From the NCBI RefSeq assembly GCF_003704095.1, contig NW_020845317.1, positions 124,001 through 188,000 of the forward strand: a stretch of DNA of 64,000 nucleotides, read 5' to 3'. This DNA is from Pocillopora damicornis (taxonomy: Eukaryota). The notes under the pieces are model-generated. The model was not told the DNA's origin and ran no database searches. It saw only the letters and a program-made list of their open reading frames with translations. Both the position numbers and the translations under genes were made by a program. Below, one piece after another: positions 1-64,000 of this stretch. The number at the start of each line of letters is the position of its first letter. Positions within the stretch are counted from its first letter, which is position 1.

Positions 1-3000
1 CCAAAAGACTGAATCATTGAGGAGTCGCAGAACTTTTGAATGAGTGTCGCGAACCAAAACCAACATGGCCACGACTATCAATCAAATGAGGAAGAAAATA
101 TCTCGGGCAGTTAGTGAGAACCCAAAGTATAAAACAAGCTCTCGCGCTTTTAACTCAAAAACAGTTGGCAGGTATAAAAGACTTATCACACAGTTTTGCC
201 AATTGCACATTGTAAAAACAAGCAATTGGCTGTTTTCCTTTTGGCGAACGACAAGCACCCACCGCTGCTCTCCTTCCCGCATCGAAGTCGATGTAAGTTT
301 AAAAAAAAATTGACTTAAGTAGAGGCACTAAACGAATCACTCGTGGTAGACTTTTTAACGAATGAACTTGCTGAGGCTACTTGTTTTTACGATCTTCTCT
401 TAAGGAAAACGCACCACAACCACAAAGAACACATTTTTCAATGCTCGTTTCTCGAAGAAGAAAATTTCAACAATTTACCGAGAGCGTGTCTCGAGTACGC
501 GCGACGGACTCAATAAAACATTCTGTAACGTTTACCGACAAATGTTTGGCTGCTGAAAAGGAACTTTTCACGCTTGCAGTTCCAAGGAACCCAACAGATC
601 TGTTACAACTGTACAACGCTACTGTTCTGCAATATAAAGTGGTATGCAACTCACGCTCGCCATAAGAAAACACCCAATTTATAGTAACAATAAATTTGCA
701 TGCATCGCCATACCATTTCTCTCACAAAAGTAGATAATGAAGTTAGACAAACTTATGAATGAAACTGAATTACGAACGTATTTTGATTGGTTCTTACCCA
801 AAATTTATTGGAAGACAGACGTCTAGATAACGCCACCTTAAGTGCCACTCTCGCTAAGAGCGGGCCTCTCGCCTTTCCGTCGGAAAAAAGTTTTCTCTTA
901 TTTTTTGCCCAAAGGGTTCAGGACACATGTTTCAAAAATAGTTTAGTTGTTCTCCAATTCTCTTTTTTGCGTCGCCACAAGCCAAAAATGATTTTTGGCC
1001 AGACCACCTCTGTGAACAGCGATCGAAAGTGTCAATTTCAAAGATTTTGTCTAGCGCGCAGCGACTGCATCAATGTAGCTCACGGAATTCTATCTTGCTA
1101 CAAGTTACAAGGTGTATTTAGTTAGTTCACAGACAAAATATGGAAACTTAAGCTGAAATATTTTTCATACCAGCGTGATCAGAGGAGACCCTTCTCTTCG
1201 ACCTTAATTTGCATATCAAAAATTCACTACTTTGTACGAAAGAATTCTCAAAATGCAGGCGTTAATCGGCCTGAAAAAGCATATCAGTGCATAGTTTATA
1301 CACCAATGAGGTCACTGATTGCCTCAAAACCCGCGGGTATATCTCTAGCTTCCATATACCAACTTCTTAAAAACAACGCAAATCCATGTGTTTGCTCAAT
1401 TGCGCTGGTGTCAAAGATCATTTGCATGATTCTTGGAATCGACCAAGATCTCCTTTTGACAGTTCAAACTTCGTTCGTTTATCTTCTACGTTGAGGATTT
1501 TAGGTTTTCACAGCAACTGAATGGAGATTAGATGCCGAGTTGTCCTAAGACGTTGCGTAAACGTGATCGGTCGTAACGCTTGCGCGCTTGCGTGACTTAC
1601 AAAGTAGACAAAGGTGATCGGAAGGCGCCTTCTCGATAATTTACGTTGAAATATCAGGTCATGAACTATGCACTGTGTGGAGAAGATCAAAATTAAAGAA
1701 TAAAATTTGGCACTCTGGTCATAACAGACATATCACGTTGCTTAAAAGGACACAAAAACAAGTTAAAATAGGTTGCATTGTTTATATTTACAAAACAACA
1801 CGCATACACTCCGAAACAATTCTTGCAGTTTCTCCCGAGATTTAGTATACGGAACCCGATGAACTAACCCTCTTTCTGCAAATTTGATTCCGTCATTAAT
1901 GATGTGACGCTCTTATGTACCACAACGGTTTTGAGCGACAAACTCGACATTTCCCTGCGANNNNNNNNNNNNNNNNNNNNNNNNNNNNNNNNNNNNNNNN
2001 NNNNNNNNNNNNNNNNNNNNNNNNNNNNNNNNNNNNNNNNNNNNNNNNNNNNNNNNNNNNGCCGTGTCTCTGATGTGTTTCTATCCTCGACGAAATCTTC
2101 TTTAAAACTGATTTATAATATATTTTCTTAGGCTTTAATATTTAATCTTTATTTGAGGGGGTCGGATTTTTTTGTTTACAATATGAAGGAAATAAAATAT
2201 TGATGACAGCTATCAAAGTTACTGTCCACATTTGACTGAAAATGTGTCAAGTTCACATTTAAGCTAGAGAATTTTAGTTGTGTCATGACGAAATATGCCT
2301 CATCCTCCTTAAGGCTCTATAATACTATTATGACCACCCTTCCCCTCCTCATCGGAAGTTAATTGGCAGTCAACTTACCCCTGGAAAACCGTGTGATCCC
2401 CTCAAAAAATTCCCCTCCCTCGGGGGATAATTAAAGGTTCCCTCGTTATTTTTTCCACCCTAAAAGTATTTACATTTGAGATAACTGAGTTACATATCAT
2501 GTGTTTTTTCGAAAGGGGCAAGGGGATTCCACACGTAGCACCAAAGTAAATGACATAATATTTGTGCTAAAACTTTATTAAAATCACAAACGAAGCGAGG
2601 TACTTATTTTTCATGTTTTGCTGCTGTCCTCCTGAACAAGCATGTCTACAAACTAAAGAATACCCGTTTAATAACGAATTAAACCAAAACTGTATCAGTA
2701 TCACTATTATTAGCTTATAGCAATATTTATGAATATTACCACTTCATGTACTACCTCTGCTAATATGATACTGCTAATAATATGACAACGTACGTTTGTT
2801 CAAACGGGAATATCACGTGTATATCTGATTATTCTATAGAGTGTGGATTTGTGTAAATCGGAACGATGCCTTCATTAAGGAAACATCTAATGCTATAATT
2901 AATGCGAGTATTATATGTCAATAGGAGCAAATAATACCCCAAAAACGTTAATAGAGTTAATCATTAAAAACCATGTTTCGCCTGAACATATCTGCTCTCG

Positions 3001-3202
3001 CTATTCTATTAAATATTTTAAAGGAAAGAGGATGCGTTGCCTTGTATGCTAAATGCAATGATATTTCTTGATGTGTTCTTTATTCTCCATTATTCCTGTC
3101 TGTCTTTTCGTCTTTTGAAGTGGCTTCCTCTGCTTCAGCAAGTGGTGTGTGATGGACAGAGTACCGAGTCCTGAAAACAGGAGCAATTTTTCAAAGGGAG
3201 AG

Positions 3203-3253
3203 TTAGTGTTATCAACTGAGTTGAAAACGTAAATTGGCCACTGTAAAGAGTTT
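3203..3253. mobile_element. Family C left arm running into an assembly gap
   Basis: ttatcaactgagttgaaaacgtaaattggccactgtaaagagttt. Confidence 0.6.
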
Positions 3254-3353
3254 NNNNNNNNNNNNNNNNNNNNNNNNNNNNNNNNNNNNNNNNNNNNNNN
3301 NNNNNNNNNNNNNNNNNNNNNNNNNNNNNNNNNNNNNNNNNNNNNNNNNNNNN
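3254..3353. other. Assembly gap (100 N) probably hiding the last AIDA exons; other gaps at 1961-2060, 9248-9625, 49682-50060, 59226-59325 and 61463-61562
   Basis: Runs of N. Confidence 0.95.
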
Positions 3354-3425
3354 GACAATGTTTTTTTTGACAAAGAGCCCAACAGACACATGGAATTCTA
3401 AAATAAAAAATACAACAACTCTAAC

Positions 3426-3548
3426 CTCTTGGAAGTTTCTCTATAGGCTTTTGAATTTCTACATCAGTATCAAAGTTGATAAACTTTCCATTAACTCTGT
3501 TTGAAGTGGTTGTATCTTGAGCTGGGGTTACATTCACACCATTGGCAT
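3426..3548 (-). CDS. AIDA: AIDA exon 8 (C2 domain)
   Basis: ctacag|DANGVNVTPAQDTTTSNRVNGKFINFDTDVEIQKPIEKLPR|gttaga; 123 nt. Confidence 0.93.
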
Positions 3549-6500
3549 CTGTAGAGAGAAAACACTCAATAGTTCAATATAAATTTTGCTGCAGTTATTT
3601 GTTAGCTCTTTACACCCTAAATATCAGTATGCATATTCTCCATACTGTTCTCCTTACATTTCCTAAGGTGCTGGTAAGGAGAATGTACCTAACAATCAAG
3701 AACTTCTTTTGTTGGTGATCATTTACTTTATTCTTGTGACCCTATGTGTGTTTTAGGGATGAAATTGAGAGGAGAAATTACATGCTCATGGTGACTCTTA
3801 GGGGTTAAAGGAATTAGTTAACATCCCCTCCACCTTGGCATTATAATAATCATTGATCGTTACCTTTCACAGAAACAGTAAAAAATGGATTAATGTACAC
3901 ATGGGCATCCTTCAGTCCAATCTGGTTGATTCGTACAACAAGTCGATGATATCCTTCTTCGAATGGGATACGCGGCAACAAAGACCCTCCTTCAGCTTAA
4001 AAAACAAGAAAAAAGATGAACATCATTATATGACAGAGCAAAAATACAACAAAAATGAACAAATGTATGACATATGTAAGATTAATATCTGAAAAAGGGT
4101 TGTGGTTGTTTAACATGCTAAATACATGACCAGATTATTTCAACTGAGTACTGTTACTGATAGTTCTCTTCTGTAAGTTTCTAGAACTCTTTCATAAATG
4201 GTGTGCTACACTGCTGTTTTTATTGCATTTCTGTAAACTAGCCTTTTCAATCAGTTGGTATAAGCATGTTTTAAAAACAATTGCAATATCAGGAATTTTC
4301 ATTCAATCAAAAGCACATTAATTTTCAAGGGTATAGAAGAGTATTAATCATGCCCAACTCTAATTTTGAGGTAACTATCGCCCTATCTGAAAATGGGATC
4401 CTGGGCAGTATAAGTAATCTGTGTCACACACTGAACTGTATGATTACTGATAGAAAAGACACCAGACATAATGATGTTCTATGACAGAGTACACTGGTGT
4501 ACTCAAGTAATAACTTGAATGCCTATAAGATCTTAAAGTGTGTTCATGCATTAAAAAAGGAAAGAACTCACCAACTGAAGAAACATGCTCAGTTCCATTT
4601 TCATCTCCATATTCTGTTACATCAGTATCACTAACAAAAACAGAAAAAAAAGTTGTAGGCTTTCCATCCTTCAGACAGCAGTAATGTTTGAGAGACAATT
4701 TACATCAGAAACCAAAAGATGACCCTGAATGAAGAAAGAACCAAGGAAAGGTTCAACTTGCCAATGATCTGGACAGGACCCATCAGGTCACATGTCACTG
4801 AAGACCTGATCAATTTGGTGATCTTTATTTTAGAAGAGGCAAAAGTTTAATTGGCCATTTTACAGTAATGCATTTAGTTGCCAAGCCTTTGATTTGGAGT
4901 GAGGCTGAAAGTGACCTTGTTGTGATAGAGACCAGTATCTAATTAGCATGATAACAAAGTAATTTACAAAGCAGCAATGTTTGTATCATAACAAGGTCAC
5001 CCTTAGCCTCACTCCTGTTCAAAGGCTTGGCAACCAAGCATGCAACTGCAAAATGGACTATAAAAAATTTCCTTCCTGTATGTGTGGTGCCAAAAATTTG
5101 ATGAGCTAACCAAGATCATCTATTCAATCAGCTTGAAATTTTTAATTTTATTTCTTGCTGGCCCCACCAGTTATAAAAATAACAACCTAAAACTTACTAA
5201 TTGATCTAAATTATGACTAACCTTGTTTTAGGCTCTTCGATCCTGACTGGAAAAGGACCATTCCAACCTACATTTAAGTTTCTCAACACTGTGCAAAAAG
5301 AGTTGATAATGGTAATCTGCAGTTAAAACTGTTGTAAAATAAGAAATATTTTCAAAAGACAAACCAGTTAATAGAAATATTGTGATGAAGCTGGCTTCAT
5401 AGGAATATCATTGGGACAATTTTTGTTGCGCTGAAAGTTGAGAGGTTGTTATGAGAATATTGGAGGGCACTTAATCATTACACCACTGTCTCCCTCAAAG
5501 AGGTTGTATCAATTGTTTCTAAATATGAATTTGTCTGGAGTTATCAGGTACTGGCCATTACAAGCCATTTTACAGTTTTTTATGTTAGTTGCTGAGCCTT
5601 TGATCTAAAGTGAGGCTGAAGGTGACCTTGTTGTGATAGAGACCAGTATCTAGTTAGCAACTGATAACAAAGTAATTTACATTAATTTAAAAAGCAGCAA
5701 TGTATGTGTCAATTAACAAGGTCACCCTTAGCCTCACTCCTGTTTGAAGGCTAATGGCAACCTAGCACTCAACTGTAAAATGGATTATTGAAACATATAC
5801 TGTACAGTTATGCAAGGAGCAATGACAGCATAGTAACAAACAATGCACACTCACCTTCACCAACTTTCTTGATATCATCAAATGAGATCTCATCATCTCT
5901 AGCCTTATTGTGAATCAAAAATAAAAAGTAATAATGGACAATTGAGAAGATGAACTTTAAACATTTCAAGACTACATTAATTATTGATTAAAATTAACCA
6001 GTTGATTTACTTTCAAATTTTAGTGTATATGATTTATAATAATCATGCATTGTCATTAAATTTTCAACTCCGGTTATTGAATTTCTAATGCTCTGATTGG
6101 CTCATTTAACTCCAGTAAAATGGAACTCATATACCCAATCACCTTACATAGAAACTAATACACACAAGTATTTCTTAATCTGAGCATTAAAACAAATTCA
6201 TTAAGCTCCCATAGCTAGTGTTCATAATAAGACGATTATTCTATTCATGCTTGTTGGACACAAGATTTGCTATTCATCATTTAATATCCAACAGTGCATA
6301 TGAAATAATTGTTAAGTACTAAGCTTATTAAAGTAAATGTGTTTCGAAGATATGGTGCCAAGGTTATACTAAATTGATGCACTATTGATGAGCAATCTCC
6401 TTCCTAAATAATAGAAACTGAGGGTGTCTGATAAAACTGATACACAAAATTGCACACTCTCTTCTCAATAACCATTTACAGTACATACCAGAACTCATGG

Positions 6501-9060
6501 TCTAAATGAATTTCACCAAAATTTTTCCTCATGCAAGAAAAAACCTCGTAATATTATCAAACCAAACATGGTCACAGTCAGATTCACCTGAGTGGATAGT
6601 AATATTTTGCTTCTCTTCTCAAAACAGGCTGACATTTTAAGCATCAGTTTCTATAGAACAAACATTACATTTAATTTATTATCAATAAAATTAAAGTACA
6701 AATTTGTGTGCCATAATCATGTAAATAGCTATGTCTATCTTTAATTCTTGAGCAGTAAATGGACCAAATGGACCAAATCTACTTGGCCCTCAATCTGCAA
6801 ATGTTATTTTTCTGCAATGGTCAAACCCTTTCAAGTGTTTACATTCATTTGAAATCACTGAAGTGTGTCTAATAAAGGGGGTACGTTTCTAAAGAAACTG
6901 CTGTATCAGTGTGAGAATGTTCAGGGTAATTTGGTGTAATATTAACCGAGTTGATAATGTAAATCAGCCAACGTAAAGAATTTTAAAAAGCTGACATTTT
7001 GAGCGTTGGATGAAGGGCTCTGCTGAAGGGCTAATGCTTGAAATGTCAGCTTTTAAACTCTTTACTGTAGCCAATTTACATTTTTATCACCTCAGTTAAT
7101 AGAACCAAATTAGACTGAATGCTCTTACACCAATGTAGCCCTACATTTTCTTTAGAAACCTACCCCTTTTACTTGTGTGTCTAACGAATAGATAGCCAAA
7201 AGAATCTCTCTGCTTAATGAATGTATGAACTACATTAAATATTACTTAGTGGCATACGCAACTCAGTGTTTTGGCAACATGGCAAGTCAGGGGTGTGTCT
7301 GTTTCAAGATTGATGTGGTCAATTAATAGATTTTGCTTTAAACATTGATTTATACACAATAATGAAAGTTTTAACTCTGTCTCCACAAACCTTCTGTTCC
7401 TCTTGAAACATCTTGTTTCCCAAAGCACAATGTTTTTTCAAGTCTCTAGCGAGTCTAGACAAAACAACTTTCTTTATTAATCAGTGGTCATCTACAAGAA
7501 TTTCATTAAGGAAGGTTAAAGATAGAGAAAAGCAAAAAGAATCAGATTCGAAAATTCTAAATAAGCTCATTAGTAAATATTGTGGGCAGCTTATCAAGAA
7601 AAATTTTAATCCTTCAACTCTCAGAGTTGATTGACAAGTAACTTCTTCCAGTGTTTTTCTTTTCAGGTGGTAACCAACAAAATTTACTGCCTGTAGTATC
7701 TCCTATTACCGTTTAAAATTGCTTGGAATTCTTGAAAATTCAACAGGTAAAAGGATTCCTTTAATGGTTTGAAAATTTATTTTATCTGTCATGCTTAAAA
7801 TAAGGGAGAACACTGTTCTCCCTGTAATAAATTCCATATATTACTCAGCAAACAGGTAATGACAATACTCAAACTTATCAGCTAGATGTTAATTCTTGAT
7901 CTAATATTAAAATCTTGTAACTAACTTACAAGGAAATCTGTAGCAGTTAGAGGGGAGAATTAATAATCAGATCTTGGGAATTAAAGGGTTAATTTAATAA
8001 ATGTCCACCAAATTATCATTTTTATCAAAAATTAATAGATAGGTATATCATATATATACAGATTTAACAGTACATAGTCAGTGGCTAGTCATTTTAAATT
8101 CTCCCCAAGTGTAAAAAACAAAAAAAATTAAAATTGTGAAAATTAAATATTGGGTGACATAGATTTGTATATGACTTAGGCAGGCCTGAGGCCATGCAAA
8201 AAAATTAATTAAAAATGACAAAAGAGAATGTTTACAAAGTATTTCAAGAGAAAGACAATGGACATTTATTTATAACAAAAATTCACCTGCTAGAGCAGTA
8301 AAATATGATTAAACTGGGGCAGAGCTTATTGCTTAAAATGAAACACTTACGTTTAATATACATATTATATATCCAAATTTGAACATTCTAAACATTTATC
8401 AGCCTGAACATATCAAAAAAACGATTATTTCTACACAGACTCGCGCTGTTGCTACCGTATTTTTTTCGACAAGTTTATGTTAAACCATTCCTAGATAGCT
8501 GTTACCAATCTTCACAAGCTTATCATAATAAACAGTCTAGGTTTTTTTTTAGTCGTGAAAAATATACACACAGTAAACTATGATCATCTTCTCTTGGGAA
8601 ATTTCTTGGGTAGTTTCAACCATTTATACCGAAAATGGTTAAAAAAAGACTAAACCAGAATCTTAGCTAAAAAAATTAAATATGTTTTCTGGAAAAATTA
8701 AGCCACTTTCAAATTCTGAGGGCTTAAATTTATTCCGCAAACAAGAATCGAAACAGTACCGTTTCATGCAACACTAAATGACCTTAAAAATTCTACCTAT
8801 TCAGGCCAAAATCCACTAACGAAGCTAGCCATAAGTAGCTTAGATAGGCGTCGTTGCTTCCTATGAGATTGCAGTGAATTACGGAGCAAAATGTGTGTAC
8901 TGCATATGAAAGAGGAAAGCAAATAAAACAGACATATCGTTCTTATGTGGTACCTTGAATACTCCTCGGCGGCTTCCACCAGCTGGCCCCAAGAATCAAA
9001 ATCTTTTCCTTTCTCAAAAGAGACATACCACTGGTTTATTGTTCTGGACTTTTCAGTCAT
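3426..9060 (-). CDS. AIDA: Axin interactor, dorsalization-associated protein (AIDA), multi-exon, 3'-partial (221 codons reconstructed)
   Basis: Exons 8954-9060, 7391-7454, 6588-6650, 5855-5903, 5222-5288, 4572-4630, 3864-3995 and 3426-3548. All are GT-AG and phase-compatible. Translation MTEKSRTINQWYVSFEKGKDFDSWGQLVEAAEEYSRLARDLKK...SLLPRIPF...IGLKDAHVYINPFFTVSVKDANGVNVTPAQDT...EIQKPIEKLPR matches the recalled AIDA N-terminal (DFDSWGQLVEA) and C2 domains. The last C2 exons were not found; the N-gap at 3254-3353 follows. Confidence 0.95.
3602..3816 (+). mobile_element. ~210-bp MITE (family A, TTAA/CCC-type ends, piggyBac-like)
   Basis: Degenerate ttaacccttta...taaagggttaa ends; internal sequence recurs at 9626-10077, 14000-14112 and 15400-15539. 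Confidence 0.7.
3864..3995 (-). CDS. AIDA: AIDA exon 7 (start of C2 domain)
   Basis: tttaag|AEGGSLLPRIPFEEGYHRLVVRINQIGLKDAHVYINPFFTVSVK|gtaacg; 132 nt. Confidence 0.93.
4345..4418 (-). pseudogene. Degenerate duplicate of AIDA exon 7 within intron 6
   Basis: Encodes ILPRIPF, then after a frameshift GDSYLKIRVG, against LLPRIPFEEGYHRLVVRIN in the real exon 7. Confidence 0.55.
4572..4630 (-). CDS. AIDA: AIDA exon 6 (acidic linker)
   Basis: tgttag|SDTDVTEYGDENGTEHVSSV|gtgagt; 59 nt. Confidence 0.85.
4852..5060. mobile_element. Palindromic ~210-bp MITE (family D), AIDA intron 5
   Basis: Long inverted arms ccattttacagt...ccaagcctttga...gagtgaggct...gtgaccttgtt / aacaaggtcac...agcctcactc...caaaggcttgg...actgcaaaatgg. 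Confidence 0.8.
5222..5288 (-). CDS. AIDA: AIDA exon 5
   Basis: gcacag|VLRNLNVGWNGPFPVRIEEPKT|gttagt; 67 nt. Confidence 0.88.
5563..5787. mobile_element. Second copy of family D palindromic MITE, AIDA intron 4
   Basis: Colinear with 4852-5060. Confidence 0.8.
5855..5903 (-). CDS. AIDA: AIDA exon 4
   Basis: aataag|ARDDEISFDDIKKVGE+G|gtgagt; 49 nt. Confidence 0.88.
6588..6650 (-). CDS. AIDA: AIDA exon 3
   Basis: ctatag|KLMLKMSACFEKRSKILLSTQ|gtgaat; 63 nt. Confidence 0.9.
6874..7170. mobile_element. Palindromic Penelope-like repeat (family C) with central degenerate hammerhead motif
   Basis: Arms aaaggggg..tttctaaagaaa / tttctttagaaac..cccctttt; centre gct-ctgctga-agggctaatgctt-gaaa-tgtc-agc (7017-7050). 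Confidence 0.7.
7391..7454 (-). CDS. AIDA: AIDA exon 2
   Basis: tgtctag|A-LARDLKKHCALGNKMFQEEQK|gtttgt; 64 nt, phase 2 to 0. Confidence 0.9.
7815..7992. mobile_element. MITE family B (ends ...agatcttgggaattaaagggttaa)
   Basis: Same terminal ~100 bp at 18745-18842; degenerate copy at 50280-50462. Confidence 0.65.
8954..9060 (-). CDS. AIDA: AIDA exon 1
   Basis: ATG at 9060; MTEKSRTINQWYVSFEKGKDFDSWGQLVEAAEEYS+AG|gtacca. Confidence 0.93.
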
Positions 9061-9115
9061 ACTTTCGTCTAGGTAGTTTGCAGATCCATTTTTTTGCAGG
9101 TGATTTTCAGATATT

Positions 9116-9180
9116 GGCCATCTTAAAGCGCAAGAGACTGTCAGCAAATGTACATGATTCGTTACATGACGTAACTTCCG
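9116..9180. promoter_or_regulatory. Likely bidirectional promoter between AIDA and the helical-repeat gene
   Basis: CpG-richer patch upstream of the AIDA ATG. Minus strand has an overlapping ETS/CRE-like CGGAAGTTACGTCAT (9166-9180) and a YY1-like AAGATGGCC (9116-9124). Confidence 0.5.
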
Positions 9181-9625
9181 AACACTTTTGTACCGCGGGC
9201 GCTATTAGTTAGCCTGTCTCACGAAACACGCACGCGGACGAAATAATNNNNNNNNNNNNNNNNNNNNNNNNNNNNNNNNNNNNNNNNNNNNNNNNNNNNN
9301 NNNNNNNNNNNNNNNNNNNNNNNNNNNNNNNNNNNNNNNNNNNNNNNNNNNNNNNNNNNNNNNNNNNNNNNNNNNNNNNNNNNNNNNNNNNNNNNNNNNN
9401 NNNNNNNNNNNNNNNNNNNNNNNNNNNNNNNNNNNNNNNNNNNNNNNNNNNNNNNNNNNNNNNNNNNNNNNNNNNNNNNNNNNNNNNNNNNNNNNNNNNN
9501 NNNNNNNNNNNNNNNNNNNNNNNNNNNNNNNNNNNNNNNNNNNNNNNNNNNNNNNNNNNNNNNNNNNNNNNNNNNNNNNNNNNNNNNNNNNNNNNNNNNN
9601 NNNNNNNNNNNNNNNNNNNNNNNNN

Positions 9626-10077
9626 AAAGGTCAAGAGAGTCAAGGAAATGATCACAAATTTAAGAAACTCCTGATTGTCAAACAGATTTTCATTAAATTT
9701 TCCCTACCATAGGAAATGTAAAGAGAACAGTGACTGACTTCTAATTTGACCACTTACACTATCTTCCTTGAAGCAAATTTAAAAGTCACAAGAATAAAGA
9801 AAATGATCACCAATTTAAAGAGCTCCCAATCATCAAACACATTCTGTCTGTACCATAGGAAATGTAAAGAGAACAGTGTGAAGAGAACAGTGTGACTGGC
9901 TTCTAATCTCTCCTTACATTATCTTCCTAGAAGCAGATGTAAAGGTTGTGAGAATAAAGGAAATGATAACCTAGTGAAGAAGCTCCTGATTGTCAAACAA
10001 ATTCTCTTTGTCAGTACCATAAGAAATGTGAAGAGAACAGTTTGGAGAATATGAATACTTATGTTAGGGTGAAAAGG
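9626..10077 (-). mobile_element. Three tandem partial copies of family A MITE in the 5' intron of the OPR-like gene
   Basis: Unit aaatgat(c/a)acc...accat(a/t)ggaaatgt(a/g)aagagaacag repeated three times. Confidence 0.7.
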
Positions 10078-10219
10078 AGCCATAGGTCGAGGTTCTTGAT
10101 AATAAACTAGTGTAACCATGTCTGATAGCATAATTTTTTTCTTTTCATTCTCTTAGGTTCTTCTGTTGTGGTTAATGAGCTGCTCTCCATAATCAAGTTG
10201 AGACAAAAAAGGTCATATT

Positions 10220-11923
10220 ATGAACCAATTTAATTCAATGGGTTTTATGAGAAAATTTCTTGTGCAAGTTAGACTTGTAGGACTTTTCAAGAATTGCTGT
10301 TCATCATTGCCTTTTATACAAGCCAGGGGTTTAACAAAAAGTGTTCTTGCATCACCTGTTAAACCACAACAAAACTGGATCAGGTGTAAAAGGATAAGCC
10401 TTGGCTTACCATCAGTCCTATGCACTTTCAAGTCTGTTTCTGTGAAGACCCTGGCTAAGGATATTTCAGCCGTCAAGTCTGCCAGTGAATATCTTTACTT
10501 GTATGACAGATTTAAGGACTCACCTGCCATGACTCAAATGAATCGCATAACAATTCTGCATCATTTGGCCAAGGTGGCTGCCAGTGGACCAAAGAAAAAC
10601 TTCTTCTCTACAAGAAAAGTTCTAAATGATGAAATGGAAATTTTTATCACCTTGTTGAACAATATTGGAAATGATCTTGAGACATGCAAGACTCGTGATC
10701 TTGCGACTATTGTATGGTCATTAGGAAAACTAAGGGAGCATGATGCATGGTTTGTTACAGAATGCGAGAATGAAATACTTCGGCGAGATCAGACCTCATT
10801 TCGGACACCAGCAGTGTGTAAGATTCTTATTGGTTTTGCTTCACTTGACTTGAAAAGATCCAAGTTCTTCGGAATTGTTGAACAAAGAATTCTGGATGGG
10901 CAGCTTAAGATGGCGAAATTTGAAAATCGTGGACTGGCTGGTGTTCTGTGGTCTTTTACCAAAACTGGAAACGAGAGTAAAGAACTATTAGAAAAGTTCC
11001 AAGAAGAGATTTTGTTGAGAGGTGTGAGAGAATTTAGCAATGACCAGCTTGCTCAGTTTTTATGGTCATTCACCCAGAAAGGAATTGTACCATGTGATAA
11101 ACTGTTTTCAATTACAGAAGAGGAAATTTTGCAAAGACCAGTTAGAGATCTCAGTGCTCATTGCCTCAAGATGCTGTTATGGTCCTTTGCAAGAGCTGGA
11201 TTTGAAGGGAGAGAAGGGCATGATCTTTTTGCTAGTTTAAGTCCTGAAATAATACGGAGAGGTGTTCATGATTTTGATGCAGATGATCTCTCTATGTTAG
11301 CATGGGCATTTGCCAAAAGGTGCCCAGATGCCCTAGAGATCTTTGATGTCATAGAAGAAGAACTCTACTTAAGAGGTTTTGCAGAGTTTGGAAACCAAGA
11401 ATTGTCGTGTCTTTTATGGTCATTTGCAATGTCCGGTCATACAAGTACTGAGCTTTTTCTTAACAGCCAAAAGGTATTGATTTCAAGGGATTTAAGTATG
11501 CTAAAAGCTGAGCAGTTTACTCAGTTAGTTTGGGCATTTGGAAAATCAACACTTTTAAGATCAGAATTTTTAACAAAGGCAGTGAGTGACATGTTATCAC
11601 ATGCTACTGTTTACTCTGATGAGGAACTGTGTATGATATTAAATGGATGTGTTCAGGTATCAGTAGATATCCAAGAGCCTCTTAAGCAGTTGAAAAGAGA
11701 AGTTTTGGATAGAAACATGCCTCAAAATAAACCTGAGCTCATTCCTCAATTGGCCTCAGGTTTCTCTACATGTAGCTATGAAGCAGCATCAGTATTTGAT
11801 GCAATAGAGAAATCACTGCTCACTAATGGCCTTTCTATGTATACAGAGCAAGAACTGCAAGGTTTAAGTATAGCTTTTTCTATAATGGATAGAGAATTTC
11901 CCAAAGTAAAGCAAAAACTATAG
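10220..11923 (+). CDS. Octotricopeptide-repeat (OPR/HPR/FASTK-like) helical-repeat protein, predicted mitochondrial RNA-binding, 567 aa, single coding exon
   Basis: Uninterrupted ORF. Motif Fxxxx[L]xxxLW[SA]F[AT]xxG recurs with W at aa 166, 244, 282, 321, 362, 400 and 438 (degenerate unit at ~204); spacings are 38-41 aa. The first 80 aa have no D/E and are K/R/S-rich (presequence-like). Upstream acceptor ttctcttag at 10156; AATAAA at 12031. Confidence 0.85.
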   Translation: MNQFNSMGFMRKFLVQVRLVGLFKNCCSSLPFIQARGLTKSVLASPVKPQQNWIRCKRISLGLPSVLCTFKSVSVKTLAKDISAVKSASEYLYLYDRFKDSPAMTQMNRITILHHLAKVAASGPKKNFFSTRKVLNDEMEIFITLLNNIGNDLETCKTRDLATIVWSLGKLREHDAWFVTECENEILRRDQTSFRTPAVCKILIGFASLDLKRSKFFGIVEQRILDGQLKMAKFENRGLAGVLWSFTKTGNESKELLEKFQEEILLRGVREFSNDQLAQFLWSFTQKGIVPCDKLFSITEEEILQRPVRDLSAHCLKMLLWSFARAGFEGREGHDLFASLSPEIIRRGVHDFDADDLSMLAWAFAKRCPDALEIFDVIEEELYLRGFAEFGNQELSCLLWSFAMSGHTSTELFLNSQKVLISRDLSMLKAEQFTQLVWAFGKSTLLRSEFLTKAVSDMLSHATVYSDEELCMILNGCVQVSVDIQEPLKQLKREVLDRNMPQNKPELIPQLASGFSTCSYEAASVFDAIEKSLLTNGLSMYTEQELQGLSIAFSIMDREFPKVKQKL

Positions 11924-11960
11924 GAAGGGGGGGAAAGTTGATATAAAAAAATATATAAAA

Positions 11961-11999
11961 CAGCATTATCCATTAAAAAACAGCATTATCCATTAAAAA
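11961..11999 (+). repeat. 20-bp tandem duplication in 3' UTR
   Basis: cagcattatccattaaaaa x2; duplicates an ATTAAA. Confidence 0.9.
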
Positions 12000-12023
12000 G
12001 ATTAGTCTTGCATTGTTGTATTT

Positions 12024-12036
12024 TTTATTGAATAAA
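12024..12036. terminator. Back-to-back poly(A) signals (TTTATT-G-AATAAA) for the convergent OPR-like and GALM genes
   Basis: AATAAA on + at 12031-12036 and on - at 12024-12029, between the two stop codons. Confidence 0.5.
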
Positions 12037-12237
12037 AATTTTTTGTTTAACAGAACATTGTAGATGAGTATTTAATACGTCTGCATCTGAATTGTGTTTT
12101 TGCTACCCACAATAACTCTTTAGACACACTATGGACTTAGCACTTGTAAATACCTCAGTTTATCTAAGTATATTACCCTGATTTGGAAAAAAGCACTTGT
12201 GATTTTAAATTTTGACTTCCATTCTGCGCTACCACAA

Positions 12238-12383
12238 TAATAGGCCAATCAATTTCAAGCTTCAACACCCCCCCTTACCCTGGCAACCCATGGGTATTTG
12301 ACCCTCACCTGTGCCTGAAGGGTTGGGAATTTGACCTTGCCTGGAAGGAGGAGGGGTTTGGCTTCAAATTGACTGACCCTTAA
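12238..12383. mobile_element. Short TIR element in the GALM 3' region
   Basis: Imperfect TIRs taggccaatcaatttcaagc / gcttcaaattgactgaccctta. Confidence 0.5.
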
Positions 12384-12568
12384 TACATTGATGAATAACC
12401 AAGGACCTCTTGAAGAGAAAGAACACATTTATGAACTTCACCTCTTAGAGTTAAGGTCCATTCTAATTTGAACCTATCCCTTAGCTTCCTAAAGCTTTGG
12501 CCGATGAATTATTTCAATACCCTACTCTGGATATTACTAATGAATTGTTAATCTAATTATGACAGGGC

Positions 12569-12655
12569 TCATTGCTTGTCTTTGACATCAAATTTGTAGA
12601 TGGTTTTCTGTTTGTAAGTTTCCCCTGGCCGAAGAACTGGACTTGGGAAGTTAGT
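12569..12655 (-). CDS. GALM: GALM exon 8 (terminal)
   Basis: [28 protein letters not shown]. Confidence 0.95.
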   Translation of the reverse strand, partial: TNFPSPVLRPGETYKQKTIYKFDVKDKQ

Positions 12656-15600
12656 CTGTTGACCAAAAAATAAACATTCAAGCAAATGAAAACACATAAA
12701 TTGTTATATTACTGAAATAATACAACTGAAATATCCCTCCATTGCAGAAACACTTTTCATGGGGACTTTGTAGGCTTGAGGTTTGATGTTGGTTACAAAT
12801 TACTATTGGATACAAACAAACACAAAACTAACTTGGTTAACAGCGTCAGGGTAATTCTGCGCCTCTAGGCAGAAGGCACCAAACTTATGGTAAAGAACAC
12901 CTCCCTTGCCAGAGAATCCATCAAATCCATTGGCAGTGTAAAATTGAACTCCAGGCTGATCGGTGAACATTTTAAGAACACGCCCACTGCTTGGATGATA
13001 CACTCTGCAAGATCATTACCATGGACTTGATTATTGGTATACTCCATGGTAAATTTAAAAGGTTTATTAAAATTTGTATTGCTGTCTTTGTTATTCACTA
13101 TGTTCAGTTTCTGGTGATGTTTAACTCTCTCTTTGGAGGGAGCTCTCAAGCTGGTGAATTGCGGTGTTGCAGTCTTTGTAAAAAGGACTCCATAGCCATG
13201 CACAATCAGTGCTAACCTCAATTTACCCACAGTTCATGCTCTTTGTAGGGCTTTGTAATGTGCTCAGTTGTGTAACTAATTGGACATATCAATCATGTGT
13301 GGGTGTCCATGATATTGCAGTGTCTGAATGTGTTTAATTGTCAATTTCTCATGTACTGATGTTGTGTTTTGCGATATTTTTTTGCAATGTTGTGGATCTC
13401 AGAACTCCCCAAAGTTCCTATCAGCTTTCTGAGGCTTCAAATTGACAGAAGCTCTGTCTAAATACGATAATTTAAATTAACTTATTTGTAGATAAATTAA
13501 ATCTAATCTCCTTACTCAGCGCAGCATTCTTTTTTTCCTTTTAAACAATAGTTGTGATCATAGCCATCTATTTTATGAATGTCCTTTCCAATAGGTTTGG
13601 GCTTGGTGAAGTCAAAGGCATCATTTGGGCTTGACACAGAGCATTCCTCACCTAGAATATATAATAATCACTGTTAGTTAAAGAGCACAGATGTAACAGA
13701 AGGAAAAAGATATACAAATTGAAAGATAACAGGCCTCTGCACTACAGCCTAAGAAGGGCCATATCTTTACATGGAACTACACCATACATGTACACAAACT
13801 GAAAATTTTAGACTGTGTGTACCTGTGGGAATCTGCACATCATTTAGGGGCAGATAGTGCTTAGCATGGATCTGAGCTATGTGATCCAAAACATCATGGT
13901 TAACCTGACAAAGAACTTCAGACAATCAATAAAACAAGAATAATTTTACAATATCAAACAAATTTAACAAATTTGTGACTTAAGTATCATTTAAAAATGT
14001 TTGGTTGAGAAAATCTTGATTTTTCAACAAATTCTCCTTGTCAACACCATAGAAAATGTATACAGAACAGTGAGGAGAAAAAGCATACTAATGTTGGGGT
14101 ATGAAGAGTTAAAAAGCTTGTACCTGACCAGCTAAGTTAAAGTAGCCATGGCTGGTGAGATTGATGATGGTGGGAGCCTTGGTTGTCGCTTTGTAGTTGA
14201 GTTTGACTTCATTGTGATCAGTAAGTGTGAATGTGAGTCTTACTGTTACATCTCCAGGAAAATTTTCATCCCCATCTGGACTTTGGTGAACAAACTTCAC
14301 TTTGTTTTCTCCCTTTACTTCACTTTTCCAATTATACTGATGAAAACGAAAACAAAGACAACAATGACAGTCAGAGCAATTTTTAACTCACACAAACTAA
14401 AAGACTCTTGGGAGAAATACAGTTCTTTATCTATAAGCATCATCATATTTAGCACAAAGCAGACCTTGTTGAATCCAACCCATCCTCCATGTAGAGTATT
14501 TGGAGGATTATTGACGGCTAAATTGTATTCTTTGTTATCAAGGGTGAACTTTGCATTTGCAATCCTGTTTGCAACTCTTCCAACTGTAGCTCCGAGGTAA
14601 TGAGGGTTACTCAGATAGTCTGAATAAAAAAGGAAATATGAATGATCGCAATTAAAGTTTCACAAACAAAATGTCCATTGCCATGCACAATCAGCAACAC
14701 AATTGTTGACCACATTATGGCCCAAATGCAATTAATTCTAGAAAAGTACACCTAAGAAGTTCAATTTAAACTCCATGAATAACTATTGCCAAAGTTGCCA
14801 TAGGAAGCCAGTAGCTGATGGAAACCCCCCCCCCTCCCCCCCTCACCCCCTGCTATCAGAACATTTTATGCTAGGTTACTTTGTGAATTGTGATCAAAAT
14901 TAGGAAATAATATTTTTTATTCTAACATCAAATATATATGGCTTAAAGAGTTACTCAAAAGTGTCCCAGAGTGCTACATAACATGTCTCAGAGAGTTTCA
15001 AATTTCAAATTTTTCCAGGGGAACAAGCCCACATACCCACTAGAAGGGTGAGTTACACAGCCACATGCTATGCTTGCTTTTACTTACACGCATAATTCAA
15101 TTCAGCCACCTCCTCAGTTCAGCTCATGCATCTTTTACATTCTCTTGTGACAACCCTGTAAATTCTTACATAGACTTCTCAGTGATGGAGATTACAAAGA
15201 TTAGATATTACAAGCACTTACCCTCCAACTTATCATAGCCCATAATGACATCATCCATTTTTCCATTCCTGATTGAGTTAAAAAAAAAAAAAAAAAATTG
15301 TGAGCTAGGGGTTTAAAACCATATTTCTTTATAAATAAGTGCCTAGGCCCTTATCTAAAAATTTAGCTTAATTCGAAAGAGGGCTAGCAATTAATCATTA
15401 ATGTCACGAGAATTGAGGAAACAATCACAAACTCAAGAGGCTTTTGATTGTAAAACAAGTCTCCATGTCAGCACCTTAGGAAATGTTTATGGAACAGTAC
15501 GAAGAATATAAATACTGCTGTTTGGGTGTAAGGAGTTAAGCTAATTAGTTGATAATTACCTCCACTTTACTGAATAATAATTATATATAAAAGTAATGGT

Positions 15601-16036
15601 AAAAAAAGTGTTTGTAAGGTTAAGATAATGATAACGACAGTTGGTCGTACATTTGCGAAATGCTCGGCTGTCTGGTTGTACATTACAGGTAGTCGGATGC
15701 TGTGTCAAGCACCGGAAAACCTCGTAATAAAAGTCTGTCCATGAGTTGTGCAATGTGTACGAATAAAGTTTTATAGAATATTCCGTTTACTTTCTACCAC
15801 TCACCCTCGATCCTTGCCACTAAATCAAAAGGCAAACAAACTCAATATGCAATATATAACGTATCACGAAAATTTCAAGAACAAACCCAAGTTTACCTAT
15901 CAGGGCATCTTAATGCTACGAAAGTCGCTCCGAACGAGATCACTTCCAGTTCCAGTCCGTGTTTGTTTCTGATAGTGTATTTCCAAATATCCTCTCCTGA
16001 TTCTGTTTGGCCAAAAACCTCCCTAGAGACCACCAT
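12569..16036 (-). CDS. GALM: Aldose 1-epimerase / galactose mutarotase, complete, 8 exons, 343 aa
   Basis: Exons 15897-16036, 15222-15268, 14465-14619, 14124-14336, 13823-13904, 13516-13651, 12833-13004 and 12569-12655 sum to 1032 nt in frame; all GT-AG. Motifs: [25 protein letters not shown] (catalytic His), [26 protein letters not shown] (catalytic Glu). Confidence 0.97.
12833..13004 (-). CDS. GALM: GALM exon 7
   Basis: [26 protein letters not shown]...[14 protein letters not shown]. Confidence 0.95.
13516..13651 (-). CDS. GALM: GALM exon 6
   Basis: [45 protein letters not shown]. Confidence 0.93.
13823..13904 (-). CDS. GALM: GALM exon 5
   Basis: [28 protein letters not shown]. Confidence 0.93.
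14000..14112 (-). mobile_element. Partial family A MITE (GALM intron 4)
   Basis: caaattctccttgtcaacaccatagaaaatgtatacagaacag...gaagagttaa. Confidence 0.6.
14124..14336 (-). CDS. GALM: GALM exon 4
   Basis: YNWKSEV...[11 protein letters not shown]...[13 protein letters not shown]. Confidence 0.95.
14465..14619 (-). CDS. GALM: GALM exon 3
   Basis: [25 protein letters not shown]...[11 protein letters not shown]. Confidence 0.95.
15222..15268 (-). CDS. GALM: GALM exon 2
   Basis: [16 protein letters not shown]|gtaagt. Confidence 0.92.
15400..15539 (-). mobile_element. Partial family A MITE (GALM intron 1)
   Basis: gtcagcaccttaggaaatgtttatggaacagtacgaagaatata...gggtgtaaggagttaa. Confidence 0.6.
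15897..16036 (-). CDS. GALM: GALM exon 1
   Basis: caaaATG; [46 protein letters not shown]|gtaaac. Confidence 0.93.
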
Positions 16037-17271
16037 TTTGAAACTACGATTCTAACCCGGACTGCGACTCAAAGGAAAGGCTGCCACAGACACCAAAAAT
16101 ATTCGATACCGTCGAACTCAACGTCGGAACTGAATTGAAAATATTGATTCCAGCAGGAAGTACAGATGCTACTCGTGGCAGCCTTATGACCTGTAGGGAT
16201 GAGCCGGAAATAATGAATCGGGCAAGATTTCCTTACCGCTTTCCTTTCCATTCTTCATTAAATATGAATTCAGTTCTTCGATTGAAATGAACATTGATAA
16301 CCATTTCTACAAAGGCTAATCGGGCTACACGAAAATCTTTCCAATATTCATTACCTTCGATACCAAGGTTGCAGATCTGTAGAATTCAGAGTTAACGAGA
16401 AGTATCCCTCGCTACAGCACTCAGCCGCTCACTTCCGTTCCCGTGCGCGCTCGTGCCCTTTGTGGTTCCCTGAGCCTGCATTCTACTCATCATCACCTCG
16501 AGGCGAGGAAAGAGCAATCGTGTTGATTAAGCGATCGATTGTTGCTGTAGAATTAATTCAAAGTGGTGTGACCGCGAGTGCCCTAATATAGGATGGTTTA
16601 TACTATGATCAGTCTCTGTGGTAACCTTTGACTAAATTGCCCGTGTTTGATATAACGAAAGAGAATAAAACGACAAATAACAATCACAAGGCCATCGACA
16701 GAACGCCGTAACGACATAGAGCGAAGAGGCGCGCCATGCGAGGCGAAATTGCGCCTCGAAAAATTCTAAATGTCAAAAGACAACGGCGCTTCGGTCTCAG
16801 TGTATTTTCGATTTGCAAATTATACAAATGGGATCATTGTAGCTATCGCAGAGCGCTGTGAAATAACAGTTCACTCTCGGTGCCCGGGAATTCCTGGGAA
16901 CAATTTTTCTCTCCCATGAGTCAATGCGCGCGTGCTTTATCTTGAATTTTAGCGGGAAGTCATATCGGAAATCTTGAGTTGCCACGGAACTATGTGTTGG
17001 GTCTTCATGCAAGGGATCTTACGAGAAGGTGAAGTTTATATTTCAAATTTTAAAGTGTAATGTTACAAGTTTCATTTATCAGGGGCAGGGAATTGTCTCA
17101 AAATTGCCTATGTGTGTTTATTTCTAATTGCCATAAAATTCCAGCAGAAACGTTTAGGAAATGCTTCTTATCTCTGTCAATCGGTAAATTTATTCGCTCT
17201 TGTCTCTCGGGATTGTTACCTTGGACGTAAACAGCTGATAACTAATCTATCCAGACACTATTTACTTATTT

Positions 17272-17787
17272 AAGATACCATGTTGCTGTTGGCTCGTTCA
17301 GTAATGAATCACAGACAATTGTGTCACTGATGTTTTTACCACATTGTTGACGTCCTCTGTAATCTATTACTCAAGTATTACTGTACAGACCCACCACAAC
17401 ATAGAGTCTATTTATTTTAAAAAAGCAAAATGTTGTTTATGGTGACGTCACCTACATGCGTCTATCCTACAGGTAATACATAAGAACAGATCAAAATGCA
17501 TGTAGGATTAAAATAGCAGATTACCTGTAAGTCAAAATGCAATGAAAGCGCAAAAGTGACACACTAGGTGCAACCGAGTATGTCATTGATGTTCTTAATA
17601 CATTTTGACGCGTTTTCTGATCTAATACTGAACAGAAAAACGCTAACTAATAAACGCTAACTAACTAACGCTTTAATAACGTAGAATCTATTAGTTACAA
17701 TGGTTATAATATCTCTGTATCTGTTCACCACTACATCATAAGTAGGAACCAATCAAAATGCGGGCATGACTCAGTGTATTATATAAA
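17272..17787. repeat. Two degenerate tandem copies of an interspersed repeat
   Basis: tgtca(c/t)tgatgtt(t/c)tta..acatt..tgacg...t.atcta.tact...atcaaaatgc occurs twice. Confidence 0.5.
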
Positions 17788-18744
17788 TTATCATATCACC
17801 TAATATAATCACATAATATATACATACGTAGGGGGTATGTATGCCGAGCCTTCGAGTGTTGATAATAATGCTTTCGGTTAATGTACAATTTCACCAGGAA
17901 TTATTTTTTGGCTACAGGCAAAAAATTTTTGAAGTTAATAGCGATGAAAAGACTTGTTTCATGCATAGGAGTGGTCACTTTTCTCAACAGAGTTAATTAG
18001 CCAATTGAGTAATTTGGGGCTGCCATTGAAGGAGCTGTCTTATTTATATTCTGCTGTTGATTTAATTTCACAAGGCTTGGATGCCTCTATTGTGGCTGGT
18101 TTAACCTTTCCCTAAGATCTAACTAGTATTTCTCCCTACTGAGTGTCAAAGATTTCTAATTAAATAAGTCAGGAGAATTTTTCATATCAAGATAATGCCG
18201 TTGAGCTTTTAAGCATATCTGTTCTTATAAACTTTTTACAAGTAACATATTGGAATCACAGAGAATATTTGAATGGGTTACTACCATTTTGACAAGTATG
18301 GAACCTTGGTACGCGCGGGTTTCGCGCGCGCAGCGATTTCCACCATTAAGGATTAATCATAAATGCAGCAAGTATAGCAAGTGCGGCCAAACGTTTTCAT
18401 ACCCCAGCAGACGGAACCAAGTGACAAACGAGACAGACCAAGCGATCAGTGCGTAAAATATTGACTGTGCACACATAAAACGTCGATACGGGCAGGTATG
18501 ATAAAAGAATTCGAAGTGCCGCTACAATTATTATCATATTATTAGCAGCCTTGTTTCTTTTCTTTTTTTTTTTTTATTATTCGCCTGGTATCTTCGTTAG
18601 ATAACAGCTGCTGTGATTGTGGGTGGCGTCTGTGATTCTGGTCTTCAAAGAACACAGCTGTGTCAATGTAGGCAATGATAACTATGTGAAGGAGAAAGAC
18701 AGAGGTGTTTATAGTACTAGCAATCACCACCTTTAAGTTTTTAT

Positions 18745-18842
18745 TTTGATCTAACACCAAATTCTTGTAACTATTATACAAGAAAATGTGTAGTAGTTAG
18801 AGGGGAGAATTAGCAACTAGATCTTGGGAGTTCAAGGGTTAA
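18745..18842. mobile_element. MITE family B fragment
   Basis: gatctaacaccaaattcttgtaact...gttagaggggagaattagcaactagatcttgggagttcaagggttaa. Confidence 0.65.
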
Positions 18843-19252
18843 CAGCGCTCAATAGCAACCGCGCGTGAATATAACTGATGTGATTTCACTGTACCCCTCA
18901 AAAATGGCTCGAAACAGTTTTGTTGGAACAAATCCCACAACAATCCCAGCGATCGTAACCTTTACATATACCCCGAAAATCTGCTTAATATATTTGTAGA
19001 GATACCATACCATTATTGCAGGATAACTGGTGTGTTGTCGTCATAAAATAGTTGCAACGAAATGAACTGAAATTCTGCGAAAAGAAAAACTTTATTTTTA
19101 ACTATTTGCCATATGACTCTGAAAATGAGTTCAAATAACGAATTGTTGATGGAGACGTGACACCGTGTGTCCATGTGACACAAAATAAATTCAGAAGTTC
19201 CTTTTTAAACCCTGATTATAAAAGTTACGAGCACTGATCAATCACAACCATG

Positions 19253-20959
19253 TCAAGCAACAGAGGCCAAATGTTTCATGCAAATCTTGATCCTCAACAA
19301 CTTTGATCGTTGTTGTTCTTCATACCGTTCCTTTTTTGACTGGCTGTTCAGTCCAGTCCATTCCTTACTTTCGTCGGATGGAAAAGCGCGTGTCAAGAAC
19401 TGACCTATGGCGCTCTTGATAACCAACTCCGGCGTTTGACTCATCATACGAACGGGTTTGCGGCCGGGAAGTTCGTCCTCATTTTTGGCTGCGACTTTTG
19501 AGTACATCAAGAGGAATTCTCGAAACATGTTCACTTGAGCTAAGGTTTTGGCTTCGTCTCTCTTACGCACAATTTCGGGACATGACATCGCGGAGACTTT
19601 GCGCAAGATTTTTCGACTGGTTAAGTTTGGAACGTAACCCTTTGCGGTAGCTGGTCGAATGACTCTTGTCTCGTCCGTTTGCAAATCGACCTTGCGCCTT
19701 CTCAAAATTGGAGAGCTCAAGGTTCTCTGCGTCATTTGTGATACTGAACTTGTGCATGATCTTGCGGACGAAATACGCCTTGCAGATATTATTCCTTGCT
19801 CTTGGCGTGAGATTTTTCGAGAGCGTGTTCGATTTTGTCTTGAAGTTATTGGACCTTGGCATCTATCTACGCCCGAGGCAAACGTTGCTGCGTTCATTAC
19901 TCTCTCTTGATTTACGGAAACTTTACGAGGAGTCGCCGATTTCACACTTCGGATTTCGCTGTTGTCCCCGACCTCTGCAACACTTACGCTTTCAGGTACT
20001 TGTTCTTCTTCGTATTTGTCAGCTTTCTCTTCAAGCGACTCGCCTATTTTGGGTTCAACATTAACCATTTCGTATCCTGATTCAGACTTGACAAATCTAA
20101 CACTACTTTTTCTTCTTTTAATGATATTTTGTAGTGACTCTTTTAACTGTGGATCAGTAAATTGATTCAATACTTCCTTTTCATCGCACGAAATCTCTTC
20201 GGGAAGCATTTTTCGCTCGCCCACTCCACTATTTTCTGGATCTGAGCAAGTACTTAAAAATATCTCTTCATTGCAATTGGACATTTCGAATTCTATATTT
20301 GATCTACGCTCGCTGTCACTTTGTTCTCTTGAGCTTAAGTTTTCTGATACGTAAGCTTTCGACTGAGAATTCTTTCTGATAATCATGTCAGAATTATCCT
20401 TACAACTGTTATCAATTGAAATAAGCGGAGTGGAAGTGGTCGTGTATCGGCTATAAACACTCGGCTTATTTTTTTGTGGGCGATTCAGCGTTGTGTGTTT
20501 TTTAGTGTTTAATGGAGTCTCTCGCGGTTCCTCCCTACAGTACTTTTTGTCTCTGTCAATTCTCTTGCTTCCTACTCCAGATACAACACTCGACATTTTA
20601 CCCGCAGAACATCCAAGCCTTCCTGCATCTGGTTTCTTTGACGTTAATTGACTATTCCTGTCACCAGTCTTGTGGCCTTCGATTTTCAACTGGCTTTGCA
20701 AACTTTTGCGCATAAAATTCATTTCATGAATTACTCCACGAGGGTCCTTTTTCGCTCCTGATGAAAAGACGTTATGTGTGTTTCCAACCTGGTTTAATGC
20801 CTCCAAAATGGCTGCTTTCTTCGCGGTGTTTGCAATCATCTTTTCACGGGCTAAGTTTAATCTGCCCACAACATTTCCCAATGTAATATTTTCATCCTGC
20901 AATTTACACTTTGAAGTGTTGGCAGGCCTTGGCTTCGTTTCCTTACCGTGTGATGTCAT
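19253..20959 (-). CDS. Uncharacterised basic, largely disordered protein (568 aa) with CCDC190-like N-terminal helix
   Basis: 1.7-kb ATG-initiated ORF, K/R/S/E-rich, many R[RK]xS sites. Helix at aa 27-58 aligns with those of ORFs 23585 and 59881. Confidence 0.85.
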   Translation of the reverse strand: MTSHGKETKPRPANTSKCKLQDENITLGNVVGRLNLAREKMIANTAKKAAILEALNQVGNTHNVFSSGAKKDPRGVIHEMNFMRKSLQSQLKIEGHKTGDRNSQLTSKKPDAGRLGCSAGKMSSVVSGVGSKRIDRDKKYCREEPRETPLNTKKHTTLNRPQKNKPSVYSRYTTTSTPLISIDNSCKDNSDMIIRKNSQSKAYVSENLSSREQSDSERRSNIEFEMSNCNEEIFLSTCSDPENSGVGERKMLPEEISCDEKEVLNQFTDPQLKESLQNIIKRRKSSVRFVKSESGYEMVNVEPKIGESLEEKADKYEEEQVPESVSVAEVGDNSEIRSVKSATPRKVSVNQERVMNAATFASGVDRCQGPITSRQNRTRSRKISRQEQGIISARRISSARSCTSSVSQMTQRTLSSPILRRRKVDLQTDETRVIRPATAKGYVPNLTSRKILRKVSAMSCPEIVRKRDEAKTLAQVNMFREFLLMYSKVAAKNEDELPGRKPVRMMSQTPELVIKSAIGQFLTRAFPSDESKEWTGLNSQSKKERYEEQQRSKLLRIKICMKHLASVA

Positions 20960-21548
20960 GATTTCCAGGAATTGAAATGGTTGAAGAGATTCTTTCGTAA
21001 ACAGGACTGTTATTTGGAAATATTTATCATTGCCGTCTCGAGACTGAGTGTTAACTCTTTACTTTTCAAATTGTGTCAACCAACATTGATCTCAATCGAT
21101 AAGTTCAGGTGTTGTAATTGAATGGTTTTTCTTTGTTGTCAGCTTTTACGTCGGTTGCTATACGCTTTGGAAAGGCATAGCAACTAATCTACATCGGCGC
21201 TGCAATTATCAAAACGCTTCCTTTTCAAACCAACGTAAATTCCTGACTCGAAAAACCGGATCTTAATCAAAGCTGCACGATTTCCCAGTCGTTACGTCTA
21301 CGATAAATATTCAATGGCGAAGGAGTTGATGTAAAATTAGCTTCGCCCTTAAAGTGTTTCATCTAATTGAAGCTCATTTGCACTGTTTTTCTCTCGAACC
21401 GAAGATTAAGTCATTCAATTGTTCAGACATCGGACGGTTGTTTTCGTCTTTAATGCCTTTGTTATATATTTGCATTATTGGACAATGTGATTTTAGCATC
21501 GACGCCTTGAATGCTTTGTTTTCGCCCCAATTCTGGTTGAAAAGCTAT

Positions 21549-22570
21549 TTACAGATGTTGAAACTTAGCATTGTTATAAACAGTTTTTATATACGCACTT
21601 GATCTTGCTTTTGAAAGTCTGTTTGAGAAGCTACTTTGCCTGCACTCATGGTTTGTGAAAATGCACGAGATTTTGACTGAATACGGCCCAAAGAAATTGC
21701 TTTTGACAAGTTTTTTGAAAAGTGATTTACAAGGTGTAACCGTTAAATAAACAATCGCAGTAATGACAACAACAAAGGTGTCTTCGTCAGAGCAAATGGA
21801 CTGACTTTTATTAATTTTCTTTTCAGTGACGTATGCCGATAAAAGTCGAAATAGCTCAGCAGTTTTCAAAATGGAGACTCTCCCAATTAATCCGTAAACT
21901 TTTTCAAAGTTAATCAGTTCATATTTTCTCAATGCCCTCTCAATTGACAATAATAATAACACAGTCTATGTTCTCGGGTCCTTATATGTTTTGGGCCCTT
22001 CTTAGAGCTCATTTTAACCTCCGCCTAACGGCTCGGGGTATGATGACTCTGTGTCGGGAGGGTACACTCAAAACATGTTTATGCCCGCGAGCATAAACTC
22101 TCTCGTTTTATTACCTATAATTATAAATACCATAAATATTACCTTCGAGGACTAGTTGTTTACGATATTGAAATGATGAGCCCCTCGGATTTTGGTCCGA
22201 ATTTTCATTAAGCTCTCTTCTATTTGAAGAAATGCGGTACTTGTCGTTAGAACGATGCTCTGGACTTTTCATAAACTTGGATTTTAGAGCAGAACTGATC
22301 AAACCACGAAGCACGATTAACTTTTTATCAGAAAGCTTTCATCACGATAAATTTTCACTACATGTGATTGATCTAGCTCTTTGCCACACATGGCAAAGCA
22401 TGCGAACGGCAATCAGGAGGCTTGGGTTCGAATCGTCAATCGGGTTACTTTCATTTCGTTTCGTCACAAACGAATTTACATCTCTCCTCACGGCCAAGTC
22501 GTGTTCCTTGTTTAATGAGCGGACACTCGTGGCTGACAATTCTGTCTCCTTTATCCAGAAGTTTCAATAA
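21549..22570 (-). pseudogene. Possible decayed ORF interrupted by a repeat
   Basis: ORFs 22342-22539 and 22111-22314 are in the same frame, separated only by TGA-TGA. A further 137-codon ORF (21549-21962) follows a ~160-bp repeat-like insert. Confidence 0.3.
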
Positions 22571-22696
22571 CTTTTTCCATAAGCGGCTACCGATTTTGTT
22601 ATAGGCGGCGGTGCAATCAGGCGAAACCCAAACACGGTACTGAGAGGCCTTACAGTCGGCGGTAGATTGCTGGTAAAGCTGGTGTTTCCTACTTTA

Positions 22697-22862
22697 ATAA
22701 CCCTTCGTTGGCCCTTTGTCCAACGAAGGGCCAAAGCTAGAAATGTCAGATTTGTAAACTCTTACGGTGGCAAATTTACATTATCAACTCAGTTGAGAGA
22801 ACTAAATTATATTGCAATCACCGACACAGCACCACAGTTTCTTTAGAAACTTGCCCCTTTAT
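22697..22862 (+). mobile_element. Family C repeat, right arm with degenerate hammerhead
   Basis: cgaagggccaaagctagaaatgtcag...ttatcaactcagttga...cacagtttctttagaaacttgccccttt. Confidence 0.65.
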
Positions 22863-22870
22863 CTAGTAAT

Positions 22871-23052
22871 GGCGTAGCTCACCATAGAGTTATCTATAGC
22901 ACAGTGGCAGAGCATTGGGGTGCCAAGGCCGAAGATTTAAGGTTCAATTCCACGTGAGAAACTCGGAAATTTTCTTGTCTCAGGTCCGTGTCAAAAAAAG
23001 TTTGCTTTCTCTTTTCGAAGATCGTGCTTAAAATTTTTCAATCTTTCTTATC
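22871..23052 (+). mobile_element. tRNA-derived SINE (degenerate)
   Basis: Pol III A-box TAGCACAGTGG (22897-22907) and B-box GGTTCAATTCC (22941-22951) at tRNA spacing; no clean cloverleaf; non-tRNA tail. Confidence 0.65.
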
Positions 23053-23584
23053 CCAGTGTTCAACAGATTTGGCCAAAATAGGTTCGAAAAGATCTTAGGA
23101 CGCAATCAACCGCAATGACCATCTTGCAAATTGTAAATAAACTGAGAAGTTTAAAGTTGTAGTTAAGTGTTTTGAAATGCCAACTTTTCCCTTTGTAAGA
23201 AACTGCCTCTTATTTACCCGTTACCTCGCTTGAGAACTAATGAATTGCTTCCGTTCTGTACAAGGCACTTTATTAACTGTCCAAGCCCTTTTGTTCGGAG
23301 AGCTTTGTACAAACAATAGTCGAAAAACCTCCAGAGTGATGCGTGTCAAGTTATGCAAACACGACTCACCATGTGTTTGTTTTCCGTGTGCCGTAGTAAC
23401 GAGGAGTAAACAGTTTTTTACAATTTAGCAGTGGCTTTTAGAACTGGAGGAATATAGCTAACCTCAGTTTCTTCCTAAATTAAGGAATCTTTTGATCTAA
23501 GCTCGGTTGGAGTGGAAACTTTTCAAGATTCGTGTTACAGGCGTGTTTTAATTAATTGTTATTTCGCGTAGTTTGGTTTAAAAA

Positions 23585-24817
23585 ATGTCATTTGACTTGC
23601 CGCAGTTTCAGCAAACTTTTGGGGAACAAGTGCGTGAAATACGAGAGCCCAGTGAATGGATGGATCTTAAAAGCCGAGTTGAAGAGGAGAAATTCCGAAA
23701 ATTAAGCGCCGACTTGGAAAGAAGACGAGTTCGAAGGTCTGTCTATTATGCCGAGGAAGAGAAAAGAGTTCTCAGGGAACTTGACAACTTACAGAGAGAC
23801 CAATATCGATTTGAGCGCGAAAAACAACTCCGACTGAGGAATTCAATCTCGTCCTTGTACGAAAAAGGGCATCCGGCGAACGGATCGCCAACAGAAGTTA
23901 ATACTCAACTACCAATGGACCGAAAAGCATTTGGTGGGTCGGCGTCTCTTGCATTTGATCCTGCCGTTGAGAAGAAATCGCTTTCTGCTAGAAAAGCAAG
24001 TAAAGAACATACTGTGAGTTACAGCGCGACGGGAAAGGTATCAAAAAATTACTCATCGTTCAACAGGTTTCCTTTTATCGAGGAAGGAGATGTACAGCAA
24101 TTTCACAAGTGCTGCAAGTCTGCTGCGAAGATCGAGTGTCGGCGATGGGGAGAGGCTTGGTTTTATGCTAAAAATGAGCAAGAGGTATTTGTGGATAGCA
24201 GAAAACGGTGGACTGCTGTTTTACTGAAATCCGAAAGAGAAAGAATGGAAATTTTAAGTAAAAAAGGTGCGGCATTGATGGATTCTGGAACAGGCGTAAA
24301 AACCCACTGTGTCGGTGATGAAACAAAAATTTATGGAGATACTGGGACGGAAAGCGACACTAAAAAAAGACAAGGAAGTCTACCTCCTAGTTTTGAAGCG
24401 AGGAAAGAACAAAGTTATGACAAGAATAGAAGCGTAGAAATCAAGGGAAACAAAACATTAAACTTTTATGAAGCTTTTAGTCTTCCACAAGCACACGCGT
24501 TCAACACTGGAGAGAGTTCCGTTGACGAGACAACGCGAAACACAGACAAGTCGATCTCTGAGGATTGTCAAGAAGTTAACATCAATTCGCTGCAACTGAT
24601 TGCAGGGGAAAAAGTGGTAAAATGGGCGAAGAAAAGTCGAAGTGTTTCTTCTGAGGAGAATAGGAAAAAATTAAAGGAAACCTCAGTGATTCCGATGCCT
24701 GCTATTCACGAACTTGTTACAGAGGGAAAAAATTCAATTTCAGGAGAAAGTTCTAAAACCCTTCCCCGACGTAAACGAACCTTCTGTTTTTTGCCAAAGG
24801 TAACGAGGGAAACATGA
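23585..24817 (+). CDS. Uncharacterised disordered protein (410 aa) with CCDC190-like N-terminal coiled coil
   Basis: aaaaATG start; acceptor-like ttcgcgtag at 23570; helix KFRKLSADLERRR...EEKRVLRELDNLQ. Confidence 0.85.
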   Translation: MSFDLPQFQQTFGEQVREIREPSEWMDLKSRVEEEKFRKLSADLERRRVRRSVYYAEEEKRVLRELDNLQRDQYRFEREKQLRLRNSISSLYEKGHPANGSPTEVNTQLPMDRKAFGGSASLAFDPAVEKKSLSARKASKEHTVSYSATGKVSKNYSSFNRFPFIEEGDVQQFHKCCKSAAKIECRRWGEAWFYAKNEQEVFVDSRKRWTAVLLKSERERMEILSKKGAALMDSGTGVKTHCVGDETKIYGDTGTESDTKKRQGSLPPSFEARKEQSYDKNRSVEIKGNKTLNFYEAFSLPQAHAFNTGESSVDETTRNTDKSISEDCQEVNINSLQLIAGEKVVKWAKKSRSVSSEENRKKLKETSVIPMPAIHELVTEGKNSISGESSKTLPRRKRTFCFLPKVTRET

Positions 24818-25418
24818 AGTTTAAACTTCTTGAAAAAGGCGTTTGATTTTCCCGGCTATTTTATTTATATTTTGAAAACTCTGAGACATTTCAGTGGTCT
24901 AACTGACAATTAAAAAACTTGACTGGCGTGTTTCGGGCGTACAAAGGAGTTATGACTGTATTCTTGGCTTTTATCTTTCTTTCGCTTATTGATAGATACA
25001 GGTCAATTGATAGCTAACAGCAGCACAAAATAAATGGGAAAATTTCCAAATATCTAAAAAGTTATCTGTGTGCGTCACAAAATTTAATGACATCGATGAA
25101 AATAAATATTTTTGTCGGAACTTACATAAGAAAGGGGTGGGTTTTAGTGCAAAGTTAATTGAAATAAGTTTTTTCCCTAAGGTAATGTTTCTGTCAGTTT
25201 CGTGCTGGTTTGTTTGTTATTTATTTAGCGCTTTATTTCGGCAGTTCACTTACAGATGTAAACGAAGCGCATGTTAAGACACCTATTAACTTTCCATTCT
25301 TTTCAGTTTTTTTGAAGTCTTTTCAGGCTTCAAATTTTAATTAAAGATTTACATGCCTGGTTCGTAATGTATCTTGACGACGCACAGTTATTTTTATAGC
25401 TGAAATTAAGAGACGAAA

Positions 25419-25740
25419 ATGGTACTTGAAATTCTGAAATTAGTTGTCGGAAGAAAAGAAACTGAATTGTTTAAAAGCACCTGCCACAGAGGGGGGCAAA
25501 AAAAGAAGAATAATCAACGTTTCCCAGTTCAAACTGAAGCAAGCTCCGAGTTTGCTAGAGAACTCGTTTGTGTACCGAGCCATAAACGTGGTTCCTGCTC
25601 ATTTAGGGCATATAAATCGTGCAAACTGCTAGGATCACTGGCAGAGCACGCACCTGAAACTGAAATCGGAAAAACGTGGAATCTGTCTAAATCACACACC
25701 TGCCACTGAAATCGGTAAAACGTTGAATTTTGTCTAGAGC
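25419..25740 (+). pseudogene. Frameshifted ORF relic with an internal repeated peptide
   Basis: The peptides APATEGGK, APETEIGK and TPATEIGK do not share one reading frame; 46-nt tandem duplication at 25651/25697. Confidence 0.35.
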
Positions 25741-28604
25741 TTGCTAATATTTGGGTGTGCATATCATTAACAAGACCACGTTCAGTTCAGCGAGCCAAGT
25801 GAGGCAGTGGTGCCATTCTAGACAAACTTTAAACTTTAAGGGAAAGGAAAGTAAGAATAAATGCAAAACAAAACAATCAGCTACTGAAGTAACTGATTAA
25901 ACGAAGAAGTGCGTCAAAATTCGTGTGTGAGTAATTTAGGCGGAATGTGGTTCTTCTTTTCCACCTCGCAAGGACATGAGCGTCGAATTTCTAGCATGCA
26001 GTCAGACCTACTCTCTTCATTTAAACATTTTATTTGGCGAAGTAAGGTTCGAACCCTATTTCTCGATCAAATTTGCCGTGCCAAGTCTTAACTCAGGGAT
26101 AAAATGACAAATATAGCTCACTTTTCTAACTGAGATTTTGACCAAATCTTACGTTGCCACAGCAAGAAGTTAAATTATTTTACTTTGCCTTGTTATAAAT
26201 GAGTTTATGTATTTTCATTTTCAAAGTGCACGATGCAAGTGTTAAAAATCGATTGTAACCAATTTGAAAAAGGTTTAAATGGGCGTTTTCTATAAAGAAA
26301 GATGAGGATTTAGGAAATTATCCTAACACATCACTCTCTTTAATTCAGCAAAAGGAAAACAAGACTTAAAATAATTTTTGCTTTCCATCAGGGATTGTTA
26401 TGATAATTAGTTTTCTGCACTGGTGGCGCGATAAAAGTTTGTTTACGTCGATGATAGATTTCGGTGCATTAATTTTTTCCATATGCATGGCCTTGTTCCC
26501 TTAAGGCGGAATATGGCAATTATTTTATTTTGGTTCTATCTTTACACTTAATTTTTGGCAATTCTCTATGTGAAAAAGCCTTTTGGTTGTTGTCCTACCT
26601 TTGAACCAATCATTTAAATTAATGTTCCGAAACTCTGATATAAAAACAAATCTCAATTTACGTATTTTCTTCAGACTGTCATTTCTTTACCGGAGCACAT
26701 ATTGATGTATTCTTACTGTGCTTATAGCTCATGTTCCTCACAGCTACTATAGACTTAAGTGACGTTTGCGTTCAATTTGGCTTCGTCGAAAGAGATTATG
26801 ATCTGGAGGCTGTTCAGCTTGATATGAATATTTCGATAGGTGGTAACTTAAATTGGTCATTTGCCGTCGATGATTGATGTTAAGATAATAATGTTCATTG
26901 AAACAGCTGTTCTTGCGGTTTGTTTCACGAACTGTTTCAACGACACTCTTTGCGGTGACTTTCCGCATCCACGTGTCCTTACACACATATCCGTGTGGAT
27001 CCGTGGAACGTTCTGAATCAGCGTGAACGTGCGTTACTGGAAAAAGCGTTGAACGTAATACGAACCTCACACAATACAGGGAATGTTACGGTTTGTTTAA
27101 TTATCGCCTAGGGCGGGTTGAATAAAGCATTCCAACCACAAACCAATCAGATTCTAGAAAGTGCGGAGAAAATGGGGAGGTCGCGAAATTCAAATACGTG
27201 CTATGAGTGGTACGAGATGTTAAAGACAGTGTGAGTAGCGTTCTGAAAGCGCTCTACAAAGATTAGCTTTTTTTAATATTGTGAACGCATTGCAGCAAAA
27301 ATAGACTACCGAGCTAATTGTTTAAGTATCTTTAACGTCAAGTGGTAAATTTTGAGTACACAGAAAATATATCAAATAAGAAAATTAAAGAGATTCTATG
27401 ATCAGTTTTACCTGATAATAAGCTGAACTATTTCCTTTAAGATATTGGACTTTTCGAATTAAGTTTCTTATCAAAAATATCGTATTTTTGTTGAGCTTTT
27501 TGAATTATTTTACTTTGAAAACGTTGAAATTTCAAAATAGCCCGAGAATTTAAGCGCCATTCGTTTAAATATACCATGGTTTTAGCTTGAAGCATTTCAA
27601 AGGGGTTTATTGTGATATTGTTGTGACTTGTTTGGATAAAAAACAAAATGAACCAAATACATTAAATATGATTTTTCATTTATTTTCATTTTAAGTTGCT
27701 ACGGGCGTATTTTTGCATTCATATACCTCTCTTATGAAATTTTCTGTAGCCCTTTTGTAAGTTTCTCATGTAAATATTTTAGTCCTCCCCGCTAAAATGT
27801 AAGAAAAGTTTTTAATGGCGCACGCTGACTGCGTTGAAGCGCCGAGCTGGACCAGCTTACAGATTAAAGTTTCTGTCTCGCTTTCAATCTTTGTTGTTTC
27901 GCGGTTGTCATAATAATGAGAGGCATTAAATTGTTCTTCAGCGACAGGGGAGGTTGCAGTTGTTTCCTGCAGAGTTCCACCTTTGTCGTGATTGTGAATT
28001 AATTTGTGATATCTCATCTAAAGCGGACCAAAGTGAAAAAGCTTATTTTTCTCAATATCCGCCAGAATGCCTACCGGCACAGGCGAAAGTATCCGCATTT
28101 GACTCTCCTTTTAATTGTAACCTCTAGCGAGCCGAAACTGTCTGGGTTATCTCCTATAAACTTTATTTGCTTTGGAAATAACAAAAATAATTACGAACTG
28201 CGGGATATAGAGGTTGTACCCAGAAATTACAATTTTTTGAATCACGAGCGTTTGGTTTGTAAAACTTGTCACATCGAGAAAAAGAATCTTAGCTAATTGA
28301 AGACATGGTCCTTTTTTTTTATGTATTGCCATCTCTGGCTTCCGAAATATTTTAAGTTTAGCTTTAGAGGCTATATTGATTCTTAAATGTACTAGCGAGA
28401 CGGTTTTTCTGAACTTTTTTCGACATCAGACTTGGCGTTAGTTCACTTTCCAATCCGAATCTGTGTCCTCCACTATGTCAATATATTCGCTTGCTCATGA
28501 TAGTTTGTCACCAGGTTAAAAGGAGGCAAAGTGAAACCAACCCTAAAATCATTCCGTTTGCATGGTGTCTGCTCCATGATTAAGAGAACCGCATTTTGCA
28601 TCTT

Positions 28605-29270
28605 TTAATTGATGTAAGAAGCGTAGACTCGCTCTGCGTTTACCTTATCTTCGTCACTATCATAACATTCGCTTTGGCTACATGAAGTTCTGGATGCAAA
28701 TTCTTGATCATTTTTAAAGTCATCTTCGTTTTCTAATGGAGTTGGATTTGTCGGTCTTTCCAAAGCGTCCTCAGTCGCCGAAAAAATCAACTCGTTACAT
28801 TCCCCCGTGCTTCTCGAGCGGATGCGCGGGTTCGTTTCCGTGCTACTGCTACGACTCGGAGCTACACGTCCGTACGACGCGCGTGGCCTCTCGCGATCTC
28901 GAGGCCGAGCGATTTTTGGCGTGCTGTATATGTCTGGAACTTTTGGCTTGCCGCCGAGTGATGCAGGTTCCTCGAGCGCACGACATTCCTTTCCTTTCAA
29001 AAGCGTCGGCCTGCTCAGAACAATGTCGTCCCCCGGCCTGTGTTTTCGCTGGCTCCTGTGTGGGTCAAATTGATCCAAAGAATCCAGCATTTTGCCATTC
29101 AGTGGAGGGAGTCTTTTCAGCTTGTCACTGTTAATATTCAGAACCGGATTTGCTGGAGTTTTAAGCAGTCTTTCTTGCTCAATAATCAGCCTTAACACTG
29201 CAGTTGATTCTTCGTCATTAAATTTGCTCCGCGGTGGAATTCTACGATAGTTATCAGTTGTATTTTCCAT
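28605..29270 (-). CDS. Uncharacterised disordered protein (221 aa), probable paralog of ORF 39772
   Basis: aaggATGG start; probable 5'UTR intron (donor after 29897, acceptor before 29331); shares three motifs with 39772. Confidence 0.8.
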   Translation of the reverse strand: MENTTDNYRRIPPRSKFNDEESTAVLRLIIEQERLLKTPANPVLNINSDKLKRLPPLNGKMLDSLDQFDPHRSQRKHRPGDDIVLSRPTLLKGKECRALEEPASLGGKPKVPDIYSTPKIARPRDRERPRASYGRVAPSRSSSTETNPRIRSRSTGECNELIFSATEDALERPTNPTPLENEDDFKNDQEFASRTSCSQSECYDSDEDKVNAERVYASYIN

Positions 29271-30130
29271 CCTTCATCCGTTTTGTTTTATCACTCATTG
29301 CCAATAAATTTTATTCATGTCGTTCTTTAGCCTGTGAAAGGAAAAATCTTTTTAATGTCAAGATGGTTGAAATATTGACAACCTTACGCCAGCAATTAAC
29401 ACTAATATTTTCTCGTGAAATAAAAAATAAGGAACTACTGAACCAATTTCCATATTTTCAAAATAAGTGTCAGTTAAAGAAACCGAAGAACACAAAGTAA
29501 AAAACATGTTTTCTTCGTTCTGTGTAAAACTGTCTTATAGACTATAACCTTGCCATCATGTTTCTGTATGGCCCAAAGACAAGTTGAAAATGAAGGCAAT
29601 TATAACCTCAGAAAATACCTGTCAAGTTAAGCTTATGCTTCTGAAGACGAAATTGGCGGATGAATTAAAAACGTGATGGTGACATTTCGAAGAGGATCTC
29701 GAGCACCGGTTTTATTAACACAAGAAATCCGCGGCTACGTGACCGAATTCGAGATGTGTAGTTTTAGTTGCTGTGAAAAGCGTCTCTTAAATGTTACATA
29801 TCCTTACTGGCGAATCGACTTTTGTGTGTCTATGGCAATTAGTTTTTCATTTACGCTGCATTCTTTGTCACGTTAATTAGGTGCAAAAAAACTCACCATG
29901 TTCAACGCTGTATGCTATTATGATCGAGACTGATCAACTTGACTCTGGATAGGATTCCCCTTTTAACATCATAAGCACTTACTGATTAAAGACGACATTT
30001 CTGCCGCTAGATATCATAATGGAATGACTCCTTCGATGTATGCGCTTCTTTAAGGGATCCCCGCAATGTTTTCAAAAACAAGCATACTGCGGACAGGTGC
30101 AGGAAAGGCGCCACACTGTTTTTCTTACTT

Positions 30131-30144
30131 GTAACCATAGCGAC
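30131..30144. promoter_or_regulatory. RFX X-box-like site upstream of ORF 28605
   Basis: GTAACCATAGCGAC, ~235 bp upstream of the putative 5'UTR exon donor at 29897. Confidence 0.4.
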
Positions 30145-33100
30145 AAAACAATGAGTCGCCGCTTTTTCCTCACAGAACTCAAAATTTGATCAAATTTTTA
30201 GCTTTTCGATAGCTGCAAAAGAGTTTTGTTACCACCATCGGGGGTGAAAATAAAGTGGGACCTGGCGCTGATTTGTACTGTTTTCGAGCGCTCAAAGGCA
30301 AGATACTTATGTGATGTGAGAGATTTGCAAAATTCAATTTCTCTCTTATGTCAAGTTTGTGTCAGCTATTGTAAACAACTTACGCAGCTACACAAATTTT
30401 ATGTTTCTCGATTGATTGTTTGATGGTTAGTATAGCCTCTGACCATTAATTAAGTTCATGAAAGGGGTAAGGTAGTTGGAAAAGTAGATTTGAAAAACGT
30501 TAATTTTAAAGGACAAGTTTCCCATGCATAGTTTTGTCATCTGGCATGTAATTTTCTGCTTCTTTAAAATCGCATCAACTAAAATCATATATTTTGGGAG
30601 CAATTACTGGATTACCATAAACGCTTTGTTTATCCTGAAGATTTTAAAATTTTTTAAATTCATTCCTTGTGTGAATTTCTGACGAGATTTCGCTTGAATA
30701 AAAATAGAACCTGCCGTGAAAGACTGAATTCTCAGAAAATGATCATGTTTCCGGAAAGAAATGCATTTGAGAAGGATCCAATTTCACTTTATGTCTGAAT
30801 GGATTGTCTTTCCCTTCTGACAAGTTTCGCAAAAGTGGTAAATGTATATGTGTTTTAATATAAAATTTGCTAAAAATTAGTTAAAAAACCCCCTGCAAAG
30901 GCACTTCCGTCACATAATTTTACCGTCGCGCTGTATGTTGAACAACTTTTCTGGAAGGTTCGAGGTTATTGCGAAATAGAACTTCTCCACATGACATTGA
31001 TATATTTCCCGTTGGCAAGGTTAAAAAAGAAAAGCAAAACAAACTAGTGGACTCCTTACCTTCAATAGACTGAGTAAATCAACAATTAGATGGAGCAGCG
31101 TGTTGGGAAAATTTTCATAACGTTCCGTCGCCAGCTTCGCAACTCCGCTGCTTCCACTTAAAAATTTTGGAAGATACTCCAAGAATCGGCGACTATTTTA
31201 ATCTCGAATTGAAAGTTTAGTATGAATACTGTACAAAGGCTTTCCGGCACTATCTGATATCAAGGTCTGACTCCCGAGTTTGTATACGCACCTCTAGAAA
31301 GAGCCTCAGTTAAGCAGGATTGGCTTCGAACTACATCTACAGTCAAACAAAAACTATTTCATTGTTAGTTGTTTTGAAGTTTCTTTTGTTTCCACGGTAT
31401 TAAGCGCTCAAGATTCAACTTCTTTTTGCCAATTTGATAGCTTACACGTAACTGAAGCGTTGGTTCTGGAAACTATTAAAAAAAAGCGGAAAAGTGAGAT
31501 ATTCAAAGATTGCGTACATCGCCCCTGGGGTTGCTTTAGAGATCTGAATACATCCGTGAGGAGAATATACACAACATTACCAGCACTCATGAGCTAAAAT
31601 GTTGTACGAGATAGATTCGAGTTTGTAATTAAACTTTGGTCAACAACTTTTTTTTTTTACAAATTTTGGTCAATACGCCATTTTATCGCCTGCCAAGAAA
31701 TACACAGAAAGGCGTTGAACTGAAGTACCTTCTGAAAGTTAAGTGTATCGTAGAATAAAGAAAATTAATTTGTTCACAAGAAGACCTGTTATCATAACTG
31801 CTGCTGCTGGTTATTTTTTTCCCAATGTTCAAATTATTGGTTTTTGTCAAAGTTGCATAGATATAAAACATTTACAATAGTTTTTTTGAGATATCTTTTG
31901 GTAACTTTTCTGATCTTTTAACATCTGGTAAGCCTTACCGCAGTCTTTAGTTTAATTTAGATTTTCAGATAGTTGCATGCCGCTTATTTAGTCTATCTTC
32001 AGGAAAAACATAGCTTTAGGCTAAGTTTTTCGATTGGAATCATTTAAGTGTACTTTCACGGGTATTTAGATTGTCCAATCGTAATTCAAAGCACGAAAAT
32101 CCCTGCTGAAAAATGGTGATATTTTTTTTACTCTCACTTAGGATAAAATTCGCTCTCGGTCATTGAGTGGGAGCCTGCGGTTAATGAGTGAACGTGCGCG
32201 GTGCCCATATTTTTCTCTTGCTTAAATTTACAACGCAGTGGCCGGCAGAATTTAGTTTGTTCCCCAAGAGGTCACCCATGCGCGGTGGTTACACAAAGTC
32301 AGAATAGAGATAGTGTCATAGACACGGGGTGGATTGTTTTAAATTCTCTTTCAAACGGAAAATTTATGAATCTTTTAGTTTTAAATGTAAACCCAAGCCA
32401 CTAATATTGAGTGAAATTTAAAAACAAGAAAGGTTATTTGAATAATAGACAATGAGTTTACATATCATGGAGGAAGGAACCAATTCATTTTCTTTTTTTT
32501 TTGAAGAGAAATCGCTTTTGAGATTTAACATTTGTTTGAAAAGAAAGAGAATACATTTGGTGAAACAATTACGTTTTTCTTAGTCCAGAGTTTAAATCGT
32601 ATAAAGCGCAATAGCTAACTAGATATGTTTCCGTTGTTATAGAATGCAAATGTATACCTTATGGTATGCGTTGATGTCTGTGGCACGGAAAGCTCTGAAA
32701 ATACGTTTTTTAGGTCGATGTTTCGAGCCTGAAAACCCACCTTGACCAGTGCTCTAATTTTTCTGAAAATTGTCCCTTTTTTTAAATAAACTTTATCTCG
32801 AGGCCGTTATACATAACGCAAAAAGTCGACGAATACACTGTTCAATTTCTTGTAAAAATGAATGTGGCATCTTAGAGACACTATTGACGAAAAAAACTCT
32901 TATTTCTTTGTCAATGAAACATCTTAACTTCTAATCAGTAAGATAAAGTATGTGTGGCAAAGTATTGAAATAAAAGTAAATTCAAGAAATTCCTCAGCTT
33001 ACCTTAAACAATTCCAAGAGAACTATGTTTCAGCGGACATAAATAAAACCTCCTGAGAGAATTTATTCATTCGCTAAGACCAATCTATCGTTAAATAATT

Positions 33101-34090
33101 CATGTTGTATTTTCCGTGTCGAGTATGAAACATTAACTCGTATGTTCTAGACGTCAGAAGAGGTCATTAGTAGTGGAAAATCCATTAATTCAGACCTATG
33201 TTTATAAATAAAGAGAGGAAATAAGAGCCTCCCTAATGGGCCATCTTTCATTCGGTGACTTCTTGGCGCCAAACCAATAACAAAAACTACTCATGCTGCT
33301 CCTTTTTAAGGTTGAAAAGAGGAATATATAATAAAGGATTACAAAAAAAAGGCAGACACGGTTTCATCACAGGTGGATGAAATTATAATTGAGTATGCTG
33401 GAAAATAGCAATTAGAAATGTTTTTGTCAACTGGTATGATAATTTGATAAAAGGCATTTTATAGCGGCTAAATTTAGCAGCGTTATTTAATCAGCCTCAT
33501 GAAAATTGTGTAGGAATAACGTTTCTTTTCACGCGGATGAGTTATGAATGTAGTCTCTAATAACTTTATCAACCAAATAGTTCAGACATTATCAAGAATA
33601 TTTCATCTGCTTTTGGACATACAACCGAAAGACAGAGCAAAATTGAAACTTCTCGCTACTAAAATTTGTTTTATTCCTCTCCATTGCAACTCAAAATTAG
33701 TAAGGAATTGTGCTAGAAATAAATTTTTTCATATTTACACTGAAAAGGCCATATATTATTCCAAAATTGTAAAATATTTCCTTATCATCAGTTGCTAATA
33801 AATTCAGTACGTTACCCCTCATATCGTCACGATTCACCCCTCTTTTGCCTCCAAGAGAAGGCTTATTTAACTTCTATAAAATATAGGCTGTTTCAATTTC
33901 GAAAACTGAACTTCCATAAAGCGTAGTTTAGTGTGGTCGATCTATTAATGCTGACCGAAAGGAAAGTGGGCTCAGGTGTAAATGCTTCGTCAATTCATTG
34001 TGACATTGTGTATCGCGTACTTGAATCAGTTGAAGGAAATAACATCTGGCGTCTAGAACATAACTCTTACACCGTTGAAACTGGCTTTGA

Positions 34091-34415
34091 TTAACTTCTT
34101 ACTAACCGAGCGTGAGGGCCCTACTGGGGAATATCGTCCCGAAGTTCTTGGCAGTACGGACCGAGCGGAGCTAGGTCCTTACAGAAGCGACCGAGGGTCA
34201 TCTTTCCCTTGTACGAATCGAGCAAGCGAGGTTAGTAAGTAGTAATATATGGCACTCGGACCAAACTTGTTTATAGTATATTCCGGCTTTTGCGACCAAA
34301 AATACACAGCACAGGACCGTTTCCGTGAAAACGGTCCGTATGCCAAAAAACAGACCGAACATGAACCAATCAGTACGCTCGGATTTACCTCAAGCCTACC
34401 TTGGCAGGTAATAAT
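34091..34415. repeat. GC-richer interspersed repeat with inverted arms
   Basis: cttactaaccgagc...gcgaggttagtaag arms; internal ggaccgttt...aaacggtcc hairpin. Confidence 0.5.
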
Positions 34416-37400
34416 TTGACTAATTGTATAGCGAATGTTTGAAAGAGTTATATATGGGAAATGGTTACTCACTCGTCCATGATAGCACGTAACAACCATT
34501 AAGAAAGGCTTACCAGATTTGATTTCATTTTATAGCGAGCGCTTGAATGACTTAATGGAAAATTGTCAGTCACTTGTCCATTACTTAAGTTTTGCATCGC
34601 TAAACAACAGCTTTATTTTGCATCTGTGCATGAAGCCAGCTGCACGTCTTCGACTTCTTTACAGATCTGGACTCGCATGTCGGTAACAATGGATTCGTTC
34701 ATTTTCGCCTCGCAAACGCATTTAAAACTTTTCAATCAGATAAGATTACTTATTACTCATGATATTTAATCTGTAAATGACGGATTTATTGATAAGAGTT
34801 TCTTTGTTCAGTCTTTGTGGAACAGATTATTAAGCAAGAGTTTAAACTAATTGCTAATGTTGTCACATAACAATTCGAACAGCGACTAATCAAACCTTGT
34901 AATAAAAGTTTAAGTAGAATTCATTTTGCATATTAACCGAATTTAAAAGTTGCAAATGAAGATGGTGAATTTAAGCCTGGTATTTTAAATAAAATAAGAT
35001 GATATTCAGTGAATATGCTCTAAATTTTTGACTCTGAATTAAGCGCTCGCTGACATGCGACTTCAAGTCACCATGAATTTTTCCCTAGGTTAAACGGAAA
35101 TATTGATTAATAGTTTTGCTTATCGTTTTAGGCTCTTTAATCACTTTCAAACTCTTTTCTCGACAGCAGTTCATCCCTACTACCTCCATATCGTTATTTA
35201 TAGATAAGGGTGGCGTCACAAAGCATGAGCGTTCTTCAAAATTTAAAGTTCACTTCGAATAGATTACCATAGAATTTACATGACTATCCAGCGTTCATCT
35301 ACAATCAGTTCTTCCTAATTGGCACCGAAAAACCGTTTTAGAAACTGTAAGAACGAAATTTTTGATACTCACAATGGTAGTATGACTTCTTTATCGGATA
35401 GCCGTGAAAGTCCTCCAAAAATTACTAGATTTCCGAGCAAGCTTTCTTGATTGTCGTCCATGTAGACAATTCTCGTAAGTAAGCGCTGCCTTAACCAGAA
35501 GAAAACAAAGTTTACCGCCTCTGATGTACACCTGTACTATGTGATTAAAGTTAATCCCTTTGTTGGGATACCGCGTAAGATTTGTTGCAGCTTCATTACA
35601 ATTTTGCGGGCGTTTGCGGTGGGATACAACGAAGTAAATATTTCGAATTTCTTTGAAAAAAGTGATCGCGTATTTGTTTCCCAAAGTATTTCAAGTCTCT
35701 ATTATAAACGTTTTACCTTTTCACTTGTGAAATTTTTTTCTACCGATAACGAGTGCATTTAATAACGTGGGGAAATTCAAAATTTAATTTTAATTATTTC
35801 CTCTATGACACACCTTAGTGTTAGGTTGTCGTACTGGTGTCACTTCCTAGCCTGACTTGTTAACACTTCCCTTTTCTGTTTGTTCGGATGGTTGAATTAA
35901 GAATACTGTCAACAAAGTAGATTGCTTTTCGGATAGATATCACTATGCAGGTAGCAGTGGGGGTAGCCAAGGAAACCGCCTTAAAAAGTTACACACTTCA
36001 AAGCTAATAGAACAATGGTTTTCGGGAACATTTTTTTTTCAGTATTGACAACTCGCCGCGCATCATATTCAAAGTCAGCCAGTTTTTTTTTCGCACCGTC
36101 TGCTTTTAAAATGTATTTTCTTGGAAGTCATATTTGGAACCATTCGAAACTGTCTGTCACTCTTTAAGTTGTCCGCTGAACGTTATGTTACGTATATTAT
36201 GCTGATATTTTTATCGAGTTTTCTTGTTATCCGGGAGCTGTAAACCAAAAGACAATAACGGGAATGGTCCCACCATCTTCTCTTTACAACTACATTCGTT
36301 TGCAGAATGGTAAATCTCACATTGACGAGCATTTATCTTTTTGAGAATTCTCATTTTGTGTTCGATTTTGAGTTCGATGTTAATTTTTTTACCTCAGTTG
36401 AGATTCAACGTTTTCGCACCTCTATACCCCGGGTATGAATGCCGCCGACCCAATTGTAATGCGACACTGAACCCCCTGGCAACTTGTTTTGACAAACTCC
36501 CCACTGGAATTTTTTCTTACGTTTACAAGGCAGTAAAAGTTATGTCGTATGATCGAAAACAGATGTCAGAAGTTTGCGAAGTCAGTTAAAATTCTGCGTT
36601 GGATAAATTCGGAACTTTTTTAACGATGCGAGAAAATTATGATGAGAAATTTAATCAGATTTGTTGACAATAACCTTACCTCTACTCACCACATACTTTA
36701 ATTTGCATTTTTAATCTTAGGAAACGCAAAAGCGGAGCACAAAACGAAAATTTACACAGAGTTCAACCTCCTAGCTTTCATATTTCTTTGACAGATCTTT
36801 CAGTTTGACGAAACGGTCACTTCTCCGTAAACTGTTCCGCAAAATAAGCTGTAATAGCGCGCGTGAGGTCCAGCTTAATCAACTCAACGTCAGCGTTAGC
36901 TAGTCTTCAATTTTAATCAAATGAAATTGTCTGTGAATCGGAGTGATCCTGGGTGTTGAGAAAGTGTTTCCGCATAGACCAATGAATTTGCAGGAAACCA
37001 ATTTTGAAACAGTAAAAAGGCGTTACTTGGAACAAGGTCGATTTTTGTAGGGGGCTTCTGATAAATCGTAACTTTGCATTCGTTGCCGAGTAATCTATCA
37101 TTACGATATCTTTTCGTGTATTTTCTGCGATCAGTCGTGAAATTTCGCCAAATGATCACTACTAAGTTGGCAGGTATGCTGTCACTACGGCAATCACGAA
37201 CAACAACAAAATAATATCAGGCAAAGAAATTGAATTGGCTAAAATAACACAGCAGCACGAAATTTTAACTGAAATGTGTATTCCATTGCTTTTAATAGGT
37301 TAAGTTCAACAAAATTACGCTCTGCTGGTGACCTTACCGGTATTAACCAAATTCACAGCAGTGTTTTGATAGGAAACATTGCATCCTTCGCCGCCAAGTT

Positions 37401-39771
37401 TGTCAGGTAATACTGTAATTTTGCCTCACCAAACAATCAGCGACAGCGTGAAAAAATTTTAATGCGGCTCCCACATGCATCAACATGAAGACTACGTTGA
37501 TACAACACCACTAGTTTTTATGAAATTTAAACTTCCCAATCCGGCCTTTTTGATTTTGCAGTGAGTTTGGTAACCGTTGGGAAATTTTTTTAAAAAAAGT
37601 ATCTAAAACTCGGTAGTAAGAATAATTGTGCATTGTTCCTTGAAAATGTTTTTGCTTTTACGACAATGTGGGTCACTCTTTAATTTAACTGAAGAGGCTT
37701 GCCTGGAAAAAAATCATGCTCTGTTTCAAGTGCTAGAAAAATCTCTGAAATAGACGGAAGTTTTTCTTTCTTTTGAATGCTTTGGCCTCTTCCTACAGCT
37801 TGCTGTGTTTGTCCCACAAGTAGAGTTTTTAATTGCTTTCCCAGACGGAAATTGAAAACTGTGAAAGTTAATTGAAATCACAACTGTTGTGAACATACAC
37901 GCGAAGTCGATTGACAAGATAACATTGAGTTTTTAATTTAGCATTATTCAAACTCACGTCTAGAATCTTGACTTGTCTTTCGCACGTATTGGGGTCAAAT
38001 GCAACCTTTTATAAATCAATACCTCAGCTCTTTTGTTCAAAATTAATTGTCGAAGCTCTCGAAGCACTCCCTTGAATCACCGTCTTTGTCTTACAGTTAA
38101 TTGCTCACACGACTTAGATCAAAACAATGGCTTACCTTCGTTGGAAATTATTAACTCTAAAATTCATTAGCACGTTTTAAAAGAATGCAATAAAGGCCAA
38201 AATAACGGCAGCAAGAAGTTTAAATTATATATATTTTTAAAAAGTATTTTTAAGTTACTCATATTTAACCTTTTTTTTTATCTCAATATTTAATGTTTTT
38301 GATATGCGTTTTAATAAGATACTAGCGCTCGTGGGCCATTTTAACTAAATTTCTCTGTTATATCCAATCGTTTATAAATAATTTCTTTATTTCTAGATTT
38401 ATTTCCTTTGGTTTGCGATTCCTATTTTATCATTTATGTGGTAATGAAAAATGAAATAAGAACTTATTACGTCGGCCATCTTCACAATCTTTTCTTTTAT
38501 CAATATTATCTATACGTGTTAGAACTTGAGATGATCTGGTAAAGTAAACGGGCATAAACCTTTGATCTCATGGTTGGATCAAAAAGGGCTTAAAATGATG
38601 TCGCTGAGATTCACTGTGAACTGATATCGTTGTATTTCGGTCGGCAGTTGTACCTGCAAAGCCCTTCTTATAAGTCGGGTCGCTATAGCGAAATGCAATT
38701 TCAATGTCCTAGCCTACACTGTGAGCAGATCATGTCAAGATCTTCTCTGACAAGAAGCAAAGTAAGAGATTTCTACTGTCATCCAAAACAATGCAACTGA
38801 CTCTGTTCACTGTAACAAGTAATATTGCGATGACTGAGCTTTACCTTCCAGGAATTAACGCAGATTATTGGTGACAGGTTCATATTATGAGAACAGGCGA
38901 TTAATAATTGTTACTTAGCCGTGGAGATTATTATGAAGTGGACCTTGCCCGCTTTAGATTTATAAAGTTTCGAAACCTTAGAGACGCTGTGTGTTTCCAA
39001 AATTTCGGGTCTCTCTGGTGAATGTTAACTTAAATTAATCGACCTCAGTGAAAGAAATATATACTCAAACTTACCTCCTATTAAATGACGAATTTTTGCT
39101 CCTTTTTTCGCTATTCTCTCTTCTCTCTGGGAGATAGTTGTTTCAATATGCTCGTGTTACTACATACACTGTCCTCAGCGTGAAGCTAAAATACCCAACA
39201 TGCGAAGTTACTTCAGATTTTGTCAGAAAAAATAATACTTTTTTAATCTGTTGACTCAGTACAGAGCGGCGCTTGTCAATCTAACCCTGACAGCCAACAT
39301 AGAGCGAGACAATGATGAAAAGAAAGGATTTAGGCGGAAACTTTCGCTCTGTTGACATTTTCTGCGCGTTTTCATTAAAAAGGCTATTTTTCGCCCCTAT
39401 TGTGGAGGGCTTCGAACAGGAATATTAATTGCGACTAAAACACACAATTAGGGTTCGCCAATGGCGAGGCGTAGATGACAGCTGTTGTCAGAGATCAATG
39501 GCGTGCGCGTTTAACAGTCAAATCCCGATGTTTTCTTAAGATTGTTGATTCAATTTACCTGCCGTTGCCAGCAGTCATCGTGGAGAGTCCGTGATTAGCA
39601 AGCGCTTGTGAAATCCTTGCCGTCAAATTCAAGCGACAAGGATGGGATTTTGAATTTCAAAAAAAGACGACAGTTTAAAACTCAATAAGACCCGCTTAGC
39701 GTCTGAAAGCCGGGTAACGTTCAAGACGTTGAAGATCGATCAAGCAGAGCTTGATCAAGCAGAGCATTGTC

Positions 39772-40302
39772 ATGGAGAGCGCAAAGATTCCCATGCGAGG
39801 TAAAGTTAAAGATGCCGAAGCTGAGGCATTGCTAAAATTGCTTCGACGAGAAAAGGAGTTTAATGATCGGTTCTCGGCGCCGCAAATTCATCAGAGGACT
39901 CCTTTACCCGCAATAGGAGGCAGTGGTAACAACACCGAGACACAACAAATTACAAGTTGCGACAGAACAGATGGAGCATTCCTGACACAAACATTTGAGA
40001 ATGAAACTGGCTTCTCCAATTCCGACATTGGGCATAGCAAGGAGTTGGTTAATGACTCAAAATATTTATGGTCATCAAAACCAGACGTGAACAGTAATTC
40101 TCAACCTCCTTCGTCTTCAAAAGAGTTCTACATTCCCCCGTTCACGTGGAAAGGAGAGCAAAGTTCGTGCTACTCCAAACACGAACGACAAAGACATGGA
40201 CGAACTTTGCCACCCCATGAAATACCCGTTAGTCCCTATTCTTACCTTCCCGAACGTCCCTCGTGTCCTAGACCAGAATCACCGAAGTTCTGTGAGGATT
40301 AA
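39772..40302 (+). CDS. Uncharacterised disordered protein (176 aa), probable paralog of ORF 28605
   Basis: gtcATGG start (first ATG of the tracked ORF); IPxRxKxxDxExxAxLxL, LPAI and ERPxxPxP motifs. Confidence 0.78.
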   Translation: MESAKIPMRGKVKDAEAEALLKLLRREKEFNDRFSAPQIHQRTPLPAIGGSGNNTETQQITSCDRTDGAFLTQTFENETGFSNSDIGHSKELVNDSKYLWSSKPDVNSNSQPPSSSKEFYIPPFTWKGEQSSCYSKHERQRHGRTLPPHEIPVSPYSYLPERPSCPRPESPKFCED

Positions 40303-42997
40303 TTTAACTTCGATTGGAAACTTTCAACCCGTGCAGGCGGTGAGCTTGGGTTAACAAACCTTGACGTGTTCAAATGTTTTTTCCCGATGTGGAACAAGTT
40401 TGTAATATGCCTGCTCTTTTGACGAATGTATCAAGTTAAATTTCCATCTTTGAATAGAAAATTCCGCTGGATAGATCTCAGCGCTACAACATAGTGTGAA
40501 GTTAATAAGAGTTCATTGCGACATTCTTTAAGAAGCAAACTCTCGTTGAAGGAAAGGGAAGGAAAACACCGCTCGGTGTAATTTCGCATATCGTCTTATG
40601 GATCTTTCAAACATCTGTACATAGATACATTGATACCTTATCATAAGATAAAAAAGTCATATGTTGTGCGCCTCAAGAAGTTAATTAGCTTTCTTGGTCG
40701 GTACAATTCAAAACTAATCTAATTGTTGGATAACGTAGTGACATAAAAACATGGAGAACTGTGGTTGGCACAAAGAACTCTCAATGGGTTTTGGAGTTTC
40801 GTGGGCTGAAATCAATATGACTTTAGCAATCTTCCTCTGGACACTTTTACTTGTAACAATGAATTCAGATGTCAAGATCTAGGTTATGAAATTTGTGGTT
40901 ACAAGGATTTTGAACATGAAACGATTGACACTAATTCCCAAGAACAACAAATCGCGATAAAAAAACCCTTAAACTCAAGTACTTGGAACCAACGGGTTCG
41001 CGAGTTTCCACGGCGACGTGATCTTGTTTTTAAACTAATTTTCTGGGATTGATAACTAACAGTGTCAACCGCAAAGTAACAGGAAACTAAAATAACAGGT
41101 ACAATTTGTCACAAGACAATTCACGCGGCCATCCATCTTAAAATAAAAGTTACGACCTTGCTTTGGTCTCTCTTCAAAACATCAAGGGGAAAGTTGAATC
41201 AGTCGTAACAGTAGTTTGAGTTCAAAGTGGTTAACTTCGCTAACTTTCTGCTAATGTGAAACTATATCCCCAATAAACGGTTATTCATTTCATTTGCTAT
41301 TCTTGTTTCCCAGCACGATTTTACGAATGTTTACTTTATTCGAAGGGAAACAATTGGATATTTTTCACTAAAAGGGTTCGATGGTTGGCGCAAGTTACGA
41401 ACGCTGCACGTAAGGTAGTTAAAAACAAAACAAAGAAAAGTTGAAACAAGAAATAAAAGAGTCGAAAACTATAGAAGACTTTCAAAATGTGGGTTCTTCT
41501 TTCAGTTTTGAAGTCGTGTTTGTGTTACGAGTTTCGTATGTTAATCGACCTTCACACGAGTTTTGCATTTGCATAATTGAACTCGAGTTTGTTCGAGATC
41601 CTTGTGTAAATAGTAAAACAAGTAAAAGCACTTGAGTAAAACCATTAATGGGTTGCAAATTAGTTTGAAAATCAGATGTTGCAACTTGATAGGCAATTTT
41701 AGAAACAGTGGGCAGTCATTTCTAAAAGCGAGACAGCTTTGCATCTGCCCTCACGAAAAGCCCTTCTATTTGCTTCTTGTTATCGTTTGCATAGTTAATA
41801 AAACAGACTTACAGTAAAAATAAAACCAGACAAGGTATTTCTAATATAATTGCAATGGAGTGATACTAATTTACAGTCAGCCCTTTCTAAAAGAACGCGC
41901 AGTTTGTGCGTAGAAACATAAGTGAATACTTAAATTACTTGGCGAATACTGAGTGAAAAGAAATATGGAAGAATAACCTAAAAGTCCAATTCGCGTGTTT
42001 TTCGAGACGAAATTTACGCTGTCGACTTAAGCGTCGTTTCGTATTTTGTTTGAACTGCGAAATATCTTGTCTTAAACAGAATTAGCGATTTCGTGAGAAT
42101 CCACTGAGGTCGTTTACTGAATTGGAGCCAATTATCAACATCAACTGTTTAACTGTTTTAAATGTGCCCTTTTTTTCGTTTTGATGCGCGTTGTGTATCC
42201 AGCGAAATTTGCTTGGTAGACGTTTGAAATTCAGTGTTCAACATTAACCCTTTCAAGCTGTTTATGTTGCGAAGTTGTCGCCGGCGTTGGATAGAGGACC
42301 TTCACGAGCAAGGTGGTGAGAGAAAGAAAAAGCAGTGTTTCTTTATGGTCGCCTGGTGTTTTTATTAAATAGCAAAAAGGAATGCTACAAACAGAAAGTA
42401 TGAATATTATAAAGAACTTTGAAACAGTGAGGCCATTATACAAACGATCCGTGAAAACAAATTGAACCCGCCAACAGTTGAAATAATTGAGACGACGAGG
42501 GCTGATAACCGCTAATAGAACGCAAAACGGCAATGTAGAGTCCAAAAGGAGAAAAAATGAAGCTGTGGACACCAATTTGATGTGGTTATCTTTTTTTTTT
42601 TTTGCACGGAGTAGCAGCAAGAAAAACAGCAATCCGGTAGCAAATACCGACTCTATAATTACTGCACATGGCGATGACCTTACAGCGATTTGTTCTTAAG
42701 GAGCTTTATGTATATCTTCGGTTTTCGATTGGCCGTTGACTTTAAGTGTGCATTAGCTAATTGCACTAAAGTCTGATCAAGGAGGCTTTTGTAAACAGTT
42801 TAGGGTGACACACGTGGAATTTAAAGTGAAAACATTAATGAACGGAAAATAAGTTGTAACTCAAAGCGCGAAAATAGTTAACTTTCCCTAATAAGGCAAC
42901 TGTCCTATGCAGGAAAAGGTGGTCGCAGCGGAAACAGCGGCAAAGTTAGTGCGATGCTTGTGGAATGGGGACGACAATATTTCCATAGTAAATGAAT

Positions 42998-43009
42998 AAA
43001 GGGGATAAT

Positions 43010-43046
<37 letters not shown>

Positions 43047-43236
43047 TATAACAGGGTAATTTAGTATTATCAACTGAGTTGCTAAGTAAATTGGCCACTG
43101 TAAACGGTTTTAGAGCTGACATTTCAAACAATGCTTTCATTCGCTCTGACGGAAGGCTAACGCTCGAAACGTAAGCTCTAAAACCTTTTACGGTGGTCGT
43201 ACGTTATCAACTCAGTTGATATTACATAATTACCCT
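42998..43236. mobile_element. Family C palindromic Penelope-like repeat
   Basis: ttatcaactgagttg / ttatcaactcagttgat arms around a hammerhead-like core. Confidence 0.72.
43143..43176 (+). ncRNA. Minimal type I hammerhead ribozyme-like motif (degenerate)
   Basis: GCT-CTGACGG-AAGGCTAACGCTC-GAAA-CGTA-AGC: stem I GCT/AGC, CUGANG(A>G) box, GAAA box, palindromic ACGT stem III. Confidence 0.55.
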
Positions 43237-43653
43237 ATTTCCACAGTAACACTATCAACACAAAATGGCGGCATTTTGAAAATTCCCATTGCTTGTTTTC
43301 AGCTTATGTTTGCAAGGGAAGAATCGTGGCATGCGCACTTATTTCCCTGCTGTGTCGTCGCAGCGGTCGAATGCTTGCGCATATGCGAACATTAGAATAA
43401 TTGAGAATCTTTCTGGGAGGTCCAATATACATGTAATGCTTTCATGCCAAAAAACTTCAACAATCATTGAGTAACAGTGTTTTAAAAGCGTATAACTTTA
43501 AATAAGGCTCAAAACAAACTAGTTAACGAGCAGAATACCTTAAATTTGATATACTTTGTGCACGAGAAGTCTAAAGTTTTCCTTTTCCCAACTTTTTCTT
43601 TGTCTCGCCGATTTCTAGGAACATTCAAAATTTGTTTTGTAAATTTTGGTTAA

Positions 43654-44234
43654 GGTGATTCCTCAGTTTTGCGCCGCGCATATTCTATTGCGCATTGAAA
43701 TAACGTAATCAGGGGAATGAGCGCACGCGCATTTCGAGAATACGGTATTGTTTTTCAATCCATTTATTTTTGCATAATTTCGGTGTACAATTGATCCCAT
43801 TTAAATTGGGGAAATTGAAAAAATTATATTGGAAGGGAAGAAAAGATAAAGCGTGCATGAAGCCCGTCACACGAGGATACAAATTATGACCTTGAAAGGA
43901 ACGACTCCAGGCACGTTTTGGGTCGTTTGGTTGATTTTCCTACAACTTAGATATCAAATTATTTCATACACTCGAGACTTTCTACCTATCAAGTTTTTTT
44001 AAATTTATTTTAAAAACTTCCTGCTGCAGCTAATTGCACCGTGAACCAATGAATTGACGCGCGTGATTTGTGCCAGGCATAAATGGGGTAAGTTTGGCCC
44101 ACTATATCCCCTAAACAAGCACGGCGACCTTTTTTTTTTTTAATTGTACTTTTCGAAACCCGCATTAGTAGGAAACTTTTAAGGGAAGTTTTCAAAAAAA
44201 AATTGCTCGATAACTTTATTTCTGAGGAATCACC
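43654..44234. mobile_element. Non-autonomous DNA transposon, Kolobok-like (581 bp)
   Basis: Perfect 13-bp TIR GGTGATTCCTCAG/CTGAGGAATCACC flanked by TTAA (43650-43653) and TTGA (44235-44238). Confidence 0.75.
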
Positions 44235-47200
44235 TTGAGAGAAACAAAACAATTCTTTCAGAAGATGGTCGCTCTTGGGAAGCTGTCATAACGAGAAAGT
44301 TGAATGTATTTCTGAAAACCTTCCTGTGAGAATTCGATTCCCAGCCGACTACACAAAGCTTAATCGTACGCATTTTTCACAGGAAATGAAAAAAGGGCTA
44401 TTAATTTCACTGGCTCTTAACTCAAACCAAGTGCGTCGCTCATGCGTAAATTGAAAAATATGAAAAATGAAAAAAAACGCTAACCTTACTTGGCCGACCC
44501 AACATTAAAGAGAATACCTTTTTCACTATTCTATCTTCTAACAAACAGGATGAAGTTGTGCTACATTTTTTCCATATCCACGATCTCATGGTATTCTTCC
44601 AATCTAAAAATCTAATTAAAAAAAAAATCCTCAATCCGTGAGTTATGTAAGCCAAGTCTGCTCATTCGAAAACCTCTTAACCTTCGTCAATGCGTTGTAG
44701 AAGAGGACGAAGATCGAAAACAGGTGCCATGAGAAATTGTTAAATGGCAAAATAATATTCAACTGCTAAACGGTCCACCCAGCCAGTATGAGAGTCCGCA
44801 ACAATTAGGGCTCTGAGGCTGTAGAGGCGCTAAGATTGCTCGAGTCTGAGTCAGGGACTAGGACTGGTGGTGAAGACTGGAGCGAATTTAAGGCTCGGCA
44901 GCTCAGGGACGCGAAAGAAGTGCTTAGATTTGATTTCGAACAAACAAGTCTTCCTTCACTCTAAACAAACAGGTACAAAAAATTAAGGGATTTGGACAAG
45001 TGATTTATTTACTAAAAGGTCTGCTTCTTCTCTGCAATAGTGGGTATCCATGAGCTCAATTAGTTAAAACATATGCAAATAAATTCTAAATATTCCTATC
45101 ATTTGCAGAAAAAAAAAAATTGTTCGTGGTCAATGTTATCCTCTCCTATTGCAGCAAAATTAGACTTGTTTCGAATTGTGTTATTGCTCTCTGTTGACCT
45201 TTGTGACAGATGTAGAACAAATGTTCAACATTTTCGTCTTGTACGTGAGAAATGACATTCTACTACAGATTATGTCGGTAATCTATGACGTACAAACTAA
45301 CAAGTGGCGTGAAATTCACAATACCACTGAAGGCTTAACTGGATCATCTGGTCTCACGTAATCATAATTCCTGGCTTTAGTAAAACACGAACTGGTCGGA
45401 ACACCCATGCGAGCGCAGCTCATTGAAGATGCGAGTATCGCCTAGGCCTGTCCCGATTATGCTTGTAAAATGCAGGAAAGTTGCTCACTAGAAAGCAAAA
45501 ATTGCGGAAACCTTGCCAAAAATCCAGAAAGTTTGTACCTATTTTTCAAAAGTTGTCGCCAAAATTTCTTGATCTTCTATGTAAACGTAGATTAAAAATT
45601 TTATTTTTCGTTATTCACAATAATTGCTAACATTGGTCTTGAAAAAAAGCTTGAAACTTAGCTTTAAAGAGTTTTTCGCAAATATTGGTGAAATTTAAGG
45701 ATTCTTAAGTCTAATGGGATAAAACACATGGTTCATTTGACGTCCTGCCGAACGTCATCTTAGCCAATTATCCGCTTTAGTAATAGGCAAAGATCACTAT
45801 AGATCTGCGAAACTTTGTCAAGTGACAGATTATATATTAGTTTTTCATGAAATTGTTTACACGCTTGATATGTGCTCTTAACCCATATTTTTCTCAAAAC
45901 TTGCTCGAAGTTACTGGTATCTCCACTAAATTTGAATCAACAATTACATTGTGATATCGTCATGAGCTGTCTTCCTCCATTATCAGATAATGAAAAGAAT
46001 AATTGTTTTAGTGATGTACACACTCGCACACGAAGTTTCAAAACGAAGATATAGCGCACAAGATTTAGATTTGAGTGCTCGATCATTTCTTGCGATCAGC
46101 AAGCTGTGACCGATCCGTGAAAACCCAAACGGTACATGCGCAAAATGGATTTCCAAATCTGGTCACCATCCACTGATAATCTTGTGAAAAGCTGACGCAC
46201 ATGACAAATCCAGGCCCCGTCTTGATGCAGAGGATACAGGACGCGTCACAATAGAGCACCGCCTCATTAACCCATTGTTTACCTCGTTCTTTCGTCTTTT
46301 TGTTTTCTACTGGTTTATGTTAATTGTGTCTACTATATTAAGAAAAAGCCTAAATCCATAAGATGTCAACATTGATAGTTAGTTTAAGTTTTCGCAGGAG
46401 AATTTTTAGCACATTTTTCAAATGAATGTCGAATAAGCCCAGGATTGCTTCCGTCTTCGGTGTTAAAAACCAATCGCAGCTTGCTCACTCTCGTTATTCA
46501 CACGTGCCTGGAAACGTGACGGAAAAAATTTTGCATAACAAAATTACTTTGTAAGGATGACTAGCTCAGTCTGTTGGTACCACAACGTTCTGTCTGGACA
46601 ACGTTTGAAAAGTAAATCTCACTCGTCCATGAAAGACTCATGCATGCATGAAGAGTTTCGCTTGAGTTGCATGGGTTGGAGTTTCCTAACTAACTTAAGA
46701 GAGACGTCTTCAACGAACATTATCTAAGATTGTAATGTTTAAATATGTTGCGTAACAAATGTTTTGCTTTGTGATTACACATAGATGCTTCTGTACTTTT
46801 TGAACGTTGCTTAACACTAAAATGAAACTTGTAAGCTGTAAATATTTTAGGATATTTAACTCAATTGGAGCTTTTCCTGGTATGATTGTTTTTCACGATT
46901 ATTTTGGTAATGGTTTATTTCATCGTTCATTGACGTTATTGTGATTTAAAAGTATAGAAGTGAAATGAAAAACAAAACAACTTTGTAACCAGTAAACTCA
47001 TGCAACAAAAATCTCATTTATTTTGGATATTTTCATCTCTCTCAATTCAAAATAAGATATCTGACAAACAGTCATAATTCCTCTAATCTATAAAATCAGG
47101 AGAAACGAATGCTAGTGCTTATCGATACATGTGAATGATACACTCGTTATATTTTACGTAAGGTACATGCTATTTATTTTACAACTCAAAGTTCTTTTCC

Positions 47201-47293
47201 ATTTCAGCAAAAAATATTAGCGTCAAACGTGTCAAAAATTCGCTTGCAAGACTGCCTTAGGTGATTCCTTTATCGAACTGGCGTGGCGTGATC

Positions 47294-47946
47294 TCACATC
47301 AGTTCGATTAAATAAGTTGTTTGAACAAACTCGAATCTGTAAACATTTGCTTGGTAGTCCCTCAGTAATGCAATTTTACCATAATCAAACTGCAAAGTCC
47401 AGGGTACCTGTAAAGTGGCAGAGATAAAAGTGGCTAAGCAGTTTTTTTTTAGTAAAGTCACAGAGTGTTCAAGTCCCGCTTGTGAAAAGCTATACGCCAC
47501 GTTGAGTTCTCTTTGGCTTCCATAACTTTTAAGGGTCTACTCTGATTTGGGATGTCCTGAGTTTGTGGGTCTACACCATTTGAAGACGTCACCATTTCTG
47601 CCGTGTTAGCTTGCTGTACCTCCCGTATAAGAGTGTTGCACAGAATTCTTGCCATCTGCTTGGATAGCTGCTCGGTAATGGATGGACTTCTTTTGCGTAT
47701 TCTTGTCATTTTGTTATCTAATCGTTCTCCGGACGAAAACTTCATTTATAAATTGCCAGGTTATAGATTTTTCTTGTGCTCTGTACGCTCGAAGGACTTG
47801 AAATTTGATTACCGAGAGCTTGTGTAAGCTGTTTCAAAGTTCCCGATGGAAGTTGTGAGATCTCTACTAACTACGGGCCACTGGTTTTCGGTTTTTATAT
47901 CTGAATATTCTTCATTAAGCCCGGCCTAGTCGCGGCTCAAAGACAT
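47294..47946 (-). pseudogene. Possible short or decayed ORF of the cluster type
   Basis: 95-aa ORF (47458-47745; RIRKRSPSITEQLSKQMARIL) with cluster-like composition. An in-frame upstream ATG at 47946 is separated by four stops, which is near random expectation, hence low confidence. Confidence 0.25.
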
Positions 47947-50279
47947 ATTGTTCTCCACTTCCTTTCTTCTCTTCTTTGTCTTTACTTTAGAACAAAAGTT
48001 TGGACTTTAGACGTAAACAACTTTGCCGCCTGCATTAAGATCACTTTAAAAGGGCTAGCAAAGGACAATTTTCTCCCAGCTTGGAGATGTGAAGAAGCGA
48101 GTAAAACAACCAGTATTTCTTTTACAAGAATGAAACTCTTACGGCCACTGAAATAAACATTGATTCAGTTTGGTACACAAGATGCCACTACAGATAACAA
48201 AGGGGTTAGTGAAAAAAACATGGATCACGCACGTGACATTTGCTGGTCATCTACTCTTGGGAAACCCATTGGAAAGATCTAGAGTGACGTGTACTACAAT
48301 TACCCTCGCAAGACTTTCTTCTGCCTCACTCTGTTATTTTTTTCCTCATTTGCTGTACCGGGAGAAAATGATTTGTAATTACAGTTACCGTGGCATTTAA
48401 AGGCTGTCGGAGATTTGTCCCGGTTTTCGTTCGTTAAAGTGACGAGAGGTTTTATTACTTAATTTCCGAAATGGGATGCGATGCTATGGCAGTTAATGTT
48501 GCTTTCAACCTTCCAAAATCATATATGTTTCAATAGGGAGAATACGTATTTACGAAAGCCCCTGTTTTCTGATTGGTTACGACATTAATTCCATTACACG
48601 CAACAAAACATAATATTCCAATGTAAACAAAAATTAAGACACGAAAACCTATGCGTCGTGAAATTTCACTTTACGCCTCAAATTAAAAAAAAAATTGCAA
48701 ACTCCCCCAGTCTGTGGATGCATTGCCACAAAGGCTTGAAATTAAATGTCACTGAGAAAAGCCCTCATCCAGCACCGAGTTTAACCTTATTTTGCGTGGC
48801 ACTTGTTTACTTCGATAAACAACGGGTGACGTGCGTCAGTTGCAACGTATAAAGCTTATTTTGGATTAAAGGAAAAGCTATCGAACATCAACTCTGCACG
48901 ATACCATCGCGCTCAAACTGGTAGAACTAGTAGTTCTCATTGTGGTCCACACGCACGTACCAAACGCACGTTCACGACTATATACAAAAAAAAAGGCAGT
49001 TTGAACTCTCTTGTTTAAAACAATTCATTACTGCACAGTGAGACGGTTGATTTTAAGTCCGGTACAGAATTCGAAGTAAGACATAGAGTTATGGATTCCT
49101 GAGGTAGAACAAGCGAAACCGAGGTAATATTGTGATGATTTCATAGAAATTATTTGCGCATGCGTAGAGATGTGGTTTTTGTCAGTGTGATCCGTTTTCT
49201 CTGGCGATTTTTCTCTCCAAAATAATACGCGTTTGATTAAAACGAATTTGCTAATAGAGATAAGAACAAATGAGTTAACCGGTTTTCATTAAATTCCTCT
49301 CTTTTCTTATATTTCTTTTGGAAAGGAGTTTGTTTCAGTGGTAATAACTACGCGCGGAATGATGGCAGCTGTCTTGTTATTCAGTGGGAGGATAAGCAGC
49401 CTGTTCCTGGCGCAAGTAAAACGGTGCGAAATGTAGGCGAGATAGACATAAGTTAATAGGTGAGGGCAGAGCCAAAAACGAGTAGATTTGTGTCGGGTCG
49501 CGACTGGACCCAAGCCTCCCTGGTTTCTTTCACTGTTCTGCCACTATCGCGTCGTGCGCAATCATATTTCGTTTTACTTACTCAACGTCTGAAAAAAGCT
49601 AGAGGATAACCAATTGAAGAGAGAAACTAAACTACCCTTCCACCAAGGGGCTGTAAGTAGGACTCAAAACCCTGGGGTCAANNNNNNNNNNNNNNNNNNN
49701 NNNNNNNNNNNNNNNNNNNNNNNNNNNNNNNNNNNNNNNNNNNNNNNNNNNNNNNNNNNNNNNNNNNNNNNNNNNNNNNNNNNNNNNNNNNNNNNNNNNN
49801 NNNNNNNNNNNNNNNNNNNNNNNNNNNNNNNNNNNNNNNNNNNNNNNNNNNNNNNNNNNNNNNNNNNNNNNNNNNNNNNNNNNNNNNNNNNNNNNNNNNN
49901 NNNNNNNNNNNNNNNNNNNNNNNNNNNNNNNNNNNNNNNNNNNNNNNNNNNNNNNNNNNNNNNNNNNNNNNNNNNNNNNNNNNNNNNNNNNNNNNNNNNN
50001 NNNNNNNNNNNNNNNNNNNNNNNNNNNNNNNNNNNNNNNNNNNNNNNNNNNNNNNNNNNNATTGGATCCATAAATTTTATTTAACCATATTGATTACATC
50101 TCTACTTTTAACGTTGAGAGTGAAAAGTGACTTTTTGAAATGTTACTCGATGTCTTTGTTTCTGTTATGTTCATTTTTCACATTTTCTTTTGTTCCTTTT
50201 CATTCTCAGTATTTCTTCAAGTGAAGTCACATTTTATGCAATTCTCTACCTCCTGGAAGTGATTACACGCAAATTCTCC

Positions 50280-50462
50280 GTGCAGTATGTATGAATCATA
50301 CATGAAGCAGGTGACGAGAAAATAAATACTTATCAGGAAAGGGGTGCACTGTTACCTCAGTGTCATACAAATTCTCTCCACTGATTTGCAAGGAATCGAA
50401 GTGTATAGCAATTATCAGAGAGAGTTACGAATTTGATCTCGGGATCCGAAGAAAAGGGTCAA
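50280..50462. mobile_element. Degenerate MITE family B copy abutting the stop codon of ORF 50459
   Basis: caaattctc...gcaagga...gagagtt...gatctcggga...aaagggtcaa resembles 7815-7992. Confidence 0.45.
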
Positions 50463-51058
50463 ATAACCATTGGTATCCTCTTATGAATTGTTATCTTCCA
50501 TCGTTGTTTTGATGTTCCAGGCAAATCCGATTTTGTTCTCCTTAAGCCCGGACGGCATTTAATTTTTCTCACCGCCTTATCGTCTGGGCGTGAGGACGGT
50601 GCCGCTTTAAAGCTTGGCGCGGACTCTTTAGCATCGCTGATATCTCGCAAACTTTTGGCCAATTCTTGCAAACTCAAATTTGCACGTTTGGTAAACAATG
50701 GTTCCTTTATCGAAGGTGTGGGGGGATGCATTGTTGATTCCATTTTAAAAGCTGTTGATGATTGTTGTCTCTGTGAGTGTAGTGTAGGGTTGTAAATACT
50801 CGGTAGCGACTTACACCTCGTCAGACCGTTAAACGAGAAAAACTTGCGCCGCTCGGCGAGTTCGTGTTCCATTCTCTGGTAGGTCCTAAGCGGATTTGGC
50901 TTGTCATCGTCTATCGGAGTTTCCAACTCTTTTCGCAGCTTTGCCTCTTGGAGGTAGATCGAGAACAGTTCTTTCTTTGTCTGAAACGAAGTTTCTGAAG
51001 GCATTTGTGTCGTTCTCGAAGGAGCATTACGAGCCTCCACGAAAATGCTAGGAATCAT
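50459..51058 (-). CDS. Uncharacterised basic disordered protein (199 aa)
   Basis: ATG-initiated ORF with the same composition as its neighbours; RCKSLPSI and LRRTKSDLP motifs; short helix YLQEAKLRKELE. Confidence 0.72.
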   Translation of the reverse strand: MIPSIFVEARNAPSRTTQMPSETSFQTKKELFSIYLQEAKLRKELETPIDDDKPNPLRTYQRMEHELAERRKFFSFNGLTRCKSLPSIYNPTLHSQRQQSSTAFKMESTMHPPTPSIKEPLFTKRANLSLQELAKSLRDISDAKESAPSFKAAPSSRPDDKAVRKIKCRPGLRRTKSDLPGTSKQRWKITIHKRIPMVI

Positions 51059-52026
51059 CGTTGGAACTAAATCATTCCTTGTTGAACACTTGCTAGAAAC
51101 GAGCGAGTAGTTACGAACCCTCCATATCTATGTTACCACCAGGTCAATATCATTGGTATATTGCAGTCAATACGTGTTTCATTATTTAGGTAAACAAAAT
51201 TTACACATGTACCACGTGTTCAATTAAGTTCTCTTACAGGCTGAAAAATAATTGTTTGGAGTCTTAATCCTCAAGAGCATCTATTGTTAAAAACACATTA
51301 AATCATCTGCGATAAGTGATGGTACATTACGGACTTCATTCGATCCAGACAAAGAAAGCTATTGCGGTATAGCTATGCCAACGAGTTTTTGAAATGTCTT
51401 TGTACGGAAACCTTGCGAAATACGCGCGGCGAACGATGTCTTCGAGCGATTCTTTGACCGCCTACTTTTAACATAACCAGGGGGTACTGGAATGGAACTA
51501 CATTTTTACCAATCTCTTGCCCGCTCCTTCGGTTATTGAACGAAATAAACAAGCTTTTAAGCTAATGAGTTGTTCGTTAGTGTTTTAGGGCATCTCTTTG
51601 TTTATTTTAGTAGAAACGGGGTTGATTATAGCCCTTAGAATCCAAACGATAATGGTTTTGAGTAACGGTGGCACTTAGTAGTTTTCAGAGAACTGTTTGA
51701 CCCAATATTAGGCATAATTATTTCACGGTACTGTTAAGCCTTTTTTATCCGCGTTTTACAAAATTATTTCTAATTTGAATGAATTTGCGGGAATTCAGTC
51801 TAATTAGTCAGAAAAAGTTTTAGAGATAACTACAAAACAAGAAGGTTACAAGGTCGACCTGGGATCATGGGAGGCTATGACACGATTTTCATCAAAAAAT
51901 CTAACATTTTCATAATACACATGCCATCAGTACAAAGCTCTTTTTTTGACAACATAGCTGACAACTAAGTGAAATCTTAGCCAGAAGTAAAGATGAAGGG
52001 ATAAAGATTTTGCAAACAAACCAATA

Positions 52027-52270
52027 AGGGCGCCGTTCAATTGAATGTTGTAAAACCAAAACCAATGGAAGTCACAACAGCCAATCAGAAGAGAGGAAAA
52101 TGTAAACAGCTAAAAGCCTTCAACCGCGGGAAAGCGCTAGTTACCAGTCGCGATGGGTTTCAGTTTTGAATCTGATTGGTTGATAAAGTGAAGCGAGTTT
52201 TCTGAACCAATTTTATTTAGCGAAGAAAAGCAAAACCAAATTAATCTTGGATTACTTTTGACACTGAAAA
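52027..52270. repeat. Interspersed repeat (ccaatcaga / tctgattgg type)
   Basis: Recalled as a common coral repeat; internal inverted motif ccaatcaga...tctgattgg; related fragment near 46408-46510. Confidence 0.4.
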
Positions 52271-53087
52271 TCTGTGTAATAAATAGTGTCAAATAACTTA
52301 AGGTTAATCATCTTGATTTTTCGACTTGTTTTGTATTTTTTTCCAAAGGAAGGAGTGAAAGTAAGTGCGTGTTTTGTCAACTGCCTTCGATGCCCATATT
52401 GGAGAAGATCAGGTAACGCGCAAAGTGATGACTTCGTGAGCTATGCAATGCCAAAGCTCTCGAATGTGAGGGAAGTAGAAATAGTCTTCTGCTTAATTAA
52501 AGGAGAAGTAAGCATAGTTTTTATATTCACCACTAAAAAGTGTGACATCGAACGCGTTTTGAGACTACGAAAAATTTACCACAATTCCAAAGTTATTATA
52601 ACACGAGCTAGAAAAGTAGCCCACACCACTTAAACAAGTCTCAATCCACCCTTTTTTTATCTTTTATAGAGCATTTTTGAATAATAAGTAGCCAAAGAAA
52701 CACATCCTTAAAGTACTCAAATTGTCGTCTTGATTTCGGCTGTTGTAGCGCGTGTGACCTGGTAACAGAGTTGTTTTCAAAATGGTGGCCTACCAGGTCG
52801 GTTCATTAGCACGTTTGAAGACAATTATTGAAAAGACCATTTCTCTCGGGAATCTCAAAACGTGATGATAAGTAAGTTTTTTTTGCTTTTTAGCAGCAGA
52901 TATGAAACCACATGGTCTCTCGGGCATACTTCTTCCATTTTTGTGGTTCTAAGATTGCTATTCTTAAATTGTGGTCCTCAGTGCCTGTGGATCTAATTTT
53001 ATTTGATTTTCTCAAAATGTTGATATTCGAGTCAAATGATTTTAAAAAGATCGAGAATTTTGGGCCCTCGTTTATTAGTAGTATAAT

Positions 53088-53277
53088 TTCTCATTCCTCA
53101 GTCCTCAATCCTCTTCTTACATTTCCCATTCCCCACTCCCCACTCCCCATTCTCCAGTCCCCATTCCTCATTGTCCCCATTCCTCATTGTCCCCATTCCT
53201 CATTGTCCCCATTCCACATTTTCCCCACTCCTCGTTATCCATTACCCAGTCCCCGATCCTCATTCACGCTTTTAGTA
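53088..53277 (+). repeat. Degenerate 7-bp tandem repeat (TCCCCAT/TCCTCAT) with three 16-bp higher-order units
   Basis: tccccattcctcattg x3 within a longer degenerate array. Confidence 0.85.
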
Positions 53278-55597
53278 TCATCCCGTTTAAACTTGGGATT
53301 AGTCTCCCGTGGCGAAACTTTGAAAATCCGAAATGAAGTTCGAACTTTTGTGTTAATTGAGTAAGGATGATTCATGGCTTGGCTCGAATTATAAATCGAA
53401 AAGGGGAAAAAATCATAAATGCACGTTCTCTATATCGTGGGCTGGCTGAATTTACGAATCAAATCACCATTGAACGTCATGCTGCTAACCACATGGAAGC
53501 TATATTCATTACCTGATGATCTTTACATAGGGCGGCTTGTTCGTCTTGTCGCTCACTGTTTGTATAGATAATAACATGATTTTGAGTGCAGTTTGATTTC
53601 AATTCGCACGAGTAATTTTTTTCAAAGACAACACGTAGGGCGAGTGCAATTTGTAGTCTTTGAAACAAGTGCTTATTTATACCAAATTGCTCGAGAAATC
53701 GTGTTGTTAACCAAAAACCACGTGCAGGAAACCACTTTAAAACTCGCTCGCCGTCTGAATCAGACACTGCGAGCTACATACGTCGTGATGTGTCAGGATC
53801 GAAAACCTTTCAATGGATGGGTCAACTTAGAACCTCTCTTCCTCCCCCCCCCCCGAGATTCGCTCCTCAAATGAGGAGGATCATCAAATCTTTCATAGAC
53901 AAAAATAACGCATTCACCCCTCCCAGCTAACGAGCTTGCTGATATTTTTGCTTGTATATCATTAAACAGGGAATTATATCAAAAACCGCAAAAATCCTAA
54001 TCCATTTTGCATTTCGGATGTTCAGGTATTGTAGCTTGGTAGGAATTCTTTCCCTCGCTACGCTTCAGTTCGATAGGAAGAGATCGCTGAAACATAAATC
54101 CAAACATGAAAAGCCACTTGCCACCTCATGTTGAAGGACTCTAAGTCACTCATTGGCTACTGCTTACTGCAAATGCAAGTCGGAAAACTTTAGACGAAAA
54201 TTTTCAATAGACACAAATGGTGTCATGGCTCCCTTAAAAAGTGAAACACTCCGTGGAAAGCTGTTTTCGTGATTTCAAAGAATTTAACGTGACTTTCTGT
54301 CGAAAGGAAGCGAGGCCAAACGTCTTCGGAAGATTTCAAATCCTCACTTCTCCTAAGTTTACTCAGTGATTGAGTAAATTTAATATAAGAAAAGCGGCAT
54401 GTAAGAAATGTGCTTGAAGATTACACCGAAGAAAAGTTCAAACCCTCGTAGAGCAGCCGAAAGTTTCTATTTTGTAATTAATTGAGAGAAAACTTTACAT
54501 ACTTATGAAGACATCTTGACTGGAAAAGTACATCGAACAACAGATTTATGATAATAAATAACGTCAAATTAGAGGTATGTCATACCATCTGTGTTCTGCT
54601 AAACCGCATGATATTCTCATTATGAATACATTATCCACATTGAAGGATTACTGACTGTAATCTCGTAAATCTTTTTTTATTCCGATGTTACTTCCAGTTT
54701 TCGAATCCACAAGCCGTGATCGTTTACACACGGCTATAGATTGTGCAACCTTTTTCAGGTGGTGACAATGATTTAGAAAAGCTGAATACTTTATAAAACC
54801 TTTGAAATTTAATTAAATATCGCACAATTACTTAACGTGCAACTTACTAAACGTTTCAAAATTAATTGGATTTAAAGTTCAAATTGGAATACATCCTCTT
54901 TCTTTAACATGGTCAAAAGATTGCACGCTTCAATAATTAAGAATACCATTCTTTACTCCGTTTCAGTAATATACATCGACGGTTATTCAATAGAATTAAC
55001 TATCTCCCGCAACACCTCTGAAGGAAAACAAAGCATCTTAATTCAAGCTTTGATTGATTGTCCTTTTATCTTGTAAGCCAGTTCTCTCAATTTTGAGACC
55101 TTGTTATGCTACGTTGAAGACTTAATCGTGCAATAGTTGATTTTCAGAAACAAGAGTGTGTCTCTGGTTTTGCGTAATGCTATAAATATTTCTTCGAAGG
55201 AGAACGAAAAGCGATCTCTCTGCCTCTAAGACATATGATATCGAAATACTGCGAGTTCTAAGTCGAGTCATTATATTATTTACTAAGATGACTAACAAAG
55301 ATGTTATGTAGAAATACCAGGTTTGCCGTAACAAACTGGTTAGGATGAACTTGTTCTTCATGACTTTTCGGTGGCGTTACGTTTGCGCAGAATTCTTGGC
55401 TGTCAGAAATCTACCTGCAGACTTTCGGTGGTGCTGAGTTCAAGTTCTGAATATTTCGTATCCAAACCATTTGCTTCTCGAACTGAAGCTCGCCATGAAG
55501 CGACCGCAAATGAAGAAGTAATCCACGAAACTTTTGCGAGCGAATATTGTTTTCATAAGCCATGCCATGATAAACAAATGATTTTGTGTTTACTCTT

Positions 55598-56167
55598 TTA
55601 ATGGTGGTAAGTTGCAACTGTCAGTGACACGCTCATACTTTCTGATTCCTCGGCAATTCGCCGTTTACTGTGCCTCGTATGCATTTTTTTCTTCCATTGC
55701 TCTTTCTCTGTGTTCGTTGTAGCGTTCAGGTGGTTATTGTCTTTTAAGCCTACTGACGGCTTAACACATTGAGTCACACGCATCTTGGCATTCGCATCAT
55801 CGGACGAGAAGCAGTGTGGCGAAGGTCTTTTAGGACGATTTGTTTTTGATTTGTTTCTACGTTTCCTTTTCTTATCGCTCGATAACGGGTCGCTTGTAGC
55901 AACTAACTGAACTTTTCCACCATTTATCTGCGGTAATTTAGTAGAAACGTCCTTGTTTTTCTGCGAGTTTCGGAGTATTTCTGTCATACTCAGAGGGAGT
56001 TGACTGGAGGGGCTTAATTCAGGTAGACGAAGAGATTCTTCAACCAGTTCTTCGAAAGTTTTCCCAGCTTTCGTTTTAGTATTCTGTTTGATGTCCATCG
56101 TCGACAGCCCAGGTCTTGTGTGCTCTGAATTTAACCTCACGATGTACTCTTGTTCTTTGCCAAGCAT
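55598..56167 (-). CDS. Uncharacterised basic disordered protein (~189 aa from first ATG)
   Basis: ORF open from 56254, first ATG at 56167; LPQINGGK motif; NLS-like KKRKRRNK. Confidence 0.62.
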   Translation of the reverse strand: MLGKEQEYIVRLNSEHTRPGLSTMDIKQNTKTKAGKTFEELVEESLRLPELSPSSQLPLSMTEILRNSQKNKDVSTKLPQINGGKVQLVATSDPLSSDKKRKRRNKSKTNRPKRPSPHCFSSDDANAKMRVTQCVKPSVGLKDNNHLNATTNTEKEQWKKKMHTRHSKRRIAEESESMSVSLTVATYHH

Positions 56168-56522
56168 TGAATGTACACCGACGCTGCTCTCTGAAGCGTA
56201 AAACTTGGTGGGGCGGTATATATGCAATGTAACTTGTCCCCAAAATGTTTGCACGGTAGAGCGAAATCAAATTGTCAATCTTGACAAATAGATCGCAGTT
56301 TTGTGGCACAGAGAACGCTGTTTATCAGCCCATAAAATAAATCTGGTCGTCTTCTAAGCGACGATTGGAGTGATAGTTTTTACAATGGCTAAGACGCGCT
56401 AGGATAGTTTCCTCTCTAAAGTGAGCTTACGAGCCGAAACCAAACACCACAAAGAATTTTATGAATTACAATTATTCAGTATTATGATAGTCAACATCTC
56501 TTGCCTCTGACCTCTACATGAC

Positions 56523-57943
56523 CTGTATTTTTAGTGTTGTTTGGGCTTGGGCCGATAGGAGCGTTAATGAGATCGAAATGTTGTACTAAAAGATCACAAA
56601 AACTCTAAGCTCAAATCATGTTCTTCGTATAACACAAAATTTGCGCTCAGTGGGTGACAGAACGGCCTGTTTTAATTGGGTGCAAAACGCATTTTTTGTG
56701 TGAAAATTACCCACCAAGAGCGCAAATACAATGACGTTTAGTCTAATGCATTTCCTTATCTAGAATAAACAAAATGTCGTTTGAATGCTGTATGTTTGTT
56801 TGCGCCTGTCTAACCTTTTACACGGAGCACATTCACGTTAGAATCGATCACGTAATTTCTTCGTTCTACAACACTTGGAAAATATCACTTTGTTATGAAG
56901 AAAAAAACTATGGCAATCTGGTGGAAGAATTATTTCAAATACTGGATCGTTAGTTTTTAATTGTTTTTATCTCTTGTTGACTCTTATCCGCCTGATTGAA
57001 GAGGTCTCGGAAACTTGACAGTATTACTTTCATGCGCCATATACAAAAGCTTTCAGTCGTGACTACATTGAAATACATCAACAAGAAAATGTTTGCTCCC
57101 AAAATTGAAAAATAACCCGGCAGGGGGTTGCAGTATTGAATAGCAAATAAGAAACTAGAGGAAGGAAACTATTTATTCCTTTTTGTGCAATATTGATCTT
57201 TGAAATGCAAATTTACTCGTAATGTACCCGCTTTCATGGCATGTAATAGTTCCGAGTGGACGAAGTGTAACAGTTATAAAATTTCTCCTTGTACCACTTA
57301 ACTTTTAAGTCCAAAATAAATTGTCTATATTTAGCGTAATGAATGCGTCCGAATGATGACTGAAGTCGGCTTGTCACATTTCACAGCTATCTTTCAGTTG
57401 ATAATAAAATATTTATTGGAAGAAATATTTTGTTTCCGTGCACAGGTTTACTTTTTAAATTTTTATTAGCTTTAGTTTCCAGTTCTATGGAGGACTGTAG
57501 TTTTTTCAAAGCGTGCAAATTTTGCTGCGCTTTTAATCTTCCAGAACAACCCTTTTTCAAATTATTTTCATCACCTTCTTCGATTCACTCTAAAAATTTG
57601 TTTAATCCCAGACTTACGGTCTTGTCTAAAATGTTTTTCGATGCCGTGGTGCTTTTAACTCGAGACCGTTTGAAGCGGGGTAATTCCAGACAACATAAAC
57701 ACCAACGGCCACCAGTGCATTAGAGTATTTTCTACATTTTTGTTTCTTCTCTCAGTGGCACAATAAGGCTAGAAATTAAAATTCTTATCATTTCATTTCT
57801 CTTGCTAATATCTTGGTACTAAAGAAGTATTAAACCAGCTGTCATCGCCGTTGCTTTCTGCCCACTCTCCACGCATTGCACGCCTGCGTGCAGGATTTCC
57901 ACGCGATGAGACTGTGCGTATGTATTGCTTTCAAATGGCTTAC
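56523..57943 (+). repeat. Inverted duplication, copy A (~1.4 kb)
   Basis: Reverse complement of 61563-62972 at roughly 90% identity (by eye), with small indels. Confidence 0.95.
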
Positions 57944-59880
57944 TTAACAAAAAAATAAAAGGATCCAGTATGTCATTTTCACTTTTCAAAGAGATTTTGA
58001 ATTCTCTTTGGTTTCGTATCCACTTGCAGCGGCCCTTAAAGGCCCTGAAGACAACAGCTAGCAACAGTAACTTTAGGAGGGAAAAGCAGTCACCTTTGCC
58101 AAGTGGTAATCTCATTGACCTCGATCGTAGAAAACAGTTGACACGATTATATTATATAGGAGTGCGTTGAAGAGAGAAAACTTAATGAAGCGAAATACGA
58201 TCACAGAGAAGCTGATCCCAGAGAAAGAGAGAAACAGATTGTTTTATGGGCATCTGTCCAGCTTTCTTGCCCATGCTCTTATACTAGTCTAAATGTGTTC
58301 GTTTGGTTATTTAGCTTGAGGAAAGTGGCTCTTGCGATGTAACTGAGACCAGAATGTAGCGGAGTTGTCCTTCTTGGCCACAATTATTATGTTGATAGGC
58401 AACTACTAGCTTCTGTTACCCAGATAAGATGGTTGTGTATTTAACGATAGCTGATGATAGTTCTACCCTCCGGCAACTAGCTACGCAGCCAATGGCTGAA
58501 AAACCTGAGGACATGTCAATCATCACCATATATTGTAACGAATGTAAAATCCAAAGAAAATGATTTAACAGAGACTCGGCGTAAATTTTGTCATCCCTTT
58601 GCCTCAGTCTGATGAAAGTATTCTTGATATTATTTTTTTTTTCCTTGAAAAAAAAATAATGATAGACGCTTAAAGCTTCAGTAAATCTGGCGTTATTTAT
58701 GTTACTGATTTAGATTAATGAGACCGTCGTCTGCTACTATATTTGAATATTTATGTCTGGTTTTGACCGGAGCTAAGGATCAAGTACTTTAGAGAACTTT
58801 CTCTTTTCTCCAGAGGAAAGTGTAAACTATATGCCTGAATTAACATCTGTCACCACTAAACAGGATACTGCCCAGTCATTGCAAGAGCGCTATCTCTTTA
58901 ACACTACCGCTGCCTAAAACTGCGACAAGCGTTAATCCCAAAATCCAAAATCACAATTGAGCCATTCCATTCATGTTTTGAAATTGTGAAACAGATTACG
59001 TTTAAATCTCTTTAGAGTGAGAGACTTAGAGGCATTTTCTATCAAGCGAAAATAAGGTGATCATTGCTTTTCCTTCAATGAATTCAATCCGGACATATAC
59101 ACAGTGCATAATTAAAAAAAAATAAAATAAAAAGACAAGAAAAAAAGAAACCGTCGGAACGGAGATTTTAAGTCAGCAAGCACTCATTAGGCTATTAGGG
59201 ATCTTAAGCAAACCACGACGGCGACNNNNNNNNNNNNNNNNNNNNNNNNNNNNNNNNNNNNNNNNNNNNNNNNNNNNNNNNNNNNNNNNNNNNNNNNNNN
59301 NNNNNNNNNNNNNNNNNNNNNNNNNTAAAGTGTTTTTTCTAGTTACTTGTATCAACGTTCAAATTCCCTTTGTTCTCGCATCATTGTACTTGATGTATGG
59401 ACGTAAATAACATGGCTAGCTGACATGCGCAAACTGTCCCTTAAGAGATTCCCGTTAATAACATTACCCTCGCCAAACAATGGTAGTTAATGTGGATGCC
59501 TAATCACCCACGAATATACACAAGGGTGGCGCCTCATGTAATCAATTATGTTTACACATTAAGTTATTGTCGACGATAAAGCTTGTGGAAGACACTACAG
59601 TTCATCAAATGCTGAGCATCGCAGATTAGTAACTTCAGTAGGGAAATAGGTGTTCAATAAAGTTTGCCAGGGGAAAGCTGCTTTTGACGAAGAGAGCTAG
59701 ATCAATGCTGGCAATGAAAAATATCCAACGATTTGAGCAAATAGCTAATAACTTGTCAAAACAAATGCCCAAGCAACATAATGGATAATACTTTTGTTAA
59801 TTGCATGCAAATTGTTAGCGCTATGGAAAAGGTTTCAAAAAGTAAACAGATTTGGAAGCCTGCAGATTTAACTGTCTAGC

Positions 59881-61194
59881 ATGCACAAGAAAAACAGTCT
59901 GCACAGAAATACAAGCTCCATGCGGATTGCTCGAGCAGCCCAGGTGCGTCTAGACGAGATAAGCGACAAAATAGAGCGAGACAAACAGAAAAGCATCAAA
60001 TCAAATTATCATGAGAAAGTTAAAATATGGAATGAGCTCAAATCGATTCATCGCGTGTTCGAACCACTCTACGTTATCAAAGAAAATCAAGCAAAACTTG
60101 CAAGAAACCAGCCTGATCTCTCAAAACTGGACTCAAAAAATCGTGCGCATGAAAGCGATGGGATGCGAAAAGATGGGACTGTGTCTTTAAAATACCAGCC
60201 TAGATTGTTGCAAAGAGCTGAAACTCAGAGTAACGTGACAAAACCAAGACGAAGACATACTGAACCCAAAATAGAAGCATTGGAGGGATGGAAAGCCAAA
60301 CCCGTTAACTCCACGAGTCAGGATACTGCAGCGGGTTCCACGCAGTTTAAGTGGAGGTCGCAGAGTTGGTCTTTCCAAGGGTCGTCGAAAATCGAGGCAG
60401 AATGCCCACGTTTGGCACTACCTCAGAGAACCGAGAGAGAACACAATTCCAAACTCCGCAGCGCTTCAGAGGAGCCTCGCATTTCTAACTCAATGTGCAC
60501 AATCGCATTGGGATATATGGCTTTCAAACGCGTTTTGAAAAACAAGAAATTGTCCCAAGGATTGGAACCCAAAGTTGTTGATTCCAGATTCAGGTCGATG
60601 TCAATGCATGAGACAGAACTCAGTGCAAACTCGCGGCTGGTCATGCCTGAACACTCAGAGGCAATTAATGAAAAAGAGGACACTTTGAAATTACTATTTC
60701 CAGCCACAGAGAAAACTGTTAATCCACACTTAATTAAAAAAGATAACAATGGGCGAAAACCCAATTCTAAAAGGCGTGCTTCGACTTGCGTCAACAATAG
60801 ACGACAACTTATTTCATCGCTATCCTGGCCGTTAGGCGAGTTACCTGTGAACCCTACAGGAGTGCAGAAAAGCTTATTAAGCCCTGATCATATTCCAAAT
60901 GCACACAGCCCAAATGTCTCTCGCTCACGCTCTGAGATGTCTGTCAGAAGTTTGCCACAAGCATTGAAAACGGAACGAGTTAAAACGGGGAAAGCTTCTG
61001 GCTCAACTGAACAGGAGCACTCAAGCGAGAGTGACGAAGAAATCAAGTTCGGAACATTTCATGAATATTTTGGTGAAAAACCCATGCATAGCTGGCTGAA
61101 GAAACCGCTTAAACGAGGGTCAAAATTGCTAAAACCAGTGGGAAGTGGTTGTTTTAGTGAAAGTTTTCAGGCTTTAACTCACAGCAAAACATGA
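59881..61194 (+). CDS. Uncharacterised basic disordered protein (437 aa) with CCDC190-like N-terminal helix
   Basis: 1.3-kb ATG ORF; ARAAQVRLDEISDKIERDKQKSIKSNYHEKVKIWNELKSI helix; many RxxS sites. Confidence 0.85.
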   Translation: MHKKNSLHRNTSSMRIARAAQVRLDEISDKIERDKQKSIKSNYHEKVKIWNELKSIHRVFEPLYVIKENQAKLARNQPDLSKLDSKNRAHESDGMRKDGTVSLKYQPRLLQRAETQSNVTKPRRRHTEPKIEALEGWKAKPVNSTSQDTAAGSTQFKWRSQSWSFQGSSKIEAECPRLALPQRTEREHNSKLRSASEEPRISNSMCTIALGYMAFKRVLKNKKLSQGLEPKVVDSRFRSMSMHETELSANSRLVMPEHSEAINEKEDTLKLLFPATEKTVNPHLIKKDNNGRKPNSKRRASTCVNNRRQLISSLSWPLGELPVNPTGVQKSLLSPDHIPNAHSPNVSRSRSEMSVRSLPQALKTERVKTGKASGSTEQEHSSESDEEIKFGTFHEYFGEKPMHSWLKKPLKRGSKLLKPVGSGCFSESFQALTHSKT

Positions 61195-61442
61195 AATATT
61201 GTTTTTCGTTTTTGTCGCAGTGGTAATGGACTTGAAAGGTGTACAGATAAAAAATATCCTCTGTTATACAATAAATGCTTAAGAAAGATACTAAATAGAG
61301 ATTTTCTTAACCCAGGATTGGGGCAACTCTGAATAAATGATAAAAACCAGTTACTAACAACAAAACACTAAAAATACCCGGAAACGTCGAAGTGTCTAAA
61401 ATCTGGCATTAGCCACCTTCACTTCGGTAACTAGCTGATATA

Positions 61443-61462
61443 CAAACACACACACGCACACA
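61443..61462 (+). repeat. (CA)n microsatellite next to gap
   Basis: caaacacacacacgcacaca. Confidence 0.7.
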
Positions 61463-61562
61463 NNNNNNNNNNNNNNNNNNNNNNNNNNNNNNNNNNNNNN
61501 NNNNNNNNNNNNNNNNNNNNNNNNNNNNNNNNNNNNNNNNNNNNNNNNNNNNNNNNNNNNNN

Positions 61563-62972
61563 GTAAGCCATTTGAAAGCAATACACACGCACAGTCTCAT
61601 CGCGTGGAAGATCCTGCACGCATACGTGCACTGAGTGGAGAGTGGGTGCTAAGCAACGCCGATAACAACTGGTTTAATACTTCTTACCAAGATATTAGCA
61701 AGAGAAATGAAACAATAAGAATGTTAATTTGTAACCTTATTGTGCCCCTGAGAGAAGAAACAAAAGTGTAGGAAATACTCCAATACACTGGTGGCCGTTG
61801 TTGTTTGTGTTGTCTAGAATTACCCCTTAAAAGGTCTCGAGTTAAAAGCACCACGGCATCGAAAGACACTTTAGACAAGACTGTAAGTCTGGGATTGAAC
61901 AAAATTTGAGAGTGAGTCGAAGAAGGTGATTAATATAATTTGGAAAAGGGTTATTCCGGAAGATTAAAAGCACAGCAAAATTTGAACGCTTTGAAAAAAC
62001 TACAGACCTCTATAGAGCTGGAAACTAAAGCTACTAAAAAATTTAAGAAGTAAAACTGTGCACGGAAACAAAATATTTCTACCAATAAATATTTTATTAT
62101 CAACTGAAAGATGGCGACTTTGTAGTATGACAAGCCGACTTCAGTCATCATTCGGACGCATTCATTACGCTAAATATAGACGATTTATTTTGGACTTAAA
62201 AGTTAAGTGGTACAAGGAGAAATCTTATAACTGTTACACTTCGTCAACTCGGAACTATTACATGCCATGAAAGCGGGTACATTACTAGTAAAGTTGCATT
62301 TAAGAGATCAATATTGCACAAAAAGGAATAAATAGTTTCCTTCCTCCAGTTTCTTATTTGCTATTCAATACCGCAACCCCCTGCCGGGTTATATTTCAAT
62401 TTTGGGAGCAAACATTTTCTTGTTTGATGTATTTCAATGTAGTCACGACTGAAAGCTTTTGTATATGGCGCATGAAAGTAATACTTTCAAGTTTCCGAGA
62501 CCTCTTCAATCGAGTGGAGAAGAATCAACAAGATATAAAATCAATTAAAAACAACTGAACGATGACGTATTTGAAATAATTCTTCCACCAGATTGCCATA
62601 GTCTTTTTCTTCATAACAAAGTGATATTTTCCAAGTGTTTTGAAACGAAAAAATTACGTGATCGATTCTAACGTGAATGTGCTCAGTGTAAAAGGCTAAA
62701 CAGGCGCAAACAAACGACTTTTTTGTTTATTTTAGATTAGGAAATGCATTAGACTAAACGTCATTATATTTGCGCTCTTGGTGGGTAATTTTCGCACAAG
62801 AAATGTGTTTTGCACCCAATTAAAACAGGCCGTTCTGTCACCCACTCTGCGCAAATTTTGTGTTATACGGAGAACACGATTTGAGCTTCGAGTTTTTGTG
62901 ATCTCTTAGTACAACATTTCGATCTCATTAACACTCCTATCGGCCTAAGCTCAAACAACATTAAAAATACAG
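61563..62972 (-). repeat. Inverted duplication, copy B (truncated by N-gap)
   Basis: gtaagccatttgaaagcaatac...aaaatacag mirrors 56523-57943. Confidence 0.95.
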
Positions 62973-64000
62973 TTAAAAAAAACATTTTTTTCTATAAAGC
63001 AATGGAATTATCTAGCAACCTTTGTGGTATTGCAGGTGTAGAGTTAAAGAATCCCCAATGAAAGGGTTTCCAAATCTTCACAAAAATAGTGGATTAATTA
63101 GAGGAAGGAAGTGTGTGTGTGGAAAGTGTAGAATGTGTAAAATGATGAAAAATAAAAATGTTAGTTGTTAAATAGAGCACGTACCATTAGGCAGTGCAAA
63201 AATATAATGATCAGTTGATGAAAAGCGCTAACGTTGAGGGACCAACAAACTGCAAGGCAGCTACGTCAACCTCAAGGCAGCATCAAAATAAATTTGAAAT
63301 CATTAGTTCTTAAATTGTGTACTATAGAATATTAACGCCCCCATTTCAACCAATCAGATCCAATTCAAAACATATTTTCGCTTAGTCGCATTACAGCGGT
63401 CAAACGGCTGCGCATGTAGTTGTAGAAGCTAGGTAGCTTTCTTTCAGGCTTTCAATACCAAGTTGTCTTTTAAGAGTAACAGTGGCTGTTTCTTAAGTTT
63501 TCTTTTGTAAGAGAGTGTTTTCATGTGATAAAGTTTGACTAATTATTGTACATGAATATCAATATCTTAATTTTCTTTGGCTCTAATATTAAGGTGTGGT
63601 TTAATCATTGACTTTGTGAAGCGCAATTGGAAATTTATATTGATAATGGTGCTATTTAAGTCAATAACTCATTTAATATAAGGTTATGTTCTTCCATCTG
63701 GCAATAGTTTTTATACAATACAATACAATTATTTCACTGGTTTTTTTCCCAATTGGGGTTTCCAGAACTAATTAACATCAATGTCAGTTCACTCATTTGC
63801 TAAAAATTCGTTTACAATTATTACGATACAATTTCCGAAATTGTTAAAAAATAACACATTCGAATAATTATTAAATAAATTGATCCAATACCACATTTTC
63901 CAAACCAACGTCATCTTTACAAGCGCTTCGGAATATCCATCATAAATAATTATCGCTTTCGGTTTTTGCATCATAGCGAGAATTATCAAGGCCTTTGGCA

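Follow-up and report, generated by a model that had tools for sequence, protein, structure and literature searches.

Introduction

The question raised by a gene in the genome of the stony coral Pocillopora damicornis is how an organelle-type repeat protein of the OPR/HPR family, without the RAP domain, comes to be encoded in an animal and what it may do there. The gene lies in a window of 64,000 nucleotides (assembly GCF_003704095.1, contig NW_020845317.1, positions 124,001 to 188,000, forward strand), the whole stretch of DNA analysed here, in which its coding sequence occupies positions 10220-11923 (+) as one open frame of 567 amino acids. A preliminary description had proposed a candidate mitochondrial RNA processing or splicing factor, either a retroposed FASTK derivative or a horizontal acquisition. 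RAP-less proteins form the majority of the OPR/HPR family in protists and algae, RAP being carried by about 25% of the apicomplexan members (PMC8190603) and by 163 of 1067 OPR/HPR proteins (PMC13126933; these and the papers below are cited from excerpts). How cnidarians, lacking tRNA punctuation, cut their mitochondrial RNAs and keep them stable is an unsolved problem (PMC7194472, PMC5474008), and the excerpts from work on octocoral processing and on ND5-717 back-splicing name no protein factor (PMC5474008, PMC6545197). A literature search, covering main texts mostly outside subscription papers, returned no paper on RAP-less OPR proteins in animals or on the coral and anemone family described below. 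The gene is genuine and conserved among corals, and its product is an OPR/HPR protein, which is not a canonical FASTK and belongs to a RAP-less family of corals and sea anemones.

The locus and its transcript

The 567-residue gene is transcribed and spliced, and introns are absent from its coding sequence only. A splice joint from 9247 to 10157 is present in RNA contigs of two runs of one study (X2 and X3), with 28 letters on the short side. The visible part of the non-coding exon 1 thus spans 9220..9247 (+); the RNA contigs extend 74-77 letters beyond 10157, which places about 49 further bases of the exon inside an N gap (9248-9625). The rest of exon 1 and the 5'-UTR intron together occupy 9248..10156 (+), the donor being hidden in the gap and the intron closing with a polypyrimidine tract and an AG acceptor that ends at 10156. 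Exon 2 (10157 to at least 12348, +) holds a short 5' UTR, the entire coding sequence and the 3' UTR; gapless contigs cover 10157-12348 (X1) and 10157-12500 (X2, X3), starting exactly behind the acceptor, crossing the stop codon in poly(A) RNA without splicing and continuing towards the 3' UTR of the neighbouring gene. One contig of unrecorded read type (X15, 10024-12500) runs unspliced across the acceptor. This evidence comes from 8 of 18 runs, with 7 of the 18 on record as RNA, and from contigs, in which rare isoforms can be dropped. The gene had first been described as intronless, which is true of its coding sequence and wrong for the gene as a whole.

Both neighbours are animal genes, as had been noted, and they flank the gene in other corals too. 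Upstream and head-to-head lies AIDA, whose first exon (8954..9153, -, with the ATG at 9060) is identified by Pfam Aida_N at 39.4 bits and by CT..AC joints in RNA. Since exon 1 starts near 9220, the two genes begin about 70-100 bases apart on opposite strands, and they probably share a promoter around 9150-9220. Downstream and tail-to-tail lies the multi-exon gene for GALM, an aldose 1-epimerase (12541..15300, -), with Pfam Aldose_epim on all three exons tested and RNA joints.

The gene is under purifying selection, with a dN/dS of about 0.2-0.3: three pairs at middle distance give 0.23-0.31 for the protein body, one pair of nearly identical sequences gives 0.54, and the range across three pairs that are saturated is 0.09-0.24.

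Several further features of the window may be recorded. The 5' UTR contains an upstream open frame of five codons (10175-10192, +), ending 27 bases before the main ATG, and the 5'-UTR intron contains a repeat element (9626-10077) that, by contig joints and depth, has many further copies, among them 14015-14043 and 15460-15503. Clustered in the window are also seven long K-, R- and S-rich open frames with no Pfam match over cut-off (19253-20959, 23585-24817, 28605-29270, 39772-40302, 50459-51058, 55598-56167 and 59881-61194).

A leader, a cap and eleven repeats

The first 80 residues contain 13 K/R and no D/E, the first acidic residue being residue 81, in agreement with the acid-free basic N-terminus reported earlier. 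Residues 1-71 (10220..10432, +) are predicted, from composition and from their disorder in the AlphaFold model, to be a mitochondrial targeting presequence. A cleavage-like R-x-F/L-T motif lies near residue 37-40; of the 32 aligned orthologues, 24 have the pattern R[CGYF][FLY][TS] among their first 90 residues, and at most one acidic residue is found in the first 40 of 23 of 33 family members, versus 32 of 110 other hits. A helical cap follows in the model (residues 72-155, 10433..10684, +). Its profile scores at least 10 bits in 4 of 109 other proteins and in none of 109 reversed controls, and most of its top matches sit before the first repeat of non-coral OPR/HPR proteins.

The remainder of the protein, residues 156-560 (10685..11899, +), consists of 11 helix-turn-helix repeats of OPR/HPR type, delimited by the model and by repeat spacing, where at least eight had been counted before. 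Their cores lie at residues 166, 204, 244, 282, 321, 362, 400, 438, 475, 513 and 551, at spacings of 38, 40, 38, 39, 41, 38, 38, 37, 38 and 38 (range 37-41 residues); seven carry the core [LIVA]W[SA][FL], which covers the LWSF and AWAF cores first recognised, and the other four are degenerate and were placed by hand. A spacing of 38 also accounts for 53 of 75 intervals among 33 family members. No PPR Pfam family matches the protein, and its repeat period is 38 residues, not 35. Tandem 37-40-residue repeats, a helix-turn-helix solenoid and an LWALA-type core in helix A are all present, and these, together with the composition of the leader, support the original assignment to the OPR/HPR family with a presequence-like leader. 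The PPPEW-like motif, the mark of OPR proteins sensu stricto, occurs in none of 33 family members, so the protein is placed in the wider OPR/HPR family only. PPPEW is also missing from HPR proteins and from CCS2, the consensus of which is LWALAR (PMC8635915).

The absence of RAP, already suspected, is borne out at several levels. The AlphaFold model, built with 32 aligned orthologues, is all-helical (mean pLDDT 80.6, with residues 1-71 under 50), and having no strand elements it has no alpha/beta RAP fold. In the 567-residue protein neither RAP nor FAST_2 gives a Pfam match, and the repeats reach the C-terminus. An unseen exon bearing RAP, the possibility by which the assignment might have failed, was also rejected, given the unspliced contigs across the stop codon and the lack of any match to a RAP C-terminal profile in the window. 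What the protein does show of a canonical FASTK is FAST_1, at 29.5 bits versus a cut-off of 27.4, a score summed over the repeats with no single stretch significant.

A family of stony corals and sea anemones

The gene does not stand alone. At least five paralogous loci, the query included, are present in the genome, the identical set being returned by four protein queries, and each is a single open frame of 434-573 codons with a basic N-terminus and no RAP. Named relatives come from Oculina, Orbicella, Acropora, Desmophyllum, Actinia and Nematostella, that is, from stony corals and sea anemones; all named members are hexacorals, and the remaining members were placed by similarity. In UniRef an Acropora orthologue and a Nematostella paralogue are labelled 'RESC6 domain-containing', other members carry RESC6-domain or FAST-domain labels, and PF26188 (RESC6) is the newer precomputed annotation of the orthologues. 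The RAP C-terminal profile matches 0 of 79 family members versus 52 of 91 other hits longer than 600 residues, and finds nothing within about 10 kb of the paralogues; Pfam RAP is found in 0 of 31 members, in 0 of 3 unassigned proteins and in 7 of 8 hand-picked controls. A further signature of the lineage, E-I-L-x-R at the end of helix B, is present in at least two copies in 30 of 33 members versus 27 of 110 others.

Six related loci on metagenome contigs are 51-53% identical to the query, each with one open frame. AIDA lies upstream in two of the six (L019, L021) and GALM downstream in two (L019, L024). The remaining three are all short; two or more of them are spliced transcripts with the same 5'-UTR intron, which is common to the orthologue loci when L020 is compared with L019 and L023 with L024. 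In a tree of 31 family rows only, midpoint-rooted and made by a quick method, the query falls in a six-row clade (100% SH-aLRT) with Oculina, Orbicella and Acropora clusters; two of its paralogues join a larger diverging clade, and two join Actinia and Nematostella proteins at weaker support. Judged by sequence, the query is a one-to-one orthologue across stony corals, inside a family common to sea anemones; no close orthologue of it was found among the named anemone hits. A recent or lone retrocopy, one form of the retroposition proposed at the outset, does not agree with at least five paralogues, a conserved 5'-UTR intron and conserved synteny, and the distribution of the family across stony corals and anemones with its synteny kept likewise tells against a recent horizontal transfer.

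Within the family some members are of interest in their own right. In P0040, residues ~266-801 form four to five near-identical three-repeat units of 116 residues, which differ mainly at a few helix A positions and look like the product of recent amplification within the gene. The divergent paralogues P0043, P0091 and P0098 share a longest-contig figure (566372), as do P0051 and P0054 (587793), which suggests that divergent paralogues are clustered in tandem in other corals, like the algal NCL genes. A subfamily of long proteins (P0058, P0069, P0080 and P0336; 784-835 residues, with repeats to the end), which includes a Nematostella protein, has no close match in the Pocillopora damicornis genome. 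Three RAP-less repeat proteins (P0120, P0163, P0167) have coral-like E-I-x-x-R ends of helix B at only about 26% identity and could extend the range of the family.

Relatives by sequence and fold

A profile search returned 3357 representatives at E ≤0.001, and among the best 150, which were examined, the best matches beyond the coral-type set are 20-30% identical. In the PDB, a sequence search finds only RESC6 of trypanosomes (E 1.5e-4; 1e-18 with the family profile), which also leads by fold, with a VIA Z of 25.0 (rmsd 7.7, 440 residues aligned), followed by chains of the Toxoplasma (23.8) and Chlamydomonas (23.4) mitoribosomes; non-mitochondrial solenoids reach at most 12.3. The top 10 rows of Foldseek are RESC or mitoribosome chains throughout. 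The FAST1 module of FASTKD4 aligns closely over a shorter stretch (Z 12.0, rmsd 2.6 over 159 residues; profile E 0.13). Comparison with OPR, HPR and FASTK folds, which the preliminary description had called for, therefore puts RESC6 first and mitoribosomal repeat proteins next. Among the latter the family profile matches mL115 (3e-9), mL123 (8e-8) and mL113 (6e-4), and it also matches ASA3 of the Polytomella ATP synthase (8e-8), with ASA2 as well, and NDUTT15 of Tetrahymena complex I (3e-7).

With OPR/HPR proteins such as TDA1, MDA1, CCS2 and mRSiC the coral protein shares 37-41-residue helix-turn-helix repeats, an LW(A/S)F core, a similar N-terminal cap and an organellar leader (predicted in the coral protein), and many such proteins of green algae, apicomplexans and dinoflagellates are likewise RAP-less; it differs in its animal host, in lacking PPPEW, in having mostly replaced the Q/N at W-7/W-3 and in its E-I-L-x-R signature. 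RESC6 (PF26188), with RESC8 and RESC4, is the best match by sequence and fold and an all-helical, RAP-less mitochondrial solenoid, but identity is 14-17%, and RESC6 works in a guide-RNA editing complex, of which there is no sign in corals. FASTK and FASTKD1-5 of animals share a mitochondrial leader (predicted in the coral protein), an HPR tract and the FAST_1 match; their repeats are degenerate, whereas the coral protein has 11 regular ones and, having neither FAST_2 nor RAP, has no nuclease fold. Chlamydomonas mL113 and mL115, Polytomella mL123, the Toxoplasma chains, ASA2, ASA3 and NDUTT15 share the repeat fold and the profile match, but at 11-14% identity.

Origin of the family

The simpler account of the family's origin, and probably the correct one, is that the RAP/FAST_2 end was lost from an ancestor of OPR-RAP or FASTK type. 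It is simpler because OPR/HPR proteins are described as ancestral in eukaryotes, human FASTK repeats are degenerate and FASTK N-terminal domains align to RESC6. That the family was instead acquired horizontally by the hexacoral ancestor, from an alga or some other protist, is a separate issue from function and seems unlikely, although a number of observations would suit it. In Atlas features, protist clusters score 0.91-0.94 versus 0.79-0.80 for chordate and arthropod FASTK/FAST_1 clusters (the latter from a filtered comparison on part of the protein), the five coding sequences are single open frames, and no RAP, FAST_2 or MTES_1575 match passes its cut-off in the genome. Against transfer, no donor group stands out, with non-coral matches at 20-30% identity at best among those listed; bilaterian FASTK repeats are degenerate, and the family is thought ancestral in eukaryotes (PMC6212722); Trichoplax has three FASTKs, and sponges have proteins with FAST_1 and RAP (PMC5737537); and FASTK N-terminal domains also resemble RESC6 (PMC12687428).

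The genome searches themselves suggest that canonical FASTK is missing from this genome, as far as profile matches can tell with an insensitive FAST_1 search and domains that exons can split. RAP gave two weak matches (20.1 and 18.5 bits), both under the cut-off of 24.2 and set aside as noise: no frame resembling FAST or RAP lies within about 10-20 kb of the better one (L007), and the second is interrupted by a stop. The FAST_1 search missed even the five known loci, FAST_2 gave neither candidates nor a hit to any positive control, and MTES_1575 gave nothing over cut-off, in a search where the PPR_long control found two loci.

The mitochondrial genome and a possible function

The mitogenome within the assembly has 17,415 bases, with all genes on one strand: trnM, trnW, two unfragmented rRNAs, 13 respiratory genes (atp8 called by position only, with no Pfam match) and an orphan open frame. 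Rfam and standard ARAGORN agree on trnM and trnW as the only tRNAs; further candidates from the relaxed mode of ARAGORN (Asn, Tyr, Gly, Pro and a second Trp) overlap genes or repeats, have no Rfam support and were discarded. With only two tRNAs, 15 of the 19 gene junctions have none, and four touch one. The two parts of nad5 lie apart, from about 2713 to 13598, with about 10.9 kb and 12 other genes in between, and cox1 is whole. The scarcity of tRNAs and the nad5 intron noted at the outset for hexacorals are thus found in this assembly, and the cox1 intron is not. The orphan frame, of 302 residues (G000:C4393 7548-8456, L038), lies between atp6 and nad4, has no Pfam match and is followed by a repeat-rich spacer of 464 bases; we take it to be the known orphan ORF of pocilloporid corals.

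We tentatively propose, by analogy, that the coral protein acts in mitochondria as a non-catalytic RNA-binding factor, protecting or defining the ends of transcripts. The leader would direct import and then be removed, and the protein is confidently predicted to fold into an alpha-solenoid. Helix A would bind about 10 nt of single-stranded RNA, with a ladder of lysines at W+4 holding the backbone, as in PPR/OPR proteins and RESC6, and at tRNA-less junctions the bound protein would block exonuclease trimming or recruit a separate nuclease. Because there is no nuclease domain, the simplest mode of action would be that of algal maturation factors, which sit close to the end of an RNA and keep exonucleases off it. 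OPR proteins protect the ends of RNAs against exonucleases (PMC8635915), mRSiC, an HPR protein, makes small mitochondrial RNAs more stable (10.64898/2026.01.22.701003), and RESC6 holds RNA on its concave face and aligns with FASTK N-terminal domains (PMC12687428).

The repeat surface points in two directions. In favour of RNA binding, W+4 is K/R in 66% of cells in the orthologue repeats, and K in most repeats of the query, and the non-core positions of helix A are conserved like the core (0.81 and 0.83, versus 0.65 for exposed helix B, in 10 non-redundant orthologues). Against it, W-3 is N in 68% of 1034 cores of other OPR/HPR hits versus 6% of 157 coral and anemone cores, and W-7 is Q in 71% of 1030 versus 10% of 157, these 'groove' positions being assigned by analogy and not from model coordinates. 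The loss of the canonical Q/N may mean weaker base reading, and it leaves room for ribosomal or scaffold roles. The mature protein is, moreover, net acidic (pI 5.6; 59 K/R versus 68 D/E), and the profile matches to ASA3, ASA2 and NDUTT15 also count against RNA binding. A search for a motif common to the regions upstream of 14 mitochondrial genes is a further point against the proposal: the best 7-8-mers occurred in 3 of the 14, no more than in random windows.

A rather unlikely alternative is that the protein helps to build or assemble the coral mitoribosome, as a structural subunit or an assembly factor of the kind known in Chlamydomonas, Polytomella and Toxoplasma. Mitoribosome chains rank second and third by VIA, mL115, mL123 and mL113 match the family profile, the locus is single-copy, syntenic and conserved in the manner of a housekeeping gene, and the loss of Q/N would fit shape-based rRNA binding. 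HPR expansion, however, accompanies fragmented rRNA (10.64898/2026.01.22.701003), whereas the coral rRNAs are whole, and a core ribosomal protein would not be expected to want a close orthologue among the named anemone hits.

Less probable still is a scaffolding role without RNA binding, for instance as an accessory part of complex I or ATP synthase. ASA2, ASA3 and NDUTT15 match by fold as well as by profile, and the net acidic charge would suit such a role, as would hydrophobic residues at W-3, where M or L stands in four repeats of the 567-residue protein (orthologue consensus). But RNA-associated chains score higher, the lysine ladder at W+4 is kept, and the recent three-repeat duplications of P0040, like several paralogue groups that diverge fast, are more in keeping with modular RNA readers.

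It is also improbable that the query protein helps to splice the obligatory ND5-717 group I intron, which at about 10.9 kb encloses most mitochondrial genes, although nad5 is split here and every named family member is a hexacoral. Hexacorals cannot do without this intron, whose last base is A rather than G (PMC6545197), and in algae two FAST_1/RAP proteins, Raa1 and Raa3, take part in trans-splicing (PMC5737537). This is co-occurrence only, within hexacorals; the intron is pan-hexacoral, yet the query orthogroup has no named anemone member, and the group of L005 with Actinia and Nematostella proteins would fit better. For contamination from a symbiont, a pseudogene or an artefact of assembly one could cite that the best matches beyond corals and anemones are protist-type proteins, including one from Symbiodinium; these readings are practically ruled out by the AIDA/GALM synteny in other corals, the spliced poly(A) transcript, purifying selection, a GC content resembling that of the flanks and relatives in Nematostella and Desmophyllum, neither of which is known to host algal symbionts.

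Implications

A bolder synthesis, which we consider unlikely, would be that hexacorals lost the RAP-nuclease FASTKs, the cutters of tRNA-less junctions in humans, and that their nearly tRNA-free, intron-wrapped transcriptome is run by an expanding, nuclease-free, sequence-reading OPR family with a rewritten code, possibly protist-derived, at least one member of which drives ND5-717 splicing. Should RAP-bearing FASTKs prove to be absent, corals would need a nuclease other than the human FASTKD5 route. With 11 regular repeats and orthologues at about 50% identity, the gene would also be useful for working out an OPR recognition code. For the processing of cnidarian mitochondrial RNA, one coral provides five candidates from this family, and Nematostella, in which knockdown is routine, provides two named paralogues.

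What the first reader, a model, noticed from the sequence alone, without database searches (positions are those of the whole stretch)
19253..61194. 42-kb cluster of uninterrupted ORFs for basic disordered proteins in two motif-defined subfamilies, with decayed copies: candidate undescribed gene system
Seen: seven intact ORFs of 176-568 aa (19253-, 23585+, 28605-, 39772+, 50459-, 55598-, 59881+). None has a coding intron or a recognisable globular domain, and all are K/R/S/E-rich. I found no conserved multi-exon gene between them, whereas AIDA and GALM nearby have 8+ exons. Three share one N-terminal helix and two share another signature. Several decayed ORFs of similar composition lie in between. 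Inference: an old, fast-evolving cluster under birth-and-death that keeps only a helix and short linear motifs, plausibly cilia/sperm-flagellar scaffolds or phosphatase adaptors.
Basis: partly seen in the sequence, partly recalled or inferred. Interest (0 to 1): 0.75.

Follow-up and report, generated by a model that had tools for sequence, protein, structure and literature searches.

The report
Coral array of intronless disordered-protein genes
The seven ORFs are real coral genes for floppy, domain-less proteins, part of an old eleven-gene array in which only some members are detectably related, and their function is still unknown.

Summary
All seven ORFs exist and are far longer than chance allows (7 stop-free segments of 170 aa or more vs 0.25 expected). 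No assembly gap touches them, and each is already in NCBI as an uncharacterised single-exon protein. A, C, D, E and G have full-length relatives in other stony corals, and C also in sea anemones. RNA-run contigs cover A and B without splicing.

Inside the window the "two subfamilies" claim holds only in part. C and D share an N-terminal module (hhalign 28.7 vs 13.0±2.5 in shuffles). A, B and G show no significant link to each other. No decayed copies were found.

The rest of the contig changed the picture. Four more such genes (H1-H4) lie just right of the window, making 11 in 72 kb and none elsewhere on the 270-kb contig. Through them B (with H1/H4) and G (with H2) join one N-terminal-helix family. 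A, E, F and H3 stay unlinked.

A basic [LF]PxI/L motif and R[RK]x[ST] kinase sites are enriched. PP1, PP2A and calcineurin docking motifs and an RFX X-box are not.

My best reading is an old, hyper-diverged tandem array of motif-bearing disordered proteins. Unchecked notes from this scan report similar clusters on other contigs of this genome.

The parts
19253..20959 (-). Gene A: 568 aa in a single coding exon. Basic (pI 9.8), low hydropathy. Residues about 480-568 and a 'DPQLKESLQNIIKRR..SVRF' stretch are nearly invariant across relatives.
   Evidence: 105 relatives, 29-100% identity, mostly full length, including Stylophora and Porites evermanni; invariant columns; single copy in its own genome; exact sequence in NCBI.
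19228..21257 (-). Extent of the unspliced RNA-run contig over gene A. The same left end, 19228, appears in two studies.
   Evidence: X1 record 1 is 2,033 letters, collinear over 19228-21257. X6 records 24 and 25 cover 19228-21168. There are no joints. X1 and X6 are RNA only by the tool's guess.
20960..23584 (.). 2.6-kb spacer between the divergently oriented genes A and B. It holds a dispersed repeat of about 125 bp at 22740-22862.
   Evidence: orientation; only short, low-depth contigs, plus a very deep element at about 22819-22852; at least 1,415 first-look candidates for the repeat in the genome.
23585..24817 (+). Gene B: 410 aa in a single coding exon, pI 9.3. Residues about 34-89 (window about 23684-23851) form the N-terminal helix module shared with H1/H4, which lie outside the window.
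   Evidence: X1 and X6 contigs run collinearly from 23429/23413 to beyond 24999; exact sequence in NCBI; the P. verrucosa orthologue is named 'uncharacterized protein LOC131796633'. H1+H4 profile vs B scores 40.5, and 0 of 50 shuffles reach it.
26750..27085 (-). Open segment with a marginal match to one stretch of the G-family model. It could be a relic or chance.
   Evidence: 13.7 bits, model positions 261-326. E=0.0016 over 1,161 window segments and 0.0084 over 6,102 contig segments. No collinear partner fragments.
28605..29270 (-). Gene C: 221 aa, pI 6.8. The N-terminal module (residues 1 to about 60, window about 29091-29270) is shared with D. It has invariant motifs such as PPRSKFNDEE..., LPP and PK.
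   Evidence: 40 relatives, including Desmophyllum, Actinia and Nematostella; invariant columns; single copy; in NCBI; the P. verrucosa orthologue is LOC131796648.
39772..40302 (+). Gene D: 176 aa, pI 6.5. A remote paralogue of C through the N-terminal module (residues 1 to about 50, window 39772 to about 39921).
   Evidence: 7 representatives at 38-63% identity, full length; alignment. C vs D profile score 28.7, E=0.0016; column shuffles give 13.0±2.5 and 0 of 200 reach it; exact sequence in NCBI.
50459..51058 (-). Gene E: 199 aa, pI 10.2. It has a conserved core (about residues 28-90) and a conserved C-terminal +R[LI]Px[IV]I end.
   Evidence: 7 metagenome loci at 54-65% identity; 5 intact, 1 runs off its contig, 1 frameshifted; dN/dS 0.40-0.63 at dS 0.17-0.31; exact sequence in NCBI.
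55598..56167 (-). Gene F: 189 aa from its first ATG. The 218-aa form needs a GTG start. pI 10.0.
   Evidence: the 189-aa form is in NCBI, and close relatives are 97-99% identical.
59881..61194 (+). Gene G: 437 aa, pI 10.0. The N-terminal helix module (about residues 6-56, window about 59896-60048) and a 'GY.AFK+.L.K' motif are shared with H2, which lies outside the window.
   Evidence: 48 relatives, including Desmophyllum, Porites evermanni and Oculina; invariant columns. G-family profile vs H2 scores 40.1 and 0 of 50 shuffles reach it; two collinear matches; in NCBI.
61195..64000 (.). Right edge of the window. The array continues beyond it on the same contig. The form accepts only window coordinates, so the four further members are given here by contig position: H1 G000:C1952:202617-203333(-) 239 aa; H2 205420-206769(+) 450 aa; H3 209350-210162(-) 271 aa; H4 214846-215571(-) 242 aa. 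Subtract 124000 to continue the window's numbering.
   Evidence: ORFs and composition. H1-H4 about 1e-28, B-H4 about 1e-6, B-H1 about 2e-5, G-H2 about 3e-4.. ORF evidence only: neither transcription nor orthologues of H1-H4 were examined. Within 61195-64000 itself, the Pfam sweep gave no hit attributable to this stretch (searches place GALM and AIDA on the left).

Best explanation
The seven ORFs are seven separate protein-coding genes, each with a single coding exon. They form the left two thirds of an array of eleven such genes spread over 72 kb (window 19.3 kb to about 27.6 kb past the window's right end). A P450 gene and a PAN-domain exon interrupt the array.

The proteins are low in hydropathy, rich in K, R, S and E, probably largely disordered, and without any known domain.

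The array is old within Hexacorallia and is not a set of recent duplicates. There are no DNA repeats, and neighbouring members are 30% identical at most. Detectable kinship is patchy:
- Group I (B, G, H1, H2, H4) shares an N-terminal helix module of about 50 residues.
- Group II (C, D) shares a different N-terminal module.
- A, E, F and H3 stand alone.

Inferred origin: ancient tandem duplication of intronless genes followed by extreme divergence. Selection kept only a helix, a few short linear motifs (notably a basic [LF]P-x-[IL] motif) and clusters of R[RK]x[ST] phosphorylation sites.

Inferred, not shown, mode of action: motif-bearing disordered adaptors or kinase substrates that dock to partners through the helix and the short motifs.
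For: Real genes:
- ORF lengths are far beyond chance.
- All seven exact products are in NCBI/UniRef.
- RNA-run contigs are collinear over A and B.
- E is under purifying selection.

Old and linked:
- Full-length relatives of A (105), G (48), C (40, including Nematostella and Actinia), D (7 representatives) and E (7 loci).
- Relatives sit on contigs of identical length, which I take to be the same contig. 3,230,351: A, C, G and a second G copy. 3,044,463: A, C, G and a second G copy. 342,438: A, C, D. 272,442 (Porites evermanni): A, G. 254,664: C, G and a second G copy. 664,925: A, G.

Array:
- 11 of the 21 ORFs of 160 aa or more on the 269.7-kb contig are low-hydropathy, and all 11 lie in one 72.3-kb run. 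Approximate P is 2e-5.

Kinship:
- H1-H4 about 1e-28, B-H4 about 1e-6, G-H2 about 3e-4.
- H1+H4 profile vs B 40.5 and vs H2 25.3; G-family profile vs H2 40.1. In each case 0 of 50 shuffles reach the score.
- C vs D 28.7, with 0 of 200 shuffles.

Motifs:
- [LF]P.[IL] occurs 15 times in 8 of 11 proteins, vs 2.0±1.4 in shuffles (0 of 2,000). It is invariant or conserved in the C, D and E orthologue sets.
- R[RK].[ST] occurs 22 times vs 8.8±3.0 (0 of 1,000).

No domain: Pfam finds nothing for the eleven or for the 79 rows of alignments A1-A3 (78 homologues plus window ORF A, the first row of A3) beyond single chance-level hits.
Against: - A, E, F and H3 have no significant link to any member. A single origin for all eleven is therefore not shown.
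- Groups I and II are not linked.
- G reaches B only through two intermediate steps.
- I defined the [LF]P.[IL] motif after seeing it. The contig's 10 other long ORFs carry it at about half the density (6 in 2,554 aa vs 15 in 3,402 aa).
- H1-H4 rest on ORF evidence alone.
- B and F were not searched beyond their 90%-identity clusters.
- For A, the clearest RNA evidence comes from runs whose RNA nature is the tool's guess. In the two runs on record as polyA RNA, depth over A is like that of the spacer.
- Linkage in other corals is inferred from equal contig lengths, not from gene order.
- Nothing here bears on binding partners, phosphorylation or expression pattern.
Confidence: 0.6

Rival explanations
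1. The neighbours are mostly unrelated lineage-restricted genes. They sit together because the region is a shared regulatory or chromatin domain, for example one that is germline- or stage-specific. Only the small sets B/H1/H4, G/H2 and C/D are local duplicates. The cluster is kept by co-regulation, not by common descent.
For: Four of the eleven genes have no detectable relative in the array. Groups I and II are not linked. Three divergent pairs (A/B, C/D, F/G) could share promoters. Linkage of the unrelated A, C and G is kept in several coral assemblies.
Against: Eleven of eleven low-hydropathy long ORFs on the contig lie in one run and have the same unusual gene structure and composition. 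The [LF]P.[IL] motif recurs across groups and singletons. Relatives as far apart as B and H4 were only just detectable, so kinship lost beyond detection is plausible for the rest.
Confidence: 0.22
2. One reading: the proteins are cilia or sperm-flagellar scaffolds, or phosphatase (PP1/PP2A/calcineurin) adaptors.
For: Basic, disordered, fast-evolving, intronless and clustered genes are typical of sperm-expressed genes in other animals (recalled, not tested). The atlas's second-best look-alike for A is TEX33 / ciliary microtubule inner protein 4, at 0.80. SxIP-like motifs occur 9 times vs 3.6±1.9 expected (14 of 1,000 shuffles). A carries a nearly invariant 'SVRF'.
Against: The tool states that an atlas score of 0.80 is reached by shuffled proteins a third of the time. 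Pfam TEX33 does not match A at E<=1 or any of the 29 rows of A3 (A plus 28 relatives) at E<=0.01. No relative was found among solved structures, which include ciliary doublet cryo-EM models (recalled). RVxF occurs 4 times vs 7.0 expected, LxxIxE 11 vs 7.5, PxIxIT 5 vs 2.4 and LxVP 2 vs 1.9, so none is enriched. The one X-box-like site (52754) lies 1.7 kb upstream of E, and there is none at the other six genes.
Confidence: 0.1
3. The ORFs are not independent protein genes. They are chance ORFs, non-coding transcripts, or exons of larger spliced genes.
For: None has a known domain. Differences among close strains in A and B are as often nonsynonymous as chance predicts. Some close relatives of E read through its stop codon.
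Against: ORF lengths are far beyond chance. Start, stop and length are conserved in relatives down to 29-45% identity. E has dN/dS below 1. RNA-run contigs over A and B are collinear, with no joints. Public annotation gives exactly these products.
Confidence: 0.03
4. They are retrogenes: intronless copies of multi-exon parent genes located elsewhere in the genome.
For: All have a single coding exon.
Against: Six-frame searches of the whole 234-Mb genome with each of the seven proteins, and with the C and G family profiles, found only the gene itself. Orthologues in other corals are single ORFs of the same length.
Confidence: 0.03

Closest known systems
Conserved 'dark' gene families of stony corals (Genome Biol Evol 2026, PMC13044578; abstract and 12 passages read)
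   Same: These are lineage-restricted coral and hexacoral genes with no ascribable function. They are conserved across Scleractinia, and the paper proposes that such genes arise by lineage-specific duplication followed by rapid divergence.
   Different: The passages I read do not mention this locus, intronless arrays or motif-only disordered proteins ('disordered' occurs 0 times in its text). Its lists of families are in supplements, which were closed, so I cannot say whether these genes are among its families.
Other clusters of intronless 'motif-only' disordered-protein genes noted by this scan on other contigs of the same genome (s1-777623, s1-782899, s1-779085, s1-784455, s1-766400)
   Same: The same genome, the same gene structure (small intronless genes), the same composition, kinship visible only through short motifs, and conservation in corals and anemones as those notes describe it.
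   Different: Those are unchecked AI notes about other DNA. The motifs they name (a C-terminal LCSTEL, a PP2A-B56-like site, a CaaX module) are not the ones seen here. Own-genome searches with the seven proteins found no relatives outside this contig, but those searches also missed the true remote relatives H1 and H4.
CCDC190-like N-terminal helix (suggested by scan note s1-775535)
   Same: Group I members begin with a long charged helix followed by a disordered basic tail.
   Different: No Pfam family of any name matched the helix region of B, G, H1, H2 or H4 at E<=1.
TEX33 / ciliary microtubule inner protein 4 (Pfam PF15400)
   Same: It is the language-model look-alike of A at 0.80, and it is a small protein of sperm and cilia.
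   Different: The score is at chance level by the tool's own calibration. There is no Pfam match for A or its 28 aligned relatives.

Membership tests
Tandemly duplicated, lineage-restricted ('dark') gene family | Neighbouring genes are paralogues of one another | tested here: inconclusive
   Met for B/H1/H4/H2/G and for C/D. Not met for A, E, F and H3. So 7 of 11 genes fall into two groups that are not linked to each other.
Tandemly duplicated, lineage-restricted ('dark') gene family | No recognisable domain or annotated function | tested here: met
   Pfam: nothing above cut-off for the 11 proteins or for the 79 rows of alignments A1-A3, i.e. 78 homologues plus window ORF A. PDB sequence and profile searches: nothing below E=0.07. 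Every name a source gives is 'uncharacterized', 'hypothetical' or 'unnamed', except one UniRef label, 'BEN domain-containing', on a shorter Stylophora model.
Tandemly duplicated, lineage-restricted ('dark') gene family | Restricted taxonomic range | tested here: inconclusive
   Every named hit is an anthozoan: Stylophora, Porites, Pocillopora, Desmophyllum, Oculina, Actinia, Nematostella. The word-based search cannot see very distant relatives. Only D went through the exhaustive HMMER search (7 hits).
CCDC190-like proteins | Sequence match of the N-terminal helix to the family | not testable with these tools
   No Pfam family matched that region at E<=1. I did not verify that Pfam-A holds a CCDC190 model, and I had no tool-supplied CCDC190 sequence.
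TEX33 / CIMIP4 (PF15400) | Match to the Pfam model | tested here: not met
   A: 0 families at E<=1. 0 of the 29 rows of A3 (A plus 28 relatives) match it at E<=0.01. The atlas score of 0.80 is at chance level.
PP1 / PP2A-B56 / calcineurin regulatory subunits | Presence and enrichment of the docking motifs (RVxF, LxxIxE, PxIxIT, LxVP; regexes recalled from ELM) | tested here: not met
   Observed vs shuffles: 4 vs 7.0, 11 vs 7.5, 5 vs 2.4 and 2 vs 1.9. None reaches 5%. A's conserved 'SSVRF' fails the strict RVxF spacing (0 matches in A).
RFX-regulated ciliary genes | X-box near the promoter (consensus recalled) | tested here: not met
   One site in 64 kb (52754) vs 0.32 expected. It is 1.7 kb from E's ATG, and there is none near the other six genes.
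Retrogenes | A multi-exon parent gene elsewhere in the genome | tested here: not met
   Own-genome six-frame searches return only the genes themselves.

The most novel reading that the evidence does not exclude
All eleven genes, and perhaps the other 'motif-only' clusters that this scan noted elsewhere in the same genome, descend from one ancestral intronless gene. They would form an anthozoan-wide superfamily of disordered proteins in which selection preserves only an N-terminal amphipathic helix, a basic [LF]P-x-[IL] docking peptide and basophilic-kinase phosphosites. All members would then plug into one shared, still unknown partner, making this a lineage-specific signalling or scaffolding system that ordinary homology searches cannot see.
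Probability: 0.2. Interest if true: 0.7.

Novelty: new member of a known kind. Interest (0 to 1): 0.42.

Why it matters
Reef-coral genomes are full of conserved genes with no known function. This locus shows how one set of them is built. It is an old array of intronless genes whose products have diverged until only a helix, a few short motifs and phosphorylation sites remain, so kinship can only be traced step by step through intermediate paralogues. It also shows that looking only inside a fixed window can hide real relationships: B and G link only through genes outside the window.

If the shared [LF]PxI/L motif and the kinase sites are functional, the array gives concrete peptides to test for partners. 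If the several similar clusters noted in this genome turn out to be related, they would make up a sizeable anthozoan-specific part of the proteome.

As it stands, this is a well-documented example of a known kind of 'dark' gene family. It is not a new type of system.

Tried and rejected
- Pairwise BLASTP among the seven proteins: nothing below E=0.18.
- BLASTP of the seven against the 193 collected homologues: no cross-family hit at E<=0.01.
- tblastn of those 193 against the window: 197 matches, 0 outside A, C and G.
- Own-genome searches for paralogues: each gene found only itself, plus two chance hits at E 0.3-0.5. These searches missed H1 and H4, so they are insensitive to remote kin.
- A model built from the second G-like clade of other corals, searched against the window: only G, plus the marginal 26750-27085 segment.
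- PDB searches: nothing.
- tRNA and Rfam scans of the window: 0 hits.
- Atlas: no usable hit for C, and a chance-level lead for A.
- Literature: 0 papers for six locus names. 0 papers for 'intronless genes' + cnidarian + 'intrinsically disordered'. 0 papers for 'taxonomically restricted genes' + coral + 'intrinsically disordered'. 9 papers for 'single-exon genes' + Pocillopora, of which I read passages of one. My statement that this locus is not described in print rests on these four searches only, and supplements were closed.
- DNA repeats of 60 bp or more in 19000-61500: none.
- Links of E, F, H3 and A to any profile: none significant.
- Link between Groups I and II: none.
- Splice donor at 23981, where contigs from the two polyA runs stop fitting: no GT there, so this stays unexplained.

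Full report
WHAT IS THERE.

The window is G000:C1952:124001-188000, part of a 234-Mb assembly in 4,393 contigs. Named protein hits place it among pocilloporid stony corals. The closest named relatives are from Pocillopora verrucosa and P. meandrina, followed by Stylophora pistillata.

All seven ORFs are present:
- A: 19253-20959(-), 568 aa.
- B: 23585-24817(+), 410 aa.
- C: 28605-29270(-), 221 aa.
- D: 39772-40302(+), 176 aa.
- E: 50459-51058(-), 199 aa.
- F: 55598-56254(-), 218 aa if it starts at GTG. From its first ATG it is 189 aa (55598-56167).
- G: 59881-61194(+), 437 aa.

The two assembly gaps named by the scan's program (49682-50060 and 59226-59325) lie outside every ORF. The 156-aa 'ORF' at 49614-50084 is only N read as X. 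I could not test continuity across the gaps and did not fill them.

The 42-kb region holds 7 stop-free segments of 170 aa or more where 0.25 are expected, and 6 of 200 aa or more where 0.02 are expected, in 100 first-order Markov simulations.

ARE THEY GENES?

All seven exact translations (F as the 189-aa form) are held by NCBI/UniRef. Public annotation therefore already models each one as a complete product of a single coding exon. Named orthologues are simply 'uncharacterized protein' (P. verrucosa LOC131796633 for B and LOC131796648 for C).

I laid contigs of four runs from three studies on 19000-24999.
- A is covered by one collinear 2,033-letter contig (19228-21257) in X1. Two contigs with the same left end cover it in X6.
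- B is covered collinearly from 23413/23429 to beyond 24999.
- No joint falls inside either ORF.

Caveats on the RNA evidence:
- These are assembled contigs.
- X1 and X6 are RNA only by the tool's guess.
- In the two runs on record as polyA RNA (X5, X10), depth over A is like that of the spacer. Only B's first 400 bases stand out.

Conservation:
- A has 105 relatives at 29-100% identity, mostly full length.
- G has 48 relatives.
- C has 40, reaching Actinia and Nematostella.
- D has 7 representatives at 38-63% identity in the exhaustive HMMER search.
- E has 7 metagenome loci at 54-65% identity. Five are intact, one runs off its contig and one is frameshifted.
- E's dN/dS is 0.40-0.63 for the pairs with dS 0.17-0.31.

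Among close strains, the differences listed are 13 nonsynonymous to 4 synonymous in A and 10 to 5 in B, against an expected nonsynonymous fraction of 0.74. These are 32 of the 40 rows shown; 72 further rows were not shown. The ORFs are therefore old but evolve fast.

WHAT THE PROTEINS LOOK LIKE.

No Pfam family passes its cut-off. The same holds for the 79 rows of alignments A1-A3 (78 homologues plus window ORF A), apart from single chance-level hits. All seven proteins fall on the disordered side of the charge-hydropathy line, whereas the FASTK-like control ORF in the same window falls on the folded side. Five are basic (pI 9.3-10.2). C and D are near neutral (6.8 and 6.5).

Conservation within each family is concentrated in short blocks:
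- C keeps an invariant N-terminal stretch (PPRSKFNDEE... and the helix after it), plus LPP, PTL, PK and RP blocks.
- A keeps a 'DPQLKESLQNIIKRR..SVRF' block and a nearly invariant last 90 residues.
- G keeps an N-terminal helix and a 'GY.AFKR' block.

THE SUBFAMILY CLAIMS, INSIDE THE WINDOW.

- All-against-all BLASTP gives nothing below E=0.18.
- A vs G family profiles: E=0.61.
- A profile vs B: E=0.79.
- G profile vs B: E=0.12, and 9 of 100 shuffles of B reach that score.

The claimed three-member helix subfamily is therefore not supported by the window alone.

C and D are different. Their profile-profile comparison gives E=0.0016 and a score of 28.7 over 50 columns. Column shuffles of the D alignment give 13.0±2.5, and 0 of 200 reach 28.7. 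The reversed alignment gives 16.9, and unrelated family profiles give 11.5-17.4. The invariant positions of the two families coincide (P.R.K..D.E..A.L.L, then an LP motif), and a later RPS.P.P block aligns in the global alignment. C and D are most likely remote paralogues.

DECAYED COPIES.

I found no decayed copies.
- 193 homologues searched by tblastn hit only A, C and G.
- Family models searched against 1,161 window segments and 6,102 contig segments hit only the genes themselves.
- The one exception is a 13.7-bit match of the G model at 26750-27085(-), which has no collinear partners.
- The region has no DNA repeats of 60 bp or more.

THE SURROUNDINGS.

A Pfam sweep of every other open segment of 45 aa or more between the genes gave 0 hits in 278 at E<=0.001. 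The same sweep of the flanks gave 8 hits in 148: GALM, AIDA and a FAST_1 domain. GALM lies at about 12.8-14.6 kb and AIDA at about 3.4-4.0 kb, both to the left of the cluster. The cluster is therefore not nested in an intron of either gene.

BEYOND THE WINDOW.

I read the rest of the 269.7-kb contig, and this changed my reading. Of the 21 ATG-to-stop ORFs of 160 aa or more on the contig, 11 have low hydropathy and the same K/R/S-rich make-up. All 11 lie in one 72.3-kb run, C1952:143256-215571, with an approximate P of 2e-5. They are the seven window genes plus four more just past the window's right edge:
- H1: C1952:202617-203333(-), 239 aa.
- H2: 205420-206769(+), 450 aa.
- H3: 209350-210162(-), 271 aa.
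- H4: 214846-215571(-), 242 aa.

A cytochrome P450 gene and a PAN-domain exon lie between G and H1.

Links found with the four new genes:
- H1 and H4 are plain paralogues (phmmer about 1e-28).
- B matches H4 (about 1e-6) and H1 (about 2e-5).
- G matches H2 (about 3e-4).
- The H1+H4 profile against B scores 40.5, with shuffles at 13.8±2.7 and 0 of 50 reaching it.
- The H1+H4 profile against H2 scores 25.3, with 0 of 50 shuffles reaching it.
- The G-family profile against H2 scores 40.1, with shuffles at 15.3±2.5 and 0 of 50 reaching it.
- H2 also matches the G model collinearly at the 'GY.AFK' block.
- B, H1 and H4 align collinearly beyond the helix: a ΦPxI motif, a Cys, a Trp, and a C-terminal LPK[IV]/FPKF.

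By these steps B, H1, H4, H2 and G form one family defined by an N-terminal helix of about 50 residues (alignment).

Comparisons that were not significant:
- The G profile against H1 (2 of 50 shuffles reach it) and against H4.
- The H1+H4 profile against G, F, E, A, C, D and H3.
- The C family against H1 and H4.
- The E family against all other members.

A, E, F and H3 therefore remain singletons, and the two groups are not linked. H1-H4 have no Pfam family. For them I have ORF evidence only.

TURNOVER AND LINKAGE.

In other corals the G family has a second clade. The tree has 29 rows and the clades carry starred support. Both copies sit on contigs of the same length: 3,230,351, 3,044,463 and 254,664. 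This genome has only G. That is a gene loss, or possibly a gap in the assembly.

Relatives of A, C, D and G fall on contigs of identical length in several assemblies. I read these as the same contigs, and so as conserved linkage within about 0.25-3.2 Mb.

SHORT MOTIFS.

I defined the motif [LF]P.[IL], usually preceded by K, R or S, after seeing it. It occurs 15 times in 8 of the 11 proteins, against 2.0±1.4 in residue shuffles (0 of 2,000 reach 15). The contig's 10 other long ORFs carry 6 copies in 2,554 aa, about half the density. The motif is invariant in the C and D families and kept in the 5 intact E orthologues.

R[RK].[ST] sites occur 22 times vs 8.8±3.0 expected (0 of 1,000 shuffles reach 22). 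RVxF, LxxIxE, PxIxIT and LxVP are not enriched. SxIP is marginal, at 9 vs 3.6 (14 of 1,000). All of these regexes are recalled from memory.

FUNCTION.

Nothing here shows what the proteins do.
- PDB searches are blank.
- The atlas gives only a chance-level lead, to TEX33/CIMIP4.
- One X-box-like site lies away from the seven promoters.

My commitment is that these are disordered proteins that act through a docking or dimerising helix, short linear motifs and basophilic-kinase phosphosites. That is an inference from what selection has kept, and I hold it at low confidence.

COMPARISON AND NOVELTY.

The genes are annotated but uncharacterised. Four literature searches found no description of them or of such arrays. 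A 2026 paper describes conserved 'dark' gene families of stony corals that arise by lineage-specific duplication and divergence (PMC13044578; abstract and passages read).

Unchecked notes of this scan report several similar clusters of intronless motif-only genes on other contigs of this genome. The kind of thing has therefore been seen before by the scan on other DNA.

I file this locus as a new member of a known kind. It is of moderate interest, mainly as a clean example of paralogy that can be traced only through intermediates, and as a source of testable motifs.

Noticed in passing
beyond the window: G000:C1952:202617-215571 (loci L019, L020): Four further intronless, K/R/S-rich ORFs (H1 239 aa, H2 450 aa, H3 271 aa, H4 242 aa) continue the array to the right of the window. 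H1, H2 and H4 supply the links that join B and G into one family.
   Followed up: yes
window 22740-22862: A dispersed repeat of about 125 bp sits in the A/B spacer. It has at least 1,415 first-look candidates in the genome, and 39 of the 40 scored places elsewhere are about 78-85% identical. Its core (about 22819-22852) is extremely deep in all four RNA-run assemblies (summed depth about 9,000-28,000). It is followed by a tRNA-like stretch that ARAGORN and Rfam do not call.
   Followed up: partly
window 23981: In both runs on record as polyA RNA (X5, X10), a contig at depth about 28-32 covers 23195/23290-23981 and then continues for about 32 letters that do not fit the window. The rest of ORF B is at depth 0.7-6 in those runs. 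There is no GT at that position. It could be a strain indel, an assembly break or an alternative 3' end.
   Followed up: partly
window 10220-11923 (+): A 567-aa intronless ORF matches Pfam FAST_1 (E=7e-7, 29.5 bits against a cut-off of 27.4) and nothing else at E<=0.01. It is a FASTK-like protein without a detected FAST_2 or RAP domain. This bears on scan note s1-775491.
   Followed up: partly
homologues of G on contigs of 3,230,351, 3,044,463 and 254,664 bases: Other corals carry two G-like genes on one contig, in separate well-supported clades. This genome has one.
   Followed up: yes
window 50459 (stop codon of E) and locus L017: Some close relatives of E read past the stop, giving 233 aa instead of 199. 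Others have N-terminal extensions (220 and 226 aa). One metagenome copy (L017) is frameshifted.
   Followed up: partly
Listing of cluster members output: E and F were listed together as one '90% cluster' of 507 members. BLASTP shows each listed member matches either E or F, never both, so the listing merges two clusters.
   Followed up: yes
window 24868: A 16-base insertion relative to the window appears in the X1 and X6 contigs, just downstream of B's stop codon. It is probably a 3'UTR polymorphism.
   Followed up: no
window 52912-53364 (+): A 150-aa ORF of low complexity, rich in proline and built of repeated 'PIPHSP'-like units. It is not K/R-rich like the seven and matches no family model.
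   Followed up: no
window 52754 (+): The single X-box-like site in the window (0.32 expected). It lies 1.7 kb upstream of E's ATG.
   Followed up: no
G000:C1952:83285-83419 and G000:C1291:566198-567081: Further Aida_C2 matches outside the window, pointing to AIDA-like paralogues or exons elsewhere on this contig and on another.
   Followed up: no
beyond the window: C1952:196793-201256 and 191860-192360: A multi-exon cytochrome P450 gene (Pfam E=1.6e-47 and 1.2e-14) and a PAN-domain exon lie between G and H1, interrupting the array.
   Followed up: yes
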